Assembly (NCBI GenBank): GCA_016840085.1
Contig: JAEOTA010000084.1
Location: 1-64,000 of the forward strand
Length of the DNA stretch: 64,000 nt
Direction: 5' to 3'
From: Promethearchaeota archaeon
Lineage (GTDB): Archaea; Asgardarchaeota; Lokiarchaeia; Sigyniarchaeales; SOKP01
Positions within the stretch are counted from its first letter, which is position 1. Each line of letters opens with the position of its first letter. The notes under the pieces were generated by a model. It was given only the letters and a program-made list of their open reading frames with translations. It did no database searches and was not told where the DNA came from. This document shows, piece after piece, positions 1 to 64,000 of the stretch. A program made the position numbers and the translations under genes.

Positions 1-760
<760 letters not shown>

Positions 761-824
761 TCTTGCGTAAAACCGAATAAAATTTGTTAAATTTTCGTAG
801 TTTAAAAGTTTATTTTAAAATTAA

Positions 825-1862
825 ATGATATCATTTCTAAAAAGGAATATTTGGTATAAAATGAACCTCAATGAAAAAATAGGAATCCACTTAGACCAAA
901 TAAAGCAGATAAAAGGTGTAGAAAATGCTGTATTAACACAAAGAGACGGGAATCCAATTCAATCAACGGGAGTATGGTTTTCGAAAGATGAAATTTTTAA
1001 TGTAAGTTCTGCTACCAGTGCAATTTTTAATGTTGGTATTCATTTGCATCCTAAGGATCTAAAATATATCTTGATTGAAGGGAAAAAAGCAAAAATCTTA
1101 ATTGCCCCCTTAAACAGTCCTGTCCATAATTCATTAAGTAAGATTTTAGAAATACAAAATATTTTGGATGGGAATCATGAATTCTTCATGGCAATTACAG
1201 CACAGCCCAATATCAATTTAGGGGGAATATTTTTACAAACTAATGAATGTTTAAGGAAGATTAAGACTAGTCTAATAACATCTGGAGAGTCTTTTAAACC
1301 CCCCTTAATACAATTTAATAGTCAGAAAATTCAAAACATCATCGAAGGATTTAATGTTAAAGAAAATGAAGAATTCAATCTAAAGATATCTCCCTTTTCA
1401 TTAAGCTTCTCAAAAACAATATCATTAGAATTAAAAAAAGTTTTGAATAATATCTCTTTAACGATTCCCGATTTAAAATATGCTTTTATAACTATCGAAG
1501 GGGGATTTATCGCTTCAAAATTATTAAAAAAAGTTGAAATGAGTTCAGAGAAATTAGACAAGATATCAGCAATGAGTTATTCACTTTTTCAAACAGCTAA
1601 TAGATGTGCGTGGATGTTGAAAAAAATGCATGCCGAAAGAATACTATTAGATTGTGATAATACCTTTCAATTTATCGATGGGTTAGGAAAAGCAGTATTT
1701 AGTACTATAATTGGAAAAATGAGACAAAAATTAGGCTTAATAAGACTAATTCTCCCCCAATTTACTAAAAAAGTTAGTACACTTATCAAAGAAGCTTCTG
1801 ATTTTCAAGAACATAGGACATTTGATATTAAAAGGATGTTAGGAGAATTAATAATTAAATAG
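825..1862 (+). CDS. tandem roadblock/LAMTOR (MglB-like) two-domain protein; real start probably 861
   Basis: Two repeats of the roadblock pattern: IKGVENAVLTQRDGNPI..VSSATSAIF..ILIEGKKAKILI and IPDLKYAFITIEGGFIAS..KISAMSYSLF..ILLDCD..KLGLIRL. Confidence 0.8.
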   Translation: MISFLKRNIWYKMNLNEKIGIHLDQIKQIKGVENAVLTQRDGNPIQSTGVWFSKDEIFNVSSATSAIFNVGIHLHPKDLKYILIEGKKAKILIAPLNSPVHNSLSKILEIQNILDGNHEFFMAITAQPNINLGGIFLQTNECLRKIKTSLITSGESFKPPLIQFNSQKIQNIIEGFNVKENEEFNLKISPFSLSFSKTISLELKKVLNNISLTIPDLKYAFITIEGGFIASKLLKKVEMSSEKLDKISAMSYSLFQTANRCAWMLKKMHAERILLDCDNTFQFIDGLGKAVFSTIIGKMRQKLGLIRLILPQFTKKVSTLIKEASDFQEHRTFDIKRMLGELIIK

Positions 1863-1875
1863 CACTGGTGAAAAT

Positions 1876-2772
1876 ATGAATTTCTTCGAAATTTTAGACA
1901 AATTTAAAAGAAATTATTCTTCCTTAATTCTTTATTGCCTTTTAGATAGAATTCCAATTTTCGTTTATGGTGATGATTCAGATAAAATTGATAACTTTTT
2001 AATTGATTTATCTGAACTTATACATTTTAGAAAGGAATATGTCTATTATACTGATTTTATATCTAATAGTGAATATGAAAGTTTAATTTTTAATGAAAAT
2101 ATTGACTATAACTCTCAGAGAGCACACATTCGATGTCCTTGCAATGTTGCATTAAAAGCATTAAGTCAATTTAATAAGCTTGAGTCTTGGCTAATCGGAA
2201 TCGTTATTCCTACTAATAAAGAAGATTTTTATTCAATAAGAAATCAGGTACGAGAAAAAGTTAAAGAAGCATTATATATAACTCTTTCTTCTAATAAGTT
2301 ATCAGTAAATTTTGAAAGAATTAATCCGAAAACAGTAGATTTACCATTAGAACAAAATATATTTAAAAAGATTTCTCAAGACACAGAAAAATCTATAATA
2401 AAAATGAAAAGAGTTTTAAATGATAAGACAAAACTGAATAACCTTGATAAAGATTTAATTAAAACATTAGTAGATTTTGAAGTAGAAAAAACTGAGTTAA
2501 AGAAAAATATTTTTAAAAGAGAAATTCAAAATTTCTATTCCGGTTCAAAACGTGCTTTTTTTATCTTAACAAGATTGAATTTATTATATAATATCAAAAT
2601 TCATGCTAAAATAGGAAGTAAAACTCTTTTAGAAACTATCGATTACGAGGATGCACCTTTAGAACGAATACTTTCATTTATATTTAAAGAATGGGGCGAA
2701 AATTTTTCTGATTTAATTGAAGATGGTAAAAAGACTTTTATTGGTGATAAAATAGTTTCATTATGGGGTTAG
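1876..2772 (+). CDS. conserved hypothetical protein, possibly DENN/folliculin-like core
   Basis: 298 aa ORF in an operon between the roadblock and GTPase genes; LLDRIPIFVYGDDSDKIDNFLIDLSELI...SWLIGI resembles the cDENN beta-alpha pattern (inference). Confidence 0.45.
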   Translation: MNFFEILDKFKRNYSSLILYCLLDRIPIFVYGDDSDKIDNFLIDLSELIHFRKEYVYYTDFISNSEYESLIFNENIDYNSQRAHIRCPCNVALKALSQFNKLESWLIGIVIPTNKEDFYSIRNQVREKVKEALYITLSSNKLSVNFERINPKTVDLPLEQNIFKKISQDTEKSIIKMKRVLNDKTKLNNLDKDLIKTLVDFEVEKTELKKNIFKREIQNFYSGSKRAFFILTRLNLLYNIKIHAKIGSKTLLETIDYEDAPLERILSFIFKEWGENFSDLIEDGKKTFIGDKIVSLWG

Positions 2773-3374
2773 AATTAACCATGATATTTGATTTTGAGAA
2801 TAAAACATTACAGGTAAAAATTGTATATTACGGTCCTGCAATGTCAGGAAAAACAACTTCTGTAAAATATCTTTTTTCTTTTTTTAAAAAAGAAAATTCT
2901 TTAAAATCCATAGATAGCACTGTTGGACGAACGTTGTTTTTTGATTTTGGAGTTTTACAGTTTAGTGGGACTAAATGGGATTTAAAATTTTTGGTATATT
3001 CTGCCACAGGTCAAGATTTTTATGCAAGCACTCGCCCAGCTACCCTAAACGGAGTAGATGGGATAATATTCGTTGTTGATTCTCAAAGTGAATTTTTGGA
3101 ACATAATTTAAGATCGTGGAACGAATTGAAAACGTTATTTGGAATGGAGATTTATAATATTCCCATCGTAATATCATTAAATAAGTATGATCTACAGGAT
3201 ATAAAAAAATTAAATGAATCAGAATTTTTGTCCCTAATTGATTATTGCAAATTTAAAAATCTTACATTAAAAAAAACAGTAGCTATAAATGGAAAAGGAA
3301 TATTGGATTCATTTAGTCAGCTAATCAATTTTATATTTCCGCAGCTAGTTATTAATTTAAGTTTAAATAATTAA
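2763..3374 (+). CDS. MglA-family small GTPase; start probably 2781
   Basis: KIVYYGPAMSGKTT (G1), GRTLFFDF (switch I with Arg), SATGQ, GVDGIIFVVDSQ and NKYD, the MglA signature set. Confidence 0.9.
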   Translation: MGLELTMIFDFENKTLQVKIVYYGPAMSGKTTSVKYLFSFFKKENSLKSIDSTVGRTLFFDFGVLQFSGTKWDLKFLVYSATGQDFYASTRPATLNGVDGIIFVVDSQSEFLEHNLRSWNELKTLFGMEIYNIPIVISLNKYDLQDIKKLNESEFLSLIDYCKFKNLTLKKTVAINGKGILDSFSQLINFIFPQLVINLSLNN

Positions 3375-3577
3375 TCTTTATTTTCAATTTCAACTTTTTT
3401 ATATATATTTTTCGATATTCTCTTTATATAGCCATGTAAATAAAATTGTTTTAATAAATTTCTAACTTTTCTCACTTCTAATGCTTCAATTCCTAGAATA
3501 CTCATAAACTGAAAAATAGAAAATTGTTTCGGTAAATTATCCTTTATATTGTTATATAAACCCGTCTTAAGCCACAT
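3371..3577 (-). pseudogene. small wHTH-like ORF, probably the 3' remnant of a longer decayed gene
   Basis: C-terminal VRNLLKQFYLHGYIKRISKNIYK helix-wing pattern; the upstream in-frame sequence reads LHFYE*LLKEQMW. Confidence 0.35.
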
Positions 3578-3845
3578 CTGTTCTTTTAGAAGTTATTCAT
3601 AAAAATGCAGACAAACTTTTATATTTTATTTATATTTAGAAAAATTTATTCAAAGGAGCTAAGGTTTTTATAATCCTCAAAGTAACTATAAATTATCATT
3701 CCTACTTTTAGTAGATCATCCTTGTCTAGTCGTTTTCATCGAATCTTTACAACCTTTACTGACTCCTTTTTATCGTATTCATATAAGATATTTATAAATG
3801 AAATCAAATTCGCTCTAACTGTGAAGTAACAGGATTTTTTATTAT

Positions 3846-4526
3846 TTAAAAATCACGGAACTCTTTAAATTCTTCTGGAGCTTCTCCATCACCGTATATT
3901 TGATATAATCCTGTTCTCCTTGCACATTCAGAAAAGCTGCGATATACATCTTTTCTTTTTTCATACAAAGCACAGGTTTTGTAAATTATGGGATTCCAAA
4001 AATATAATTTATCATCTGGTTCATACCAAAGTTTTTCATCTTTTAAAACTTGCTTAAAATCTTCTTCGCCTATAACCTCCGTAAGATCTTGCTTATTGAG
4101 CATTATAATAAGGGGGATTTCTTTAATTAATTTACCTCTTGTAATATTTTTCAATTCTTTTAAAGATTCTATATTGTCTTCAAAAAAATGAGTTTGTGAA
4201 TCAACAGCGAAAATAACTCCATCTGTTCCCTTAAAAATCTTCTTCCTTAACGGAGAAAATCTCCTTTGACCTGCAACAGTATATACATGATAAAAAACTT
4301 TTCCTCTACTTTGTTGTTTTGTGGATCGAAAGATGCCCCTATCAAAATATAAAGTTGATCCACTCGCCATTGAAATTTTAGTTAGATTCCCAGTAGGGGC
4401 TATGTCTTTGTCATTCTCTTTTGTGAATCTATAAAGTGTATCTACAATTGTTGTTTTTCCTGATCCTGCCATCCCCCAATAAAGAATCTTAATATAAACT
4501 TTATGATCTGCTGTGAATCGAACCAT
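3846..4526 (-). CDS. second MglA-like small GTPase (divergent)
   Basis: KILYWGMAGSGKTT, STLYFDR, YTVAGQ, GTDGVIFAVDSQ, NKQD. Confidence 0.88.
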   Translation of the reverse strand: MVRFTADHKVYIKILYWGMAGSGKTTIVDTLYRFTKENDKDIAPTGNLTKISMASGSTLYFDRGIFRSTKQQSRGKVFYHVYTVAGQRRFSPLRKKIFKGTDGVIFAVDSQTHFFEDNIESLKELKNITRGKLIKEIPLIIMLNKQDLTEVIGEEDFKQVLKDEKLWYEPDDKLYFWNPIIYKTCALYEKRKDVYRSFSECARRTGLYQIYGDGEAPEEFKEFRDF

Positions 4527-4739
4527 AGAGAAATCTACCTTCTATATTAAATTTGGTAGTAAATAAATCGTTCCTTTTAATGTTTTTAATTAAGAATATG
4601 TAATTAATGAAATATTCTTCTAATTTTATTAAATTATATTAATAAGTATTATTATAATTAAGTATTTATAAGTCCTTTTTGATATTTTTACTTTTTTACA
4701 AATCAAATACCTAAATAAAAAGTTTGAATTCAATAATCA

Positions 4740-4979
4740 TTATTGTATATTAACAAAAAATTCTCCTAATCTAATTTTATAATTACACCATAAAAGTATT
4801 TGATTATATTCTTCTCCCGAATTTCCTTCTCTAGAAATTAAATTAATAATGTCTGAATACATAATTTCTCTTTTTCCGGAAAATATTTTGTTTAACTTAT
4901 TGATTATTTCTTTCAACAATTTTAAATTATTATATGGTACATTTTTAATTTTTTCAATATTTTTGGGAGTCTGATTCAT
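4740..4979 (-). CDS. hypothetical protein
   Basis: 79 aa ORF in its own intergenic space, no recognisable motif. Confidence 0.55.
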   Translation of the reverse strand: MNQTPKNIEKIKNVPYNNLKLLKEIINKLNKIFSGKREIMYSDIINLISREGNSGEEYNQILLWCNYKIRLGEFFVNIQ

Positions 4980-5174
4980 TTTATTTCATGAATTTTTAAT
5001 ATTGTTTGTAATATTTCTTTCAAATCATTATACCTCTAAATTGAATGTTTTAAATTCAACAGTTTTTATTTTTTATCATCTCCCTCTCCTTCTCTATAGT
5101 AGATTATTCCATTTTGTAGTAATACAATTTCTTTTTAGCCTATTATTATTCCACGAAGTTAAATTAAAATTAGG

Positions 5175-6245
5175 GTGAATTTATTTATCTTAAATTCCCA
5201 GAATTTAGTGATATCTATTAGTCAAAAAGAAGAAAATACTAAAACTTTTGAAATATGTCCTGAATGTGGTGGAGATATAATAATTAATAGCTTTGAAAGA
5301 ATTTGCAATAAATGTGGGTTAGTAATTAATGAGTTTTTTAAAGAATCTTCTTTTATTTTTAATGAAAATGATAAAAAAAGTAATTTAAGTAAACAATATG
5401 TGTCCTTGGGAGCAAGAACAGATTTTATAGGTGGATTAGGTTCATTTATTGATTATGAAAATTCTAAATTTTTAAAAGATAAAACAGGAAGGCTGTTACC
5501 TCCAAATGAACAAAAATTATTTAGAAGACTAAAAAAAAATTACGATCAATTTTTAAGGATTAAAAATCATGAAACTGAGTATAGAATCTTCAATATTTTA
5601 AATAAAATCTCATTGTACCTAAATCTAAACAAAAATATTAGAAATAACGCAGCATATTATTATAAAAAAATAATCAAAAGTGAAGCTAAAGTAATTAATA
5701 ACATTTCATTAATAGCTTTCTGTATTTTTTATGCTGTAAGAAAAGAATATCATAATGCACCAATTACTATCAATGAAATTTCTAAAGCTTTTCAAAACTA
5801 CGGTCATCGCGTTAATTCTAGATTAATCTTAAGAGATGGAATAGAATATAAACATCATTTAAAAATTGACTCTACTCCTCATAAAAGTGAAGATTATCTC
5901 ATAAGATTAATCAATCAAGTTATAAATCATAAAGATTTGGTAGAAAGGCTAAAAAAAAAAGGAGTCTTTTGGTCAAAAAGAGAACTTCAAAATAAATTAA
6001 TAATAGAATGTCGCGAAATACTAAAAATATTACCCGTTAGGCTACGTGGAGGTAGAAATCCATTTATTCTAACAGGTGCAATTATATATTTAGCAGATAA
6101 GTTATTAGCTAAAAAATATTGTCAAAAAGCTATTTTAACTCAAAAAATTATCTCTGAAGTTACTAATATTGCAGAATATTCAATTCGTGATCATTATGTG
6201 AATCTCCTTAAGCCCCTTTTTTTAAACACCTTAAATTCTAGATAA
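5175..6245 (+). CDS. tfb: divergent TFIIB/TFB paralogue
   Basis: Zn ribbon CPECGG..CNKCG, two cyclin-type repeats, GRNPFILTGAIIY and C-terminal HTH TQKIISEVTNIAEYSIRDHY. Confidence 0.85.
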   Translation: MNLFILNSQNLVISISQKEENTKTFEICPECGGDIIINSFERICNKCGLVINEFFKESSFIFNENDKKSNLSKQYVSLGARTDFIGGLGSFIDYENSKFLKDKTGRLLPPNEQKLFRRLKKNYDQFLRIKNHETEYRIFNILNKISLYLNLNKNIRNNAAYYYKKIIKSEAKVINNISLIAFCIFYAVRKEYHNAPITINEISKAFQNYGHRVNSRLILRDGIEYKHHLKIDSTPHKSEDYLIRLINQVINHKDLVERLKKKGVFWSKRELQNKLIIECREILKILPVRLRGGRNPFILTGAIIYLADKLLAKKYCQKAILTQKIISEVTNIAEYSIRDHYVNLLKPLFLNTLNSR

Positions 6246-6389
6246 ACTCTATTGTAATTAATGTATTTTATGTAAAAAATTCTTCTTATTTTTGAATTTT
6301 TAAGCTTAAAAATAGTTAAATGTTATTAACTTTTTTAATTAAGTTAAATTTATAAAATTTAGAGCGTTCGAGATTTTAATTAATAAAAT

Positions 6390-6501
6390 GCTTCTGTAGT
6401 GTAGTGTGGTCAATTTATTCTTGAAATTAATAATCTCGGATTAAGACTGAGCATACGAGGCTCTCACCCTCGGGACCCGGGTTCAAATCCCGGCAGAAGC
6501 A
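6390..6501 (+). tRNA. tRNA-Glu(CTC) with 37-nt D-loop intron (~6414-6450, position ~21/22)
   Basis: Acceptor GCTTCTG/CAGAAGC, anticodon arm CGAGG-CTCTCAC-CCTCG, T arm CCGGG-TTCAAAT-CCCGG; BHB-like helix GGTC/GACT flanks the insert. Confidence 0.92.
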
Positions 6502-6588
6502 CTTAAGTTATTTAAATATATTCAACTTATAATAAAATATGTTTGAATTCAGAATATCTTTTATTATAAAATAGTACTTTTAGTAACT

Positions 6589-6975
6589 CTATTTTTCACT
6601 ATTATCTACAGATAATAATTCTTCTAGTAATTTATAGAGATTTAACAAAATTTTTATATAGTTTTCGATTATTTCAAATTGAGTCTCATTTTTTAGTCTT
6701 TCTGATATCCATTTTATTTTATCGAAAATTACTTCTTTTACAGAATTATGGATATTATTATAATCTAGCAATTTTTTCGTTTGATTAAATGAATCTGGAA
6801 ACTTGATATTTTCAGATCTCTCATTAACTTTACTAGATTCATTTTCTACAATTAATACTTTTCTATTACAAATTGGGCAAAAGGTCTCTCTATTTCGATT
6901 TCGAAAAATTGGATTTTTACAAATTGGACATGCAATATTCAACATAGTATAACCAGATCTAAGGAGATCTGCCAT
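6589..6975 (-). CDS. UPF0148 / autoantigen p27 (SSSCA1-like) Zn-ribbon protein
   Basis: MADLLRSGYTMLNIACPICKNPIF..FCPIC family pattern. Confidence 0.85.
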   Translation of the reverse strand: MADLLRSGYTMLNIACPICKNPIFRNRNRETFCPICNRKVLIVENESSKVNERSENIKFPDSFNQTKKLLDYNNIHNSVKEVIFDKIKWISERLKNETQFEIIENYIKILLNLYKLLEELLSVDNSEK

Positions 6976-7052
6976 TTTTTTTGAATCTTCGTTAATATTA
7001 ATCCCTTAAATTCTTAGTAAATGTTAAACAATTACAAATGAAGCCAGAGTTA

Positions 7053-7247
7053 TTATTCTTTGCTTTTAATTTTTAATAAATTTACAATATATCCTGAAAT
7101 TCTATTTCTTAAATGTTTTGAATCTATTTCTAAATATTTATCTAATAGTTTTTTATTTTTCTCAAAATCAGTAGTAAATACACTAGGATATTTATTTATT
7201 AATTCTTTTGAAACATTTTTAATTAAAACTGTTCTAACCTTTCCCAT
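7053..7247 (-). CDS. rps17e: 30S ribosomal protein S17e
   Basis: MGKVRT..FTTDFEKNK..SKHLRNRISGYI. Confidence 0.97.
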   Translation of the reverse strand: MGKVRTVLIKNVSKELINKYPSVFTTDFEKNKKLLDKYLEIDSKHLRNRISGYIVNLLKIKSKE

Positions 7248-7341
7248 TTCTATTACTAAACCTTATTTCTTCTTATCAGATTAAAATATTTGGCAAAATA
7301 AATTATTTTGGTTTTTATACTTTTAAACAAAGAATTATAAT

Positions 7342-8562
7342 GTGAAAAAGAAATTTCTTCTTATATTTCCATTCTTTATTTTGATAATATTTTCTAATTT
7401 TATTAATTTTGGCCATTGTTTTTTCTGTAATTTATATTATTTTAATTCTAACAAACAAGGATATTATATTAATGAAAATATTCAAATCAATGCATCTTGG
7501 GAATTAGATTATAATCAATATAATGAAATTGCTTATATTCAAATACAAATTTTTGATTGTTTTAATAATATTGTTTGGAATTCATCTGAATATGATGAAA
7601 TAGGCTTTTCTGAAAAAAGTTGGAATATAAATATTATTAATTTAAATGTTTCTTTTACAAATGGCTCCAATACTCTTTTTATCAAATTCTTTAGTTATTA
7701 CTATCAAATTAGTACAATGGATATGGTAATAACTTATCTAGAAACAATAGAAGTTGAAATAATGAAGCGAACACTCTTGTGTGAATTAATTAGATTTAAG
7801 AACCAAATAAATATTGGTGAGAATTTAAGTATTACAGCAAGATTTTATGATAAACTTTTAGAAGATAACTCCTTTTTGATAAATCAATCAATCTTGTTTA
7901 ACATATTTTCAAATGAATCATTAATATATCAGTTAAACTATATTATAAATGAATCTGGAATAATTAAATTCGATCTTTTTCCACATGAGCATTTAGAATT
8001 AGGGAAAAACATTTTGGTATTTATAGTTAAAAATAATAGTTTTTATTATGACTCAATGTTTTTTTATGAGATTTTCCTTGAGAAAAATCCCGTTTATGTT
8101 GATATTATTGGGTTCAAAGAGGATTTGGGTAAGAAAGAAGATTTAAAGATCAAATTACGCTTTTACTATTTTCAAAACAATTCCTTAAATACACTTAATA
8201 ATCATTGTATTAGAGTGATGATATTTAATAATAAATCCTTAACATATGTAAAGAACTATTTTACTGATCAATTTGGATTTTTGAATTTATCTCTTTCTCA
8301 AGAAATTTTTGTTTTCAATGAGGATTGCGAATTAGTAGTTATTGAGTTCTTCTTTAATGGAACTCTTTTATTAGAAAATAAAACTCTAACCTTAACAACA
8401 AGATTGAGTTTGTCAACTAAACAAAATTCACCCTTTCAATATAATTATTTGTTATTTGTTATTTTCATATCTATTATATTAGCGGTGCTTTCTGTGGCTG
8501 TATTTAATTATATTAAAAAAAGAAAAGAGAAACTATTGGCAGATATTACAATTAAATACTAA
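7342..8562 (+). CDS. secreted, C-terminally membrane-anchored beta-rich surface protein
   Basis: N-terminal signal peptide, Asn-rich beta-strand repeats with many N-x-S/T sequons, C-terminal TM helix followed by KKRKEK. Confidence 0.7.
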   Translation: MKKKFLLIFPFFILIIFSNFINFGHCFFCNLYYFNSNKQGYYINENIQINASWELDYNQYNEIAYIQIQIFDCFNNIVWNSSEYDEIGFSEKSWNINIINLNVSFTNGSNTLFIKFFSYYYQISTMDMVITYLETIEVEIMKRTLLCELIRFKNQINIGENLSITARFYDKLLEDNSFLINQSILFNIFSNESLIYQLNYIINESGIIKFDLFPHEHLELGKNILVFIVKNNSFYYDSMFFYEIFLEKNPVYVDIIGFKEDLGKKEDLKIKLRFYYFQNNSLNTLNNHCIRVMIFNNKSLTYVKNYFTDQFGFLNLSLSQEIFVFNEDCELVVIEFFFNGTLLLENKTLTLTTRLSLSTKQNSPFQYNYLLFVIFISIILAVLSVAVFNYIKKRKEKLLADITIKY

Positions 8563-8814
8563 AAATAAATAAGTAAATTTTGAAAATAATAATAATATAA
8601 TCTTCTCTCAATGATCTTTAAATGAAATCTAATTAAAATCTTAAATTTGATAAATTATACTTTAATGAAGTTCTTAATTTCTTAAAAAGAGTTTGAATAC
8701 ACTTTTATCTAACAAATTAAATCTTTTATAATAAAAAATTAATAGTCTGTATTTTATTATAAACAATCCCCTCTTTAATTCATAATAAATTTCTAAGATC
8801 TAATTTTCTTAAAT

Positions 8815-10014
8815 ATGGAATATTTTGAAGAATTATTAAAAAAGCCGTCATTATTTCAAGATGAGAGTAAACTTGATATAAATTATGTTCCTAATAAACT
8901 ACTCCACCGAGATAAAGAATTATCATTATTATCACAGCTTTTTTTAACTATAATCACAAATCCAAATTCAATCTCAAGAAAGATTCTAATAACAGGTAAA
9001 ATTGGAATAGGAAAAACCGTGACCGTCAAATATTTCGGAGATTTGCTTAAAAAAGCATCAAAAAAAAGAAATATAGCTATTAAATATGTTCATATTAATT
9101 GTAGAAAAGAAAGAACAAGCTATAAAGTATTAATCAAAATAATTAGAATAATTAATAAAAATTTTCCTAAAAGAGGATATTCTCCTCAAGACTTATTAGA
9201 AATATTATTAGATCTACTAAATATCCAGAATTTACATTTATTAATTGTATTAGATGAATTGAATTATCTTATTGATAAAAGTGAAGATTTGATTTACTTG
9301 TTAACCCGAATTAATGATGATTCCATCAGTTCTCAGCAAAGAATTTCTATAATTGGAATTGTAAGAGATATTACGTGTTTAAATAATATAGATAATAGTA
9401 CAATGAGTACACTACAAAGAAATATTATAAAATTTAATAATTATTCAAAACCACAAATATTCGATATTTTGAAATATAGAGCAGATATATGTTTAAAAAA
9501 AAATATTATATCTAATGAATTAATTGAAATGATTTCTGAATCAACATATAATAATGGCGATGTAAGATATGGATTGAATATTTTATGGAAAGCTACTAAA
9601 ATAGCAGAAAATAAAAATTTAAAATGCATAACAGCTGAATGTGTTCGACTTGGAAGTCAAGAATTAGTACCATTCTCAACATTAGATGTTTTGAAATATA
9701 TTTCATCGCAAAAATTAGTGTTTTTATATGCAGTAGTTAAGGCATTAAAAATTAGTGATCTGACTGAAATCTCTTTTCTTAAAATTTTGAAAAGATATCA
9801 TGTAATATGTGAAAATTTAGGATTAGATCCTAAATCTTATTCTCAATTGTGGAACTATCTCCAGGAATTTAAAAGAGAAAGCATTTTGCATACAAAAATT
9901 TTAAGTGAGAAAATTAAAGGAAGAAAAGCTTTAATTCAAGTACCTGAAATTAACTTGACAAATTTAGAAAAAATCATCACAGAGATATTAAATTCTAAAG
10001 GTTTGAAAATTTGA
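8815..10014 (+). CDS. cdc6: Orc1/Cdc6 replication initiator
   Basis: YVPNKLLHRD, Walker A GKIGIGKT, HINC, Walker B LDE, GDVR sensor, C-terminal wHTH. Confidence 0.95.
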   Translation: MEYFEELLKKPSLFQDESKLDINYVPNKLLHRDKELSLLSQLFLTIITNPNSISRKILITGKIGIGKTVTVKYFGDLLKKASKKRNIAIKYVHINCRKERTSYKVLIKIIRIINKNFPKRGYSPQDLLEILLDLLNIQNLHLLIVLDELNYLIDKSEDLIYLLTRINDDSISSQQRISIIGIVRDITCLNNIDNSTMSTLQRNIIKFNNYSKPQIFDILKYRADICLKKNIISNELIEMISESTYNNGDVRYGLNILWKATKIAENKNLKCITAECVRLGSQELVPFSTLDVLKYISSQKLVFLYAVVKALKISDLTEISFLKILKRYHVICENLGLDPKSYSQLWNYLQEFKRESILHTKILSEKIKGRKALIQVPEINLTNLEKIITEILNSKGLKI

Positions 10015-10307
10015 TTATAGATGTATCAAAAAATGAAGATTTAATCGAAAATGTATTGGGGTCAAAAGCGAGAGTTAAGATCTTAAAAACCTTAGCTAGA
10101 AATAAGGAATTAACTCTTTCATTAATTATTAATAACACAAGATTAAATTACACTAATGTTATTAAACATTTAAATTATCTAAAAAAAATTAATGTAATCC
10201 AGGAAAAAAGATTTGGGCGTATTAAAATATTTAGATATAAGATAGAAAATATAAAAGCACGGAGCTTTAAAAATTTCTTAGATATTTGGGAGGGAGATTA
10301 CTATTAA
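10011..10307 (+). CDS. ArsR-like winged-helix protein
   Basis: LGSKARVKILKTL..VIKHLNYL..EKRFGRIKIFRY; start overlaps the cdc6 stop. Confidence 0.8.
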   Translation: MIIDVSKNEDLIENVLGSKARVKILKTLARNKELTLSLIINNTRLNYTNVIKHLNYLKKINVIQEKRFGRIKIFRYKIENIKARSFKNFLDIWEGDYY

Positions 10308-10308
10308 T

Positions 10309-10976
10309 TTGAATTTAATATATTTTTTAATTAACCAAAGCTTCATATACATAATATTTTTTATTTTTCTTTATTTAGATGTAAAATTAAGAAGAATCTC
10401 TATGAAGTCTTTTAAAAGTACATATATTATCGGGCTAATTTTTAATTTAATTGAATATTTATTGTTTTTTAACAATATATTTCTATTTTTATATATAAGA
10501 TTTTTTTTTTTTTATGTATTCTAATCATATCTTTTTTATTGTTTAATTTAAAAATAATTGGAGGAAGCGATGGAAAACTATTTATATTAATTTTTTTAAT
10601 ACAACCTATTCAAAATTTAAATATAAATTGTGTTTTCTTATTCTTCTTATCATTCTCGATTTTATTTATTATCATTTTTTTATTAAACCTATTGATTAAT
10701 AGTATTTTTATAAATTGCAATGCATTCATTATTTTATTTAGTTCAAATTTAAAAATATCAATTTTACAGAAATTTTTTTTAAAATCTTTCTTTAAGTTTT
10801 TTAACTTTTCAGATTTAAATAAAAATATGAGTATGAAGAATCCTGTAAGATCATTAATTTTGATTTATAATAACGAAAAGCAAAAATTCCAAATATTATG
10901 TCAATATCGACCTCCACTGATTATAATCATAATTCTATCTTATACCATACTATTATATTTAACAATTTGTTATTAA
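10309..10976 (+). pseudogene. A24 prepilin peptidase (TadV/PibD-like) split by a frameshift in a T13 run at 10501-10513
   Basis: First catalytic Asp motif YLDVKLRRI in ORF 10309-10524, second GGSDGK in ORF 10539-10976; adding one T fuses them (RFFFFLCILIISFLLFNLKIIGGSDGK). Confidence 0.8.
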
Positions 10977-11024
10977 TTATTTTACTTCGAATTAATTTTA
11001 AATTTAATAATTTTTATTAATTTA

Positions 11025-11453
11025 ATGAATTTTAATGATTTGTATTGTGAAAAGCAAAAGATGGAGATTGAAAAAACAAGAGAAACTTCATGGAAAATTC
11101 AATTAAAGAACAATAAAGAAAATATTGAAATAACTTCTGTGGAAATTAGTGGAGAAGTCAGGATTATAAAATTAGCATTATTTGATAATGAAAACTCTTT
11201 AAAAGTCGAGATGAGTAAAGAAGAATTTTTCAACTTTCTTTCTTTAATTTCAGCATTTAAAGATGTTGTAATAGGAGAAGAGTCCGTTTTTTTGGATGAA
11301 GATTCGGATTTAATTGAAAATGAACATTTAGGGATTCAAGAAGTTTTAGACTCAAATGATTTTTTATCTAAGATTAATGATGAATCCGCAGAAAAAGACA
11401 TAGATGATAATACTGGAGAAGAATTAAACCCTGAAGAATGGGATCCTTGGTAA
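11025..11453 (+). CDS. hypothetical protein, beta4-alpha domain with acidic tail ending EEWDPW
   Basis: 142 aa ORF with a very acidic C-terminal half. Confidence 0.7.
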   Translation: MNFNDLYCEKQKMEIEKTRETSWKIQLKNNKENIEITSVEISGEVRIIKLALFDNENSLKVEMSKEEFFNFLSLISAFKDVVIGEESVFLDEDSDLIENEHLGIQEVLDSNDFLSKINDESAEKDIDDNTGEELNPEEWDPW

Positions 11454-11459
11454 TATATT

Positions 11460-11951
11460 TCACATTTTTTTCATTTCAATTTTATATTCACAAAATTCTA
11501 AATTGGTATCTTCAATACAACACTGATTTTCAATAACATTTACTTTATATAAAGCAAATTCTCCAAAACCAGTTAATAATCCCGTTATGAAATAACAGAA
11601 ATATTTTGATTTATTTTCTAATTCTGAGGAAATATTATGAAAGAGATTAATGATAATCAAATCATCACTTATTTTTTTAGGAACAAATCGGCCCCACCCG
11701 TGATTAGTTATTATATTACAGAATTGATTTACTAAATCATCTAAAGATTTTGATTTTAAATTTTCATCCCAATTCTGAATTAATGTCCAACCTGCTTTTT
11801 TACCAAGCCAAACCAATAAAGATTTCACACCTTCACCGTAAATAGATGATAATATATCAATTACTTGTGGTGGAAAAAATACAAAGCGGTCATTAAACAA
11901 CTCGTATTTGCCTTTATTGTATTTTAAACCTTTGATTTTTAAAGTTTTCAT
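11460..11951 (-). CDS. V4R / TRAPP-Bet3-like protein
   Basis: LVWLGKKAG, HGWGRF, CYFITGLLTGF, ENQCC..CEY V4R pattern. Confidence 0.85.
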   Translation of the reverse strand: MKTLKIKGLKYNKGKYELFNDRFVFFPPQVIDILSSIYGEGVKSLLVWLGKKAGWTLIQNWDENLKSKSLDDLVNQFCNIITNHGWGRFVPKKISDDLIIINLFHNISSELENKSKYFCYFITGLLTGFGEFALYKVNVIENQCCIEDTNLEFCEYKIEMKKM

Positions 11952-12129
11952 AATTATTATCAGCTTTTTTTATTATATAATATTTTCTAACGCTATCTAC
12001 CTTTCTAAAAAAATATATCTTTAAAACATAAAAAAATGAAATAAACTAAAAATTCTGAGAAAAATCTAGATTTTTAATTTTATCTTAAGTTGAGACCTTT
12101 AAATAATTCAATAATAATCTAATTATTGA

Positions 12130-12429
12130 ATGATAGAATTAGATATATTAATTTTAGAGATTTATGTAATTTTAGCTATATTTATACTTATTTTTATATA
12201 TTCGGTAATTGCAACCGATACTGTGATAACTTTATTAGCATTTATAATGTTCTTAATTTTCTTAATTCCTTTCAATTTGCTATTAGAAAAATTAGAACTT
12301 CTAATATTTGTTAACAATTTTGAAAATTATAGTTTTTTCAGACTAGTTTTTTTTTATTCAATTCTTATAACTTTTTTCATAGGGATATTCTTATTTATTG
12401 AATTAATATATCTTACATTTTTATGCTAA
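12130..12429 (+). CDS. small membrane protein (about 3 TM)
   Basis: Highly hydrophobic 99 aa ORF. Confidence 0.6.
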   Translation: MIELDILILEIYVILAIFILIFIYSVIATDTVITLLAFIMFLIFLIPFNLLLEKLELLIFVNNFENYSFFRLVFFYSILITFFIGIFLFIELIYLTFLC

Positions 12430-12456
12430 TTAAATAATTACTTGATTATGTGTAAT

Positions 12457-13977
12457 TTAAATAAAGCTAAGAATACTTGTAAACGAGATTAAAAAGCTTA
12501 AAGTAAAAACTATATTTGTTGTCAATATTAAAATAAGTCTTTTATTATAATTAATGATCTTTAAGAAATAGTTAGTAGTAATTGAGACACTTGATAACAA
12601 AACTATTAAAATTCCTGCCATATTGAAAAGATTTACAGGAGTATTAAGGACACTCAAAAAATAATTATTATTTAAGCTAATATTTTTCATTATTCCTGTT
12701 AAAATAGGGAAAAATCCTGAGATTCCACCAATTATTATAGGTAAAAGGAAGATAAAGAAAAAAATCTTAAATTTTTCTCCTTTAATTATTATTTCCAATT
12801 TTCTTTCAAGTTTTTGATGTTTATTTATTAATTTTAAGATTTCAAAAATTTTATCAGCGGAAAAGTAAGAATCTCTTTTAATAAATTTTTCAATCACCTC
12901 TAATAACATACTATAACGTATCGTTTGTAATTCTAACTTTAAATTCTCAATAATTTCATCAAAAGAGTTAGAGAAATTTAAAAGCCAAGCTATTTGATTT
13001 TGTAAGGGTTTTTTTAATAGTATTATGAATTTTTTAGTTTGAGAATAAGATTTAAAGAAAGCTTGTTCAGGTGATGCATTATTTTTTAGATTAAAAGCAA
13101 AACTTTTTAGAAAAACTAAAAATTCATCAAATTTTTTTCTTTCAAAATTTGAATATTCATTTAAAAGTCCAATCATATAAGAATTTTTTCTCATAAATTT
13201 TCGAAATAATAAATTTAGAGAGAATAAAAAGAATGGAATGAAAAAGATTAAAAATAAAAAATTAACTATTTGGAATAAAATTAAAAAACATAAACCAATT
13301 GGAGAAAATAACCCTATAAAAAATATTATGCTAATTTTTGACTGTAGTTCCCTTAAATAGATTTTAAATCGCTTTTCTAAAGGATAACTATTATAGTCAT
13401 TTGAATTATTAAAAAAATTATTTAGCACAAGATTTTTTAGATAGTTGTTAAATTCATTTGAAGGTGTTATTATTCTAGTTAATTCTTTTTCTGGTAATCT
13501 ACCTTCATGAATTCTATTGAAAATATTTTTAAAATATGAAGAAAGAGGACTTCTAGAATTTTTAATTATTTTTATGAAATGAAGACAGTAATCAGAAGTT
13601 TTCTTTAAAGTCATTTCAATTAAAGAAAATTCAATTCTAATCAAATGAAGCATAGCATTAATCGATGATTCATTTCTATTAATCTCCTGATAAAGAATCA
13701 AATTAAATTTGTAAGAAACTATTATTGAAATCATAATTGAAAATAGAAATAAGATTAAAACATTTATAGACGTTAAAAGTATTGATAATATTAGAAAGGT
13801 AATTAATGAAGTTAAAAAGATTATAAAACTAGCTTTATTTATATCATCTGCTTCAATGTTATAAAGTTTTTTATAGATTTTATAGTACCTTTCATCTAAT
13901 TCTTTGAATCTTAATTTTGGTAATTTATATTTATTAAATTTCCTACATAAGTCAATATAATTTTCAAGGTTTATCAT
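12457..13977 (-). CDS. type IV pilus / Tad membrane platform protein (GspF/TadBC/ArlJ-like)
   Basis: TM pairs alternate with two helical cytoplasmic domains (LSSYFKNIFNRIHEG..PEKEL; SFAFNLKNNASPEQAF); downstream of a secretion ATPase. Confidence 0.7.
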   Translation of the reverse strand: MINLENYIDLCRKFNKYKLPKLRFKELDERYYKIYKKLYNIEADDINKASFIIFLTSLITFLILSILLTSINVLILFLFSIMISIIVSYKFNLILYQEINRNESSINAMLHLIRIEFSLIEMTLKKTSDYCLHFIKIIKNSRSPLSSYFKNIFNRIHEGRLPEKELTRIITPSNEFNNYLKNLVLNNFFNNSNDYNSYPLEKRFKIYLRELQSKISIIFFIGLFSPIGLCFLILFQIVNFLFLIFFIPFFLFSLNLLFRKFMRKNSYMIGLLNEYSNFERKKFDEFLVFLKSFAFNLKNNASPEQAFFKSYSQTKKFIILLKKPLQNQIAWLLNFSNSFDEIIENLKLELQTIRYSMLLEVIEKFIKRDSYFSADKIFEILKLINKHQKLERKLEIIIKGEKFKIFFFIFLLPIIIGGISGFFPILTGIMKNISLNNNYFLSVLNTPVNLFNMAGILIVLLSSVSITTNYFLKIINYNKRLILILTTNIVFTLSFLISFTSILSFI

Positions 13978-13990
13978 AAAATTGAAAGGT

Positions 13991-14413
13991 TTAATATAAA
14001 TTAATAAAATTTACAATAATATATGATGATGAGTAAGATACGTTAAGATGGTATAACTTTGATGGAATATTAAAAAAGGATTTTTTATAAAAACTAGTAT
14101 TATAAACTAAAATTTTGTTATAAATCTCGTTATTGATTATAAATGTGCAAATAATATAGTACTCATTAAAAGTAATGTTAAATTTACAGGGATAATTAAT
14201 TTCCCTAAGATAATCCTCTTCAGGATTTTGTATGACAAATTGAACAGCTTGATCAATTTCACTAATAAAAATCATATATGACTCTAAATCTGTGGTCTTA
14301 GTTTTATTAAATTCTGAAACTTGATCTAAAAAAGGAATTACTATAGAAATAAAAATCGTCAATGTAAAAATTCCAAAGCCTAATAACAATGACTTCTCTA
14401 ATAAATTTGTCAT
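13991..14413 (-). CDS. pilin-like protein (minor pilin)
   Basis: N-terminus TNLLEKSLLLGFGIF matches the mature N-terminus of the Flp-like pilin at 26552-26758; lies between the ATPase and platform genes. Confidence 0.6.
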   Translation of the reverse strand: MTNLLEKSLLLGFGIFTLTIFISIVIPFLDQVSEFNKTKTTDLESYMIFISEIDQAVQFVIQNPEEDYLREINYPCKFNITFNEYYIICTFIINNEIYNKILVYNTSFYKKSFFNIPSKLYHLNVSYSSSYIIVNFINLY

Positions 14414-14434
14414 ATAAAGTAAAGTTAAAATTTA

Positions 14435-16612
14435 TTAATTTAAACTTCGAGTCTTTTTCCAATTGTCCCAAAAATCTTTTAATGATCCTATTGAGTTAAA
14501 TGAGTAATAAGAAATCCTATGAAATAGTTCAATTAATTCATTAATTTCAATTTTTTTGAGTTTTGATATAAATTCAAAAATATCATGATATAAGTTAATA
14601 AATATGTTGAATTTATTTAAAGACAAATCTTCATATTTTCTTAATTCAGAAATCACACCAGTGTTAAAAAGATTTTTTAATAATTTCCATTTCTTAAATT
14701 TTGGACTATATTGAAAAATTGGACTATCAAATTTACCATTTTCGCTATTACTTTTATCAATTTCGACCAATGATACAATTCTTCTTTTATTAAATTCTTT
14801 TTTCATTAAAATTATCAGATCCAAATCAAATAAACATGATTTATTAATTTTGAAATGGTAAAGAAAACGATGAATTAAAGATTCTATGTCATTTGCATGA
14901 ATAGTTTGAAAACCTTTTAATCCTGCCGCTAAACAGTGAAATAAGGCTTCTGTTTCTTCTTTAGTCAAAATTTCACCTAGATAGATTATATCAGGAGTTC
15001 TATGTAAAAGTGTCTTAATTAGGTTACTTTTTGAATAATTTTGTCTAATAAGGTCCTCTAAAGAATCAGCTTTATATTTTAACTGATGTTTACCAAATTC
15101 ATTTTGGTTTAAAGACTCAGTAATATTTTCAACATAAATCTTTCTAAATTCCTTTGGAACTAATAAATCCAATGCATTAATTAATGTTGTTTTTCCTGTA
15201 TCTGTTTCACCCGTAACTGTTATATTAATTCTTCGCAATAGATTAAAATATAAAAATGCCGCCATCAACGGGTCTAAAGTATCACATTTTAATAAATCCT
15301 GCAATGTAAGAACATTTTTATTCAATTTGCGTATATCTAAAGCAAATCCATTTATTTGGATTGGGTCAATATCAATAGCAAATCTACAATTAAAAAATTT
15401 GTTTTTTATGACGAATTTTATCTGTGGATTCATAAAATCCAATCTTTTACCACTATATAATCTTATTAATGTTTTAAGACGTTCTATATCTTTCAAATTA
15501 AATCTAATCGAAGTTCTACATCTGCCAAATTTTTGATGATTTATGTATATTTCATCATTTGGAGAATCTAAGAATATTTCTTCAATTGAATTGTCAATTA
15601 ATAATGGGAATAACTTATCTAGATTTAATTTTTTTAGCGTAGCTAAGTAAGTAATCCTTCTTTTAACAATCTTAGAGAATTTATATTTTAAATTTAAATT
15701 TTTTAATATTTCATCTTTATAAATTTCAATTAAGGTTTCAAGAGGAATAATCTGATTGAATTCTTTAACTTCAATATTTTGAATTAAATCATTGATTATT
15801 TTTTCAGAGTAATCAGTATTTTCATTTTCTTTTGAATAAAATTTAACAAAATATCTTTTTTCGTATTCAAATGGAGTTCTATATATTTGTATTTGAAAGA
15901 CATCATCTTCTCCAATTCTATACTCTGATAATAAACTAAGATTTTCGTTTAAGCAAAAATTTCCGTATGTATGGGTCTTTTCTTTTAAATAAGCAAATTT
16001 AGAGAAGATATACTCGTAAAAATTAGTAAATTTATGAGCAAAAGTCTTATTATTTTGAAATGCCTTAAAATCTTTAATAACATTTAGATTTTCAAAAAGT
16101 TTTAGAACATATTTCTCAGAATTCTTAATATACTTATAACATTTCTGACATATAGGATCAAATATAATATTGTTTTCAGATCTAATATCTCTTTTAATGA
16201 GTAAACGATATACTAAAATTGGATCGTAATACTCAAAATCTTGGATTTTATATGTTGAAGAAAAACTTGGAAAGAATTTACATTTAAATTCTCCATAATT
16301 ACATTTTTTATTCTTAATTTCTTCTATTTTTTTATTTATTTTTTTGACTTTCTTTAACTTTTTAAAATATTCTAAAAATAATTTAACATTATGATACTCA
16401 ATCGTAATATCTTTTCCTAATAAAGAAATTTCATTGATCTTTTTATTTTTATTTTTAAATAAAATAGATAGTAAACAGTAGCGACAATCTTCATTTTTAA
16501 AAAAGTTTTTATCTTTTTTAAGACATTTATTACAATCAATAAATAAAATAGCTTCTTTTATACCATCTAAATTTTCTCTTTCTTGAAAATAACTTAAATT
16601 TTTTAAGATCAT
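14435..16612 (-). CDS. TadA/CpaF/VirB11-family secretion ATPase with Cys-rich N-terminal extension
   Basis: PLLIDNSIEEIF, LDIRK, Walker A GETDTGKTTLINAL, Walker B PDIIYLGEI, His box QTIHA. Confidence 0.9.
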   Translation of the reverse strand: MILKNLSYFQERENLDGIKEAILFIDCNKCLKKDKNFFKNEDCRYCLLSILFKNKNKKINEISLLGKDITIEYHNVKLFLEYFKKLKKVKKINKKIEEIKNKKCNYGEFKCKFFPSFSSTYKIQDFEYYDPILVYRLLIKRDIRSENNIIFDPICQKCYKYIKNSEKYVLKLFENLNVIKDFKAFQNNKTFAHKFTNFYEYIFSKFAYLKEKTHTYGNFCLNENLSLLSEYRIGEDDVFQIQIYRTPFEYEKRYFVKFYSKENENTDYSEKIINDLIQNIEVKEFNQIIPLETLIEIYKDEILKNLNLKYKFSKIVKRRITYLATLKKLNLDKLFPLLIDNSIEEIFLDSPNDEIYINHQKFGRCRTSIRFNLKDIERLKTLIRLYSGKRLDFMNPQIKFVIKNKFFNCRFAIDIDPIQINGFALDIRKLNKNVLTLQDLLKCDTLDPLMAAFLYFNLLRRINITVTGETDTGKTTLINALDLLVPKEFRKIYVENITESLNQNEFGKHQLKYKADSLEDLIRQNYSKSNLIKTLLHRTPDIIYLGEILTKEETEALFHCLAAGLKGFQTIHANDIESLIHRFLYHFKINKSCLFDLDLIILMKKEFNKRRIVSLVEIDKSNSENGKFDSPIFQYSPKFKKWKLLKNLFNTGVISELRKYEDLSLNKFNIFINLYHDIFEFISKLKKIEINELIELFHRISYYSFNSIGSLKDFWDNWKKTRSLN

Positions 16613-16743
16613 TTAAACTTTTTTTTGTAAAGAAAAATTTAAATAACCCTCTTTTATTCATTAATGAAAATCAGTAGAATTACATTTCAATAAAAAAATT
16701 TATTTATTTTGAAAGATTCCTAAACAAAAGTTCGTGATAAAAT

Positions 16744-17763
16744 ATGGGTCATCGAAAAAAACATGCACCAAGACATGGATCGTTAGCATTTCTGCCGAGA
16801 AAAAGAGCAGCAACAATAAAATCCCGAATAAGAAATTGGATAGATTATGGAGATGATATAAATCTTCTTGGATTTGCAGGTTTTAAGGTTGGTATGACTC
16901 ATATTATATATATTGAGGATCAACCAAACAGTCCCTACTATGGAAAAGAATTATTGAAGCCTGTGACTATTATTGAAATTCCTCCATTAGTACTCATAGG
17001 ACTTAGAGTATATAATGAAGATGAGTATGGAAAATTTATTGTTGGAGAAATTTTCATTAATGATTTTAATAAATTCCTGGCTCGAAAAATAAATCTCCCT
17101 AATAGAGAAAATTATAACAAAACAGAACTAAAAAATAAAATTTTGGAGAATTTAAATTATACCAGTGATATTAGAGGGATTTTTCAAACTCAGCCCTATA
17201 GAACCTCACTACCAAGAAAAAAACCAGATATAATAGAAATTAAGATAAATTCAATAAATCAATTTGAAGAAGAATTCAATTATTTATTTGATAAGTTAGG
17301 AAAAGAAATTAGAGCTCGAGAAGTATTAAAAGAAGGAGAGTTGGTAGATGTTATTGCTGTCACTAAAGGAAAAGGATTTCAAGGACCTGTTAAACGATTT
17401 GGTATTAAGATTTTAACCAGAAAAAATAGCAAAATCAGAAGAGCTGTAGCATGTATTGGACCTTGGCATCCTGCGAGGGTTTTATACACCGTACCTCGTG
17501 CGGGACAGCTAGGTTTTCATCAAAGAACTGAATATCATAAAAGAATTATGGTAATCGGTGAAAACGAAGAAGAAATTAATCCAAAGGGCGGGTTTATTCG
17601 TTATGGTAAAGTTCGAGGAGATTACCTATTATTATTAGGCTCTATTCCAGGATCTAAGAAAAGATTAGTAAGATTAAGGAAAACTATTCGACCTTTAGGA
17701 TCTTTTATTATTAAATCACCAGAAATTACATTTATAAGCAGAGAAAGTCAACAGAGAAAATGA
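16744..17763 (+). CDS. rpl3: 50S ribosomal protein L3
   Basis: PRHGSLAFLPRKRA, GFKVGMTH, TKGKGFQGPVKRFG, GPWHPARV. Confidence 0.99.
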   Translation: MGHRKKHAPRHGSLAFLPRKRAATIKSRIRNWIDYGDDINLLGFAGFKVGMTHIIYIEDQPNSPYYGKELLKPVTIIEIPPLVLIGLRVYNEDEYGKFIVGEIFINDFNKFLARKINLPNRENYNKTELKNKILENLNYTSDIRGIFQTQPYRTSLPRKKPDIIEIKINSINQFEEEFNYLFDKLGKEIRAREVLKEGELVDVIAVTKGKGFQGPVKRFGIKILTRKNSKIRRAVACIGPWHPARVLYTVPRAGQLGFHQRTEYHKRIMVIGENEEEINPKGGFIRYGKVRGDYLLLLGSIPGSKKRLVRLRKTIRPLGSFIIKSPEITFISRESQQRK

Positions 17764-17785
17764 AATAAATTATAAGAGGGATTAT

Positions 17786-18574
17786 ATGGATAAAGTTAAT
17801 GTTTATAGTTTAGAGGGAGAAAAAAAGGATCTAGTCAATAAACCACCAATTTTTTATATTAAGCCAAGAAAAGATGTCATCCAAATGGCAAGTTCCGGCT
17901 CACAAAGTAGAGGAAAACAAATTCAGGGAAGAGATAAAGGTGCTGGTCTAAAAAATATCTCAAAAGGTTGGGGAACAGGATATGGTATGTCAAGAGCACC
18001 AAGAATAAAAGGGTCTGGTTTTCCTACAGCTCGGCATGTAGGCAGAGTTCCTTTTGCTAAAGGTGGGAGACGTACACATCCTATTAAAACCGAGAAAAAA
18101 ATCAAGAAAAAAGTTAATAAAAAAATTAACAAATTATCCATTATTTCTGCGATCTCTGCTTCTGGAGATGAAAACTGGGTGAGTTCAAGAGGTTATAAAA
18201 CTGACGATATACCTGAAATTCCTTTAGTTATTGATGATAAAATACAAACTATTAAAAAAACTAATAGAATCTATTCAATTTTATGTAATTTAGGATTAAA
18301 AAACGAGTTATTAAAAATAAAGAATGGGAAAAAAGTTAGAGCTGGAAAAGGTAAACTAAGAGGACGTAAATATAAAAACAAAAAAGGAATATTAATTATA
18401 ATAAAGGATGATTTTGGGATTATAAAAGCATCTAGAAATATTCCTGGTACAGATGTAATAACAATTGAGACCTTATCGATTAATAATTTGGCACCTGGAG
18501 GCGCCCCAGGCAGATTAATATTATGGACGCAATCAGCTTTCAATGAGTTAAATAATTTTGAGGTGCATTTTTGA
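17786..18574 (+). CDS. rpl4: 50S ribosomal protein L4
   Basis: [32 protein letters not shown]. Confidence 0.98.
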
Positions 18575-18575
18575 A

Positions 18576-18839
18576 GTGGAGAAATTTTATACTATTATAA
18601 AGAGACCTTCGATTACTGAAAAAACTTTTGATTTAATTGAAAGAGAAAATAAATTAGTATTTATTGTTAATAGAACTGCGAACAAAAACCAAATTAGAAA
18701 AGCGGTAGAAAAGATACATAATGTAAAGGTAATAAAGGTTAATACTTTGATTTCTTCAAAGGGAGAGAAAAAAGCGTTTGTTAAGCTTCATCCAGATTAT
18801 TCAGCGCAAGATATTGCAATTGATTTAGGGATATTTTAA
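18576..18839 (+). CDS. rpl23: 50S ribosomal protein L23 (GTG start at 18576 preferred)
   Basis: [31 protein letters not shown]. Confidence 0.97.
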
Positions 18840-19961
18840 TTATGTCTTATTTTTAAAAATTTTGAGATCAAAATTTGAAATATTATCGAGGAGGATAACT
18901 TTGATATTTTTTAATTTGTTAATCTCTTTTATTTGAGATAATTTTTCGTAATCTAATTTATTCAATAGAAAAAAATAGATAAGATATTTTAAGTAATATT
19001 TTTTGATAATACGTTGAATATAATTCGATTCTAATATTGGTAAAATTACAATTAAAAAAGCTTGTTCAACAAGTAATAATTTATTGCTTAGCCTAGTAAA
19101 TTTGATTTTATTATTTATTAGATTTTGCTCAAATTTTGAATTGAATTTCAACAATAAAGGTAAAAAATAGTGTTCTTTAGTTATAAATAAATTGTAAAAA
19201 AACCTTAAAAGATAAGCATCATCAGAAATTCTTAATCTCCATAAGTAATTAAGTAATTTTTTAATTTTTACATTCTGTTTTTTTAGTATATTATTATCAA
19301 AGAAATTATTTACCTTTTCGGCAATATCCGAAGTATAATTAAGTTTATTACTTACTTCAACAAAATATGAGCAAATTTGTATTTCATCTATGAAATTGAT
19401 TTGAAAATTGAAGAATAAGTACCCAACTCGATTATAATTTTGAATTAGACTTGCAAATGAGTCAATAAAAGAATTTTTCTTTTCTAAATATTCTAGACTA
19501 ATTTTATAAAAATCTAATAATCTCAATCTTTTTTCATTTCTGATTAAGAGTGCCCCTGAGTTCTCTGTAATAGTTATATTAGAATTTATTTTTTCAAAAA
19601 TAACCTGTAAAAAAAGTTTTTCTAACGTACTATTTTCTAAAAATTTAATCGAAATTTCGCATTCACATAACTTTTGATAAATTATATTAAAAATTTTAGT
19701 AATTCCCTCTTTTTCTGTATCTTCAAAATTTAATAGAATTGTGTGTTTTTCTTTGGTAGCGGTATATATTTGAACAGAATAATAATGAATAAACCTTTGT
19801 CTTAAGAAATCATTCATTAATAAGATTATTGGATTAAATGTATTTGATTCAATTGCAGCAAATGCTATAAATTTGTTATTGTTGTTAAAACTTTTATAAT
19901 AAATTAAAAATCTATCAATTATATATGAAAATAATTTATATTTACCCTTTTTGACCATCAA
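18840..19961 (-). CDS. hypothetical protein
   Basis: 373 aa ORF, no recognisable motif. Confidence 0.7.
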   Translation of the reverse strand: MMVKKGKYKLFSYIIDRFLIYYKSFNNNNKFIAFAAIESNTFNPIILLMNDFLRQRFIHYYSVQIYTATKEKHTILLNFEDTEKEGITKIFNIIYQKLCECEISIKFLENSTLEKLFLQVIFEKINSNITITENSGALLIRNEKRLRLLDFYKISLEYLEKKNSFIDSFASLIQNYNRVGYLFFNFQINFIDEIQICSYFVEVSNKLNYTSDIAEKVNNFFDNNILKKQNVKIKKLLNYLWRLRISDDAYLLRFFYNLFITKEHYFLPLLLKFNSKFEQNLINNKIKFTRLSNKLLLVEQAFLIVILPILESNYIQRIIKKYYLKYLIYFFLLNKLDYEKLSQIKEINKLKNIKVILLDNISNFDLKIFKNKT

Positions 19962-20237
19962 TAATTATTTTCTGTTAAAAATATAAAAACGTATGAATTT
20001 TTTTAGTTTATTTTTTGGAATTATTTAATTAATTGTAATAAAAAAATTGGGTGAAAGTTTAGTTGATAAAATTTATTTTAGAGATCTAATTGAATGCAAT
20101 AACTAGGTCTGAGATTTGACATATCTTCTGATTTAGGTAGAGCTATTAGCTAGTTCAAATAAGAAATAATCTAATATCCAAAATTTTAAAGTATCATCGA
20201 TTTTATATTAAATTAAAATCTATCTTAGGTTTTATAT

Positions 20238-21500
20238 TTGTTAAATTCTATTAAAAAATTTTTGTATAGTTTAAATCCTGATATTATAGTTCAAGCTCCA
20301 TCAAGAATAAATCTAATAAATCCATTAGATGCTGTCGAAGGAGATTTTTGGATGCCATCTTTAGCGATAACAGGCATTAATAATCCGCTTTCTGTTTTTT
20401 TATACATAAAAAGAATTGAAAAAGAAAGTAAATTAAAAATTTATCAAGTTAAATATGTTGATAAATCACATACTATTAGGTTACTTAGTGAGGAAACATT
20501 ATTAAAAAATATAGAATTAATTAGAAAAAGATTTGCAAATAAAAATGGGTTAGTATATGCCAGTATATATAGATTCTGTAGAATTAATTCATGTTTTGAA
20601 AAGAATTATTTGAAAACTAATATTGAAATTGGCTTACTTTCAACAATTCCGCAACAAAGTGGTTTGGGGGGAAGTGCAGCAATAATTATTGCCACTCTAT
20701 ACGGATTTGCCAAATTTTTCAATTTATATAACAATTTCAATTTATTAAAATCAAATGAATTTCCAATAAATAAAGATATAATTGCTGAAATGGCAACTAA
20801 AATAGAAGATGAGGATTTAAAAATTACAGCAGGTTATGGAGATCGCTATGTAATAAGTAGAGGTGGATTATGTTTTTGTTCTTATTATGGTAAACTATAT
20901 CATAGGGAGATATCGTTAGAGCCCCTAGCTATTTATGATAGAATTGATCAAACATATGATATAAATGATATTCCTATTATTATCTGCTTTTCTGGTGTAT
21001 TCCATCAAAGCGGAAACGTTCATGGAAGATTAAGGAGGCTTTACTTAAAAAAAGATCAAAAAATATTGTATAATTATAATAAATTAGCAGAAATAGCATG
21101 GAAATCTAGATTTGCCATAATGAAACATGATTGGGTGTTATTAGGAAAATATTTTAAGGAAAATACTAAAATTATGAATTCGGTAATGCGAGATGCTGGT
21201 TTTAAATATGGGATAGGTCTAGCAAATAATATTTTAATAGAGATTGTAGAAGAGCATCCTGACGTTTATGCAGCTAAGTTAACGGGAGCTGGTGGGGGTG
21301 GTTCAGTTTTTGCATTGGTTGATCCAGAAAAAATTAATGGAGTTTTTTCATTTTGGAAAGAAAAATTAGATGATTTAATTCAAAACCAAGTGAAGTTTAC
21401 TTCAAAGTTTCCATCATATCCTATTGAAATAACGGACCAACTTAAAAATGCTCAATTCTATCAAATTAAAATTGATATTAATGGTGTGAAAAAGTTATAA
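20238..21500 (+). CDS. GHMP-family sugar kinase (glucuronokinase-like)
   Basis: IPQQSGLGGSAA, AGYGDR, SGNVH, AAKLTGAGGGG. Confidence 0.85.
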   Translation: MLNSIKKFLYSLNPDIIVQAPSRINLINPLDAVEGDFWMPSLAITGINNPLSVFLYIKRIEKESKLKIYQVKYVDKSHTIRLLSEETLLKNIELIRKRFANKNGLVYASIYRFCRINSCFEKNYLKTNIEIGLLSTIPQQSGLGGSAAIIIATLYGFAKFFNLYNNFNLLKSNEFPINKDIIAEMATKIEDEDLKITAGYGDRYVISRGGLCFCSYYGKLYHREISLEPLAIYDRIDQTYDINDIPIIICFSGVFHQSGNVHGRLRRLYLKKDQKILYNYNKLAEIAWKSRFAIMKHDWVLLGKYFKENTKIMNSVMRDAGFKYGIGLANNILIEIVEEHPDVYAAKLTGAGGGGSVFALVDPEKINGVFSFWKEKLDDLIQNQVKFTSKFPSYPIEITDQLKNAQFYQIKIDINGVKKL

Positions 21501-21543
21501 TCTATTATGTATTTTATAAATAAAAGTAATTAGGAGATTTAAA

Positions 21544-21726
21544 TTGAGTAAATTCGAACGTTATAAAAATGAAACTGGAACTTACATTTATCCTCATAAA
21601 CACTGCAAGAACTGTGGTGAAATGATATCTGAAGCATTTACATACTGTTCAGAATGTTATACCAAGCTAAAAGAAAAGAAAAAGCGAAAATTATTTAGTA
21701 GAAAAACAAAACATCATAATTTTTAG
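21544..21726 (+). CDS. DUF2116-like Zn-ribbon protein
   Basis: PHKHCKNCG..YCSECY and a basic tail. Confidence 0.7.
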   Translation: MSKFERYKNETGTYIYPHKHCKNCGEMISEAFTYCSECYTKLKEKKKRKLFSRKTKHHNF

Positions 21727-21752
21727 TAGTTATTTTAAGAAAAGTAAAAATT

Positions 21753-23456
21753 TTAAATATTAAATCTATTTATTAACCAACTCTTATCTAATAAAGTTAA
21801 AAAAGAACCCAATCTTGGACCATAATTCTTCCCTAGAATTACTTGATATATTGCTCCAAATAACTTTCTTGGTGGGATTTTTAATTTTTCCTTTGCAATA
21901 GTAAATATCTTATTTTGCAAAGACTCTGGATCTATTAGCTCATTTTCATTTAAATATTCTCTTAAAAGAAAAATACCTTTTTTTTGAGTATTATTTAAAT
22001 CATTTAATATTTTACCATCAACTTTCTCAGGAATAGTAAATATATTAACCTTTCTTAAGATTTCTTTTTTTATTTTTTCATTTTTCTCACTCTCAATAAT
22101 ATCTTTTACTTCATTGATCCATTTGCTAGTTTGATTGATTAATTCTTCAAATTGTTCAATAGTGATAAAATTCTCAAAATCCTCATATTGAGTTGCATTT
22201 TTTGCTTTCTGATATAATTTTTCTATACTTAAAATATTCTGAATTTGAGTTAAAAATGTTAATGATTTAAAAGAAATTTGTACAGTTTTTTTTCTTGGAA
22301 TTTCATCAATTTGAGTTAATGGATAAATATATTTTAGATTTTCAGGATAATCACCACTTTCTTTAGTTTGTGAGAAGTATGTATCTTCCATCTTTTCATA
22401 GTAATCATAATATTGTGGAAGTTCTTCAATTCTAAATGCAATGTGTTTTATTGGGTTGGTCCTTAGTATTAAGGTCCTAAATACTTCAGGTTTGGCAATT
22501 TCAAGATATTTTTTTGGTGTAAAAACAATACCTTTTGATGTTTTCATGTCACGATCTCCTAATCTCAACCATTCATAAGGAACTTTTACAGGTCCTATAT
22601 ACTCGTATACTTCCTTACATAATTCTAATCCTGTGTCATAAGCTCCACCTTTTACACTATGATCTTTACCTGCAGGTTCACACGTAGTGTTATACAAAGA
22701 CCATTTAGCAGGCCAATCTACTCGCCAATTCAATTTTAACCTCCCACTATAAATTGATATTTTTCCTGTAGTCCCACAAGCATTACATTTATAGCTGACT
22801 TGTTGCTCATCTTTGATGTATTCAGTTACTCTATTGGGTATAATTGTACCATCTTTGGTCCGATGTTGAATTTTATCGCAATTTTCGCAAATTACCATTA
22901 CTGGCATCCAGGTTTTTTGCATTTCTGTAAAATATTGTTTCTTTACATCATCTAATGTAGGTAAAATATATTTTCCAATTATTTTTTTAATTTTAGCTGT
23001 ATTCTCAAGAGCCATTTTTATTTTTTCTTGCATTTCTTTAGTATTATATAACTCATGTGTCCATATTATTTGCGTTTTTATCCCAAAATTTCTGAATGAA
23101 GATGTTAAATCATTACCAAAATGATATGCCCAACTTTTACAATTGCAATCTTTAAAAGGGCAAGGAATAAAAGAAAAAGGTTTCCCCAAATGTTTTTCTT
23201 GGAAGCTTTTATCGATATATGGAGGAAATCTCTTAGCAGCATCAAAACTATCTAAAAATAAAAAAAACCTTACTTTATAGCCTTTACTTTTAAAGATTCT
23301 TCTTAAAGAGTCACAAATTATTATTTCTCTTAATATTCCTAGATGTATATACCCAGAAGGTGTTTTTCCTGTTGCTAAAGTAATCGGTGTTTCATTTCTC
23401 TCTAAAATTTTTTCAACTATTTCCTCTAACCAGTGAACTGGATATTCTTCAGTCAA
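21753..23456 (-). CDS. lysS: lysyl-tRNA synthetase, class I
   Basis: HW, TPSGYIHLG, KLNWRVDWPAKW, EPAGKDH, MKTSKG, GPRLGSF. Confidence 0.98.
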   Translation of the reverse strand: MTEEYPVHWLEEIVEKILERNETPITLATGKTPSGYIHLGILREIIICDSLRRIFKSKGYKVRFFLFLDSFDAAKRFPPYIDKSFQEKHLGKPFSFIPCPFKDCNCKSWAYHFGNDLTSSFRNFGIKTQIIWTHELYNTKEMQEKIKMALENTAKIKKIIGKYILPTLDDVKKQYFTEMQKTWMPVMVICENCDKIQHRTKDGTIIPNRVTEYIKDEQQVSYKCNACGTTGKISIYSGRLKLNWRVDWPAKWSLYNTTCEPAGKDHSVKGGAYDTGLELCKEVYEYIGPVKVPYEWLRLGDRDMKTSKGIVFTPKKYLEIAKPEVFRTLILRTNPIKHIAFRIEELPQYYDYYEKMEDTYFSQTKESGDYPENLKYIYPLTQIDEIPRKKTVQISFKSLTFLTQIQNILSIEKLYQKAKNATQYEDFENFITIEQFEELINQTSKWINEVKDIIESEKNEKIKKEILRKVNIFTIPEKVDGKILNDLNNTQKKGIFLLREYLNENELIDPESLQNKIFTIAKEKLKIPPRKLFGAIYQVILGKNYGPRLGSFLTLLDKSWLINRFNI

Positions 23457-23544
23457 AATATCTTCACTATTTAGCTAATTCTTTATAGATTTAATGAATA
23501 TATTTATTTATCATTTTTGATTTTAAATAATAGTGAAGTAACTA

Positions 23545-25368
23545 ATGAGGATCGCAGTTCTCAATAGGGATTTTTGTAAACCTGATAAATGTAGTCCTTT
23601 TGGAGAAAAGCCCTGCATAAAATATTGTCCTAGAGTGAGAACTGGCGATAAAACTATAGTTTTAAGTCCAGATGAAAAATATGTAATAATTACTGAATCT
23701 CTCTGTTCCGGAGAGGGTATATGTATTAAAAAGTGTCCTTTTAACGCGATAAATATTGTTAATTTACCAGATCCATTAGAAAATCAAATTTCATATCGAT
23801 ATGGAGTAGATCAGTTTTCTTTATTTCGAATGGCAATCCCTAAAAGAGGAAAAGTTCTTGGTTTAATTGGACAAAATGGAATTGGAAAGAGTACTTTACT
23901 AAAAATCTTATCTAATGAAATAAAAATAAATCTCGGTAGATTTGGTGATGAAGCGCCTAATTGGAAGGAAATAATTGATCATTATAAAGGATCAGAACTA
24001 CACCAATACTTTATTGATCTTAAAGAAAATAAGATAAAAATTGTTCATAAACCTCAAAATATAACTATAATTCCAAAATTTGTCTCTGGAAAAGTATTTG
24101 ATCTTCTAAGTAAGAATAATGCTGAGAAAAGATTAGAACATATAATAGAAAAATTAAATCTTAAAGAGATATTAGAGAGAGAAATATCAGTATTATCAGG
24201 CGGTGAACTCCAGAGAGTAGCCATTGCTGCTGCATATCTTAAGGACGGAGATGTATACCTATTTGATGAGCCGAGTTCTTATTTAGATGTGAGTGAAAGA
24301 ATTAATATAGCAAAATTAATCAGGAGTTTATCAGAAGAGGATAAAACAATAATAGTTGTTGAACATGATTTAGCCATATTGGATTACTTAAGTGATTATG
24401 TATCTCTTCTCTATGGTGGGCCTGGAGTATACGGAATTGTTTCTCATCCTCAGGGTGTCAGAGTTGGAATTAATATTTATTTAAATGGATATATTAAAGA
24501 TGAAAATGTAAGATTTAGAGAAATTCCTATTGTATTCCATGAACGTCCACCTCAAGAATCCTTATATGATTCTGGAGATGTTATTTTCTCTTATGATGAT
24601 ATTGAAACTTCTTTAGGAAATTTTCATTTAACTATAGCAGGGAGTGAAATCCATGCTGGTGAAATCATTGGAATATTGGGTCCAAATGGAATTGGAAAAA
24701 CTACATTTGTAAATTCTATTGCTAAAATCGTTGAAACTGATGACAAAAAAATAAAAAGTAATAAGCTAGCAGATGATAATTATAAATTAAAAGTTTCTAT
24801 AAAACCACAATATATTAAAATAGAAGAAATAGGATTAGTTTCTGATATTATAAATAAAATTAAGTTAGCACCTCATCTTAGTCAATCATCTAAAAAGCGA
24901 TTAATTAATATTTTAAATTTAGAAAATATTAGAGAAAGAAAAATCCCAGAATTAAGTGGAGGAGAACTACAAAGAGTTGCTATAGCAAAATGTTTATTAA
25001 GTGAAGCTGATATTTATTTGTTTGATGAGCCATCTGCATTCTTGGATATTGAAATGCGATTACAAGTTGCTCAACTATTAAGGAAATCTATAGAAGAATT
25101 AAAAAAAGCTAGTTTTGTTGTTGAACATGATATAATAACACAAGATTTTATCGCAGATTCGATTTTAGTATTTGAAGGAACTCCTGGATTGAGGGGAAAA
25201 GCTTTAGCGCCTCAAAACTTAAGAGATGGATTTAATAAATTTTTAAAAATAATGGAAATTACATTCAGGAGAGATTCTATAACAAAAAGACCCCGAGTAA
25301 ATAAATTAGGAAGTAATAAAGACATTTATCAAAAAAAGATTAATGAATATTATTATATTCCAAAATAG
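23545..25368 (+). CDS. rli: ABCE1/Rli1 ribosome recycling ATPase
   Basis: N-terminal Fe-S cysteines, two GxNGIGK and LSGGELQR motifs, ITFRRD..RPRVNK. Confidence 0.98.
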   Translation: MRIAVLNRDFCKPDKCSPFGEKPCIKYCPRVRTGDKTIVLSPDEKYVIITESLCSGEGICIKKCPFNAINIVNLPDPLENQISYRYGVDQFSLFRMAIPKRGKVLGLIGQNGIGKSTLLKILSNEIKINLGRFGDEAPNWKEIIDHYKGSELHQYFIDLKENKIKIVHKPQNITIIPKFVSGKVFDLLSKNNAEKRLEHIIEKLNLKEILEREISVLSGGELQRVAIAAAYLKDGDVYLFDEPSSYLDVSERINIAKLIRSLSEEDKTIIVVEHDLAILDYLSDYVSLLYGGPGVYGIVSHPQGVRVGINIYLNGYIKDENVRFREIPIVFHERPPQESLYDSGDVIFSYDDIETSLGNFHLTIAGSEIHAGEIIGILGPNGIGKTTFVNSIAKIVETDDKKIKSNKLADDNYKLKVSIKPQYIKIEEIGLVSDIINKIKLAPHLSQSSKKRLINILNLENIRERKIPELSGGELQRVAIAKCLLSEADIYLFDEPSAFLDIEMRLQVAQLLRKSIEELKKASFVVEHDIITQDFIADSILVFEGTPGLRGKALAPQNLRDGFNKFLKIMEITFRRDSITKRPRVNKLGSNKDIYQKKINEYYYIPK

Positions 25369-25681
25369 ACTAATTATTTAGGCCTCTTGAAATTGTTTTC
25401 TGATTAATATATTTTTATACACCTTGATTTCAAGTGGACTTTCTTATTAAGTAAAATTTAGAAATAATTTTTTAAATAGATAATATTAAAATTTTAATAA
25501 TATAATTTAAATACTATTATAATAGATCTTACTGGGCCCTATTCTAAAATAAATAGATATCAATTATTTATTACTATTCTAAAACTAATTTTCCAGTCGA
25601 AGTTTAAGAGTCTTTAATGATAATGTTAATTTAGAAATAAAATATACAAAAAAATAATATTAAAAAAATATTTGTTAATAT

Positions 25682-25936
25682 TTATGTTTTTAATTTCCAA
25701 AAAACAAGAGGTCTTCCCCTTTTACCATTATTACGGGTAAATTTTTCAATTATTTTTCTTTTTTGGAGTTTAACTAAATTATCATAAATAGTAGTTCTAG
25801 GCGTATTTAGTTGCCTTACTAATTCTCGCCGAGTAACTGATCCTGTATTTTCTAAAGTCTTGATTAGATTATGTTGAATTGGAGATAAGTAGTCTTTTGA
25901 ATCAACGAATTTTCCAATCAAAATTTTATTTGACAT
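25682..25936 (-). CDS. TrmB-like wHTH regulator
   Basis: TRRELVRQLNTPRTTIYDNLVKL..GRP. Confidence 0.85.
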   Translation of the reverse strand: MSNKILIGKFVDSKDYLSPIQHNLIKTLENTGSVTRRELVRQLNTPRTTIYDNLVKLQKRKIIEKFTRNNGKRGRPLVFWKLKT

Positions 25937-26152
25937 ATTCTATTCCTCCACATTTTAAAAAATTTTTAAAAACGACAATTTTTCGACTTTTTTATTTTTT
26001 AGATTAAAAATCTATTCCTATGATTTAATAGATTCAAATTATATTTAAATGATGCTTATTTATGTATTATTATCATCAATAAGCACAAAAATTTAAAAAT
26101 AATAATTATTAATTAAAGGTTGTATAATAATTAAATTTTAGAATCATAAGAA

Positions 26153-26527
26153 ATGACAGAAACAACAAGAACGACTGTTACTCTGAATAAAAGTTATATG
26201 AAATTAGTAAAGGATTTAGTCGATGTTTTTGGTGCAACAAGGGCTCAAGTAATAACCAACATTGTAGAATATTTTTTTAATGATAGTAAAAATGACCCCT
26301 TGTTAGAAAAACTAAGAGCTAGAAAAAGAAAAGAAAAACTTCCTGAAGAATTTGAACTTGATAAGAAAATTAAAATTTACTTAAAAAGAACAGACAATAT
26401 ACCTTTTAATATTTTTTTAGATCACCTAAAATTGGATGCAGACTTTGTTATTGACCATCTGGATGAGTGGGGAGAAAAATATAACTTCAAATTAATTAAT
26501 AACAATATTATCAAAGATAAAAAATAG
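26153..26527 (+). CDS. ribbon-helix-helix domain protein
   Basis: N-terminal RTTVTL..LVKDLVDVFGATRAQVITNIVE. Confidence 0.65.
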   Translation: MTETTRTTVTLNKSYMKLVKDLVDVFGATRAQVITNIVEYFFNDSKNDPLLEKLRARKRKEKLPEEFELDKKIKIYLKRTDNIPFNIFLDHLKLDADFVIDHLDEWGEKYNFKLINNNIIKDKK

Positions 26528-26551
26528 TTATTTTCTATTTTATATAATAAT

Positions 26552-26758
26552 CTAATTACCTCCAAATAACTGTAGGAAGTCATTAGAAAGTCCAGTTGTC
26601 CAATCTAACATGGATGAAATAACTCCAACAATAATAAAGAAGATAAATAAAGCAAATCCGATTAATAATGCATACTCTACCAAATTTCCTCCATATTCAT
26701 CAGAAAAGAAATCTAAAATTTTATTTTTAAACTTTTTAATAGTTTTTTTTATATTCAT
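26552..26758 (-). CDS. Flp/Fap-like major pilin
   Basis: 68 aa; basic leader, FFSDEYG|GNLVEYALLIG with E+5/Y+6 (Flp motif), then one hydrophobic helix. Confidence 0.85.
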   Translation of the reverse strand: MNIKKTIKKFKNKILDFFSDEYGGNLVEYALLIGFALFIFFIIVGVISSMLDWTTGLSNDFLQLFGGN

Positions 26759-26829
26759 TACTATTTTTAATTTTATACTAACTTTTTAAACTAAACTGAT
26801 TTAAAAAAAAGCATTGGTAAAATATAAAT

Positions 26830-27261
26830 TCAAGATTTCAAAGAATTTAAGATTTTATTTAGCTCATCTTCAGTCGCTTGATTTCTTGGTATTTTCATTT
26901 TAAATTTATCATCATTTATACTTCTTGGAATTATATGGACATGAAAGTGCCTTATTACCTGTCCAGCAGCAGGAAAATTATTTTGTAGAATATTATATCC
27001 ATCAATTTTTAATTTTTCATGAATCAATATTGAAATTTTTCTTACTATCTTAAAAACTTCAGTCAATTCATTTTCATTAATGTCTTCTATATTAGAATAA
27101 TGATTCTTTGTAATAATAATTGTGTGCCCCTTAGAAATTGGAAAAATATCTAAAAATGCTAGATATGAATCGTCTTCGAATATAATTTTCGATGGAATTT
27201 CTTTATTCTTAATTTTACAGAAAATACATTCTTCTTCTCTCATTTCTTTAAGAAACCTCAA
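26830..27261 (-). CDS. hit: HIT family hydrolase
   Basis: CIFCKI, GHTII, AGQVIRHFHVHIIPR. Confidence 0.95.
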   Translation of the reverse strand: MRFLKEMREEECIFCKIKNKEIPSKIIFEDDSYLAFLDIFPISKGHTIIITKNHYSNIEDINENELTEVFKIVRKISILIHEKLKIDGYNILQNNFPAAGQVIRHFHVHIIPRSINDDKFKMKIPRNQATEDELNKILNSLKS

Positions 27262-27384
27262 AAATATTTTATCTATTTAAAAATAAATTTGTTTCATTAA
27301 TTAAAATTTAAAAAATCTTTACTGAGTTTTATCATAATAAATTATAAAAACTTTTCCTGTTACTACGTAGATAAACTGATTAAT

Positions 27385-28200
27385 ATGCTACTTCAAGAAA
27401 TACAATCAATTTTAAAAAATAAATTATCTCCTAAAATATTTAGATTAGATTCTGAAATCTATGGATTACAGTATAACTCTAAAAAAAACAATAGAATAAT
27501 AAAAAAAGTGATGCTTACTGTAGATTTAAGTAAAGAAGCAATATTTTTTGCCCTAAAAAACAAAATAAATTTAATAATATCTCACCATGGTTTAATAAAT
27601 AAGCCAACTAATACTTTTGATCAAGTCTTAATAAATAAATTGACCTTTTTGACTAAATACCCTATTTCAATATTCATATTAAATTCCTCATTTATAGCAG
27701 CAGAGGGGGGTGTTTCTGAAACGATTGCACAAGCTCTCTACTTAAATATAGAAGAAATGTTTGAAATCAGAAACTTTAAAGGAAATAAAGTTCCAATTGG
27801 AAGAATTTGTACTCCAAAAAATTATGTGAATGAAAACCAAATATTAAGCCTGGAGGATTTGATAAAACGAATTAAAGTAAATTTAAGTACATCATATGTT
27901 ATATATGTTGGAGATCTTAATAAATCAATAAGAAAAATTTGTATCGTGGGGGGTAATACTCCAAGTGTTTCTTATATAAAAAAAGCTTTAAGAAAAGATT
28001 GTGATTGTTATATCTCGGGAAATATTAATTATATAGATGCAGTTTTTAGTAGAGATATAGGATTATCTATAATAGAGATATCACATTATAAAAATGAGAT
28101 AATTGCAATAAAAAAATTATGTAATATACTAAGTTTGGAGTTTCCTTATGTTGAATTCATATTATTTGAATCGAATGATCCTTTCAAATTCTACCATTAA
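27385..28200 (+). CDS. NIF3/DUF34 family protein
   Basis: KVMLTVD, LIISHHGL, IEISHYKNE. Confidence 0.88.
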   Translation: MLLQEIQSILKNKLSPKIFRLDSEIYGLQYNSKKNNRIIKKVMLTVDLSKEAIFFALKNKINLIISHHGLINKPTNTFDQVLINKLTFLTKYPISIFILNSSFIAAEGGVSETIAQALYLNIEEMFEIRNFKGNKVPIGRICTPKNYVNENQILSLEDLIKRIKVNLSTSYVIYVGDLNKSIRKICIVGGNTPSVSYIKKALRKDCDCYISGNINYIDAVFSRDIGLSIIEISHYKNEIIAIKKLCNILSLEFPYVEFILFESNDPFKFYH

Positions 28201-28362
28201 AAATGATATAAAGAAGTAATAAGTAATAAAGTCATTTATACCTTTTAGGATCTTGAAGTAGCAAAAACAACCTTAAATAATACTTTAAATTATTTAATTT
28301 ATAGTTTGAAATTAGCAAAGTATTAAATAAATATTTAGTAGAATTTTTTAAGTGAAATTAAT

Positions 28363-28944
28363 ATGCCCATAATAGAATATAACGGGAAAAAACCTGATAT
28401 AAGTCCAAATGCTTACGTTAGTCCCCAAAGTACACTAATTGGTGATGTTAAAGTCAATAATAATGTAGTAATATGGCCAGGATCAATCATCCGTGCTGAA
28501 AATTCTTCAATTAATATAGGTGAATATACTACAATCTTTGATGGGGTAATGATGTTCACACGATCTCAAAGAAGTTCTATTAATATTGGTAGATATTGTA
28601 TAATTGAAACGGGAGTTACCCTTCTAGGATGCTTTATGGAAGATTATGTTCAAATAAAAGAGGGAACATTAATTTTTGAAGAAACTTCTATAGGTGAAGG
28701 GGTAATCATTATGAATCAGAGCCAGGTCCCACCAGGGTTAACTATTCCTGCTCGAACTGTAATGCGAGGGATTCCTGTTGATTCGATTAGAGAACAGACG
28801 CGGAACGATGTTTTAAAACAGAAAGAAAAAGCAGAAAATTATTCGCAACTTTTTATTAAAATTAAGGAACAGCTCCCAAATGCTCAGAGTTACTTATTAA
28901 CTTTACCAGATTTCATAAAATTAATGTTAATAAAAGAAGAATAA
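28363..28944 (+). CDS. gamma-carbonic-anhydrase-like left-handed beta-helix protein lacking Zn ligands
   Basis: Hexapeptide repeats, LIGDVKV, IWPGSIIRAE, GIPV plus C-terminal helix; no His anywhere in the sequence. Confidence 0.85.
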   Translation: MPIIEYNGKKPDISPNAYVSPQSTLIGDVKVNNNVVIWPGSIIRAENSSINIGEYTTIFDGVMMFTRSQRSSINIGRYCIIETGVTLLGCFMEDYVQIKEGTLIFEETSIGEGVIIMNQSQVPPGLTIPARTVMRGIPVDSIREQTRNDVLKQKEKAENYSQLFIKIKEQLPNAQSYLLTLPDFIKLMLIKEE

Positions 28945-28966
28945 AAAAACTTTTTTAAAATGTGAA

Positions 28967-29854
28967 TTATACCATAATATTTAATATTTTTACAAGTTCT
29001 TTATATCTAGAACGAAGAGTAACTTCAGTTACTCCTACTAAATTAGCTATCTCTTTTTGCGATATTCTTTTATCTTTCATTTTACAGATTAAATAAAGAG
29101 CACCGGCACATAAACCTTTTGGATCTTTTCCCGATGTAGAAAATTTAGAAATAAAGGTTTGTAAGATTTTAATAGTCGCATTTTCCGCATCTGCATCTAA
29201 TTCTAATTCAGCTATAAAACGTGGAATAAGAGAAATAGGATCTGTAGATGGTACTTTTAAATTTAATTCTCTAATTAATGTTCTATAACATCTCCTCACA
29301 TTCTTAGCACTAATAGATGTTTGTTCCAATATTTCTTGCAGTGTTCTAGGTATTTTTCTTTCTCTACAAGCAAAATATAAGCAAGCTGCAACCATTCCAT
29401 TAATTGATCTTCCTCTTAATAATTTCTTTTTAAAAGCTTCTATATAAAGTCGTATAGCTGCCTTTTTCACATGATTGGGTAAATTTAAATTGCTCCCAAT
29501 TCGCTTTAATTCAGTTGTAGCAATTAACATATTTCTTTTATCCCAAGTCATACGAGAATTCCATTTTGCCGCTCTTTTTAAATCTGGGCTTTTGATATTT
29601 GTCTTATCAATAATCGTGCTTAAACCCATATCAGGGAGTAGAATTGAAATAGGAGAACCCGTTCTTTCTCTACTCTCTTTTTCTTGTTTAGTAAAAGCTC
29701 TTTTGCCACTATGAGAAATATCTACAATTCTTTCACTAATGACTAAGCCACATTGACTACACACGATTTCACCCTTTTCATGAAGTGAAATGGCTTTTCC
29801 CCCACACTCGGGGCATAAATTTGATAAATTACTTAAATCTGATTCTACTTCCAT
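28967..29854 (-). CDS. tfb: transcription initiation factor IIB (canonical)
   Basis: CPECG..CSQCG, RERTG, LRGRS, PRTLQEI, GKDPKGLCAGALY, GVTEVTLRSRYKE. Confidence 0.97.
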   Translation of the reverse strand: MEVESDLSNLSNLCPECGGKAISLHEKGEIVCSQCGLVISERIVDISHSGKRAFTKQEKESRERTGSPISILLPDMGLSTIIDKTNIKSPDLKRAAKWNSRMTWDKRNMLIATTELKRIGSNLNLPNHVKKAAIRLYIEAFKKKLLRGRSINGMVAACLYFACRERKIPRTLQEILEQTSISAKNVRRCYRTLIRELNLKVPSTDPISLIPRFIAELELDADAENATIKILQTFISKFSTSGKDPKGLCAGALYLICKMKDKRISQKEIANLVGVTEVTLRSRYKELVKILNIMV

Positions 29855-30136
29855 AATAATTACCCATTTTTGTATTACAAACTAAATTTATTCCTTATAC
29901 CTTATAATTTAATTTTCTTAGGCAAATATTAACCCGTACAGCAAATAGAAAATTACTACTGTTGGTGATTCAATTTCCGTGACTGAAGTAATAATATATT
30001 CTCTGAATGCAAATAATATATGTCTAAATAAACTATATAAATGTTTCGCTCTAGCTAATAAAATTTGTTTAAATTAAGTGAAAATAATATTTAAATAATT
30101 TTTTAGAATCTAATTCTCTCATAGTTTTCTTTAATA

Positions 30137-30769
30137 CTATAACAAGAATGGAAGACATGTTGTAAAACCAAATAAAATACCACCCATAATACCTGAAATT
30201 AAAATACCTAATGCTTTACTTGGGTTATTTATCAAACGATTATTATTAATCAGATACCATAGACTCAACAGAATATCTAATACTGAAATCAAAGATCCTA
30301 TAGCAAAACAGTAATAAATTGTTTTTTCGTGAGGGAATTGAGATGCACTGATATCTTGTATTCTATTCATATAAAATGGATCAATCCCACTAAAGTCTAT
30401 AAAATTATATATTAATTTGTCCGGTAATGGGTCTAAAATCCAAATTAAAAAATATGTAATATAATTAAACAAAATCCCAAAAGCTAAAAAGATATATAGA
30501 ATACCTAATATTAATCTAGGCATTCTAAAAGAATCTTCTTCCTTTTTTACACCCATTAGCTTAGATTGGCGATAAACTCCTCTTAATCGTAATAAGGTGA
30601 GAATACCGATGAATAACATAATAAACACTATAAAAAATTTCAGATATTTACATAAAATTATAAAAAAATTATTAAATGCAATACACCAATTTTCTAATCC
30701 CTTTATTGCGTCTTTAAATACATCTTCTGCAGTTTTGGTATTTCCAGTACTTAGCAGAGAAAAAAACAT
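30137..30769 (-). CDS. membrane protein (about 4 TM)
   Basis: Four hydrophobic segments. Confidence 0.7.
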   Translation of the reverse strand: MFFSLLSTGNTKTAEDVFKDAIKGLENWCIAFNNFFIILCKYLKFFIVFIMLFIGILTLLRLRGVYRQSKLMGVKKEEDSFRMPRLILGILYIFLAFGILFNYITYFLIWILDPLPDKLIYNFIDFSGIDPFYMNRIQDISASQFPHEKTIYYCFAIGSLISVLDILLSLWYLINNNRLINNPSKALGILISGIMGGILFGFTTCLPFLL

Positions 30770-30857
30770 TACATAATATTGTGAAAAAAAGAATATTTAA
30801 ACTTACAAATAATTTGGATCTATTATAGATTAGATTATAAAAATATTTTTTTTACAA

Positions 30858-31298
30858 TTACAAGATTTTTTCACATTCAGTATTTATTACTTTCATAGTA
30901 GTATTGAAATCTTGCCACCAATCCTGACCTTGTTGAGTTACTAACATTGAATCTCGTTTCCGAGAATCAAGACATCTAATTTCTTCTTTATGAGCTTTAA
31001 TTTTTGCTTTCCAAATTTCAGAAAATATGTTTTGTAAATTAATTTTTACTTTTTTAATTAGTTCCTCATAGGAAACAGATACATCTTCTGTTTTTTGTAA
31101 TCTTTGCAGTTGTTCAAATTTCACTTTCTCTTTTGCACGATTTAAATCACTACAGCTTATTTTTATAGAAAAAGGATCATCTTTTCCCCATTTACAAAAT
31201 TTCTGAATTTCACATATTGAACAATAATTTTCAAAACTGATTGTATAGTCCTCAAGACCTACTATTGAAAAGTTTAAAATTTTGGGCATAGAATTCAC
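30858..31298 (-). CDS. hypothetical Cys-containing protein
   Basis: YCSICEIQKFC..C motif; otherwise helical. Confidence 0.7.
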   Translation of the reverse strand: MNSMPKILNFSIVGLEDYTISFENYCSICEIQKFCKWGKDDPFSIKISCSDLNRAKEKVKFEQLQRLQKTEDVSVSYEELIKKVKINLQNIFSEIWKAKIKAHKEEIRCLDSRKRDSMLVTQQGQDWWQDFNTTMKVINTECEKIL

Positions 31299-31461
31299 TT
31301 TATTTATATAATTAAAAATTTAACCTTTTTCCTATTTATTTTAGGTCAAAAAATTTTTTAGTAATTTATTATTTAAATTATTCGATCAATTCTTAATTTA
31401 ATAATTACTATATTAATTTTTAAACAAAAAGTACTTTAAGAACTATAACTAATCTCTAATT

Positions 31462-31578
31462 GGGAAAGTAGCTTGGGAGAGTGGACGCTTATGATCGAAG
31501 TATCTCTTCAGTGGCTTAGCCTGGTATAGCGCACGGCTGATAACCGTGAGGCCGGGGGTTCGAAGCCCCCCTTTCCCA
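31462..31578 (+). tRNA. tRNA-Ile(GAT) with intron near position 7/8 and a duplicated 5' end
   Basis: Anticodon arm CACGG-CTGATAA-CCGTG, T arm GGGGG-TTCGAAG-CCCCC, 3' strand CTTTCCC-A; two candidate 5' strands GGGAAAG (31462) and GGGAGAG (31475). Confidence 0.88.
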
Positions 31579-31653
31579 CTATTTTTAACATGAATTAATT
31601 TCAATAATGTTCATTCACTTTTTTAATTATCATTCTCTATTATAAATTTAGAA

Positions 31654-32247
31654 ATGAAAAATATAATAATCTCCGGAACACCTGGTTGTGGAAAAACATC
31701 AGTTACCAGAGAAATTTCAAATTTAGTGGAAGCTAAAATAATTTCTCTAAATGAATTAGCAATTTCAGAAAAATTTTCATTTGAATATGATGAAGAAAGA
31801 AAAACTTACATTGTGAATTTTAAAGTATTTCTGCCTTGTGTATTAAAAAAGATTAGGGCGATTGAGCAAAATAATCCACCATTTCTGATAATAGAAAGTC
31901 ATTTTTCTGATATCATTCCAGAAAATTTTATTGATTTTGCTTTTATTTTAAGATGTGATCCGGATGAATTATTTAAAAGATTAGAAAAAAAAAATTATAA
32001 TTCAAAAAAAATTCTTGAAAATATTCAAGCAGAAATTTTGGGTAATTGTATAAATTATTTTATTCAAAAACAAACAAAAATCCCTCTTTATGAAATTGAT
32101 ACTACAAATCTTAGTATTAAATCAGTAGCAAAAATTATTATAGATATTGCAGTTGAAAATCAAGAGGGAAACAATTATTATATAGGTAAAATCGATTGGC
32201 TAGAAAAATTATTTCAAGAAAACCGTTTAGAAGAGTTTTTTGATTGA
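31654..32247 (+). CDS. AK6/Fap7-type adenylate kinase/ATPase
   Basis: ISGTPGCGKT, IIESH, LRCDP..RL..KILENIQAEI. Confidence 0.92.
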   Translation: MKNIIISGTPGCGKTSVTREISNLVEAKIISLNELAISEKFSFEYDEERKTYIVNFKVFLPCVLKKIRAIEQNNPPFLIIESHFSDIIPENFIDFAFILRCDPDELFKRLEKKNYNSKKILENIQAEILGNCINYFIQKQTKIPLYEIDTTNLSIKSVAKIIIDIAVENQEGNNYYIGKIDWLEKLFQENRLEEFFD

Positions 32248-32265
32248 GAATCAAAATTAAACAAC

Positions 32266-33927
32266 GTGGAATATATGGAATGGGAGATATCTGATTTTGA
32301 CGCACTAGGAAGAATTGGAAAATTAACTATAAATAAAAAACAAATGAGTACTCCTAATTTATTTCCTGTAGTCCACCCTTATAAAAGTTTTATTTCCACT
32401 TCAGATTTAAAGAAGATAGGTGCTCAATGTGTTTTTACGAATGCTTATATTATCTATCAGAATGCTCAAATACGAGATGATATCTTGAGAAAAGGAATAC
32501 ATTCACATTTAAAATTTGGCGGAATAATCGCAACAGACAGCGGAGCTTTCCAAAAATATATGTACAATAAGAGAAATTTAGAAATTCAACCAAATGATAT
32601 AGAAAAGTTCCAAGAAGATATTGGTACTGATTTTGCCGTAATCTTAGATGAACCTGTGCAACCAGATGATGATTATGAAACAGCCAAGAAGAGAGTTGAT
32701 ATAACCATTGAAAGAGCTAAAGATAATATTAATCGAAGAATAAAAAATGATTGCTACTGGTTTGGACCTATTCATGGGGCTAGGTATGACGATCTACTAA
32801 GAACGAGTACACTTGAAATGAGTAAATTAAATTTTAGTGTTTATGCAATAGGAGGTTTAGTTAAATCTCTTTTAAATTATAGATTTGATTTGGTAATTAA
32901 AATTCTTCTGAATGTAAAAAAGGATATTGTACGCAATAAACCCATTCATATGTTTGGATTAGGATTACCACAATTCTTTTCATTAGCTATAGCATGTGGA
33001 TGCGATCTAATGGACTCAGCAGCATATATTCTATTTGCAAGGGAAAACAGGTATTTCACATTATCTACAGGAACAAGAAAATTAGAAGAATTAGAAGAAT
33101 TTCCATGTCACTGTCCTATATGCTGTGAATATAATCCTAAAGAAGTTTTAAATTTCGACGAAAAATTACGAACTGAATTAATAGCTAAACATAATTTATA
33201 TATTTCTTTTTCTGAATTAAGAACAATACGTCAAGCTATTAAAGAAGGTAATCTATGGGAACTTGTTGAACAACGGATTCGAAATCATCCTACTTTGGTT
33301 AAAGCTTCAAAGTTGATTAAATCATATTTACCTTTATTTGAAAGCCATGAGAAATTGTATAAAACGCATGGTAGGCTATATTCTTCCCCAGAAAGCATCG
33401 GAAGACCTCTGATTTATCGTTATGAATCAAAACTAAAGAATAATTATAGAGTTCCACAAGATGCAAAATATTTAATTATTTTACCTGAATTGGATGTAAA
33501 GGGGGATCAATCACCAAGTATTAAGAAATGGCTAGAGGAATTAGATACTAATTCAATAATTCCTAGAAAATTTCTTCATGTCGCATTTCTCTCTGATTTT
33601 TATGGAATTTTACCCTTAGAACTAAGTTCCTCTTTTCCTATGGGGCAATATGAATCAATAGATCTATTGACCAAAAATGATTTAATTTATCGGGATTTTA
33701 TACAAAAAACAGAATTTTTCTTTAATCTTTATGCACCTCATTATTCGAAAAGTGGAATATTAATACCTGATAAATTTATTAATCAATTTAATGAAATTAC
33801 AGAATTTAAAAAAAAAAATATTATAAATAACTTAACCAAAATGTTGAATTCTAAATTTAAATTAAACGTTGCTTCTTTCCCTAAAATAACACATCTTATA
33901 CAATACTTTAAGAGTGATGAAAAATAA
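32266..33927 (+). CDS. tgtA: archaeosine tRNA-guanine(15) transglycosylase
   Basis: GRIGKL, TPNLFPV, TDSGAFQ, HMFGLG, DLMDSAAY, CHCPIC, HNL; no C-terminal PUA domain evident. Confidence 0.95.
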   Translation: MEYMEWEISDFDALGRIGKLTINKKQMSTPNLFPVVHPYKSFISTSDLKKIGAQCVFTNAYIIYQNAQIRDDILRKGIHSHLKFGGIIATDSGAFQKYMYNKRNLEIQPNDIEKFQEDIGTDFAVILDEPVQPDDDYETAKKRVDITIERAKDNINRRIKNDCYWFGPIHGARYDDLLRTSTLEMSKLNFSVYAIGGLVKSLLNYRFDLVIKILLNVKKDIVRNKPIHMFGLGLPQFFSLAIACGCDLMDSAAYILFARENRYFTLSTGTRKLEELEEFPCHCPICCEYNPKEVLNFDEKLRTELIAKHNLYISFSELRTIRQAIKEGNLWELVEQRIRNHPTLVKASKLIKSYLPLFESHEKLYKTHGRLYSSPESIGRPLIYRYESKLKNNYRVPQDAKYLIILPELDVKGDQSPSIKKWLEELDTNSIIPRKFLHVAFLSDFYGILPLELSSSFPMGQYESIDLLTKNDLIYRDFIQKTEFFFNLYAPHYSKSGILIPDKFINQFNEITEFKKKNIINNLTKMLNSKFKLNVASFPKITHLIQYFKSDEK

Positions 33928-34361
33928 TTTTTCTAGATAAAATATACGCTTATGGCCATGAAAATATTAAAGGTACTCATAAAACAACGATAGAACTTAC
34001 AAAAGTTAAAAATTTAACAAAGAAAGGAAATTGCATTATAGGGATTAATTCTACAAAAGCTTGTTTTGATTTAAATTCCACTTTAAAAGAAAAAATAAAT
34101 AATGGAAAAAAAATTGAAATAACATTAAAAGTAGAAAATCTCCAAGATTCTTTCTATGGTTTTGGAAATAAAGAGTTAAGATTATTAGATAAAGAGGATG
34201 TGGTATTTCGTACAAGTAATTATATTTGTAACAGAACTGTGTTGGTTAATTGTACTAAATCATCAAATGAGATAAATCGTGAATTAATTGATAAATTAAA
34301 AATTCCAGGAAAAAGATTATCAATAATATTTGAAATAAATGAGTTAAATGGGAAATATTAA
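33924..34361 (+). CDS. DUF371 family protein (missed by ORF track; ATA start or 1-nt slip in A5 after ATG 33917)
   Basis: Open frame IIFLDKIYAYGHENIKGTHKTTIELTK..LTKKGNCIIGI..VFRTSNYICNRT..KSS, stop TAA at 34359-34361. Confidence 0.85.
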   Translation: MIFLDKIYAYGHENIKGTHKTTIELTKVKNLTKKGNCIIGINSTKACFDLNSTLKEKINNGKKIEITLKVENLQDSFYGFGNKELRLLDKEDVVFRTSNYICNRTVLVNCTKSSNEINRELIDKLKIPGKRLSIIFEINELNGKY

Positions 34362-35499
34362 CAAGGTAAAAATCACCTATCTGAAATTAAAAAAGAAAGA
34401 TGGACAAGATTTTATCAAATTTATAAAAAATAATCTCAATAGTAAACAAATAATTAACCAAAAATTCAAAATTTTACATGAAAAAGATTACATTTTATTT
34501 CCAATATTTGAAAATCAAGTTCTACTTGATAAAATAACTAAAATATTACGTAATCAAAACGATTTTGAAATTATTTCTAAAGAAGGAATAACCAATGTAA
34601 AGTATAAATATAAATCACTTGAGGAAGCATTAGAAGGTATAATTCCACATAAATATTCAGAATTAATTCCAAAATCATATGATATTATTGGAAATATCGC
34701 TGTAATTGAGTTTGATAAGTATAATCATATAAATGATAAAGAATTCAATGAATACAAGAAAAAGATTGCTAAAGCGATAATAGAAGTAAACAACAATATT
34801 AAAACTGTTTATGAAAAAAAAAGTCAAATTAAGGGAGAGTATCGCTTAAGAGCATTAGCTTTTTTATGTGGTGAAGATAAATCCGAAACAATATATAAGG
34901 AAAATGGTTGTGTTTTTAAGCTTGATATTAAAAAAACATACTTCTCTCCAAGATTAGTTTTCGAACGGCGAAGAATTACCTTAAGTAATATAGAAGAAAA
35001 CGAGGTAATAATTGATATGTTTGCGGGAGTTGGAACTTTTTCAATTCAAATTGCTAAAAATTATAATGTAAAAATTCATGCTTTTGATTTAAATCCTAAT
35101 GCTATTAAATTTCTTAAAAAAAACATTAAGATAAATAAATTAAAAGGAAGTATAACCCCTTATCAGATGGATATAAAACATGTTCTCAACCCATTGAACA
35201 AAGTAGGTACCTCGTTAAATCACAGGGCAGATAGAATAATTATGAATTTACCAGAGAAATCAATCGATTTCATTGATATTAGCTGCTATTTAATGAAAAA
35301 ATCAGGAGGTGTTTTACATTTCTATCAAATTTCTGACAAACCGAATCCGCTTGAAAATACAATTAAACATTTAGAGACTCATTTATCTAAATTCAATTGG
35401 ATTATTGATAAAATACTCAATTCTAAAATTGTTAAATCATATTCACCAACATCAGAATTAGTTGTTGTTGATTTGAAAATAAAAACTTTAGATTACTAA
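34348..35499 (+). CDS. trm5: tRNA (guanine37-N1) methyltransferase Trm5/Taw22 family
   Basis: SYDIIGNIA, GEYRLR, YFSPRL..ER, DMFAGVGTF, RIIMNLP. Confidence 0.93.
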   Translation: MGNINKVKITYLKLKKKDGQDFIKFIKNNLNSKQIINQKFKILHEKDYILFPIFENQVLLDKITKILRNQNDFEIISKEGITNVKYKYKSLEEALEGIIPHKYSELIPKSYDIIGNIAVIEFDKYNHINDKEFNEYKKKIAKAIIEVNNNIKTVYEKKSQIKGEYRLRALAFLCGEDKSETIYKENGCVFKLDIKKTYFSPRLVFERRRITLSNIEENEVIIDMFAGVGTFSIQIAKNYNVKIHAFDLNPNAIKFLKKNIKINKLKGSITPYQMDIKHVLNPLNKVGTSLNHRADRIIMNLPEKSIDFIDISCYLMKKSGGVLHFYQISDKPNPLENTIKHLETHLSKFNWIIDKILNSKIVKSYSPTSELVVVDLKIKTLDY

Positions 35500-35713
35500 A
35501 TTGAAGTTATGAAAAATTATTAGAAAATAATAAGGTAAAGTCATTTTTACCTTTGATAATTTTAAAATCCAAAATGTTAGAAAACGATTAATTATATCTT
35601 AATAATAGTTTTTAACATTCGAAATCATTATACTAATAAGAGAAAAATTTTAATTATTTGAGTCTTAATACAAATTAAGTTATTTATATTTTAAACTCAA
35701 TAAGCCAAATTGC

Positions 35714-35816
35714 GGACTCGTAGCCTAGCCTGGTGGTTTTTATAGTTATAAAGCTAGGTAAATAGGGCGTTGGACTTCTAATCCAAAAGTCGCAGGTTCG
35801 AATCCTGCCGGGTCCG
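35714..35816 (+). tRNA. tRNA-Arg(TCT) with 28-nt D-loop intron (35734-35761, position ~19/20)
   Basis: GGACTCG/CGGGTCC acceptor, TTGGA-CTTCTAA-TCCAA; full hBHBh' (CCTA/TAGG, GCCT/AGGT, bulges GGT and AAA). Confidence 0.95.
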
Positions 35817-35970
35817 CTTATTTTTAGTTTAAGTAGTAAAAATTACGGGTGAATTTATCCAGAAATTCTGAATTAATTAATAAATCGTTAATATAATTAA
35901 TTTATTAAATCAGATCTCTTAGTTATATTTATTCTATTATCCTAAATATAAACATGAGTGTCTAAGATTA

Positions 35971-36717
35971 ATGTTAAATAAAGAAGACTTTTATCATCAA
36001 AATTTTTATCATCAACACATTCGATATTCTTTTAGTTGGAATTATAAACACCATATGAATAAAATCTCTATTCTTAATCCCCGTTTGTTCGAATTTATAA
36101 AACTTGAAACATATTTTGAAAGAATTTTAAGTGAAAAGCATGCTAAACGTATGAATAGTATATTCAATTCAAAAATTTTCCCTAGAGTTTCACGTTTTAA
36201 AATTTCTGGACTCAAAAGTGCTTTTATCAAAAGTTTCAGCAAAAAACTTGTTCAAACTTCAAAAGTTAAAAAACTTGACTCAAATTCAAAACTTCCCAAA
36301 TATGCCCAAACCGTTTATAATAATTTTTTTAAAGAAAATATTAATAAAATCCCAAGACACGATCCTATTTTAAAATATATTTTAATTAATGATAAAGATT
36401 CAATTGCGAAAGAAGTGCCAATTTGGAAAAAAATGAATGATATATATCTTACAGGACATATTGATTTGATCCAAATTGAAAATAATGTGGTTAAAGTTAT
36501 TGATTATAAACCAGAAGGTAATTTTTTACTTTCCTTACCTCAAGTTGCTATGTACGGACTTCTGATTAAATCTAATTTAAAAATTAAAAATCTTAGATGC
36601 ATATCATTTAATAAAAATGAAGCGTGGGAGTATGATCCGAATATTTTAAAGTTAGACATTAGAGAATATTTAATTTCTCACGGTATTCATGAAAGACCAT
36701 GGGAAGTTTTTTTCTAA
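35971..36717 (+). CDS. PD-(D/E)XK nuclease family protein
   Basis: KEVPIW, LTGHIDL, VIDYKP, QVAMYG (RecB/Cas4-like motifs, no Fe-S cysteine set). Confidence 0.85.
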   Translation: MLNKEDFYHQNFYHQHIRYSFSWNYKHHMNKISILNPRLFEFIKLETYFERILSEKHAKRMNSIFNSKIFPRVSRFKISGLKSAFIKSFSKKLVQTSKVKKLDSNSKLPKYAQTVYNNFFKENINKIPRHDPILKYILINDKDSIAKEVPIWKKMNDIYLTGHIDLIQIENNVVKVIDYKPEGNFLLSLPQVAMYGLLIKSNLKIKNLRCISFNKNEAWEYDPNILKLDIREYLISHGIHERPWEVFF

Positions 36718-36729
36718 GAGCACTCGATT

Positions 36730-37005
36730 TTAGCTCTTATTAATTATTTGTTTAGATGATTCTTTTTCTTCTGGTTGTTTTAGATATCCTTTAAATAGAA
36801 AATAACATACTAATAAAGAAACAACCTCAATTATAATACTAGCAAAAATTATAACCGTCCCATTATACCCTAAATACCTTAAAGATAAAGCAGATCCTAA
36901 CCCAGAAGATGCTAAAATGAAAATAAAAAACCCTTTTACAATTTCCATGAAAGACTCTTTTAAGTACCCGAGTTCTTTTTTAATCCATGATATTAATGAA
37001 GTCAT
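36730..37005 (-). CDS. small 2-TM membrane protein
   Basis: Two hydrophobic helices. Confidence 0.65.
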   Translation of the reverse strand: MTSLISWIKKELGYLKESFMEIVKGFFIFILASSGLGSALSLRYLGYNGTVIIFASIIIEVVSLLVCYFLFKGYLKQPEEKESSKQIINKS

Positions 37006-37113
37006 AAAGGGTTTTTCCTGCTATCTAATTAATTTTTAATTAAATTAAATAATAACTCCTTTAATATCTTTCTTATTTAATAATAAATTATAATAAAAAA
37101 AATAACTCTACTT

Positions 37114-39303
37114 TTACCTATTTTTGAACTTAGAATATAACGCTTTATCTAATAACCGACCAATCATTTGGGCAATTTGACTTGCAATCTCATATCTTTC
37201 ACCATCTAAGAGCGTTCCTTTTTCTTCTAAGTTTTTAATTCTTTTAGCTAAAATTTTTTCACTAATTTCATCTATTATATTTTTAATTTTTACAAAATCA
37301 GGTAAATTGATATCTGGATTAAAAGTTTTGATCTTTTCAACCGCAAAATTAAAATATTGAGAAATCAAATCAAAAGGATCTCCCTTTAATTCACTATGGA
37401 GTTTAATATTTTCAGTAGCTGCTTTTGTATCTTTCTCTTGCCAGTATAATTGATTGGGATTGATACCTGGACTGTTAATCCTCATAAGTGAACTTGTAAT
37501 TCTACGTTCAATCCAATTTAAGGTGCTTAGTTGTTGTTCTTCACGAAACTTTTTGGCTTTCTTTTCTTTTTCTTTTTCCTTAGCTTCAATTATTTTTTCT
37601 ACTTCAATTTTACGTGATTCCTCAAAATTCTCAAGTCTCTGAATTATATCATATCCAATACAATAAGAAATAGGAGAGATCAAATCTGATTTAAGTTTCA
37701 AAGGTGCAATATCCTTATAAATAAGACTATTTTTATCTTTTAATTCTTGAATTCCATCTTTTAAAGAAATGTTCATTAAACGCCCTAAAATAAATCCATT
37801 AACTAGAAAGGGTTGATTACTTGCATTAAATATAATTATTAATTCTTCTTGTCTATTTAATATACGCTCAATTATTAATTCTTCTAATTTAATTTTCACC
37901 CATTCTTCTGAATCAGTCGTCTCAAATATTTTTTTCAATGCTAATAGAAATAATGATTTATCATTAGAAACTTTAAAATATGATTCAATTATTCTACTCA
38001 ATTGTCGTAATATCTTTGACATTATATAAAAAAAGATATCCTTAGTAATCTCGTTGATAATATCATCAAATTCTAGAAGAAATAAAATATGTGAATAATT
38101 CTTCAATTTTAATTCATATATAAAAACTCTATCAATAACAGACTTTTTTCTAACATCATTTAGAGATACAATGTCCCGTTTTTTTATGTTATATCTAATC
38201 ATATTTCGCTTTACTTGCTCCGTCAAATCTTCATCAATATTAAGCAAGTATAAAATATTATAAACACCATATTTATTTAACATATAAATAATATCATCAA
38301 AATTACTTTCATTTAAACATTCCAAAAAATAAATAAAATCATTTGGATGTTCTTTTAGTTTTTTAATTAATTCTATTTTTAAAAAATCAAGAATTTTCTT
38401 TTCAAATTCTTCATAATTAATTTTTTCTTTCAGGGCATCTTCTATCCTTTTAAATAATTTTTTTTTCAAATGATTCGCGACTATAAAGGCATTCAGCCCT
38501 GGAATAGAAATCGGAAATCGATTCAAATTAAAATCTAGAACCTTCTTTTTAATCATTCTTACAGGCATTGCCTCGACTTGTAACTCCTTATAAGATTTAA
38601 ATTCGAAATCTACGCGAATTTTCTTAATCAATTTGGCTAATGTAGCTAATTCTATAAATTTATCTTCTTTTTCTTCGAATTCTAATTTTTTTTCTAACTC
38701 TATCGAAACATCTTTAAGCGCTGAACTTTCTTCTAAAATTTCTTTTTTAATTTCATTTGTAAATCCAATTAAATCGCCTATTAAATCGTAGAAAAAAAAT
38801 GGAGGATAATTTAATATGATTTCCTGCAATTCTTGTTCAATTTGTACTTCTATGTCTTTAAGAAGTTGCTCTTTATGAGAGTTTTGACCCTCTCTCCGTC
38901 TTACTTCAATTAAAAAAGAAAGAAAATTAATTTCTAAGTCAATTATCTTATTAAGAAGGTTTATTTCTAAGGAGAATGAGTTTTTTAATAAATTGTTTAC
39001 TTCTTCCATGATTATATCCTTTTCTGTTAATTCCAATTTTTTTGTAAATTCAAAAGTAAATTTATCTCCTTCTATGATATCTTGAACTCTAATCCCTAAA
39101 CTATGATATATATGAATTGTTGCTGTTGCTATTAACAAATCCTTAAATGTCGTATCATGACGAATTAATTCAAAAATTTTTGTTTTGTCAGCGTCTCTTT
39201 TGAAATGAGATATTATTAAATCAACTGTTTGAAAAAATCTATAAGTACTTTCTACTGCTGTTGTCTTTCTTTTTATGCCACTTATCATAATTATTTCATC
39301 CAT
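37114..39303 (-). CDS. large helical / coiled-coil hypothetical protein
   Basis: 729 aa, Glu/Lys/Leu-rich, charged coiled coil near the C-terminus; overlaps the upstream gene end. Confidence 0.8.
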   Translation of the reverse strand: MDEIIMISGIKRKTTAVESTYRFFQTVDLIISHFKRDADKTKIFELIRHDTTFKDLLIATATIHIYHSLGIRVQDIIEGDKFTFEFTKKLELTEKDIIMEEVNNLLKNSFSLEINLLNKIIDLEINFLSFLIEVRRREGQNSHKEQLLKDIEVQIEQELQEIILNYPPFFFYDLIGDLIGFTNEIKKEILEESSALKDVSIELEKKLEFEEKEDKFIELATLAKLIKKIRVDFEFKSYKELQVEAMPVRMIKKKVLDFNLNRFPISIPGLNAFIVANHLKKKLFKRIEDALKEKINYEEFEKKILDFLKIELIKKLKEHPNDFIYFLECLNESNFDDIIYMLNKYGVYNILYLLNIDEDLTEQVKRNMIRYNIKKRDIVSLNDVRKKSVIDRVFIYELKLKNYSHILFLLEFDDIINEITKDIFFYIMSKILRQLSRIIESYFKVSNDKSLFLLALKKIFETTDSEEWVKIKLEELIIERILNRQEELIIIFNASNQPFLVNGFILGRLMNISLKDGIQELKDKNSLIYKDIAPLKLKSDLISPISYCIGYDIIQRLENFEESRKIEVEKIIEAKEKEKEKKAKKFREEQQLSTLNWIERRITSSLMRINSPGINPNQLYWQEKDTKAATENIKLHSELKGDPFDLISQYFNFAVEKIKTFNPDINLPDFVKIKNIIDEISEKILAKRIKNLEEKGTLLDGERYEIASQIAQMIGRLLDKALYSKFKNR

Positions 39304-41588
39304 TCTCTATATACTTCTTTAAAATTATCAGATAATTCAAATTGCACATTATTATGCCAAAATTTGAAATTTACTACATGAAAAAGCTCTCCTTTAAATT
39401 GTTCCTTTTCTTCATTTGTTAAAATATGTTTTAAAATCAGAGTTAAAGGTCTTGGTACTAGTTTTGAAAAATATTTGAGATCCCTATTTTTAATATAATT
39501 ATAAAATGATTCCGTTTCGTTTAAGCCAAAATATTTTATAGGAATTAATTCCTCTTTTTGATCATTTATTAAACTTAATTCAAGTTTAATCTTGTTTTTC
39601 ACATATTTAGGAAATTCCAAATTAATATTAATACTGTATTCATAATGCTTATACAATTCAATTAATTCTCGTTTTTCTTCAGCATTTGGGATTTTTGCAA
39701 TATATCTGTCTAAAAAATCAAGAAAATTTTCAAGTTTTTGTTCTTTTAATTCTCGTTCTTCTAAATAGTTAATAAAATCATTATGTATCTCAACTAAAGA
39801 CCAATCTTTATTGTTCTCTAATTTGAAAAATTTTTTTGCATAGTCATTTATCCACTCTAGTACATAAGATTTCCATTCTAGATTAATACCTCCTATACGC
39901 TTTTCTAGAAAACGATGAAATTTATTCGCAAAACTAACTGGATCAGTTAATTCTTTTTCGGGTTCTTCTTTTATATATCGATTAATCGTAGAATGCCTTA
40001 GTATATAACTTAATAAGTAATTTAATTCACTTGAAAGTTTTTTAAACTTCTCTGTATGCATTTTTATTGAATTTGCATTTTTTTCCATTTGAATTTCAGC
40101 AAAAGATATTAAATCCTCTATTTTTAATCCAATTTGGTCAAAAAACGAATCAATATTATTATCAACTAATTTTTTAAACTTTTCTTTAAGTTGATCTTCA
40201 TTAAATTCAAGATCATTCAACAATATTGAATTAAATTCAATTTTATTAAGAATATATTCTTTAAATTTCTCTATAAATCTCAACCCTAGAATTTTTGCTG
40301 GTTTTTGCTCATTATTGAATTTATTATTAAGGTTTTCTATTAATCGAAAAGTTAAATATTTTAATCGACGCGTTGATAGATATCTAGGGAGTGATTTGCG
40401 TATTAAACCAAGACTATTTTTAATAATTTCTGAAAAATAATTAAAAACAGAACTTAATTCCATAACTCTCAAATTCTCTTTCTTTATTACTGACTCACTG
40501 ATGAAATTGTAAGCTATTTGACAAATGTTATTAAAATCCTCATTCTCTAGCTTTCCCTTATTGCTAATAAATTGAATATATTTTTCTAATATTTCAGAAA
40601 GATCACCAATCTCACCAGAAGCTAGAAAATTCCTAGAATATTCTAAAAATTTATTCAAAAAACGCTCTAATTTTAGCAATATCTTATATGTATTTTGAAT
40701 TAACCATTGCGATGTTTCGGGTTCTAAGACATCTTTAGTCTCATCCTTAATATGATTGATTAGAAAAAGTATAATTTTATCCTGAGATTCATCTAAAGTT
40801 CCAATATTTGCTAAATTAATAAGATTTGTTCCAAGATTTAATGTTTTATCAACGATAAAATTAGCACTTGGCTCGGATATTATATATTTAAGGTGCTGTA
40901 CTGCTTGCTTTCCTTCAAATAGAGTCTTCAATTTTTCAAATTTATGATTCGATAAATTAATCTCAATCGGCTGTTTATGCCATAGAATCTCTATATTGGA
41001 TTTAATTTTTCCATAGATAGTTAACATTTTCTCTTCCGTTGGGAGGGATTTGCTTATCCCAATTAATTTTTTATTCCATTTATCTTCAATTAAATCTCCA
41101 TAGAGTTTTTTACTAAACCGAGTGGCGAATTTATCATATAATTTTTGCTTCTCTTCAACCTTAAGTTCTGGTCGGTTGGTAAACTCCTCAACCTCATAAA
41201 AAAGTTTGCTTATATTATCAATAGATGTTCTGGATTTATGTATATCCAAATATCCTGTTTCTGGTTTTAAAGCAAGCAATAAACTTTCACAATCTTTAAA
41301 TATACCCGGAATCAAAATCATTGATTTTGGAAATATGTTAGTTCGAGCACTTTTCTCATCAATATTAAATAAATCAAATTCAATACTAAATACTTCTGAC
41401 CCCGTATAATCTCTTAAAACTGCGTTGTACATCATTAAAAATTTTATAACTTCCTGGGAGAGTTCATTAACTTTTTGCTTTGTTAATCTTCCAGCACCGA
41501 TTACATCTCCAGTAATGAAATTATTTGGGGATGAATATCCGAATATTATAGAAAATTGATAATTTATAGATTCTCGTGTGGTTATCAT
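39291..41588 (-). CDS. large hypothetical protein (N-terminal alpha/beta domain, long helical region)
   Basis: 765 aa ORF. Confidence 0.8.
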   Translation of the reverse strand: MITTRESINYQFSIIFGYSSPNNFITGDVIGAGRLTKQKVNELSQEVIKFLMMYNAVLRDYTGSEVFSIEFDLFNIDEKSARTNIFPKSMILIPGIFKDCESLLLALKPETGYLDIHKSRTSIDNISKLFYEVEEFTNRPELKVEEKQKLYDKFATRFSKKLYGDLIEDKWNKKLIGISKSLPTEEKMLTIYGKIKSNIEILWHKQPIEINLSNHKFEKLKTLFEGKQAVQHLKYIISEPSANFIVDKTLNLGTNLINLANIGTLDESQDKIILFLINHIKDETKDVLEPETSQWLIQNTYKILLKLERFLNKFLEYSRNFLASGEIGDLSEILEKYIQFISNKGKLENEDFNNICQIAYNFISESVIKKENLRVMELSSVFNYFSEIIKNSLGLIRKSLPRYLSTRRLKYLTFRLIENLNNKFNNEQKPAKILGLRFIEKFKEYILNKIEFNSILLNDLEFNEDQLKEKFKKLVDNNIDSFFDQIGLKIEDLISFAEIQMEKNANSIKMHTEKFKKLSSELNYLLSYILRHSTINRYIKEEPEKELTDPVSFANKFHRFLEKRIGGINLEWKSYVLEWINDYAKKFFKLENNKDWSLVEIHNDFINYLEERELKEQKLENFLDFLDRYIAKIPNAEEKRELIELYKHYEYSININLEFPKYVKNKIKLELSLINDQKEELIPIKYFGLNETESFYNYIKNRDLKYFSKLVPRPLTLILKHILTNEEKEQFKGELFHVVNFKFWHNNVQFELSDNFKEVYREWMK

Positions 41589-41885
41589 AATCTAATTCTA
41601 ATAATAAATCTTAGATATTTAAATAATATATATTACGTATTAATCTTACTTACGCAACCCTTAAATAAATTTAAGTAGTTGTTTAATTATTTTTAAGTTG
41701 ATATAATATTAAAATTTACTTTTAATCTGCTTGGATATATAATAAATAGATAATGTGATAGATAAAAAATCTGAAATTTTTCTTATTAAAAATAGAGTAT
41801 ATTAATAAAAATATAATAAGAAAAATAATTATTATAAATAATATAATATAAGTTTAAAATTTTAAAGCAGTATTGGTGTAGGCTT

Positions 41886-42290
41886 ATACAATTCGGGTCG
41901 GATTTAGGAATTAACCAAGAAGATATCGAAAAGATTAGCCCTCAAATCACATTTATAACATCAAATGCGGATATAGAGGCGATAGCTCTAGTTAGTTCCG
42001 AAGGTTATCAAATAGCATTCTCTGCATTACCCCAATATCATGTTGATGGTGATCAATTTTGCGGACTTGCTAGTGCTTTATTGATGACAGGAAGATCAAC
42101 TATTCAAACTCTATTCCAAGAAGATTTAAGTGAAGTGATTGTTCGAGCCGAAAATGGTTATATTGTCATTACAAATGCTGGTAGATTAGTTATTGTTTGT
42201 GCGGGGACAATTATTGATACATTAATGAAGACAGTAAAGGTAATGAGGATCGCCGCCAAGAACCTATACAAAATTTTTGAAGAACACTAA
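41886..42290 (+). CDS. roadblock/LAMTOR domain protein (full frame starts at ATA 41886)
   Basis: Frame is open upstream of the called 42081 start: IQFGSDLG..ADIEAIALVSSEGYQIA..FCGLASALL..EVIVRAENGYIVI, a complete roadblock pattern; GGTG-type SD before ATA. Confidence 0.85.
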   Translation: MQFGSDLGINQEDIEKISPQITFITSNADIEAIALVSSEGYQIAFSALPQYHVDGDQFCGLASALLMTGRSTIQTLFQEDLSEVIVRAENGYIVITNAGRLVIVCAGTIIDTLMKTVKVMRIAAKNLYKIFEEH

Positions 42291-42462
42291 TTAATGTTAT
42301 TCTTTCACTATTTTTTAATAATCTCTAATTAATCTTTCGAGTTTAGATTTTTAGTACACTTTTGATCGAACTGGTTTTTCAGAAAATATTTCAAGACATT
42401 CAACAAGTTTTTAAAGGTTGATATATTGTAAAGTTTCATAATAATAAGTAAGACTTTGGTTT

Positions 42463-42519
42463 ATGATTATGGCAACTGTAATATATTTTACTTGGCAGTG
42501 GCCTTGGTGGCGGCAATAG
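42463..42519 (+). promoter_or_regulatory. Trp-rich leader peptide ORF (TrpL-like) MIMATVIYFTWQWPWWRQ
   Basis: Four TGG codons within six, WWR motif, overlapping hairpin GTGGCG/CGCCAT, 128 nt upstream of trpB2. Confidence 0.8.
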
Positions 42520-42647
42520 CGCCATATGCATAGGATTAAACCAAACTAATATTCTCATTTTAATATTAAAATCTCCCTTAAATGCGCATTAATTTTATTG
42601 ATTTCCAATATTTTAATGAAACACTTTAAAAAAAATATGAACAGATT

Positions 42648-44063
42648 ATGGGAAATAAAATGGTAGATTATTTTAATGGAAGAGTTTTATTACAACCGAA
42701 TGAAATACCGAAAGAGTGGGTAAATATTTTACCAGATTTACCCTCTCCTATGACGCCCTTAATAAATCCAATGGATGGAAAACCAGCACCCCCAGAAATG
42801 GCGCTGGCAATATTTCCAAAAGAATGTGTAATGCAAGAAATATCTCAAGAACCAACAATTCCAATTCCAAAGGATTTGAGGGAAATTTTTGCTAGATCTT
42901 ATAGACCAAGTCCTCTTCATCGTGCTTTAGGATTAGAAAAATCGTTAGGAATAGAAGGTGATGATATAAAAATTTTTTATAAGAATGAATCATATTCCCC
43001 TACAGGTTCTCACAAACCAAACACAGCAATAACACAAGCATATTATGCGAAAAAAGAAGGGCTTGAAGAACTAGTAACAGAAACAGGAGCCGGACAATGG
43101 GGTTCTGGTTTATCTTATGGATGTAATTTATTTGGATTGAAATGTACTGTCTATATGGTAAGAATCAGTTTTATTCAAAAACCAGGTAGAAAGATTTTGA
43201 TGGAAGCTTACAATGCTAAAGTGCACGCAAGCCCTTCGAAGTTTACCGAATCAGGAAAAAAATTTCTTGAAAAAGATCCAGAGCATCCGGGTAGTTTAGG
43301 AATCGCTATATCTGAAGCATTAGAACATAGTCTAAAAAGTGAAAAAATAAAATATTCTCTTGGAAGTGTTGTAAACTTTGTACTCTTGCATCAGACTATT
43401 GTAGGTCAAGAAGCAAAATTACAATTAGCAAAAGTCGGTATAACTAAACCTGATATAATAATTGGATGTATGGGAGGTGGATCTAATTTTTCGGGGTTAA
43501 TGATCCCTTTTGTTAAAGACAAATTACATGGTAAACTTCCAGATCTTGAAATAATTGGTGTAGAACCACGAGCTTGTCCTAGCGTTTGTAAAGGACAATA
43601 TCGATGGGATTTTGGAGATACTTCTATGAAAGGTCCAATTGTAAAAATGTATACTTTAGGACACTCATTTATTCCGAGTCCAATTCATGCTGGAGGTTTG
43701 AGGTATCATGGAATGGCTCCAATAATTTCAATTCTTAATAATAACAATGTTATCTCTGCAACTATGCATCATCAAACAGAAGTTATAAAGTCAGGGCTTC
43801 TCTTTACTAAAGCTGAAGGAATCCTTCCTGCTCCTGAAACGGCTCATGCAATAAAAGAAACAGTTGATCAAGCATTAAAAGCTAAAGAAAACAATGAAAA
43901 GAAGGTCATCCTTTTTAATTTCAGCGGTCATGGATTTTTTGATTTACTAGCTTATAAACAATACATGTCTGGAGAATTGGAGGATTATGAATTATCTTCA
44001 GAAGAAATTCAAAAAGCTTTATCATCACGAGAAATGCCTAATATTGATGAATCTCAATTTTAA
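42648..44063 (+). CDS. trpB2: tryptophan synthase beta chain, type 2
   Basis: SPTGSHKPNTA (PLP Lys), TETGAGQWG, GGGSNF, HAGGLRYHG, PAPETAHA, SGHG; long TrpB2 N-terminus. Confidence 0.96.
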   Translation: MGNKMVDYFNGRVLLQPNEIPKEWVNILPDLPSPMTPLINPMDGKPAPPEMALAIFPKECVMQEISQEPTIPIPKDLREIFARSYRPSPLHRALGLEKSLGIEGDDIKIFYKNESYSPTGSHKPNTAITQAYYAKKEGLEELVTETGAGQWGSGLSYGCNLFGLKCTVYMVRISFIQKPGRKILMEAYNAKVHASPSKFTESGKKFLEKDPEHPGSLGIAISEALEHSLKSEKIKYSLGSVVNFVLLHQTIVGQEAKLQLAKVGITKPDIIIGCMGGGSNFSGLMIPFVKDKLHGKLPDLEIIGVEPRACPSVCKGQYRWDFGDTSMKGPIVKMYTLGHSFIPSPIHAGGLRYHGMAPIISILNNNNVISATMHHQTEVIKSGLLFTKAEGILPAPETAHAIKETVDQALKAKENNEKKVILFNFSGHGFFDLLAYKQYMSGELEDYELSSEEIQKALSSREMPNIDESQF

Positions 44064-44145
44064 TCAATATTTTTTTTTATAGTTAAATAAAATCTTAAAA
44101 TAAAGGATTATTTTAAATATTAAAGCTTTGTGAGAATGGTAATAT

Positions 44146-45213
44146 TTGAACATAGTTTCACTCCTAATTTTTTGCATTATGTATTTTTATGGGATATTGC
44201 TCTTTTATATCACTTATTTAGCAAAAAAAAAAGGGGAAAAAGGAGCCTATATTAATAACTTATTTGTCACACTTGTATTTCTTATAGCACTTACGTTTTA
44301 TTTGTTTATTATTTACAATATTAATCCTTTGGGTCATGAGTTTGTAGCTTTTCCTTTTGATATTTTAATAATTTTTTTCATTTTTATATTCATTCCATTG
44401 TTTTTTCTATTGGTTTTTCGCGAAAAAATGAGAATTAAAGGAAGAAATTTAATAAACGGAAAAATAAAACTATATAAATCTGAATTACCACTAAAGTATG
44501 AAATTTATAGGAAACTAACACATTTAGTTGTTTTAAGTATAATTTTATTTTATTTCACCCTTGGGTTTTTAATTCAAGATTTTTTCGTCTATTTTTTGGA
44601 ACTTTTTCCACAATTTCAAACAAAAATGTTATATATTGGGGGAGATACTATGGTCTTTACTCAACATTTAGTTATTTTTTTAGTAGGAATCTCATTGATA
44701 GGGTTACTAACTGCAGATTTTATAAGAATTTTGATGCCTAAATATTATCCATTGAAGCCTATTAATCAATTATTACGTGAAAAAGAACTATATATGAGGT
44801 TAGGTCCTCAAATCTCTATGAGTATTAGCTGTTTTTCGACAATTATTCTTTTTGGTTATATCCAACCACTTGGACCCTTAATAATTTGTACATCAATGAC
44901 AATGGCAATTTTCGGAGATATAGCGTCCAATTTAATTGGAAAATATATTGGAAAAAAAAAAATTCGAAGTACAAATAAAACTTATGAAGGTTTATATGCG
45001 GGGATTATTACTGCTTTTATCTCTGGAATTATTATATTATTGCTGTTGAGGAATTTTTATGATAAAAATATCTTTTTTTTATTTCTGATTCCTACTATTG
45101 GTACTCTTATTATTGGTTTAATAGATTATTTGGATTTAGAAATTGATGATAATTTATCGTATAATTTCACTTTATCAACAATTTTTTTTTTCATTTCAAT
45201 TTTTCTGGTATAA
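44146..45213 (+). CDS. CTP-dependent polyprenol/dolichol/diacylglycerol kinase family membrane protein
   Basis: RKLTHL, FGDIASNLIG, KTYEG, IDDNL; multi-TM. Confidence 0.85.
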   Translation: MNIVSLLIFCIMYFYGILLFYITYLAKKKGEKGAYINNLFVTLVFLIALTFYLFIIYNINPLGHEFVAFPFDILIIFFIFIFIPLFFLLVFREKMRIKGRNLINGKIKLYKSELPLKYEIYRKLTHLVVLSIILFYFTLGFLIQDFFVYFLELFPQFQTKMLYIGGDTMVFTQHLVIFLVGISLIGLLTADFIRILMPKYYPLKPINQLLREKELYMRLGPQISMSISCFSTIILFGYIQPLGPLIICTSMTMAIFGDIASNLIGKYIGKKKIRSTNKTYEGLYAGIITAFISGIIILLLLRNFYDKNIFFLFLIPTIGTLIIGLIDYLDLEIDDNLSYNFTLSTIFFFISIFLV

Positions 45214-45271
45214 ATGAAATTGTGTTATTACAAACATTTCAAAAATTTTATCAATTAAGAGAATTTTATTT

Positions 45272-45784
45272 ATGAAAATGTTAGAAGAAAAATTAAAAAT
45301 AGACAAAATTTCGAAAGGGACCGTTATTGATCATATTGATGCCGGATATGCTTTAACGATCCTTAATCTTACAGGTCTCGATGAATCTAAGAACTTAATA
45401 ACTATAGGTGTTAATGTTTCCTCAAAAAAATTTCAAACTAAAGATATTATTAAAATTGAAAATGTTTTTCTAAACAAAACACAGATGCAACAAATTTCTA
45501 TATTATCACCTAATGCAACTATCTCATTAATTGAGAATTATAAAGTAATTGAAAAGAAAAAAGTGAAACTCCCTAAGATAATAAAAAAATTAATTCTATG
45601 TGTTAATCAAACTTGTATTTCAAATTCAGAAAAAGAACCAATATCAACTGAGTTCATGGTTCTTGAAGAAAAGCCGTTAAAGATTCAATGTATCTATTGT
45701 GAAAGAATCTATAAGTTAGAAGAAATTGTATTTACTTCTAAAGAAAAAAAAGAGAAAAAAGTAAAACAGACATTACACTTATAA
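45272..45784 (+). CDS. pyrI: aspartate carbamoyltransferase regulatory chain
   Basis: GTVIDHI, KDIIKIE, CVNQTCIS, CIYCE. Confidence 0.96.
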   Translation: MKMLEEKLKIDKISKGTVIDHIDAGYALTILNLTGLDESKNLITIGVNVSSKKFQTKDIIKIENVFLNKTQMQQISILSPNATISLIENYKVIEKKKVKLPKIIKKLILCVNQTCISNSEKEPISTEFMVLEEKPLKIQCIYCERIYKLEEIVFTSKEKKEKKVKQTLHL

Positions 45785-45801
45785 TTTATAATTGAACAGT
45801 C

Positions 45802-46242
45802 CTAAATAAAGAGTTCAAGTATAGAAGAGAAACTAGGTAGAAATTTCAGCAGTGTATGAATAAAAACGCTTACTATCATAAATAAAAAGAAAAAAATACC
45901 AATTCCGGGTAAAAAAATATTTTTCCAGGCCCAATCTTCCTTATTATATTCAAATTTTAATATTAAGAAACTTACAATAAAGGGAAATAAAAACCACCAT
46001 ACTAGCATCCATGTAAATAAGAGCCACCCTATAAATCCGAATATAAATCTCCCTATAAAAGCACTTAACGCTCCAGTTATAGCACGTATCCAATATAATT
46101 TTGTTTCTTTCTCTAATCGAACATCTAATTCATTTGTAGTCTTTTTCTCTATTTTGATATCTTTTTTTTGAAATTCTTTCCTTCTCTCCTTTAATAACTT
46201 TTTTCTCCTTTTTTTAATATCTACCTTCTTATGCTTTCCCAT
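45802..46242 (-). CDS. EMC6/Rab5ip-like 3-TM protein
   Basis: LYWIRAITGALSAFIG..GFIG and IFLPGIGIFFFLFMIVSVFIHTL resemble the EMC6 TM1 and TM3 pattern; basic N-terminus. Confidence 0.6.
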   Translation of the reverse strand: MGKHKKVDIKKRRKKLLKERRKEFQKKDIKIEKKTTNELDVRLEKETKLYWIRAITGALSAFIGRFIFGFIGWLLFTWMLVWWFLFPFIVSFLILKFEYNKEDWAWKNIFLPGIGIFFFLFMIVSVFIHTLLKFLPSFSSILELFI

Positions 46243-46313
46243 AATTATTAATATAAATATTATTTACTATAAAAATAATTATACATGTTAATATACTAAA
46301 AAATAGCTGAAGT

Positions 46314-48368
46314 ATGATTATACCAACTAAAGAATTTTCCAATTTTGATGTTTTCGCTATTGTTAAAGAATTGGATGCTATCTTGGTAAATAGCATAATC
46401 TCTAATATTTATGAAATTGAAGATTTATTAATATTAAAATTAAAAACTGATTTCGGAAAAAAAAATCTAATTATAAAAAAAGATGCTCGTATCAACTTAA
46501 CTGAATATGATTACCCAATACCTGATTTTCCTAGTCAGTACATTAGATCTTTTAGAAAATTACTGAAAAATAGGAAAATTTTAAGGATCTCTCAATATAA
46601 ATTTGATAGAATTATCATAATAGAGTTGAGTAATCTTGAGACTGGTCCTTGGAAATTTATTATTGAATTATTCAATAAAGGAAATTTCTTGTTATTAGAT
46701 GAAAATAACCTAATAATAATTGCAAAAAAATATAAAAAGTTCAAGGATAGAAATATACTTGCTAAAAGAGAATATATCTATCCTAAATCTTATGGAAGAG
46801 ATTTCTTAACTATAAAAAAGGAAGAATTTATAGAATTATTTAAAAACTCCAATAATGAAATCGTTAGAGACATATCAAGAAAAATACACCTTTCAGGATT
46901 ATATAGTGAAGAAATATGTTTCCAAAGTAATATAAATAAGAAGACTCCTAGTAGCGAAATTAAAAATGATGAATATGATAAACTATTTGAAGCTTTTAGA
47001 AAATTAAGAAATCAATTATTATTCGATCAGATAAATGCTCATATTATAATTGACAAACACGGACAAGAAATTTCTGTATTGCCTTTCGAAATCAAAATTT
47101 TAAAAGATCATGAAAAAAAGCATTTTAATTCATTTAATGAAGCAGTTGATGATTTTTTTTCAAAAATAGATATTAAAGATATAAAAACTCCAAAAGATAA
47201 AAAAATTGATGGGTTAATCAAAAGTCAAGAAAAAATCTTAAAAAATCAAACTAATTATCTTAAAGAGCTTAAAGAGAAAAAAAAAATCTATTATGAAATA
47301 GGAGATTTCATATATGCTAATTTCAATAAGTTTGAAAAAATAATTTCAGTAATAAATAATGCAAAAAAGAAGGGATTTTCTTGGGAAGAGATTAATAACA
47401 AATTTCGAAACGCTAAGGAGGAAAATTTAGAAGGAACCGAATATTTTGAAAAAATCATTCTTTCTACTAATCACGTCTTACTTAACGTTAATGGTAATGA
47501 AGTATATTTTGATTTAAAAGAAACTATTGGAGAAAATGCTAATCTTATCTATTCTAAAGGAAAAAAAGCCGAAAAAAAAATAACTGGAACAATATTAGCT
47601 ATTGAAAAGACCAAAAAAAATATCGAAAAATTCAAGCTTGAGAAAGAATCATTAGAAACAGAAATTAATTTCCTAATCAAGAAACCTAAGAAAAAATGGT
47701 ACGAAAAATTTAGATGGTTTATCTCTTCTGATGGATATTTAATTATTGGAGGAAAAGATGCAATATCTAATGAAATATTATTCAAAAAGTATATAGATAG
47801 ATCCGATCTGGTATTTCACACGAATTTCCCAGGTTCTCCATTAACTATTATTAAAAATCAAGAAAATAAAAAAATTCCTCAAACAACCATAAAAGAAACT
47901 GCAGATTTTGTTGCTAGTTATTCACGAGCTTGGAAAGAAAATTGGGGTATAGTTGATGTTTTCAATGTTAAATCAAACCAAATTTCAAAAAATCCCCCCT
48001 CAGGTGAATATTTACAAAAAGGCTCTTTTATAATTTCGGGTAAAAAAAATATTATCAAAAATGGAAAAACAGAACTCGCTATTGGATTAAAATTTAATGA
48101 AATAGAATCTAGTTCAAATACAGAGGATAAAATTTTCTATCCTAAAATTGTCTGTGGGCCTGTACAGGCAATAAAGAAGCAAACAAACACATTTATTACC
48201 TTAATACCCTCAAAATCGAGTGGCTTAACGAAAGGTAAACTCGCGAAAAAAATAAAGTCACATTATCTTAAAAATGTAAATGAAGATCTAAAAAAGTGGG
48301 TCAATTTATTATCCATTGATGAGATTATTTTATATCTTCCTTCTGGATCTTCAAAATTTAAAGATTAA
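46314..48368 (+). CDS. rqcH: ribosome quality control factor aRqcH (NEMF/Rqc2, NFACT)
   Basis: FSNFDV, QYKFDRII, ELFNKGN, WYEKFRWF, GGKDAISNE, PSGEYLQKGSF. Confidence 0.95.
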   Translation: MIIPTKEFSNFDVFAIVKELDAILVNSIISNIYEIEDLLILKLKTDFGKKNLIIKKDARINLTEYDYPIPDFPSQYIRSFRKLLKNRKILRISQYKFDRIIIIELSNLETGPWKFIIELFNKGNFLLLDENNLIIIAKKYKKFKDRNILAKREYIYPKSYGRDFLTIKKEEFIELFKNSNNEIVRDISRKIHLSGLYSEEICFQSNINKKTPSSEIKNDEYDKLFEAFRKLRNQLLFDQINAHIIIDKHGQEISVLPFEIKILKDHEKKHFNSFNEAVDDFFSKIDIKDIKTPKDKKIDGLIKSQEKILKNQTNYLKELKEKKKIYYEIGDFIYANFNKFEKIISVINNAKKKGFSWEEINNKFRNAKEENLEGTEYFEKIILSTNHVLLNVNGNEVYFDLKETIGENANLIYSKGKKAEKKITGTILAIEKTKKNIEKFKLEKESLETEINFLIKKPKKKWYEKFRWFISSDGYLIIGGKDAISNEILFKKYIDRSDLVFHTNFPGSPLTIIKNQENKKIPQTTIKETADFVASYSRAWKENWGIVDVFNVKSNQISKNPPSGEYLQKGSFIISGKKNIIKNGKTELAIGLKFNEIESSSNTEDKIFYPKIVCGPVQAIKKQTNTFITLIPSKSSGLTKGKLAKKIKSHYLKNVNEDLKKWVNLLSIDEIILYLPSGSSKFKD

Positions 48369-49108
48369 AAGGAATTAATCCAATTTTTTATATTTAAGAT
48401 ATTCTCATAATTATCGAATAAAATTCCATCTATTCCTAATTTTATTAATATTTCAATTTTACTCAAGGGATCCTCAAATTTAAGAAAATCCCATCCTAAT
48501 GCTAAAATCCCGTTCTTATGACTAATATTAATGAATTCCTTAGATATCAAATCAGATCTTAAACTAATCAAATCAGGTTTGAAGTATAGTACCTTTTTCT
48601 TACCTAATTTTAAAAATTCTGAAATTTTCAATCCAACACCTTTAGTTATATTATAACACACCTTACTTTGAAAATAATTATTTTTTATAAATTCTAAATC
48701 ACTTAAACACCTCCCACTAAAAATTACATCATCAAATAACCTAATTTTTTCTATTAGTTTCGGGATGCCTTCTTTTAAACCTTCTTCCTTTAATTCAATC
48801 ATAAATTTTGTTTTTCCTTTTAACTTATTCAAAATTTCAAATAGAGATGGGATGTGAGAATGATTGAAATTTGTTTTTAACCTTCTAATTTCATTGAAAG
48901 TGAAATTTTTTAATAAGCCTAAGCCATTTGTGGTTCTTTCTAAAGATAAATCATGCATTATAACAAATTTCTCATCTTTAGTCTTCCTAACATCAAATTC
49001 AATATAGTCTGCTCCATATTCAATTGCCTTATCAAAAGCAACTAATGTATTCTCGTCAAATTTAGTTCTAGTCCCTCTATGCCCTATAAATATAAATTCT
49101 TTTACCAT
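48365..49108 (-). CDS. glycerophosphodiester phosphodiesterase
   Basis: IGHRG, ENTLVAF, IEFDV, MHD, IELK. Confidence 0.93.
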   Translation of the reverse strand: MVKEFIFIGHRGTRTKFDENTLVAFDKAIEYGADYIEFDVRKTKDEKFVIMHDLSLERTTNGLGLLKNFTFNEIRRLKTNFNHSHIPSLFEILNKLKGKTKFMIELKEEGLKEGIPKLIEKIRLFDDVIFSGRCLSDLEFIKNNYFQSKVCYNITKGVGLKISEFLKLGKKKVLYFKPDLISLRSDLISKEFINISHKNGILALGWDFLKFEDPLSKIEILIKLGIDGILFDNYENILNIKNWINSF

Positions 49109-49115
49109 TTTATTC

Positions 49116-49532
49116 TTAATTTTCTTGGACTAAATACAAATAAATGAGAATTAAAATAAGTCCCAATATTGTAAAAAAGAAGGTCCATAGATTTAGAAGA
49201 GTTTGTCCAATAGAAAATCCAAAGAGCAATAATAATTCTTTCCAATCTAATGGTTTACCTGTTAATTCTTTATAATTCCCCATACTAGTTAACATAAACA
49301 AAAAAAATAGAAGAACCACCAATACTTGAATTAATATTTCAATAATATTAATAATGGGATTTTTATCAATAAACATTGATAAGATTCCCATATTAACAAA
49401 GAGAGATATAATGTAAAAGATACCCCCCAAAATTGCCGAATTTATAACAGTTCTATATGCAAGTTGCTCATCAGTTTTGTATTTTTCTTCTATCTGATTT
49501 TTTTTATTTGGATGTTTTGCAATTTTTGACAT
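49116..49532 (-). CDS. membrane protein
   Basis: Three to four hydrophobic segments. Confidence 0.7.
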   Translation of the reverse strand: MSKIAKHPNKKNQIEEKYKTDEQLAYRTVINSAILGGIFYIISLFVNMGILSMFIDKNPIINIIEILIQVLVVLLFFLFMLTSMGNYKELTGKPLDWKELLLLFGFSIGQTLLNLWTFFFTILGLILILIYLYLVQEN

Positions 49533-49533
49533 A

Positions 49534-50328
49534 TTATCGTCTTATTCTTTCTATTTTTTTCTTTAATTTAAAGATTCTATAAATATAAAACCCATATAAA
49601 AACCCAAGAATACAAAAAATAATAATGGATAAGATAAAAAGCGTTAAATTTATGAATGGCTCTTTCTTGAGAGGAGGTGAATTGATGGTTATTAGAACGA
49701 TTTCACTTTTTTTAATCCCATTGGGATATGAAGCAATATCTCCATAAGTTATGTTGAATGCATATGTTGTTCCATAATTCAACATTATATCTTCTTTATC
49801 TTCATCTGAACTATCAATTGGAATCGAGAATTCATAAGTTGATGTAACGCCTTCAAGTTTAGCGGATCCCTCACCATGATAAATTGTATCATTAATAAAA
49901 ACGCTTTTATTAATATTATAATCAAGGTAATCAAACGAAGCATTAAAAATATCAGTAAATTGAATGATTTTGGCATCAATAAAATCTTCTAGATCTTTAG
50001 AGGAACTATTTGATATCAAAATTCCTATAAATTCATTAACGCTATGATCATTGATTTCTATATTAAATTGTACAGAAAGAAAAAGATAATCATCATTTTG
50101 CATAACCCAGAATTTTATCGGTAATCCTGTTAAATTAATTTGAACTTTTGTAGCTTTATTCCATTCCTTAATTGAATCGTCAATATACCCATCTATAACA
50201 GGAGGCTCTCCAAATTCGGGAGTAATTTCTTCCGTTAATCCATAACCCTCTATAATAAATAGAAATGAAATTAAGGAAGTATTTGCTAATAGGATATAAA
50301 TAAGAAAATTAATAGTTAACTTCTTCAA
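49534..50328 (-). CDS. membrane-anchored extracellular protein, CBM9/DOMON-like
   Basis: Signal/TM, PPVIDGYID..EW, QNDDYLFL, YEFSIP, C-terminal TM. Confidence 0.65.
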   Translation of the reverse strand: MKKLTINFLIYILLANTSLISFLFIIEGYGLTEEITPEFGEPPVIDGYIDDSIKEWNKATKVQINLTGLPIKFWVMQNDDYLFLSVQFNIEINDHSVNEFIGILISNSSSKDLEDFIDAKIIQFTDIFNASFDYLDYNINKSVFINDTIYHGEGSAKLEGVTSTYEFSIPIDSSDEDKEDIMLNYGTTYAFNITYGDIASYPNGIKKSEIVLITINSPPLKKEPFINLTLFILSIIIFCILGFLYGFYIYRIFKLKKKIERIRR

Positions 50329-50541
50329 GATTTTAAAGTTGTTTATTATATAGTTTTTCTATTTTTAGTTTTATCTAATTTTAAAATTGATAATTAAAAG
50401 TTGTTTTTTAAATTTCGCATGTAATTATAATAAAACAATGAATATGATAATTTTCCTTGCTTTCCTCAAAAAAAAATAAATTTGTAAATTAATAAAACTA
50501 ATTAAATAAAGATAAAATTTTTAATTATACTTTTTCTCAAT

Positions 50542-51006
50542 TCAAGGTAAGAAATTTGGAAGGAATATTGCACAGTTGAATTTATTCATATAAGCAATGA
50601 TATAATTAATTAAGCGCATAATTTCTCTTTTCGCTTCTTGCATATTTTTATTGTTATATTCTGCAAATGGTTTAGGGCCTATCGCTACAAGAATTCCCGA
50701 TAAGTCTTTTTCTCTTTTAATAAAAAACCAAAAGGGTTTTTTCTTCTCATTATCTTTAACCATCAAAAGCATCCAAGGATTTAATGTCCAATCATCTTGA
50801 TCAGGTCCTACAACTTTTTCAATTGCCTTCTTAGTGAAATATTTTTTAGTTATTTTAATAGTTTTTGTAAGAGCATTAAAATAACTTCTTTTTATTTTTA
50901 AATACCCACCAAAATAGGATTTAGCATCAAATAATTCAAGTACTTTATCAGTTTCATCAGAAAATTTTAAAAATACTTTCCAAAGATTCATACTCAATTG
51001 TCTCAA
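50542..51006 (-). CDS. hypothetical protein
   Basis: 154 aa ORF coupled to the upstream gene. Confidence 0.7.
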   Translation of the reverse strand: MRQLSMNLWKVFLKFSDETDKVLELFDAKSYFGGYLKIKRSYFNALTKTIKITKKYFTKKAIEKVVGPDQDDWTLNPWMLLMVKDNEKKKPFWFFIKREKDLSGILVAIGPKPFAEYNNKNMQEAKREIMRLINYIIAYMNKFNCAIFLPNFLP

Positions 51007-51431
51007 ATATTTTTTAATCCAATTTCCTCTATTTTTATTTCTTTGAATATATTTTTAATGTTGTCTAAAGATGCTTTTAAATCCTTGCTTTTTTCCTCAG
51101 ATAAACTTAAATTTAAATAACATTCAAAGAATAAGTGTTTTTTTATTTTTAAAAACCCTGATGTATGGATAACTTGAAATTTTTGAAGAATTTTTGTAAC
51201 TTTTTTAAAAATTTTATTTGATAAATTCCCTCCAAATAAAGTTATTTTTATAATATTTTGTCTATTTATGGGATATATAGTTAATCTTAAAGATTCTTCA
51301 GTAATTGAATGAATTACTAATAGATATTTACAATTCTCTAAAATCTTTAATTCATTTAGAGAAATATTTAAAACTGTTTTAGGAAATTCACTAATATGTT
51401 GAATATAGGCATTTGTTATTCGTGATATCAT
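51003..51431 (-). CDS. hypothetical protein with ACT-like C-terminal domain
   Basis: beta-alpha-beta-beta-alpha-beta pattern (IHTSGF..FECYL..IKIEEI). Confidence 0.55.
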   Translation of the reverse strand: MISRITNAYIQHISEFPKTVLNISLNELKILENCKYLLVIHSITEESLRLTIYPINRQNIIKITLFGGNLSNKIFKKVTKILQKFQVIHTSGFLKIKKHLFFECYLNLSLSEEKSKDLKASLDNIKNIFKEIKIEEIGLKNI

Positions 51432-51482
51432 ATTTCATATTAATCTTTTTATTTTAATTTAAATAATCTTATTTTTCTTCTT

Positions 51483-51809
51483 TTATATTTCTAAGTGCTT
51501 CTTTATTGATTTTATAGTACCAGATGTTCTTAAAGGAGAGAAAATTACTCTTTTCCCATTTATATCCCTTATAAGTGTTACTGCTGTTATTATAATCTCT
51601 TTAGTTTCATGAGAGCATCTTATAATCCCTTGATTTTTTTCTAAATCAAGATCTACCAACCATAATCCAATTTTATTGGCTCCTTTCATACCAAAGTATC
51701 GCCATATTGATTGCCAAATAGCTTTTAAAATGTTATTTTGCTCTAATATTAAGTTATCCTCTTTAATTATATTAAAAAGGATATATCTTTGCCTTTCTTT
51801 TTTAACTAT
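51483..51809 (-). CDS. rnp2: RNase P protein Pop5/Rpp14 (full frame starts at ATA 51809)
   Basis: Upstream of the called ATG 51689 the frame reads IVKKERQRYILF..IWRYFG; C-terminal GIIRC, RTSGTIK; SD GGAGGGGTGA; adjacent to rpp30. Confidence 0.9.
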   Translation of the reverse strand: MVKKERQRYILFNIIKEDNLILEQNNILKAIWQSIWRYFGMKGANKIGLWLVDLDLEKNQGIIRCSHETKEIIITAVTLIRDINGKRVIFSPLRTSGTIKSIKKHLEI

Positions 51810-52530
51810 GATTCACCCCTCCTGAAATTATACTTACATCTGAATCAATTATATCTTCTTTATCTTTATGAATTTCTTCTAACAATAATCTTGGATTTAG
51901 ACCGAAAGCTTTTTTTGCTATTTCTATTGGAATTTCTAAAAGTGAATTGCAGATGCTTATTAAAGCTCTAGGATGGCGATAATCAAACACATTATAAAAA
52001 TTTCCGCTTATAATAAAATTCGCCTTTAATTTAATAGCTAATTGAGTATATCTATATAAATTTCTAAAATTTTTAGATTGGATTTTCTTATCGCTCACCA
52101 TAATTGGAGCTAAAGAGAATTCTATAAATGATTTATTTTGTTTAGATAAGGAAATAATCCCAGCAGAAAGTTTTTTTATTATTTCTGTGTCAGAAAAAGA
52201 GACAATTCCTACTCTTGAATCTTTAGCAGCATGTAATAGTACCTCTCTATTTAAGGATTCAACCGATATAACATCAGAAAAATTATTATAATTCTTTATT
52301 TCTTTTTTAAAATTTCCAATATTAGTTGTTTTCAAATTAATTCGATAAAAAATATTTATATTTGTCTGCTTTTCTATTTCTTTCTTAATCTCTAAAGGAA
52401 TTTTTTTTACATGATTTATAGGCTCTATTATTACATTCTTTATACCTAATTTCTCACAAAAATTTAAACAGCTTTTAATTTTTTTAAAATCTTCAATCTT
52501 TATAGGTAGTCTTGATTCAAAATATGACAA
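51802..52530 (-). CDS. rnp3: RNase P protein Rpp30
   Basis: AAKDSRV, IEFSLAP, IISGNF..DYRHPRAL. Confidence 0.88.
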   Translation of the reverse strand: MSYFESRLPIKIEDFKKIKSCLNFCEKLGIKNVIIEPINHVKKIPLEIKKEIEKQTNINIFYRINLKTTNIGNFKKEIKNYNNFSDVISVESLNREVLLHAAKDSRVGIVSFSDTEIIKKLSAGIISLSKQNKSFIEFSLAPIMVSDKKIQSKNFRNLYRYTQLAIKLKANFIISGNFYNVFDYRHPRALISICNSLLEIPIEIAKKAFGLNPRLLLEEIHKDKEDIIDSDVSIISGGVNHS

Positions 52531-52655
52531 AGGGACAATTACCTCTTAATTTTAGCTTAATATTATATAATTATCTTAGGATATCAAAAAATAAAAAAAT
52601 TTTATTATAAATAAATATTAAAAAGGTTAGTCTTTTAAAAAAATGAGGTTTTCTC

Positions 52656-53942
52656 GTGAATAAAAAAAGAAAACTCTCCGAAATAAGAAAAAAAATAGAA
52701 AAAGGTACCGCTGTTGTATTAACTGTCCAAGAACTAATAGATCGTATTAGTGAAGGTGAAAAAGTTCAATTTGAAGATATTGATATAGTCACAACCGCTA
52801 CTAAAGCACTTATGAGTGGAATAATGGGGATATTTTCTTTCCGACTTTCACCTCCAAAAACTTTGAGAAAATTTACAGAAGTTGATATAAATGGGATACC
52901 TACTTTCCCTGGACCATGCCCAAATGAATATTTAGGCATAGTTGATTTAATTATATATGGAACAGCTCAAAGTAAAACTATAGAAAATTATTGCGGGGGT
53001 TCTCTTTTTAGAGAAATAGTTGAGGGAAAATCTTTAGAAATTATTGCAAAAAGTTCTGAGGGCGAAAATATTGAAAAGGAAATGACAATAGAAGATATGC
53101 AATTCGCTAAATTAATGGGCACAAGGCAAGCTATTAAAAACTATTATGCAATGATTAATTGTGAATCATATGCAGTAGATACAATATTCTCATGTCTCCC
53201 TTTTGAACCTAAAACAGAGATCACATTTTCAGGTTGTGGTGCATTAAATCCTTTTCAAAACGATCCCAAATTTGAAACTTTTGGTGTTGGATCCCCTATA
53301 CTTGTTAATGGTAATATTGGATATCTCATAGGGCCAGGTACTAGGAATTACATAGCAAAACCAAACATGATGGCTATAGCCCCAATGTTGGGCATGAAAC
53401 CAGAATATATGGGTGCTTTTAAAACTTCATATGGATTAGAACCAATTTGTAGTATTGCAGTTCCTATTCCAATTCTTAATGAGAGAATCTTTAATAACAT
53501 AGTAAAATTTGATAAAGAAGTTCCTTTAACAATATTAAGTCTTGTAGGAAGAGAAAAAGTTGGTGAAATTGCTTACGGTGATGTATGGGATAATAATTTT
53601 CTTATTAAATTTGTTCCAAATGCATGTAATAACTGTAAAATTTGTAATGTCATAGATAATTGTCCTACAAATGCGTTTATCATTATAGATGGCAAAATCA
53701 CAGCAATAAATCGTTCCCGTTGCTTTAATTGTGGAAATTGCGCAAGATTATGCCCCGAAGCATTTAAGTTGGACCTAAAAACTATTAAATTTGAAAATCA
53801 TGAGATCCCAGTTGTTTTAAGACAATCAGATAGATATGGGGCTATAAAATTAGCAGAACAATTAAAATCTATGATTCTAAAAGGAAAGTTTCCTTTAAAA
53901 AAGCCAACAGGCGAATTAGATTTTGCTGAACAAGTAAAATAA
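52656..53942 (+). CDS. DUF39 / methanogenesis-marker-16-like protein with C-terminal 2x[4Fe-4S] ferredoxin (homocysteine biosynthesis family)
   Basis: AVVLTVQE, DIVTTAT, GPCPNE, SGCGALNPFQNDP, CxxCxxC..CP twice, RQSDR. Confidence 0.85.
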   Translation: MNKKRKLSEIRKKIEKGTAVVLTVQELIDRISEGEKVQFEDIDIVTTATKALMSGIMGIFSFRLSPPKTLRKFTEVDINGIPTFPGPCPNEYLGIVDLIIYGTAQSKTIENYCGGSLFREIVEGKSLEIIAKSSEGENIEKEMTIEDMQFAKLMGTRQAIKNYYAMINCESYAVDTIFSCLPFEPKTEITFSGCGALNPFQNDPKFETFGVGSPILVNGNIGYLIGPGTRNYIAKPNMMAIAPMLGMKPEYMGAFKTSYGLEPICSIAVPIPILNERIFNNIVKFDKEVPLTILSLVGREKVGEIAYGDVWDNNFLIKFVPNACNNCKICNVIDNCPTNAFIIIDGKITAINRSRCFNCGNCARLCPEAFKLDLKTIKFENHEIPVVLRQSDRYGAIKLAEQLKSMILKGKFPLKKPTGELDFAEQVK

Positions 53943-53969
53943 TAAATTACAGAAACTGATAAATTTTAT

Positions 53970-54413
53970 ATGAAAAATCTAAAATTAGACAAATTTGATC
54001 AAATTGGTATAATAGTGAAAGATATCGAACGATCCTCTCAATATTTTGGTAATTTATTCGATTTTAAAGATAAATTAAAATTAGTGGGACAAACTAATAC
54101 TGTTTTGTATAAAGGAAAAGAAGCTACATTCAAAATGAAAAAAATCATGCAGAATTTTGGAGGAAAGCAATTTGAAGTCATTGAATTAATTGAATCAAAT
54201 GGAGATCACTTGTATTCAGAATTTCTTAAAGAAGGAAAAGAAGGAATCCATCACTTAGGAATATATACTAAAAATGCAGATGCATTTATCGAATATTTTA
54301 AAAGTGAATATGATATTGATGTTATTCAAACCGGAAAATATGGTAAAGTAAAATTTGATTATTTAGATACTAAAGAAACTCTCGGCTTTTATTTAGAATT
54401 AATTTCTTTTTAA
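53970..54413 (+). CDS. VOC/glyoxalase family (methylmalonyl-CoA epimerase-like)
   Basis: DQIGIIVKD, FEVIE, EGIHHLG, YLDT..LELI. Confidence 0.88.
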   Translation: MKNLKLDKFDQIGIIVKDIERSSQYFGNLFDFKDKLKLVGQTNTVLYKGKEATFKMKKIMQNFGGKQFEVIELIESNGDHLYSEFLKEGKEGIHHLGIYTKNADAFIEYFKSEYDIDVIQTGKYGKVKFDYLDTKETLGFYLELISF

Positions 54414-54485
54414 TGATGTTCTTTTTTTTTTAATAATTTTAGTGTTTTACCAAAATTTATTTTTCATTTTTAATAACTTTTTAAT

Positions 54486-56222
54486 ATGTCTAAACAAACA
54501 TTAGATGGCGGGGATTTAGTTGTTAAATGCCTATTAAAGGAAGGTGTTTCTAAAATCTTTGGTATAGTTGGTGGAGAATTATTAACCATCTATGATGCTA
54601 TTGAACGATGGGGAAGGGAAGAAGGTATTGACACTGTAATGGTGAGACATGAGCAAGCCGCGGGTCACATGGCTGATGCTTGGGCACGTGCAACAGGAGA
54701 AATTGGAGTATGTATGGGTACAGCTGGACCAGGTGTAACTCATTTAGTACCCGCAGTTGCAGCTGCAAATGCTGATTCAATACCCGTGTTAATTATTGGT
54801 GCTCAAATTGCAAGAATGTTTGACGATACAGGTATTTTACAAGGAGGACTCGATCAAATAGCTTTAATGAAACCAATAACAAAATTACAAATTTCTGTAG
54901 AACATCCATATGAGATACCACATGCAATACAAAGATGCATTAAAACAGCCATGTCTGGGAGAAAGGGTCCAGTCTTTCTTGAATTAAGAGAAACGGCGTT
55001 AGTAAGAAACGCAAGTGAAGAAGATATGAGGAAAATTATAGATCCAAATCAATATCGAGCCATTCTTCGACCTGCTGGTAATCCAGAGGAAATAAAAAGA
55101 GCTATTAATGTTTTAAAGACAGCAAAAAAGCCAATAATTATAGCTGGAGGCGGTGTTAATGCTTCTGAAGGCCATAATGATTTAATAAAATTATCTGAGA
55201 CCTATGTAATACCCACAGCAACATCCTTTAATGGTGTTGGTACTATTGGAAAAGATAAAAAAACCTTTATAGGTTCTAAATTGACCGCTAGTGCATATAG
55301 AAATGCTGCCTCTGAAGCAGATGTAATTCTATCTCTTGGTTGTAGCTGGAATTACACATTATTTTATGGTGCTCCACCGATTTGGGACCAAACTCAAAAA
55401 ATTATTCAAGTTGATATCGATCCCAATGAAATAGGTAAAAATAGACCCGTTAACGTAAGTATTATTGGAGATGCTAAAGTTGTTATCCAACAACTATTGA
55501 AAGAGATGGAAGAAAGTCTTCCTAAAGAAAAAATTTCGGAATGGTCTGAATGGAACGATTATTTACAAGAGATTAGAAAACAAGATGATTTAGAAATCCA
55601 AAAAATACTAAAATCCAAAAAATTACCTATGAAACCTCATAGACTAGTATTTGAAGTTTTAGATTTTTTCCCTCCTGATATTCAGCTAGTAATTGATGGT
55701 GGTGATATATTTGTTTTTACAATGGATTTAATTAATATTAAAAATCGTCCCCCAAGAAGTTTCTTCCGTTCTGTGTCAATGGGTCATTTAGGAACAGGAA
55801 TCCCTTATGCGATTGGTGTTAAAATAGCTAAACCGGATAAAATTGTAGTATGTATAACAGGAGATGGTAGCTTTATGTTTACTGTACAAGAATTAGAAAC
55901 TGCTGTAAGATTAAATCTTCCTATAATAGTAATTATTGGAAATAATTGCGCGTGGGGTATGATAAAGTCAAATCAAAAACTTAACTTGGGGAAAAGATAC
56001 TGTGATGTAGATTTTCCACCAATAAATTATGCAGAAATCGCTCGAGGTTTTGGATGTTATGTAGAGAAGATAAGTAAACCTGAAGATATAAAACCAGCAT
56101 TACAACATGCCATTGATTCAAAAAAACCAGCAGTGATTGATGTAGATATAAGCTTTGAAACACCAACTGCTATGAAATTACTTGGTCTTTATAAAAAGAA
56201 TAAAGGTCTTCTTGAAAGATAA
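54486..56222 (+). CDS. ThDP-dependent enzyme, acetolactate synthase / 2-hydroxyacyl-CoA lyase superfamily
   Basis: RHEQAAGHMADAWAR, GPG, GDGSF...NN ThDP motif. Confidence 0.92.
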   Translation: MSKQTLDGGDLVVKCLLKEGVSKIFGIVGGELLTIYDAIERWGREEGIDTVMVRHEQAAGHMADAWARATGEIGVCMGTAGPGVTHLVPAVAAANADSIPVLIIGAQIARMFDDTGILQGGLDQIALMKPITKLQISVEHPYEIPHAIQRCIKTAMSGRKGPVFLELRETALVRNASEEDMRKIIDPNQYRAILRPAGNPEEIKRAINVLKTAKKPIIIAGGGVNASEGHNDLIKLSETYVIPTATSFNGVGTIGKDKKTFIGSKLTASAYRNAASEADVILSLGCSWNYTLFYGAPPIWDQTQKIIQVDIDPNEIGKNRPVNVSIIGDAKVVIQQLLKEMEESLPKEKISEWSEWNDYLQEIRKQDDLEIQKILKSKKLPMKPHRLVFEVLDFFPPDIQLVIDGGDIFVFTMDLINIKNRPPRSFFRSVSMGHLGTGIPYAIGVKIAKPDKIVVCITGDGSFMFTVQELETAVRLNLPIIVIIGNNCAWGMIKSNQKLNLGKRYCDVDFPPINYAEIARGFGCYVEKISKPEDIKPALQHAIDSKKPAVIDVDISFETPTAMKLLGLYKKNKGLLER

Positions 56223-56257
56223 TAATTAAAAAAAAAAATTTTTAAAGTGACACAAAA

Positions 56258-57055
56258 ATGAAAAATTTTGGATTATTAAAAGAAAAAGTAACCTTAGTTA
56301 CAGGGGCAGGGAGTGGTTTTGGGCGTGAAATGGCAATCGCATTTGCAAGTTATGGTTCCAATTTAGTTTTAAATGATATAAACCTTGAAAGTATTGAAAA
56401 AACTAGAGATTTGATCTTAAAATCTTATGAGGTTGATGTTCTAACCGTAAATGCAGATATTACTGATGAAAAACAAGTTTTTGAAATGAATAAAAAAGTT
56501 TTTAACAAATTTGATAATGTATTTGTATTAGTGAACAATGCAGGCGTAAGAGGAGGCACTTCTTCTTTGAAAACTAAAACTAAAGATTACGACAGAGTTA
56601 TGGAAGTAAATGTGAAAGGAGCATGGAATGTAACAAGAAATTTTTTTAAGAAGATGAAAAAACAGAAATTTACTCCAGTTGCTGGAAAAATAATTAATAT
56701 AACCTCTTGTGCTGGTACAGAATGTGGACTAAATCCTTTTATAGGTATTTATAGCGTCAGTAAAGCAGCTCTTATTGCTTTTACTAAACTATGGGCACTT
56801 GAATTAGGTCCAAGTAATATAACTGTTAATGCAATATGTCCCGGGATTTTTCTAACACCAATGTATAATAATGATGAAAATTTTATTAGGGAATGGATTA
56901 AATTAAGAAATATCAAACTTCCGCTTGACAAAATTGGAGAAAGTAAACAAGTTGCTGATGTAGCTTTATTTTTAGCCTCACCAGCAGCAGATTATATAAC
57001 AGGGCAGAACATCATCCTTGATGGCGGTATGACAATTAGTATTAATAAGCTATAA
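56258..57055 (+). CDS. short-chain dehydrogenase/reductase
   Basis: TGAGSGFG, NNAG, YSVSK, YITGQ..DGG. Confidence 0.95.
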   Translation: MKNFGLLKEKVTLVTGAGSGFGREMAIAFASYGSNLVLNDINLESIEKTRDLILKSYEVDVLTVNADITDEKQVFEMNKKVFNKFDNVFVLVNNAGVRGGTSSLKTKTKDYDRVMEVNVKGAWNVTRNFFKKMKKQKFTPVAGKIINITSCAGTECGLNPFIGIYSVSKAALIAFTKLWALELGPSNITVNAICPGIFLTPMYNNDENFIREWIKLRNIKLPLDKIGESKQVADVALFLASPAADYITGQNIILDGGMTISINKL

Positions 57056-57245
57056 TATAATATTATATAATCCTACATTTTTAATTACATTTTGCTAAAT
57101 TTTTCTTTCTATATTGTTATTATTGTTCTAAAATTTAATTGAAAATTCAAGTCTTAATATTCATTTCTTTTCTAAGAAAAAATACTCTGGGCTTTAAATT
57201 TATTATTTTCAAATTAATTTCAAATAAAATTTACTTAATATTCCC

Positions 57246-58517
57246 ATGAGTCTAAGTAAAAATAGAATTTATTTTGGGTTTTTTATGATTTATTATACAA
57301 TTAGCATTTTTGATGCCCTATTCATCATTTATATTCCTTTATATTACTTAAACATATTAAATGTTAATCGTGTTAAATTGTCTTTTATACAAAGTTTAAC
57401 ATATTTAACTCTATTTGTAACTCCACTTTTAGGTTTTCTCTATGATAAGTATATAAAAAAAGAAATCCAAAGCAAAATGATTCTTTATCTTTCTTGTATT
57501 ACATTATGTAGTAGCTTTCTAATTTTCATTTTTTTTAAAGAAATACTACTGCTATATGGAATTTTTGTGTTTATTTACTTTTTCTCTAAATCATTAATAA
57601 GAACAGGAATGAGTAGTTTATTTTTAAGTATGGTTAAAGAATCGAAGGATATTAAATTAACTCTCATTTTACTAGTTAATACAGCTACTATAGTTGGATA
57701 TTTAGGAGTCTCTCTAATTTTTAATTTTAATGTATTAAATATTAACTCATTAAATTTTTGGAATATATTTTTTCTCATAGGATGGGTTTTTTCCCTTCCA
57801 ATTATTATTGTAATCGGTTTTTTTATTAAGAAAGTTCAATTTTTTAATGAAAACATAAATATCGAAAATGAATCAATTAATAATATTGAATTCAACCTTA
57901 GTAAATATGAAATTATTTTAATGGGTGTTATATACTTCTCATGCATATTAGCGACATCAGACTTATTAATTTCATATCCTTTAAGTTCCTGGATTTTTAA
58001 CAAATTCAATGAAACTGGATTCAGAATATATAGTTCTCTTTATTTTGTGTTTATTATATGTTCAATTTTTGGACTTTATATAGCAAATCTTCTATGTAAC
58101 AAATATAATGAAAAAAAAGTAATGGTTATTTTTCTCTATTTATATGCGGCTTTGTTATTCCCAATAACAATTTCTAATTTTCCAATGTTTATGATTTTAA
58201 ACTCTTTTCTTTCTATTATAGCATATATCATTACTGTAGCTTATACATCTTTAATAACAGATTTTTCTAATAAAGGCAAATATAAAACATTTAAATATCA
58301 ATTTCTTCAGAGTTCTTCCTCATTAGCTAGTACTCTTTATATTCCTTTAGGAACTTTATATTTCGGTATAATAACTGTTGAAACACTTATAATTATTTCT
58401 AGTATATTGATTGGAATTTCAGGAATATTTATTTTATCAACATTTCCTATTGATAAAATAATTGATCAAAGGAAAAAAGAGATTAAAATAGAAGAAACTA
58501 TAGATGTAATATCTTAG
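57246..58517 (+). CDS. MFS transporter
   Basis: About 12 TM, GFLYDKY loop motif. Confidence 0.8.
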   Translation: MSLSKNRIYFGFFMIYYTISIFDALFIIYIPLYYLNILNVNRVKLSFIQSLTYLTLFVTPLLGFLYDKYIKKEIQSKMILYLSCITLCSSFLIFIFFKEILLLYGIFVFIYFFSKSLIRTGMSSLFLSMVKESKDIKLTLILLVNTATIVGYLGVSLIFNFNVLNINSLNFWNIFFLIGWVFSLPIIIVIGFFIKKVQFFNENINIENESINNIEFNLSKYEIILMGVIYFSCILATSDLLISYPLSSWIFNKFNETGFRIYSSLYFVFIICSIFGLYIANLLCNKYNEKKVMVIFLYLYAALLFPITISNFPMFMILNSFLSIIAYIITVAYTSLITDFSNKGKYKTFKYQFLQSSSSLASTLYIPLGTLYFGIITVETLIIISSILIGISGIFILSTFPIDKIIDQRKKEIKIEETIDVIS

Positions 58518-59010
58518 TAAAAAAAAACTTGTTAAAAAAATATCTCAATAAACGCAGTAAAAATATAAGGAATTTCACTCAATTAAATATCTACCATTTC
58601 ATATTGAAAAATTGTTTTTTATCATCGAATAACGATCAATAAATTTTCGATAGTCATTTGGAAATCTTAATATGATTACAGTAATTATGAAATCTCCATA
58701 GATCTTTTTGATCTCATTTTCATTATATTTAAGTATTCGATTTCTATTAATAAATATTTTAATGCAAGTTCCTTTTTTATAACTTTAAACTCTTTTATAA
58801 TATCCTAGTGATTTTATATGATTTCTGTTTTAAAATTATTGATTTATTTATTATAACGAAAAATAATTGGAATTATAATTTTACTAATTTTAGCTTTCAT
58901 TATCATACTCACTGAAATTTTAATTAATTTTCGTAAACTTTTTTAATTTTATGACTTAGAGATCTATATAAATCAAAACAAAAATATAACAATTGAAAAG
59001 TGAATAATAA

Positions 59011-60615
59011 ATGGCGCAATTATCTGGTGTCCCAATCCTTATATTGAAAGAAGGGACTGAACGAAAAACAGGAAAAGATGCTCAAAAAAATAATATAGCA
59101 GCAGCAAAAGCAGTAGCTGAAGCTGTAAGAACTACCCTTGGCCCAAAAGGAATGGATAAAATGCTTGTTGACTCTTTAGGAGATGTTACAATAACAAATG
59201 ATGGTGCAACAATTTTAGATACAATAGATGTTGAACATCCCGCTGCTAAAATGATCGTTGAGGTTGCTAAAACTCAAGATGAAAAAGTTGGAGATGGAAC
59301 AACTACTAGCGTTATTATATCTGGAGAATTATTAAATCTTGCTGTAGAGTTAATGGAACAATCAGTTCATCCTACAATAATATTTAGGGGATATAGAAAA
59401 GCTTTATTAAAGAGTAAAGAAATTTTAAAAGATTTAGCAAAGAAAATCGATATTAATGACAATGACATCCTATTAAAAGTTGCTGAAACTTCTATGAATA
59501 GCAAACTAATTGCAGGTGTAAAAAGTCATTTTGCTGATATCGCTGTTAGAGCTGTGAGTCAAATCAAAGAAGCACGTGGTGAAAATATAGTAATTGATTT
59601 AGATCAAATTCAAATCATTAAAAAGGAAGGAAAAAGTCTTTTAGACACAACCATGATTGATGGAATTATTGTCGATAAAGAAGTAGTTCATCCCATGATG
59701 CCAAAGTCAATAAAAAACGCAACTATTGCCTTAATAAGCTCATCATTAGAAGTCGAAAAAACTGAATTTGACGCTGAAATAAGAGTACAAACACCTGATC
59801 AAATTAATAAATTTCTTGAAGAAGAAGCGAATATGCTAAAAAAAAGGGCGATAAAATTAAAAGAAATCGGAGCTAACGTTGTTTTTTGTCAAAAGGGTGT
59901 TGATGATAAAGCACAAAATTTTTTAGCAAAAGAAGATATATTATGTGTTCGAAGAGTAAAAAGATCTGATATGGAAAAACTTGCGAGAGCCACTAATGCA
60001 AAAATAATAAATAATATTTTTGAAATTTCTCCAGATGATTTAGGAAAAGCAGGAAAAGTTGAAGAAAAGAAGATAGGAGATGATAATATGATTTTTATTT
60101 CAGAATGTGCGGATCCTAAGGCAGTAAGTATTTTAATAAGGGCAGGCATCGAACATGTTGTTGATGAAGCAGAGAGGATGTTAAATGATGCGTTATCTGT
60201 AGTAAAAGCAGCAATAGAATTACCCTACATCTTACCTGGGGGCGGAGCTTCTGAAATTGAATTAGCAAAAAGATTGAGAACATATGCGAGAACAATTGGT
60301 GGTAGAGAACAACTAGCTATTGAAATATATGCTAATGCTTTAGAGATAATACCTAAAACATTAGTTGAGAATGCGGGATATAATCCTGTAGATTTAATCG
60401 TTGAGCTGAGATCGAAGCATGAATCGGAAGAAGGAAATTCGAATGGTATAAACATTGATACCGGTAAACCAGACGATATGATAAAATTAGGGGTGTTAGA
60501 ACCTTTATCTGTTTTAACTCAAGCAATTCAATCTGCAACTGAAGTATCATCAATGATTTTAAAAATTGATGATGTTATTGCAGCCTCTACATTATCTAAA
60601 GCTGGTGAAGAATAA
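59011..60615 (+). CDS. ths: thermosome (group II chaperonin) subunit
   Basis: [40 protein letters not shown]. Confidence 0.99.
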
Positions 60616-60646
60616 AGTCTTATAGATTTTTTTATTTTCTATTTTT

Positions 60647-61108
60647 TTAAAAATTGTTTAAATTTTTAAATTGAATTCCCCAAGAAAATTTAGAGAGAAT
60701 TAAATCCGCATAAGTTTTAAACTTTGTTATGAATAACGCTGCCGCCAATGCTTCAGCTGAACTTAATTTTTCCCATACTCCATAATTTGTTGGATTTGCT
60801 GCGATTAAGGGAGGTAATTTACGATCATGGAGAAAGTTAGAATTCCATAAATTAGGAAGTTTATTCCAAGAACAATCTATTACGATTAAACCATATTTTA
60901 ATATTAATTTTCTATCATTAATTGAAATTTCTTTACTAGCAGAAGGATTTAATATAACAGAATTTCTTAAATTACCTTTAATCTTATTTATAATCTTTAA
61001 AAGATTAAATCTTTTTAATTTAATTGCTGTGCATTTTTTAGGATCACATTCTTTATAATGAAGGCAAAATACATTAGGTTTATTTTCTCTTATAATATCA
61101 GTTGGCAT
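60647..61108 (-). CDS. tsr3: 16S rRNA aminocarboxypropyltransferase Tsr3
   Basis: CDPKKCT, IDCSW, RKLPPLIAANPTNYG, LSSAEALAAAL, FSWG. Confidence 0.95.
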   Translation of the reverse strand: MPTDIIRENKPNVFCLHYKECDPKKCTAIKLKRFNLLKIINKIKGNLRNSVILNPSASKEISINDRKLILKYGLIVIDCSWNKLPNLWNSNFLHDRKLPPLIAANPTNYGVWEKLSSAEALAAALFITKFKTYADLILSKFSWGIQFKNLNNF

Positions 61109-61169
61109 TATTTAATTTGAAATGAAAATCTAATAAGAATTCTTTTTTTTAATAAAAATTATCCACTTA

Positions 61170-62180
61170 TTACTCATATTTAGAACTGGTGAGCACATTA
61201 ATAGATTTTATAGAACTTTCTGTCGTCTTTTCTTCGCCTACTATTTGCATTATTGAATAAATAATATTTCTGGATTCACAAATAATAGGTATCCCGCCAT
61301 ATGATAAAGTAAATAGCCCAATAAAAGAAATCTCTTCAGTATTTGATGTATCTTCAACTTTTGAGAATTTAATCTTACCTGAAGGACAAGCAATAATACC
61401 ATAAAAATTTTCACTATCTTGACCTGAAATTGCAACATAACATAAAAGATCTCCGATTGAACTCCCTTCTGATTCTTCTTTCATTTTCTGGAATGCAACA
61501 TTAGCACTTGCAGAGAACGCCTCTATAGAAATTGGTAAATTTTGTCCGCTAACTTCCCTAGCATCAAGAGTTAACCCAGAAGGGTTAACTAAGCTATATC
61601 TTATAAATATTGGATTCTGAAGAGAGTCTAAAATAGTACTTATTGTGGGTAGTAAATCTGAAGGCCCAGTAGATTCAGGTGTGTATGATACAAAAGGTAT
61701 TTCTGATCCCATTCCAAAAAGATAAATTGCACTTCGCACTTTATCACAAAATTCTTCAATCTCTTTTTCAGATTCATTGCCACTTCCGAAAAATTCTCCT
61801 AATTTTTGTTTTAAATAATACATCGATGTAGCTAGATTGTCTGCATCTAATGGCCATTCTTTATGATAATTATGTACTATTGTTAAAAGAGTTTCATTAA
61901 TTCTGATTGTTATTAGACATACTTTATCAAAATATGAAAATGAAATAACTTGATGTTTAATATTTAAATCTTCCCAATTTTCTTCACTAGCTGAAAAAGC
62001 TGCTGACGCTAAACTAGTGATTTGATTTGGATTTAACTCAATATCACTTTTTCTACCGATTTTTGCTATAGATAGCCCATTTTGATCACACAAAACTATT
62101 AACACAGTACCTTCAGATGCTCGTAAAATGGAGGTTAAATGTTTTATTAGGGATTCTCTTACACTCATTAAAAAAACCAA
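61170..62180 (-). CDS. tandem roadblock-like two-domain protein
   Basis: LIVLCDQNGLSIA..ITSLASAAF and YSLVNPSGLTL..EAFSASANVAF. Confidence 0.75.
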   Translation of the reverse strand: MVFLMSVRESLIKHLTSILRASEGTVLIVLCDQNGLSIAKIGRKSDIELNPNQITSLASAAFSASEENWEDLNIKHQVISFSYFDKVCLITIRINETLLTIVHNYHKEWPLDADNLATSMYYLKQKLGEFFGSGNESEKEIEEFCDKVRSAIYLFGMGSEIPFVSYTPESTGPSDLLPTISTILDSLQNPIFIRYSLVNPSGLTLDAREVSGQNLPISIEAFSASANVAFQKMKEESEGSSIGDLLCYVAISGQDSENFYGIIACPSGKIKFSKVEDTSNTEEISFIGLFTLSYGGIPIICESRNIIYSIMQIVGEEKTTESSIKSINVLTSSKYE

Positions 62181-62340
62181 AATTACTTTTTCCTAGCTAA
62201 ATAAAATATTTTTGTGTTATATATTTTAATAAATTTTTATCATTTATTTTAATCGCATTAAAAATTGAATCCTTTAATAAAAAATTTTTTTATTCTTATA
62301 ATCTATTATTACATACTAAATTTAAACTTGATATCAAGAA

Positions 62341-62458
62341 GCGGGAATTGCCAAGTCTGGTCAAAGGTTATTGCGAGCTGATTCGAAAGCTGACTATAGG
62401 CGGTGGACTTAGAATCCATTCTCGTAGGAGTTCGGGAGTTCAAATCTCCCTTCCCGCA
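62341..62458 (+). tRNA. tRNA-Leu(TAG) with 33-nt D-loop intron (62365-62397)
   Basis: GCGGGAA/TTCCCGC acceptor, GTGGA-CTTAGAA-TCCAT, long variable arm; BHB helix GGTC/GACT with bulges AAA and ATA. Confidence 0.93.
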
Positions 62459-62609
62459 TTCTTTTGAAATTTTTCTTTTCTTATGTAAAGAAGAAGAATT
62501 AAAAAAAGAAAAATTTTAATGGATTCATACTCTATCTTTAATACTAGTTATAGATTTCTATACACATTTATGAAAAAAACTCGTTAAAACAAACTTTCTT
62601 AATTATCTT

Positions 62610-62715
62610 GCTCCTATAGTGTAGTCAGGCCAAGCAATGTTTATTATTTAAATACATACTTGAATGCTAGGCTTTCACCCTGGTGACCCGGGTTCGAATC
62701 CCGGTAGGAGCACCA
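62610..62715 (+). tRNA. tRNA-Glu(TTC), encoded CCA, 28-nt intron in the D stem (62637-62664, position ~24/25)
   Basis: GCTCCTA/TAGGAGC-ACCA, CTAGG-CTTTCAC-CCTGG; BHB helix CAAG/CTTG with bulges CAA and AAT. Confidence 0.94.
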
Positions 62716-62791
62716 ATTTATCAACACTAACGAGGTTCTAATTTTCTTCCTTTTAAACTTAAATTTACTCTACAGTTCAATTGAAGGTTGA

Positions 62792-63088
62792 GATAAAACT
62801 GAAAAAATTGAGATTGGATGGAAACCTAAATCCTATAAACTTAAACCTGACGAAGAACGGATTAAAGAAGAAGTGAAATCCATTAATTAGAAAGTAGTTT
62901 CTCTAAATTGGAAGTTACCAAAAGGTGAACTCCTAGATCCTACGAAGGAATCCTCCTATACCAATCCCCTCTACAAGCAAAAAAATTGGCTTGAAGACAT
63001 CTATAACAATAAGGAATGGGGATTAACTGACCGAAAAATAGCACGAATAACAAACACTTCTCAAACTACAATAAACTTGAGATTCTAA
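62792..63088 (+). pseudogene. decayed HTH-containing gene fragment between tRNAs
   Basis: Frame DKTEKIEIGWKP..SIN*KVV..NPLYKQKNWLEDIY..GLTDRKIARITNTSQTTINL with TGA just before, internal TAG (62888) and no start. Confidence 0.55.
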
Positions 63089-63147
63089 CAAAAGAAAGGT
63101 AAATTCAACAGAAAATCTATAATCATAGAAAAATATCAGAGAATTTG

Positions 63148-63284
63148 CGCCCCGGGCATGGCTTCCGTAACACCTATAATTTAGGTGGAAAATCGAACAT
63201 GCGACCGCCCAGTTAACAGCCGGGTGCTCTACTTTGCCTAGCACACCAAAAAGCGGAAGTTGCTTCTAGCTGAGCTACCGAGGC
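63148..63284 (-). tRNA. tRNA-Asn(GTT) with two introns (D loop 63233-63265; T loop 63162-63191)
   Basis: GCCTCGG/CCGGGGC acceptor, CCCGG-CTGTTAA-CTGGG, GCATG/CATGC T stem; removing 33+30 nt gives a 74-nt cloverleaf. Confidence 0.9.
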
Positions 63285-63390
63285 ACAATTATGACATTTT
63301 CTTTTTTGATATATTATTTTATTAAATATAATATTTAGCTTTTTTCTAATAAGGATGATAAAGCTTAGGAATATAGACAATTATATAATT

Positions 63391-63924
63391 TCATTTGTTT
63401 TCAGCTTGAGTTGCGTAATAGATTAACCATTTTGCCATTGCATGAAATGATTCATTAATATTTATATCATCTTTTGAAGAACAAAACACACATTGATTAC
63501 ATTTTGCGTTTATAGCATAATCATTAGCAATTTGAAAATCTACCTCATGATCTGGTAGATCCCATTTCATACCCATAAGTATGATAGGGATAAATCCAGC
63601 TTTTTGCCGAATTATTTTTAGCCATTCTGGTATTTCTCTAAAAGTATCATAATCACTTATATCAAAACAGATAAAAGCTCCACTAGCACCTTTACAATAA
63701 TCCGGTAATAATTCACGAAATCTTTTTTCTCCGGCAAAATCCCATAGTTGCATTTTAACAGCAGCTCCAGTATCAAGAGTTTCAGATTTAGTATGAAATC
63801 CTGCTCCTATCGTCATTTTGTAACCCTCTTCAAACTTTCCAGTGCAGTAGCGTGTTATCATTGCTGTTTTTCCTACACCGCCAGCACCAGCTACAATTAC
63901 TTTAAATATCCATGAGCTATCCAT
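63391..63924 (-). CDS. Rab-like small GTPase
   Basis: FKVIVAGAGGVGKT, YKMTIG, LWDFAGEKRF, MKWD, CSSK; no C-terminal prenylation motif. Confidence 0.92.
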   Translation of the reverse strand: MDSSWIFKVIVAGAGGVGKTAMITRYCTGKFEEGYKMTIGAGFHTKSETLDTGAAVKMQLWDFAGEKRFRELLPDYCKGASGAFICFDISDYDTFREIPEWLKIIRQKAGFIPIILMGMKWDLPDHEVDFQIANDYAINAKCNQCVFCSSKDDININESFHAMAKWLIYYATQAENK

Positions 63925-64000
63925 TTTAATTAATCACATTAAAAATTCAAAATAAAGAACTAGTATATTGTTAAATAATAAAAATATATGTTTAAAAATT

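Follow-up and report, generated by a model that had tools for sequence, protein, structure and literature searches.

The window, by which we mean the whole 64,000-nucleotide stretch of Promethearchaeota DNA analysed here, probably encodes the parts of one archaeal type IV filament machine, a reading to which we give a probability of about 0.78. The first-pass annotation had proposed that genes scattered over this region form one filament system with a very short Flp-like prepilin, and the homology, conservation and linkage of the parts bear this out: the genes it named are all present at the positions listed below, and their conservation and synteny go far beyond chance.

In the mechanism we propose, a 68-residue prepilin would enter the membrane, where an A24 aspartyl peptidase would cut off its 23-residue basic leader after Gly23 so that the mature helix of 45 residues would begin G-N-L-V-E and have its Glu at +5. 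From there a hexameric secretion ATPase, seated on the polytopic platform protein, would draw the pilins from the membrane and assemble them into a helical filament, thin and head-less, that would resemble the Tad or Epd pilus and might serve adhesion, cell-cell contact or DNA exchange. A second, 140-residue pilin-like protein would not need the peptidase: once the initiator Met was removed, it would begin T-N-L-L-E, with Glu at +5 here too, and it would probably prime or cap the filament. The family would have been inherited vertically in Asgard and TACK archaea, usually in the order TFB-like gene, ATPase, TadB-like gene, TadC-like gene and Flp-like pilin gene, with fused platform genes and a long Cys-rich ATPase N-terminus in the window's own family and about 10 kb of housekeeping genes between pilin gene and operon in the window. 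The features concerned are the following, each with the evidence on which it was named.

5175..6245 (+): divergent TFB (TFIIB-like) paralogue; HMM of ATPase-adjacent TFB-like genes
8815..10014 (+): Orc1/Cdc6 paralogue, first in an apparent orc1-wHTH-peptidase operon; NCBIfam TIGR02928, 250 bits
10011..10307 (+): small winged-helix (ArsR-like) DNA-binding protein; Pfam HTH_5, 24.9 bits
10309..10524 (+): prepilin peptidase, N-terminal piece with the first catalytic Asp motif (LYLDVKLRRIS); orthologue HMM
10501..10513 (+): T13 run at which the peptidase frame breaks; comparison with orthologues
10539..10976 (+): prepilin peptidase, C-terminal piece with the second catalytic Asp motif (GGSDGK); orthologue HMM
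11025..11453 (+): conserved neighbour, acidic protein of 142 aa; synteny in locus L013, 44% identity
11460..11951 (-): conserved neighbour of 163 aa resembling the C-terminal part of MsvR; NCBIfam MsvR, E 3e-6
12130..12429 (+): small membrane protein with three helices, its gene convergent to that of the platform; paralogue on contig C69
12457..13977 (-): platform protein of 506 aa, a TadB-like half joined to a TadC-like half; hhalign and fold search
13991..14413 (-): leaderless pilin-like protein, 140 aa; orthologue alignment and profile match
14435..16612 (-): type IV filament assembly ATPase, 725 aa, N-terminal extension with eight conserved Cys positions; Pfam T2SSE
18840..19961 (-): protein of 373 aa; paralogue on contig C69
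26552..26758 (-): Flp-like prepilin, 68 aa; profile, PDB and hhalign comparisons

The Flp-like prepilin gene and its linkage to the ATPase

The 68-aa ORF, whose translation contains FFSDEYGGNLVEYALLIGF, is the only one in the 4.68-Mb genome to encode a short protein in which the pattern G-x4-E-[YFW] precedes a hydrophobic run close to the N-terminus. It is a genuine gene: more than 390 homologues were found at 70-85% identity, 160 of the 201 sampled Asgard genomes have a match, nearly always in single copy, and its pN/pS is 0.21 (pS 0.66). Read from its sequence, the product is a prepilin with a charged short leader, Gly at -1, Glu at +5 and a hydrophobic helix, and the mature pilin is predicted to be all-helical and 45 aa long. 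The G|xxxxEY processing motif (G23|GNLVEY) stands in a prepilin of less than 90 aa, and the Gly/Glu+5 signature is invariant in the alignment of the family.

The likeness to bacterial Flp proposed by the first-pass annotation held up in two profile comparisons. Against the PDB, the best two matches of the family profile were the solved Tad pilins 8u2b and 8u1k, aligned over residues 4-41 of the mature Tad pilins and in a register that places cleavage at G23|G24 and Glu at +5. With hhalign, the annotated Flp of Sodalis was matched at E 2.5e-5, both the leader end and the EYAL core being aligned, G23|GNLVEY with SDQRG|VTTIEYAL. Flp_Fap (PF04964, gathering cut-off 32.2 bits) was the best Pfam family among the relatives, in 11 of 25 and 14 of 45 members, and among the Pfam matches listed for them there was none to Class_IIIsignal. 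The window's pilin itself had no Flp_Fap match at E <= 1, and its Asgard relatives all scored under the gathering threshold (best close relative, E 0.0076), an E of 6e-13 being reached solely by distant members of the wider family.

The pilin gene co-occurs with the ATPase and platform genes, the opposite of what the first-pass annotation had named as grounds for dropping its proposal. Of 17 distant genomes, 11 have a homologous ATPase gene no more than 10 kb from the pilin gene, and outside the window's family the distance is at most 4 kb in 25 of 38 loci; loci of Bathyarchaeia, Methanomethylicia, Thermoprotei and Nitrososphaerota are among those with an ATPase-linked Flp-like gene. The set is syntenic across Asgard classes, in orders such as orc1-wHTH-peptidase-flp-ATPase-p134-platform (L014) and ATPase-TadB-TadC-flp (L016 and L023); a ParA/MinD gene was seen in L023 only, among the loci examined. 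Since the pilin gene stands beside the ATPase in other Asgard lineages, the dispersed layout is a derived state of the window's family and not, as had been supposed, a property of the system. Judged by gene content, most Asgard and some TACK relatives carry the predicted machine with its tiny, strongly conserved Flp-like pilin.

The mature part of this pilin is near-invariant across the alignment, and typical pilins are less conserved than that. Such conservation is unusually strong for a pilin and therefore a role other than that of a surface filament subunit may be considered. The genes could then belong to a repurposed or remnant type IV filament system that makes no pilus, the Flp-like protein being a membrane subunit with another role, for example one linked to transcription or to secretion. 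The tight linkage of TFB and Orc1 paralogues would fit this, as would the description of loci with TFIIB, an ATPase and a diverged TadC as pilin-less and possibly not type IV pili (PMC4858521, PMC13705601). We nevertheless hold it to be improbable: a pilin gene does adjoin such loci in Asgard and TACK genomes, the pilin keeps its Gly/Glu+5 signature and its likeness to solved Tad pilins, the cluster retains an A24 peptidase of its own as well as another pilin-like gene, and every part is either widely conserved or under purifying selection. It does count against a surface filament that protrusions of cultured Promethearchaeales were reported without filaments on their surface, unlike those of Hodarchaeales strains (bioRxiv 10.1101/2025.02.26.640444).

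ATPase, leaderless pilin-like protein and platform

The ORFs of the ATPase, the 140-aa pilin-like protein and the 506-aa platform form one tight operon, the layout that had first been described; its platform is one fused gene and not a separate TadB and TadC. The ATPase scores 62.9 bits against Pfam T2SSE (cut-off 24.9), and eight Cys columns of its N-terminus are conserved in 53-78% of 32 relatives. It had first been called TadA-like, for which the comparisons give no specific support: NCBIfam gives 112 bits for FlaI, 75 for the TadA family and 63 for VirB11, the PDB gives 99 bits for afGspE, 87 for FlaI, 46 for CpaF and 30 for VirB11, and a quick tree places CpaF with FlaI-like sequences on long branches, apart from the window's ATPase family. 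By these scores it is an archaeal type IV filament ATPase nearest to afGspE and FlaI. A search of 72,556 plasmids with the ATPase core gave 348 matching records; among the 40 of these that were listed, the annotated ones were all CpaF or a generic T2SS/T4P ATPase and none was VirB11 or TrbB, so that CpaF is, by sequence, the nearest bacterial ATPase among the plasmid matches listed.

That place of CpaF, together with the leader end and core of the pilin, which resemble bacterial Flp, is what could be said for a bacterial Tad locus gained by horizontal transfer. We regard such a transfer as highly improbable, given that afGspE and FlaI, both archaeal, are much nearer to the ATPase than CpaF is, that the system is spread over Asgard and TACK archaea with the conserved archaeal neighbours TFB and Orc1, and that the window has no separate TadB and TadC genes.

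The 140-aa protein is probably a minor or priming pilin. All 28 full-length orthologues share the N-terminus M-[T/S/P/G]-x-[L/I/M]-x-E-[K/R]-x-[L/M]-x-x-[G/A]-[F/Y/L]-G and have an in-frame stop 1-13 codons upstream of the start, and none of these 28 aligned sequences has a leader. Its N-terminus matches the Flp-like profile at E 3e-4, and the AlphaFold model (pLDDT 92) has residues 2-62 in a helix and, after it, a sheet of seven strands; fold searches with this model were uninformative.

The platform protein has no sequence match in Pfam or the PDB, and its more than 200 homologues are all named hypothetical. Other Asgard and TACK lineages have split platform genes, one of which is over the Pfam T2SSF threshold (30.8 bits). 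With hhalign, residues 32-263 of the window's protein align with the first split gene (probability 96%, E 3e-9) and residues 281-498 with the second (97%, E 3e-11). The best structural matches of its AlphaFold model (pLDDT 77) were PilC 2whn_B (Z 10.2) and PilC 3jc8 (Z 9.9), followed by SpoIIIAB (Z 9.6), EpsF (Z 8.4) and TcpE (Z 8.1), so that PilC, EpsF and TcpE domains make up four of the six best matches and SpoIIIAB a fifth. Going by alignment and model, the 506-aa protein is a joining of the two TadB/TadC-like genes of other lineages and has the GspF/PilC/TadBC fold.

Prepilin peptidase and its break at a T13 run

The first-pass annotation had taken 10309-10976 for one A24 peptidase gene; its intact orthologues do belong to that family, but the stretch is not a single ORF, and of the two catalytic Asp motifs, both present, the first lies in one frame of this assembly and the second in another. 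Against an HMM of intact orthologues the N-terminal piece scores 31 bits (E 4e-7) and the C-terminal piece 157 bits, the latter reaching 21 bits with Pfam Peptidase_A24 (cut-off 26.5 bits). Intact orthologues are single ORFs of 215-235 aa, and seven of nine exceed that cut-off, with 29-39 bits. The C-terminal frame is open from 10473, that is, back through the T13 run, where one extra T or a -1 shift would restore a peptidase of orthologue length. No other site in the genome has a T run of at least 11 between long ORFs in two frames.

In this assembly the sole candidate peptidase gene is thus out of frame, an observation that counts against a working machine.

The break recurs in the same direction, at poly-T, in four further genomes (G132, G049, G150 and G077), so that a -1 break is common to five species of two genera, with T runs of 11, 13, 13, 13 and 15; in G030 an in-frame T14 stands at the equivalent site. 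It could be thought that the system is off or decaying in this organism, its only peptidase gene being a frameshifted pseudogene. The gene is indeed split at T13, neither Pfam nor the family HMM found a second A24 gene in the genome, and the short Flp-like paralogue on contig C69 has lost its leader. On the other hand, both halves of the peptidase are open and conserved with the same -1 break in all five species, and pilin, ATPase and platform are intact and conserved in genomes with a broken peptidase. A poly-T break that recurs in this way is easier to reconcile with a one-base under-call, reversible phase variation, slippage during transcription or a -1 ribosomal shift than with decay, to which we give little credence.

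Neighbouring genes and known systems

The TFB gene scores 338 bits against an HMM built from the ATPase-adjacent TFB-like genes of five other Asgard loci, and merely 24.6 bits (TFIIB repeat) and 22 bits (Zn_Ribbon_TF) against Pfam. Such a gene adjoins the ATPase in 32 of 80 loci, which are nearly all the loci outside the window's family, TACK included; the window's copy is 8 kb away from its operon. The Orc1 gene is one of five or six Orc1 paralogues of the genome, and the wHTH gene, which overlaps its stop, in relatives invariably accompanies an orc1 paralogue. The orc1-wHTH pair is found less than 10 kb from the Flp-like gene in nine loci (L013, L014, L022, L023, L024, L027, L028, L030 and L031), and L016 has orc1 without wHTH within that distance.

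Other neighbours are conserved as well. The 142-aa acidic protein matches no Pfam family; the 163-aa MsvR-like protein is syntenic in L013 (60%) and, with two copies, in L014 (44%); the small membrane protein is 46% identical to its paralogue in the C69 locus and has a 100-aa counterpart after the platform gene of L014. The 373-aa protein, which is not TFB-like and has no Pfam match, shares 31% identity over 359 aa with C69:115973-117091, immediately upstream of the C69 ATPase. This paralogous locus holds the only other type IV filament ATPase found in the genome, in which no other pilin or peptidase of these families was found, and a second TFB copy adjoins it; both loci stand beside an Orc1 paralogue and a divergent TFB paralogue.

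The Ups pili of Sulfolobales are under Orc1-2 and TFB3. By analogy, the filament might be a pilus induced by stress or DNA damage for aggregation or DNA exchange, under its own Orc1 and TFB paralogues; this would refine the function of the type IV filament machine and not replace it. The position of both loci beside such paralogues and the linkage of the orc1-wHTH pair to pilin or ATPase in many Asgard classes point this way, but the basis is gene neighbourhood alone and the Orc1 linkage may reflect conserved origin-proximal synteny, and we consider such induction rather unlikely.

No closer relatives of eukaryotes are known than the Asgard archaea, which live in tight physical partnerships. 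The analysis shows that they have a complete, conserved gene set with its own pilin, peptidase, ATPase and platform, a concrete candidate for a surface filament; type IV filament genes are rarely ordered in Asgard genomes according to the latest survey (PMC13705601). The set also presents three oddities: its pilin is as conserved as housekeeping proteins are, one pilin-like subunit has no leader, and the frame of the only prepilin peptidase is broken repeatedly.

Among known systems, the loci outside the window's family, with TFB beside the ATPase, look like the subclade 4D of Makarova, Koonin and Albers 2016 (PMC4858521), which is the subsystem 4D of the 2026 PLoS Genetics survey (PMC13705601). 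Both have a TFIIB-like gene in the locus, an ATPase with an extra N-terminal domain and conserved cysteines, and partner membrane proteins too diverged to show TadC similarity by sequence; 4D is found in Thermoproteota, and 17 Asgard genomes were reported to have components specific to it. The published 4D loci are described as pilin-less and were considered possibly non-functional or a repurposed remnant (PMC13705601, PMC4858521), whereas the present set includes an Flp-like pilin that is conserved, an A24 peptidase of its own and a pilin-like protein without leader, and the window's family differs further in its TFB gene 8 kb away and its single fused platform gene. Tentatively, and against somewhat adverse odds, we suggest that the mini-pilin may be the missing subunit of the "pilin-less" 4D systems, which would be a working pilus, near-universal in Asgard and present in many TACK archaea, with its own TFB and Orc1, a minor pilin bypassing the peptidase by Met removal and, in some Lokiarchaeia-type genomes, a poly-U-gated sole peptidase.

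The Epd pilus of Methanococcus maripaludis ("system 1") likewise has a short head-less major pilin, a dedicated peptidase and two adjacent platform genes with the ATPase before or after them; it differs in that published system 1 occurs mainly in methanogens, Thermococcales and DPANN, and in that no FlaH/KaiC-like second ATPase was seen in the present loci examined. Compared with the bacterial Tad/Flp system (type IVc: Flp, TadV, TadA/CpaF, TadB, TadC), the pilin is under the Pfam Flp_Fap cut-off, the ATPase is nearer to archaeal ones and has a long Cys-rich N-terminus, the window's platform is fused and the minor pilin is without leader. The two are alike in the basic leader ending ...DE.G, the x4-E-Y motif and the single helix, in a mature pilin of 45 aa, equal to that of solved Tad pilins, in an A24 peptidase with the peptidase domain alone in Pfam and, in most lineages of the present family, in two single-domain platform genes. 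An archaeal origin of Tad has already been published (Denise et al. 2019, PMC6668835), and the Flp-like mini-pilus could be the best living archaeal model for the origin of bacterial Flp/Tad pilins.

The Flp-like pilin and its relatives

The assembly that carries the window (G000) is archaeal, 4.68 Mb in 89 contigs, with a G+C content of 29.5% for the genome and about 25% for the window. The closest relatives of the window genes come from metagenome-assembled genomes (MAGs) labelled Promethearchaeota (Asgard), and housekeeping genes (L3, L4, class I LysRS, ABCE1/RLI, HIT and NIF3) surround the filament genes. The gene set is real and represents a lineage-specific variant within a conserved family of archaeal type IV filaments. 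The positions that the first-pass annotation gave for the pilus parts agree with the ORF coordinates, except for the peptidase stretch:

5175-6245 (+), TFB-like gene
8815-10014 (+), orc1 paralogue
10011-10307 (+), small winged-helix protein (wHTH)
10309-10524 (+) and 10539-10976 (+), two peptidase pieces
12457-13977 (-), 506-aa platform protein
13991-14413 (-), 140-aa pilin-like protein
14435-16612 (-), assembly ATPase
26552-26758 (-), 68-aa Flp-like prepilin, predicted cleavage between G23 and G24

A word-indexed search returned more than 390 homologues of the 68-aa ORF (65-85 aa, about 70-85% identity among the matches listed), all from Asgard MAGs or sediment metagenomes; many carry the database name 'Flp pilus assembly pilin Flp' (JGI) and a few 'Flp family type IVb pilin' (NCBI). 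In the alignment of the Flp-like proteins, the leader is variable and the predicted mature part almost invariant. To survey the gene, a profile of 25 members was run on 201 sampled Asgard genomes, and 160 of these were matched, nearly always with one copy. The protein is under purifying selection since its mature part shows a pN/pS of 0.21 at a pS of 0.66 among 12 close orthologues. Between genera of the same family the mature pilin is ~83% identical, compared with 63-66% for HIT, 49-53% for NIF3 and 89-90% for the ABCE1 C-terminus. A 124-aa ORF without family match (26153-26527) adjoins the pilin gene and is kept beside it, with 73-79% identity across the genus and 41-43% in a sister genus.

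The window's own 68-aa protein matched nothing in Pfam at E <= 1. Flp_Fap is the Pfam family most often matched by its relatives, with hits for 11 of the 25 close relatives (best E 0.0076) and for 14 of the 45 members of the wider pilin family (best E 6e-13). When the pilin profile was run against 1.84 billion representatives, 56 proteins were found at E <= 1e-3, forming a continuum from ...GG/NLVEYALLIGF... through ...RGS/PLVEEGLLIGL... to sequences resembling ordinary bacterial Flp. Among all PDB sequences, the top two matches of the wider pilin profile were the Tad pilins 8u2b/8ucr (E 0.005) and 8u1k (E 0.014), which align to it from residue 4 of their mature chains, indicating that the mature N-terminus of the window protein is Gly24, with Glu28 at +5. 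The Flp-like sequence FFSDEYGGNLVEYAL was also aligned by hhalign (E 2.5e-5, probability 75%) with LISDQRGVTTIEYAL, an annotated Flp taken as reference from a complete Sodalis tad operon. Judged by these Pfam, PDB-profile and hhalign matches of its relatives, the 68-aa protein is a distant relative of Flp prepilins and is predicted to work alike. The first reading of it as a bacterial-style Flp pilin stands as far as this distant relationship and the Tad pilins as top PDB matches go; the protein itself stays below the curated Pfam threshold of Flp_Fap.

The assembly operon

The window ATPase scores 62.9 bits against Pfam T2SSE. The NCBIfam model that fits it best, archaellum FlaI, gives 112 bits, well short of its own cut-off; the TadA family scores 75 bits and VirB11 63 bits. 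Among solved structures, archaeal afGspE ranks first (99 bits), ahead of FlaI (87), CpaF (46), VirB11 (30) and PilT (27). The ATPase core matched 348 records in 72,556 plasmids; among the 40 matches listed, the annotated ones were all CpaF or generic T2SS/T4P ATPases, and none was VirB11 or TrbB. The N-terminal 160 residues hold eight Cys positions, each conserved in 53-78% of 32 family members. G000 encodes only one other such ATPase, a paralogue on contig C69 (46% identical); a third T2SSE match, on contig C79, was discarded as a pilus ATPase, being of the PINA type. A search for FlaI-like ATPases at E <= 1e-100 (from about 390 bits) matched 46 of the 201 Asgard genomes and none of the 40 genomes of the window's family.

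In a quick tree of 60 rows, the window ATPase falls in a well-supported clade of Promethearchaeota sequences with long ATPases and fused platforms. In the same tree, built without Epd, Aap or Ups references and with a PINA outgroup whose branch is very long, CpaF joins the FlaI-like sequences on long branches, and the placement of this pair among the pilin-linked ATPases is weakly supported. A long ATPase of the Asgard type, which the tree makes sister to the C69 paralogue, is found on a 61-kb contig labelled 'Patescibacteria group bacterium' (L106, JANBVM010000002.1); this contig is probably mis-binned or mislabelled.

The second gene of the operon encodes the 140-aa protein, whose 28 full-length orthologues all start M-[T/S/P/G]-x-[L/I/M]-x-E-[K/R]-x-[L/M]-x-x-[G/A]-[F/Y/L]-G. 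A leader is impossible in all 28 because an in-frame stop lies 1-13 codons upstream of the start. Met aminopeptidase cleaves off a Met that precedes Thr, Ser, Pro or Gly, and its removal here would place Glu at +5, as in processed pilins. Among all ORFs of G000, the 140-aa N-terminus matched the Flp-like profile with an E of 3e-4. In the predicted structure (pLDDT 92), a helix of 60 residues leads into a seven-strand sheet. Since Foldseek and VIA searches with this model gave generic long-helix matches only, the pilin likeness of the protein rests on its N-terminal sequence, its operon position and its predicted helix-plus-sheet architecture.

The 506-aa platform protein has 200 or more homologues, all 'hypothetical' and without a Pfam domain; profile searches against Pfam, NCBIfam and PDB gave no match, nor did Foldseek with the whole model, and Pfam T2SSF matched nothing anywhere in G000. 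Two kinds of evidence were informative, hhalign to split genes and the VIA search. In other Asgard lineages, two genes, one of about 270-300 aa and one of 220-245 aa, come after the ATPase gene; one of these split genes scores 30.8 bits against Pfam T2SSF and passes it, and a further one scores 22.4 bits. In hhalign, the 506-aa family matches the first split gene with its residues 32-263 (96%, E 3e-9) and the second with its residues 281-498 (97%, E 3e-11). The AlphaFold model (pLDDT 77) was submitted to a wide VIA search, without Foldseek, of 48,161 chains, and the top matches, all on residues 271-404, were cytoplasmic domains: PilC (Z 10.2 and 9.9), SpoIIIAB (9.6), EpsF (8.4) and TcpE (8.1). 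For helical bundles such Z values are modest; among the six best rows, however, platform proteins take four places and SpoIIIAB one.

Peptidase break and gene arrangement

The A24 prepilin peptidase had been read as one gene at 10309-10976. Both catalytic Asp motifs are indeed present, D-x-K-x-R-R-I-S in the first piece and GGSDGK in the second, but the two ORFs that carry them differ in frame. A T13 run lies just before the end of the first ORF, and the second frame is open back through this run:

10501-10513, poly-T break of the peptidase gene; same site in the relatives' loci L035, L036, L041 and L047

One extra T or a -1 shift restores the conserved-motif spacing of an intact same-genus orthologue (by residue count). 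In most relatives, both Asp motifs lie on one ORF of 215-235 aa, and 7 of 9 intact orthologues pass the Pfam Peptidase_A24 cut-off; no match was obtained for the peptidase among PDB sequences. The gene is split at the same place, in a run of T11-T15, in five species (G000, G132, G049 and G150 of one genus and G077 of another), all requiring the same -1 correction. A sixth genome (G030) has an in-frame T14 at this position, and one genome of the window's genus has an intact peptidase without poly-T run. Apart from the T13 site, no T run of >=11 in G000 has long ORFs in two frames on its flanks, and a genome-wide scan, which is blind to the difference between a one-base under-call and a real frameshift, indicates that the genome is not riddled with homopolymer frameshifts. 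The only other poly-T site with long ORFs in two frames alongside is a T10 at G000:C48:673, a possible second frameshifted gene. The break could reflect a systematic one-base under-call, transcriptional slippage, -1 or programmed frameshifting, or phase variation. No second prepilin peptidase was found in G000 with the Pfam and orthologue HMMs; a weak HMM match on contig C75 was rejected as a Phe-rich low-complexity ORF without Asp motifs.

The orc1 paralogue, the small winged-helix gene and the peptidase (8815-10976) look like one operon, and in many Asgard classes the orc1-wHTH pair accompanies the pilin or the ATPase. In G000, the two type IV filament loci each adjoin an Orc1 paralogue and a divergent TFB paralogue, which on C69 lie just beyond the filament genes (125972-130528). 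This second, paralogous locus (G000:C69:110001-129000) has its genes on one strand over 12 kb.

Table. Genes of the C69 filament locus
Paralogous ATPase; same strand; about 8 kb from the platform gene
Platform gene; one strand with the rest of the locus; 39% identical to the window's
Flp-like gene; C69:123745-123909 (-); 54 aa, leaderless, start M-G-S-L-I-E-K
Paralogue of the small membrane protein; same strand
Paralogue of the 373-aa protein; same strand
Several membrane and acidic proteins; same strand

The paralogue of the 373-aa gene directly precedes the C69 ATPase. In the window, L3, L4 and a 93-aa ORF (16744-18839) lie between the ATPase and the 373-aa gene (18840-19961), which suggests that a rearrangement broke up an older cluster. 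The 373-aa protein was dismissed as a hidden TFB (hhalign probability 0.06%).

To study linkage, 20 kb around the Flp-like gene were inspected in 17 distant Asgard genomes, and in 11 of them a homologue of the window ATPase lies <=10 kb away, in line with the expected co-occurrence of pilin and ATPase across Asgard. In a locus of the same order (L014), orc1, wHTH, peptidase, flp, ATPase, a 134-aa pilin-like gene, platform, small membrane protein and a p163-like gene are contiguous, and a locus of another genus of the same family (L013) has the window gene order, but with flp immediately upstream of the ATPase. By coordinates, 11-14 kb separate the pilin gene from the operon in five genera of the window's family, and 2.3 kb in one. 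The system had been called dispersed; this holds in the window, where the genes are apart, but the arrangement is derived, although stable, since the pilin gene adjoins or nears the operon in L013, L014 and other Asgard. One Asgard genome of 1.4 Mb has a gene for a ParA/MinD-type ATPase (L023, 14223-14888) just upstream of its filament ATPase gene, an arrangement that recalls TadZ in bacterial tad loci.

The wider family, subclade 4D and Tad

An alignment of seven ATPases was used to collect 80 loci from GTDB species genomes, the non-Asgard ones belonging to Bathyarchaeia, Methanomethylicia, Culexarchaeia, Thermoprotei, Thermofilaceae and Nitrososphaerota. Outside the window's family, a Flp-like gene lies <=4 kb from the ATPase in 25 of 38 loci, and where both split platform genes were found the usual order is ATPase, TadB-like, TadC-like, Flp-like. 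Of the 80 loci, 32 have a divergent TFB-like gene next to the ATPase, and almost all of these 32 are outside the window's family; the window TFB paralogue (5175-6245) scores 338 bits against the profile of these ATPase-linked TFBs and only 24.6 bits against Pfam TFIIB.

Literature searches for an Asgard Flp-like pilin found no describing paper, and a Flp-like subunit of this archaeal filament family appears unreported within the literature searchable here. According to the 2026 PLoS Genetics survey, which never mentions Flp, genes for type IV filaments are seldom found in order in Asgard genomes (PMC13705601). Bacterial Tad has already been derived from an archaeal Epd-like system (Denise et al. 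2019, PMC6668835). Compared by described features, the architecture of the wider family matches 4D, the archaeal subclade of Makarova, Koonin and Albers (PMC4858521) and subsystem of the October 2026 survey (PMC13705601), for which both papers reported no pilin and suggested a remnant or repurposed system. 4D and the present family share TFIIB, a Cys-rich N-terminus of the ATPase, and membrane proteins that have diverged beyond recognition.

Follow-up and report, generated by a model that had tools for sequence, protein, structure and literature searches.

The tRNA-Ile(GAU) gene in the window (the whole 64,000-nucleotide stretch of DNA that was analyzed) is predicted to contain a 30-nt intron at position 7/8, and it is preceded by a tandem copy of its own 5′ acceptor strand. 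This tandem-copy design is real and conserved, and it is probably functional. We give a probability of about three in four to a mechanism in which the leader copy acts as a decoy that would pair with the 3′ acceptor strand and free the real 5′ strand for the splice motif, with splicing followed by trimming of the leader. If true, this is a new tRNA-processing element, a leader standing in for part of a tRNA so that a buried splice signal can form, and its processing would involve an exchange of strands and probably call for RNase P to cut again.

Structure of the gene and identity of exon 1

The elements of the gene lie on the forward strand. A decoy acceptor strand in the 5′ leader, GGGAAAG (31462..31468), was assigned from comparison and folding models. 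It is followed by a spacer, TAGCTT (31469..31474), which is a decayed copy of tRNA positions 8-13 and is 5-7 nt long in relatives; bases 31470-73 are able to pair with 31513-16 and close the splice motif. Exon 1, GGGAGAG (31475..31481), represents mature positions 1-7, of which positions 2-5 belong to the central helix and 6-7 to the first bulge. The intron (31482..31511) has a central helix of GGAG (31476-79) and CTTC (31506-09), AGT bulges at 31480-82 and 31510-12, and an inner stem formed by 31483-90 and 31498-505. Exon 2 (31512..31578) comprises positions 8-73 of tRNA-Ile(GAU), including the anticodon GAT (31539-41), the acceptor 3′ strand CTTTCCC (31571-77), and the discriminator A (31578); CCA is not encoded. 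The intron sequence TCGAAG looks like a T loop, a resemblance that may be due to chance.

The helix and bulges agree with the description in the initial annotation of this DNA. As in archaeal bulge-helix-bulge (BHB) tRNA introns, a 4-bp central helix lies between two 3-nt bulges, and cleavage behind the second base of each bulge would yield a correct tRNA; an intronic helix h′ of 8 pairs is also present. The motif departs from the strict BHB form in that a G faces a G and a 4-bp helix begins after a 2-nt gap. Without an outer helix stacked immediately on the second bulge, it counts as the relaxed HBh′ type. The intron belongs, in this relaxed form, among the non-canonical BHB introns, and the gene is neither split nor permuted, being one contiguous gene in normal order.

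Decoy-type tRNA genes are missed or miscalled by annotation tools. Default ARAGORN missed this gene, which was miscalled as Ala when introns were allowed, and the Rfam match spans model positions 6-65 only. It is the only gene detected for tRNA-Ile(GAU), and the locus must give a working tRNA, since the assembly has no other full match. The 22 tRNA genes of the source genome with an intact T arm were screened, and no further decoy was found among them. Four further tRNA genes in the window have D-arm insertions (6390-6501, 35714-35817, ~62340-62460, and 62610-62715); we read them as Glu, Arg, Leu, and Glu, and default ARAGORN missed all four. Between tRNA-Ile and tRNA-Arg lies a conserved tRNA-modification block (31654-35817) with kinase, archaeosine TGT-like, and Trm5-like genes.

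Fifty-one distinct intron-bearing alleles were collected from 31 species genomes, representing five genera of one Promethearchaeota family, and from metagenome contigs. The species genomes were located via the anticodon arm or BLAST, and the metagenome contigs via a pattern fixing the inner GGGAGAG; an anticodon-pattern scan of all genomes returned mostly unrelated taxa. Sixty-four intron-less alleles were also obtained, of which 59 were scored (five were left unscored by the script) and 58 entered the nuclease-adjacency count. Intron-less tRNA-Ile genes of the genus (L010-L029, L219-L226) mostly have TTCCC-like bases ~5-10 nt upstream of G1, which could fold back on the 5′ acceptor strand as a hairpin or be a palindromic site bound by a protein.

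The intron at 7/8 and the upstream tandem copy, both reported in the initial annotation, are confirmed by this comparison. An outer copy is present in all 51 intron-bearing alleles, with its pairing conserved, and a full one in none of the 64 intron-less alleles. Assembly duplication is ruled out by this recurrence and by spanning contigs from two runs: a contig from a 2017 run of a different study covers 31300-31539 gap-free with 8 other letters, and a contig of the 2021 study from which the assembly may come covers the same stretch with no differing letters. The only RNA-library contig at the locus is unspliced, may be DNA, and carries no information on splicing. The outer copy pairs 7/7 with the acceptor 3′ strand in 43/51 intron alleles, whereas no 7/7 match occurs 12-16 nt upstream in the 59 scored intron-less alleles, so the tandem copy is not due to chance. 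Weak matches of 5-6 pairs at decoy distance were seen in only four of those 59.

Comparison identifies the inner GGGAGAG as exon 1 and gives the intron a length of 30 nt. Intron-less orthologues read GGGAGAG-TG-GCTT with a G5-U68 wobble in 45/59, the others having different acceptor pairs. Excision of 31482-31511 would yield this same 5′ end, and the inner copy matches the orthologues, as expected if GGGAGAG is the mature 5′ strand; the initial annotation had proposed both. The inner copy is always G(G/C)GAGAG among the 51 alleles, and the outer copy has ten forms. The bases directly 3′ of the inner copy and directly 5′ of U8 vary among alleles, which fixes the junction at 7/8. Intron length is 30 nt in 49/51 alleles and 31 or 32 nt in the other two.

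Pairing within the intron bears on the same assignment. In 45/51 alleles all four bases of the intron's central strand can pair with the inner copy, against 5/51 for the outer copy, and in one genus both sides of the central helix change together (CGAG with CTCG). In the inner stem, two-sided changes occur in six of the eight pairs, and 85% of cells are paired. A single 43-nt intron (31469-31511), with the outer GGGAAAG as the mature 5′ strand and the inner copy intronic, would likewise produce a valid tRNA, with a perfect A5-U68 pair and no need for strand exchange, and its central helix would have 3/4 pairs here and 4/4 in the five alleles with an outer GGGAGAG. In most alleles, however, such an intron puts an A-C mismatch beside the cut, and its inner stem is weaker (1.9 vs. 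2.8 of the first three pairs). The outer copy, moreover, would form U-U mismatches in 8 alleles and varies where the inner copy is the invariant intron-less sequence, and in tRNA-Ser (see below) a perfect inner stem follows the inner copy. This simple excision, also considered in the initial annotation, fits poorly, and we regard it as quite improbable.

Nested splicing would remove the 30 nt first and then 13 nt by a second EndA cut, leaving the outer copy partly in the mature tRNA. Since the outer GGG is invariant, junctions 1/2 to 4/5 would give a correct sequence, and a second cut would account for removal of a decoy that out-competes the real strand. But after the first excision a 4-bp helix for a second BHB is present in only 0-6 of the 51 alleles at any junction, the best (4/5) being almost all G-U, and the invariant G7 of the outer copy is explained by pairing and not by nesting. 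The gene is thus not of the nested (intron-in-intron) type, and this order of events, including the nested introns with a GGGAAAG mature end offered in the initial annotation, is very improbable. The fit of the central strand, the co-changes, and the lack of a conserved second-excision helix together point to the inner copy as exon 1 and to the 30-nt intron.

Pairing of the leader copy and its proposed role

The pattern of variation supports selection on the outer copy for pairing with the 3′ acceptor strand. Decoy positions 1, 3, and 7, which face C of that strand, are invariant G in 51/51 alleles, and position 2 is C in four alleles with acceptor C2-G71, a G-C to C-G swap at 2:71 in two genera. 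Positions facing U are A or G (21 G), T nine times, and never C, while neighboring and spacer positions drift freely and take indels. The decoy-acceptor helix is 98.9% paired on a gap-free alignment, and the whole structure exceeds all shuffles and slid controls, values that relatedness inflates. All Ile alleles probably share one origin, so these counts overstate independence.

Judged by sequence, tRNA-Ser(GCU) is a second, independent instance of the decoy design. An intron at 6/7 occurs in seven genomes of the family, and 7/7 carry a decoy, a 7-nt acceptor-strand copy (GCTCAGG or GCTCGGG) that precedes exon 1 by 10-12 nt; the spacer is unrelated. Intron-less tRNA-Ser(GCU) genes of the family have no decoy. 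The central helix uses positions 1-4 and is perfect in two alleles and relaxed in the others. Of the intron-decoy loci (L349/L367, L350, L385, L416, L418, L420), three abut a related Vsr-like nuclease gene.

The copy could also be a neutral relic of intron insertion, an old 5′ end left behind that is dispensable for splicing. Some decoys are exact copies of spliced positions 1-13, fitting such an origin, and lateral spread of one block would yield co-occurrence without function. Origin and function are compatible with each other, however, and the C-facing positions are fixed in 51 alleles and track the 2:71 swap while flanks and spacer drift. The Ser case retains only the 7-mer, and the modelled splice helix fails without the copy. 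We consider neutrality improbable and return to the decoy reading.

The initial annotation described the leader as a placeholder for both the acceptor and the D strand. Comparison and folding models favor the acceptor part. The D-strand part is dispensable: D-stem likeness is lost from the spacer in several Ile alleles (TAATTC, AAACCC, TACAGT), and the spacer is unrelated in tRNA-Ser. Where the likeness is kept, the spacer fits equally well as a helix closing the splice motif with exon-2 positions 9-12 (93% of cells paired). Tethering of the 5′ exon, the role first proposed, would be a side benefit, the main job seemingly being to free positions 2-5 for the splice helix.

Candidate TATA-like elements lie at 31417-25 and 31434-40 (region 31417..31440, forward strand), and either would probably start transcription at or upstream of the decoy. 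In the 51 alleles, TATA-like words peak 43-46 nt and 27-29 nt ahead of the decoy, with only 2 hits at -14. Since these words cluster upstream of it, the decoy is probably transcribed. A sigma-70 promoter scan was set aside as unsuited to archaea.

Folding was modelled with ViennaRNA ensembles for the 51 alleles, and the models predict a switch. With the leader, the decoy occupies the acceptor (median 0.95) and the splice helix has a median of 0.46. Deleting the leader confines the real strand to the acceptor (0.99) and leaves the splice helix at a median of 0.00. The leader raises the splice helix in 51/51 alleles, and the modelled helix is ≤0.5 in 27/51. The decoy has A5 in 42/51 alleles, which mismatches an invariant C of the intron; by duplex energies, this mismatch would favor pairing of the decoy with the acceptor and leave the intron to the real strand. 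In the modelled spliced RNA the decoy is still on the acceptor (median 0.85), and the true strand is ahead in 1/49 by secondary-structure energies.

Energies that favor the decoy before and after splicing would also suit a gene that is not spliced to a normal tRNA, in which the working molecule keeps the decoy as its acceptor strand with an enlarged D arm. Position 8 of the outer copy, however, is C, A, or G in 34/51 alleles, the D strand is broken in several, and the intron helices are under selection. Such a molecule is therefore most improbable. C-to-U editing at position 8 was considered as a rescue of the outer copy, and it leaves A or G there unexplained.

In the decoy mechanism, the precursor transcript would begin upstream of the decoy. 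For an intron at 7/8, the 4-bp central helix has to be built with tRNA positions 2-5, which are normally locked in the 7-bp acceptor stem; the leader copy would take the 3′ acceptor strand and free the real one. EndA would then cut after 31481 and 31511, with the decoy holding the short 5′ piece in place, RtcB would ligate G7 to U8, the real strand would retake the stem by strand exchange, and RNase P would trim the 13-nt leader. A first RNase P cut would trim to the decoy only, and a second would be needed after ligation. U8-A14 and D-T loop tertiary contacts are part of established tRNA structure. Because the decoy is still favored after splicing in secondary-structure energies, the last step would depend on tertiary folding or on RNase P acting as a sink; the true strand would win through these contacts or through an irreversible RNase P cut.

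An EndA catalytic subunit, RtcB, and RNase P RNA are all encoded in the genome. EndA is represented by one 202-aa catalytic subunit, and a second paralogue was not found with the Pfam models used. A broad-specificity EndA is only putative here, since the splice motif lacks a directly stacking outer helix and only a single EndA subunit turned up. Two tandem RNase P RNA genes, 3 nt apart and clearly diverged, occur on the minus strand of another contig of the source genome (G000 contig C66:15325-15981; L319, L320). Of 43 genus genomes with a match, just this one has such a pair. The pair lies near a contig end, which calls for caution about assembly; the duplication is unique to the source genome and does not track the tRNA-Ile intron.

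In Methanopyrus kandleri, end trimming occurs before intron removal (PMC3695527). A decoy would let an acceptor-junction intron survive such a trim-before-splice order.

Block transfer and the Vsr-like nuclease

On trees built from the upstream and the downstream genes, intron and decoy change state jointly at least 17-18 times, frequently between close sisters; shuffled labels on the upstream tree give at least 20 state changes. The upstream context includes a conserved divergent ORF (30858..31298, minus strand), and the downstream marker was a Fap7/AK6-like kinase ORF, named from motifs (31654..32247, plus strand). Chimeric assembly at the shared tRNA 3′ part was rejected as the cause of the patchy tree, as both flanks give the same sister pairs; single loci may be affected. 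In some genera (L330, L337, L339, L328) the kinase/TGT block is upstream and divergent of tRNA-Ile and not downstream, so the tRNA-Ile gene there was inverted or moved.

As read from the alignments, the promoter, decoy, and intron pass between genera as one unit. DNA from a palindromic A6T6 anchor (31347..31360), shared with intron-less alleles, to the intron groups by intron state and not by flanks. Promoter-to-intron identity is 0.91 between two genera with downstream DNA 0.56 alike, and 0.38-0.41 between sisters with downstream DNA 0.80-0.86 alike. Contigs with intron-less alleles diverge from the window at 31360 and rejoin it at 31510. The anchor is the apparent left border of the mobile block in the source genome.

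An ORF of ~490 aa, whole or in part, is just upstream of 20/51 intron alleles and 0/58 intron-less ones; at L208 it spans 562-2028 on the minus strand. In relatives that bear it, this nuclease gene sits between the conserved divergent ORF and the tRNA promoter, where the source genome has nothing. Close homologues are confined to the locus (8/8 among 161 genomes at tRNA-Ile). A weak match to the nuclease in the genome (C85, E 2e-8) was rejected, being a separate 694-aa zinc-finger-repeat protein at another locus. At several nuclease-bearing loci the anchor occurs twice, around the nuclease gene, and the first copy precedes the recipient's own promoter. Recombination between the two anchor copies would leave the nuclease-free layout of the window.

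We take the features of the protein to be a weak HTH, a treble-clef-like zinc motif, a YD...EYDGxxH motif, and a PIP-box-like end. The YD...EYDGxxH motif, a candidate catalytic motif, is conserved at motif level. Pfam and PHROGs gave weak HTH matches only, and the atlas neighbors are DUF723/DUF4379/DUF559 proteins. The structure model (pLDDT 76) suggests a Vsr-like nuclease fold, matching I-Bth0305I (Z 7.5, rmsd 3.4, 98 aligned) and Vsr (Z 7.4); these scores are modest, and RAP domains tie with them (Z 7.7-8.2). Foldseek with the model returned nothing significant.

For 15/25 distant homologues, a tRNA with an intron (Ser, Leu, Gly, Lys, Asp, Val, or Cys; introns by eye) is found no more than ~300 nt away, against a chance expectation of roughly 2% (~45 tRNAs in 4000 genes). 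In their tree the groups follow tRNA type, except for Gly. Vsr-like nuclease genes directly adjoin tRNA-Leu, Gly, Lys, Asp, Val, and Cys genes that have introns (L354, L356-L361, L368, L369, L421, L422, L426), and at L357 and L359 the nuclease stop codon touches the tRNA 3′ end.

Locus fidelity, cross-genus transfer, and decay are indirect signs of a nuclease that may cut the empty allele and spread by gene conversion. That the decoy-intron unit moves between species in relatives together with a selfish nuclease gene, which drives its spread, seems to us somewhat more probable than not. On balance, we also lean toward arrival of the source allele as a block (promoter, decoy, exon 1, and intron) spread by a Vsr-like nuclease since lost, probably by anchor recombination.

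Relation to known introns and homing systems

Archaeal tRNA introns at 3/4 are known in Thermoproteales (PMC4090602). Non-canonical BHB introns of Thermoproteales and of intron-rich Asgard families (PMC4090602, PMC11291895, bioRxiv 10.64898/2026.10.13.758758) are, like the present one, short and ORF-less, with a 4-bp central helix, 3-nt bulges, a relaxed HBh′ form, and a non-canonical position. As far as the cited papers describe them, the tRNA-Ile intron differs from these introns in its place at the acceptor/D junction, its use of four acceptor bases for the splice helix, and its constant association with a leader copy. A 2026 Asgard census pooled acceptor-stem cases as "other" and made no mention of leaders, tandem copies, or homing (bioRxiv 10.64898/2026.10.13.758758). 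In the literature searched, which did not take in some key older archaeal-intron work, no description was found of a decoy acceptor leader or of nuclease-linked Asgard tRNA introns.

Split and permuted tRNAs of Nanoarchaeum, Caldivirga, and Cyanidioschyzon also use extra-tRNA sequence to hold pieces during EndA processing (PMC4090602, PMC4033280). In contrast, the tRNA-Ile leader would pair with the gene's own 3′ acceptor strand and not with a trailer, and it lies outside the central helix.

By analogy, the nuclease-intron pairing may work like collaborative or intronless homing in phages (PMC2988022). In collaborative, trans, or intronless phage homing (T4 MobE; SegB in a tRNA region), a free-standing nuclease gene is likewise found by an ORF-less intron, with patchy and lateral distribution and frequent decay or loss (PMC2988022). 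Relatives of the source organism have such a pair, a free-standing nuclease gene beside an ORF-less intron; the source genome itself lacks the gene. A Vsr-like fold with an N-terminal HTH is shared with I-Bth0305I, an EDxHD/Vsr-like homing endonuclease (PMC3239194). Unlike the phage systems, the Asgard case involves chromosomal tRNA genes and protein-spliced BHB introns. The Asgard block also carries its own promoter, decoy, and first exon, and each nuclease clade keeps to one tRNA type.

A broader and more tentative proposal, with a little less than even odds, is a mobile Asgard unit whose free-standing Vsr-like homing nuclease would convert an essential tRNA gene, bringing in a new promoter, decoy, exon 1, and intron. 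The decoy would serve as an RNA chaperone in cis that allows acceptor-stem introns to be spliced and imposes splicing before trimming, and related nucleases, each devoted to one tRNA, would be a route by which tRNA introns arrive and spread. The 2026 census left the arrival route of tRNA introns open, and free-standing nucleases were not among the things tested (bioRxiv 10.64898/2026.10.13.758758). The nuclease link and the closely related empty and filled alleles make this question directly testable in vitro. In the anticodon arm of tRNA-Ile at L262/L263 and L203/L311, extra introns resemble tandem duplicates of that arm; the duplicated stem is the inner helix, and local duplication is a possible route of intron gain.

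Follow-up and report, generated by a model that had tools for sequence, protein, structure and literature searches.

Ribosome-mediated attenuation is a textbook bacterial mechanism that relies on coupled transcription and translation. In the enterobacterial trpL (RF00513), hisL, leuL, pheL, thrL and ilvL leaders, a short ORF lies upstream of the regulated genes, carries clustered codons for the regulated amino acid and stops right after them. The regulatory codons make up the 5' arm of a hairpin, and the position of the ribosome sets the fold; the trp leader has, in addition, a 2:3/3:4 alternative and a GC hairpin followed by a U-run. Proteins can also take the sensing role. TRAP of Bacillus subtilis is a protein sensor of free Trp that binds 9-11 GAG/UAG triplets, and TrpY of Methanothermobacter is a DNA-binding repressor acting at initiation. 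For Archaea, a full-text search found no leader-peptide sensor within the searchable literature, and no archaeal case was known as of 2021 (PMC8448881).

The locus described here is laid out like the enterobacterial leaders, from the short upstream ORF with its clustered codons and nearby stop to the hairpin built on those codons. It lies in a window of 64,000 nucleotides from a Promethearchaeota archaeon whose genome comprises 4.68 Mb in 89 contigs at 29.5% G+C and is 98.8% complete. On the plus strand, an ORF of 18 codons plus stop, MIMATVIYFTWQWPWWRQ, runs from ATG 42463 to TAG 42519. It is co-oriented with trpB2, as in the leader-peptide attenuator class, and ends 128 nt before ATG 42648 of that gene. 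Its Trp codons start at 42493, 42499, 42505 and 42508, four in six positions, and their clustering near the end of the ORF exceeds chance, again as in that class. The candidate sensor codons are UGG CAG UGG CCU UGG UGG (W11, W13, W15 and W16; 42493-42510, plus strand), and the segment that holds them, UGGCAGUGGCCUUGG, is nearly invariant within the genus. A preliminary description of this DNA had reported the ORF, its four Trp codons and its distance from trpB2, and had placed it in a GC-rich patch of AT-rich DNA. All of this was reproduced from the sequence: positions 42493-42527, with the Trp codons and the stop, have 60% G+C versus about 22% in the intergenic flanks, a level attained by just 0.4% of 35-nt windows.

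The target gene, trpB2 (42648-44063, plus strand), encodes a TrpB-like PLP enzyme that matches NF009057 with 636 bits and TIGR01415 with 595 bits; TIGR00263, the model of trpB proper, gives 139 bits, under its cut-off. In alignments, orthologues start at the equivalent of ATG 42660 (MVDY..). This is probably the true start, giving a 140-nt spacer, and the first four codons from ATG 42648 probably belong to the 5' UTR and contain the ribosome-binding site. The upstream neighbour on the same strand is a roadblock/LC7 fragment that ends at 42290; of the domain, its ORF (42081-42290) encodes just the C-terminal half (Pfam positions 51-88 of 91), and a canonical start is missing upstream of it. Between trpB2 and pyrI, a 355-codon ORF (44146-45213) with no Pfam or NCBIfam match at E <= 0.001 occupies the spot where a pyrB-like gene might be expected.

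A TATA-like box, TTTTTAAA, with an A/G-rich 5' flank lies at 42408-42415 (plus strand), 48-55 nt upstream of the leader ATG. All 17 of the 17 genus loci have the pattern (A/G)NTTTTTA(A/T)(A/T) at a distance of 48-58 nt from the ATG, and it is the sole conserved block in the 80 nt upstream of this codon. It fits the archaeal BRE/TATA consensus and is likely the promoter of a leader-trpB2 transcript, whose 5' UTR would then be about 25 nt long. The region from the leader to trpB2 is filled by covarying helices and has no TATA-like block of comparable conservation.

A tiny ORF in a GC-rich patch might arise by chance and have no function, and folding energy offers this reading an opening: taken alone, this copy of the leader RNA is predicted to fold no more stably than shuffled sequences (z = 0.17). 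What counts against chance is that the ORF is unique in the genome apart from a paralogue at the second trp locus, that it is conserved, and that the RNA around it covaries. All six frames of the genome together have just 17 clusters in which 6 codons include at least 4 TGG. Among the 54,178 ATG-ORFs of 8-60 codons in the whole genome, five contain W.W.W, and two of those five fall outside long ORFs. Both of these intergenic ORFs precede trp genes, trpB2 and trpDCFBAEG, which are the genome's only two trp loci, and the other short ORFs of the genome that end in W.W have no relevant gene downstream. An exact 15-mer scan of genome contigs returned chance bacterial matches and a single match in a Promethearchaeota archaeon, which is a true leader. 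The comparative sequence data refute the chance reading, whose probability is negligible.

Comparison with relatives shows how widely the leader is shared. The preliminary description had proposed a search for Trp-rich uORFs upstream of orthologous trpB2 genes, and they were found across the genus and the order. The gene itself is present in 31 of 41 related genomes, and an ATG-ORF leader precedes it at all 17 genus loci with upstream DNA (protein identity 79-91%). These genus leaders have 13-22 codons and the core W(Q/R)W(P/H)W.W, and they end 128-175 nt before trpB2. The stop comes 1-3 codons past the last Trp, N-terminal residues vary, and length differences amount to whole codons. In the order's other families (52-62% identity), the leader sequences are unrelated yet still end in W(A/P/S)W(R/H/Q), and Trp codons are the sole feature that they share with the leader described here. 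Two single-contig genomes of the order have leaders with the endings ..FMAWHSL and ..TWPWHLL. The regulatory codons and the frame are thus kept in orthologues while the remaining peptide drifts, another trait of the attenuator class.

A uniform test supports this picture in numbers. It scores ATG-ORFs of 6-60 codons in the 400 nt upstream that have no more than 4 codons after a final W.W, and it is positive in 26 of 29 trpB2 upstream regions at the order level. Positives fall to 0 of 29 in the reverse complements of trpB2 upstream regions, 6 of 5800 in shuffled ones and 2 of 510 in other windows of the same loci. Across the phylum, a sample of 161 genomes includes 115 with trpB2; inspection of 40 upstream regions revealed similar leaders in at least five further families and several other families without them.

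The conserved frame bears on a reading in which UGG-N3-UGG is an RNA or DNA site for a Trp-activated protein, such as a TRAP-like or TrpY-like repressor, and the ORF is incidental and untranslated. Several features give it substance, since UGG triplets at 3-nt spacing resemble the spaced triplets of TRAP, the core 15-mer does not vary even where a synonymous change could occur, and the leader ATG has no obvious Shine-Dalgarno sequence. The likeness to TRAP/anti-TRAP control of trpEDCFBA in B. subtilis extends to trp control at the RNA level through spaced triplet repeats; here, however, the four UGG triplets stand in a conserved reading frame and no TRAP homologue (PF02081) was found in the 98.8% complete genome. 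Lineages whose sequences have otherwise diverged retain an in-frame ATG, an open frame and a stop 1-3 codons past the last UGG; indels are whole codons, and only the P3-forming half of the AATGCGCATT palindrome is conserved. TrpY shares the pathway and the domain of life, but the element here lies within the transcript and behaves like an ORF combined with an RNA fold. A protein-binding site is, on this evidence, highly unlikely.

A functional peptide, either a small effector rich in Trp or a TnaC-like arrest peptide responding to free Trp in the exit tunnel, has slimmer chances still. It would account for W-Q-W-P-W being kept at the amino-acid level in the genus and for the 45-63 residue leaders with a conserved N-terminus, MGFALT, in some distant families. 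Gln and Pro, however, are kept neither in the trpD leaders (WQWLW, WHWFW) nor in other families (WAW, WPWH, WSWRR), and Trp codons alone are universal. Moreover, TnaC-type logic, which is on at high Trp, is ill-suited to biosynthetic or salvage genes. The long leaders, 45-63 codons in length, precede trpB2 in L193, L194, L215 and L216 of other Asgard families; they share the N-terminus (P)MGFALT across two families and end in ..FWAWRWL.WP or ..SWHPW.SWRWQ. They may also encode a real small protein.

Structurally, the leader belongs to a larger RNA element that spans 42490-42645 on the plus strand. Helix P1 (42507-42525, plus strand) pairs GUGGCG at 42507-12 with CGCCAU at 42520-25 and has the stop codon in its loop. 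The preliminary description had drawn this hairpin over the last Trp codon and the stop, and it coincides with the minimum-free-energy fold. The 5' arm of P1 consists of the last Trp codons; therefore, a ribosome located there or on the stop would melt the helix. Such overlap between a helix and regulatory codons (1:2 type) is a feature of the attenuator class. P1 shows compensatory change in 6 of 7 pairs among relatives, and it is the sole helix altered when ribosome footprints are imposed by constrained folding in silico. Directly 3' of it lies a single-stranded box, CAUAGGAUU (42529-42537, plus strand; CA[A/U][A/U]GGAU in relatives), that is kept in both trpB2 and trpD leaders.

Two further helices follow in this copy. 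P2 (42547-42568, plus strand) pairs TAATATT at 42547-53 with AATATTA at 42562-68 in the predicted fold, as in the nested stem put forward earlier, and the GGATT/AATCT portion of that stem can pair with one G-U. Relative to orthologues, P2 is shortened here by a deletion; 12 of 12 P2 pairs covary in 36 relatives. P3 (42587-42618, plus strand; z = -1.8) has an outer stem at 42587-91/42614-18, an inner stem at 42596-600/42606-10 and the loop AUUUC. It is the best-conserved part of the element, with covariation in both stems, and its CAUUA/UAAUG becomes CUUUA/UAAAG in trpD leaders.

Relatives have two more helices: P0, in which a U6 tract pairs with an A6 tract and encloses P2, P3 and P4, and P4, itself a hairpin. 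This P0 domain stops about 20 nt short of an SD-like GGU/GGG and the start codon. Of the family consensus, neither P0 nor P4 is present in the window copy or in its closest relative, G024, which represent a reduced form that keeps the ORF, P1, the box CAUAGGAUU, a short P2 and P3. Because P0 and P4 are lost, the window's copy could be a decaying one.

Structural support for the element comes from covariation in relatives and not from single-sequence energy. Alignment A2, made with MAFFT from 10 genus leaders with the source genome left out, supports six helices: P1, P0, P2, P3 (two stems, counted as two) and P4. In A2, 93% of cells pair, versus 40-49% with slid partners, and its 9 compensatory pairs are matched by 0 of 500 shuffles. 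A covariance model, R1, built from the 10 other genomes of A2 with the source genome excluded, has only two matches in the source genome, the element at 42490-42645 (103 bits, E = 1e-17) and the trpD leader at C46:18085-18266 (53 bits). In 25 relatives, it finds one match per genome, always beside trpB2, and none in genomes that lack trpB2. When 36 family leaders are aligned to the model, 84% of cells pair versus 38-48% when slid, compensatory changes occur in 34 of 42 pairs, a result that 0 of 500 shuffles reach, and each of the six helices covaries; this alignment is fitted to the model and hence favours structure, with the slid controls and the independent A2 MAFFT result as guards. Stems around and after the ORF therefore covary, the second comparative sign that the preliminary description had suggested looking for. 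An Rfam cmscan of 41500-43000 with E up to 10 gave only a chance miRNA match and no RF00513 Trp_leader, T-box or riboswitch.

At the second trp locus, a paralogous Trp leader, MATEKIILFRWQWLWRA (C46:18058-18111, equal to L035:1014-1067), precedes trpD by 434 nt, and trpD opens the genome's only trp operon, trpDCFBAEG (C46:18545-25575). The two leaders share MAT..I.F.WQW.W.R followed by a stop, and each has a GC hairpin across the stop. Leaders with Trp codons precede the trpD operon at 7 of 8 loci having upstream DNA. Past its P4, the trpD leader continues with TAAAATGGTA, the very sequence that orthologues have at the start of trpB2; a duplication of the trpB2 leader may therefore have given rise to the operon leader.

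Comparison establishes the ORF, its exclusive link to trp genes, its conservation and its covarying fold, and from these we infer that the leader ORF is translated, which way regulation runs and what its output is. The element is very probably a cis-acting, ribosome-mediated Trp sensor of the leader-peptide type. The core idea of the preliminary description, that a Trp-codon leader ORF serves as a ribosome-dependent Trp sensor for trpB2, gains support in this way from sequence comparison alone. The transcript would begin about 25 nt upstream of 42463, and the 18-codon leader would be translated first. When charged tRNA-Trp is scarce, the ribosome would stall on the four UGG codons at 42493-42510 and hold the 5' arm of P1 (42507-12), so that P1 stays open. 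When Trp is plentiful, the ribosome would reach the stop in the P1 loop and depart, and P1 would close. Expression of trpB2, 140 nt downstream, would be on at low Trp and off at high Trp, and a diverged copy of the same device would control the trpDCFBAEG operon.

Compared with the enterobacterial trp leader, the element displays several distinctions. It has four of six testable features of leader-peptide attenuators and lacks two, the alternative helices and the intrinsic terminator. There is no sequence or structure homology to the enterobacterial leader, whose 2:3/3:4 alternative and GC hairpin with U-run were not found in this copy. Unlike that leader, the ORF is followed by a covarying multi-helix domain, the host has an archaeal RNA polymerase and archaeal termination factors, and one target is a stand-alone trpB2 in genomes in which no trpA or trpD was found.

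When every conserved helix was listed in the 10 and the 36 leaders, covariation was confined to P0-P4, P1 included, and no mutually exclusive antiterminator 2:3 and terminator 3:4 helices with covariation emerged. The preliminary description had paired CGCCAT alternatively with ATGCGC (42582-87), a proposal that fails because only 3 of the 6 pairs can form. In the predicted fold, it is replaced by GCAU 42528-31 paired with AUGC 42582-85; this long-range helix is compatible with P1, is unconserved and has no comparative support. Pairing between the box AAUGGA and the P3 loop UCCAAU shows one compensatory pair, is reached by 42 of 500 shuffles and is broken in the genome's trpD leader. A helix between AUGGCAACUG, at the conserved start, and CAGUGGCC was rejected as unsupported (157-202 of 500 shuffles). 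In constrained folding, a ribosome imposed on the first or the last Trp codon or on the stop left the downstream structure unchanged, and the predicted accessibility of the trpB2 start region was likewise unchanged by ribosome position.

No terminator-like site of the bacterial type occurs in 42250-42750, in line with the earlier statement that a classical terminator (GC hairpin plus U-run) is missing. Neither the U-rich stretch said to follow the nested stem nor the leader-trpB2 spacer as a whole contains five or more T in a row. In GC-rich relatives, the spacer includes a terminator-like signal, a GC hairpin with U5-6 behind it. The case for U6 as a terminator is weakened because the U6 of relatives is one strand of the covarying helix P0.

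For the output step, premature termination or 3'-end formation in the spacer by an archaeal, hairpin-independent route is ranked first, at somewhat less than an even chance, with U-rich DNA and/or aCPSF1/FttA as candidate agents. A close second in this best-guess ranking is that the stalled ribosome stabilises the mRNA. This idea forms part of a possible, though doubtful, reading that keeps the same sensor and dispenses with termination: the stalled ribosome would shield the mRNA from 5'-to-3' decay (aRNase J/aCPSF2), or the fold would govern trpB2 translation initiation. This copy has neither an alternative helix nor a terminator, about 20 nt separate the end of the covarying P0-P4 domain from the SD-like GGU/GGG and start codon, and mRNA protection requires no RNA switch, all of which favour such an output. 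It is harder to reconcile with a predicted start-region accessibility that is indifferent to ribosome position and with the hairpin and U-run in the spacer of GC-rich relatives.

Bacterial parallels exist for control without the classical switch. In ermC/ermA induced stability and in tnaC, as proposed here, a stalled leader ribosome alters the fate of the message without a classical attenuator switch, but those stalls arise from a drug or from free Trp via the nascent peptide, and not from scarce charged tRNA. In mycobacteria, polycysteine leaderless short ORFs act as Cys-responsive attenuators (bioRxiv 10.1101/834739), and there too operon genes are controlled by runs of specific codons in very short, unannotated ORFs, with no textbook terminator involved. 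These ORFs are bacterial and leaderless, whereas the archaeal leader has an inferred 5' UTR of about 25 nt and a structured RNA after the ORF.

The RNA that follows the leader allows a bolder reading, which is rather unlikely: a two-part archaeal riboregulator without a bacterial counterpart. The ORF would report tRNA-Trp charging, the four-helix domain would be a second sensor or a factor platform that binds Trp, uncharged tRNA-Trp or aCPSF1/FttA, and output would proceed by hairpin-independent termination or processing. In this domain, P0 encloses P2, P3 and P4, and an invariant UUCCAAU loop is complementary to UUGG; the domain is partly kept even in a genus without the leader ORF. If true, this would be the first attenuation mechanism in Archaea, unlike the E. 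coli paradigm. The ribosome-mediated Trp sensor, whichever its output, would itself offer a testable handle on archaeal transcription-translation coupling and on termination or processing (aCPSF1/FttA).

The regulated gene fits a role in Trp supply. TrpB2 enzymes show high-affinity use of free indole with serine or O-phosphoserine. Among 24 other genus genomes, trpD and trpA were found in just one or two, and 16 retain trpB2 and its leader; therefore, TrpB2 stands alone in most species of the genus. By analogy, TrpB2 here is probably a Trp-regulated, indole-salvaging enzyme induced by Trp starvation, and its stand-alone state bears on the auxotrophic, syntrophic lifestyle of these organisms.

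As in enterobacteria, the host genome also has a His version. A candidate His leader (C50:92171-92272, equal to L180:1312-1413) ends in ..MVHHWLHH plus stop, 87 nt before hisIE, and is kept in two relatives (..LHHWLHHE and ..SHHLHHK). Two hairpins come after it: a conserved one of 10 bp, UUCCGAUGAA/UUCAUCGGAA, whose 5' arm starts 6 nt past the stop, and a second one that adjoins a GGGGGG Shine-Dalgarno sequence. The genome-wide codon-run screen also gave Cys, Thr, Val and Arg leader candidates, which precede unrelated genes, and the His candidate alone stood. The His leader supports a general leader-peptide strategy in the lineage, to judge from its sequence. Conserved Trp and His leaders would show that Asgard archaea sense amino acids by translating tiny uORFs. 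Asgard archaea are the closest prokaryotic relatives of eukaryotes, and their leaders would bridge bacterial attenuators and eukaryotic uORF control.

Within the same family, two sister genera (6 genomes; L191:520-575 and L186) have kept the roadblock-trpB2 order and lost the Trp leader ORF, so the leader ORF is dispensable. One of them keeps only helices P3-P4 of the RNA (34 bits). A genus that lacks the ORF and the 5' arm of P1 and still keeps trpB2 fits a closed P1 meaning off better than the reverse, although this is a weak argument. The leaderless sister genera form a natural deletion series that is potentially informative on the default state of the switch.
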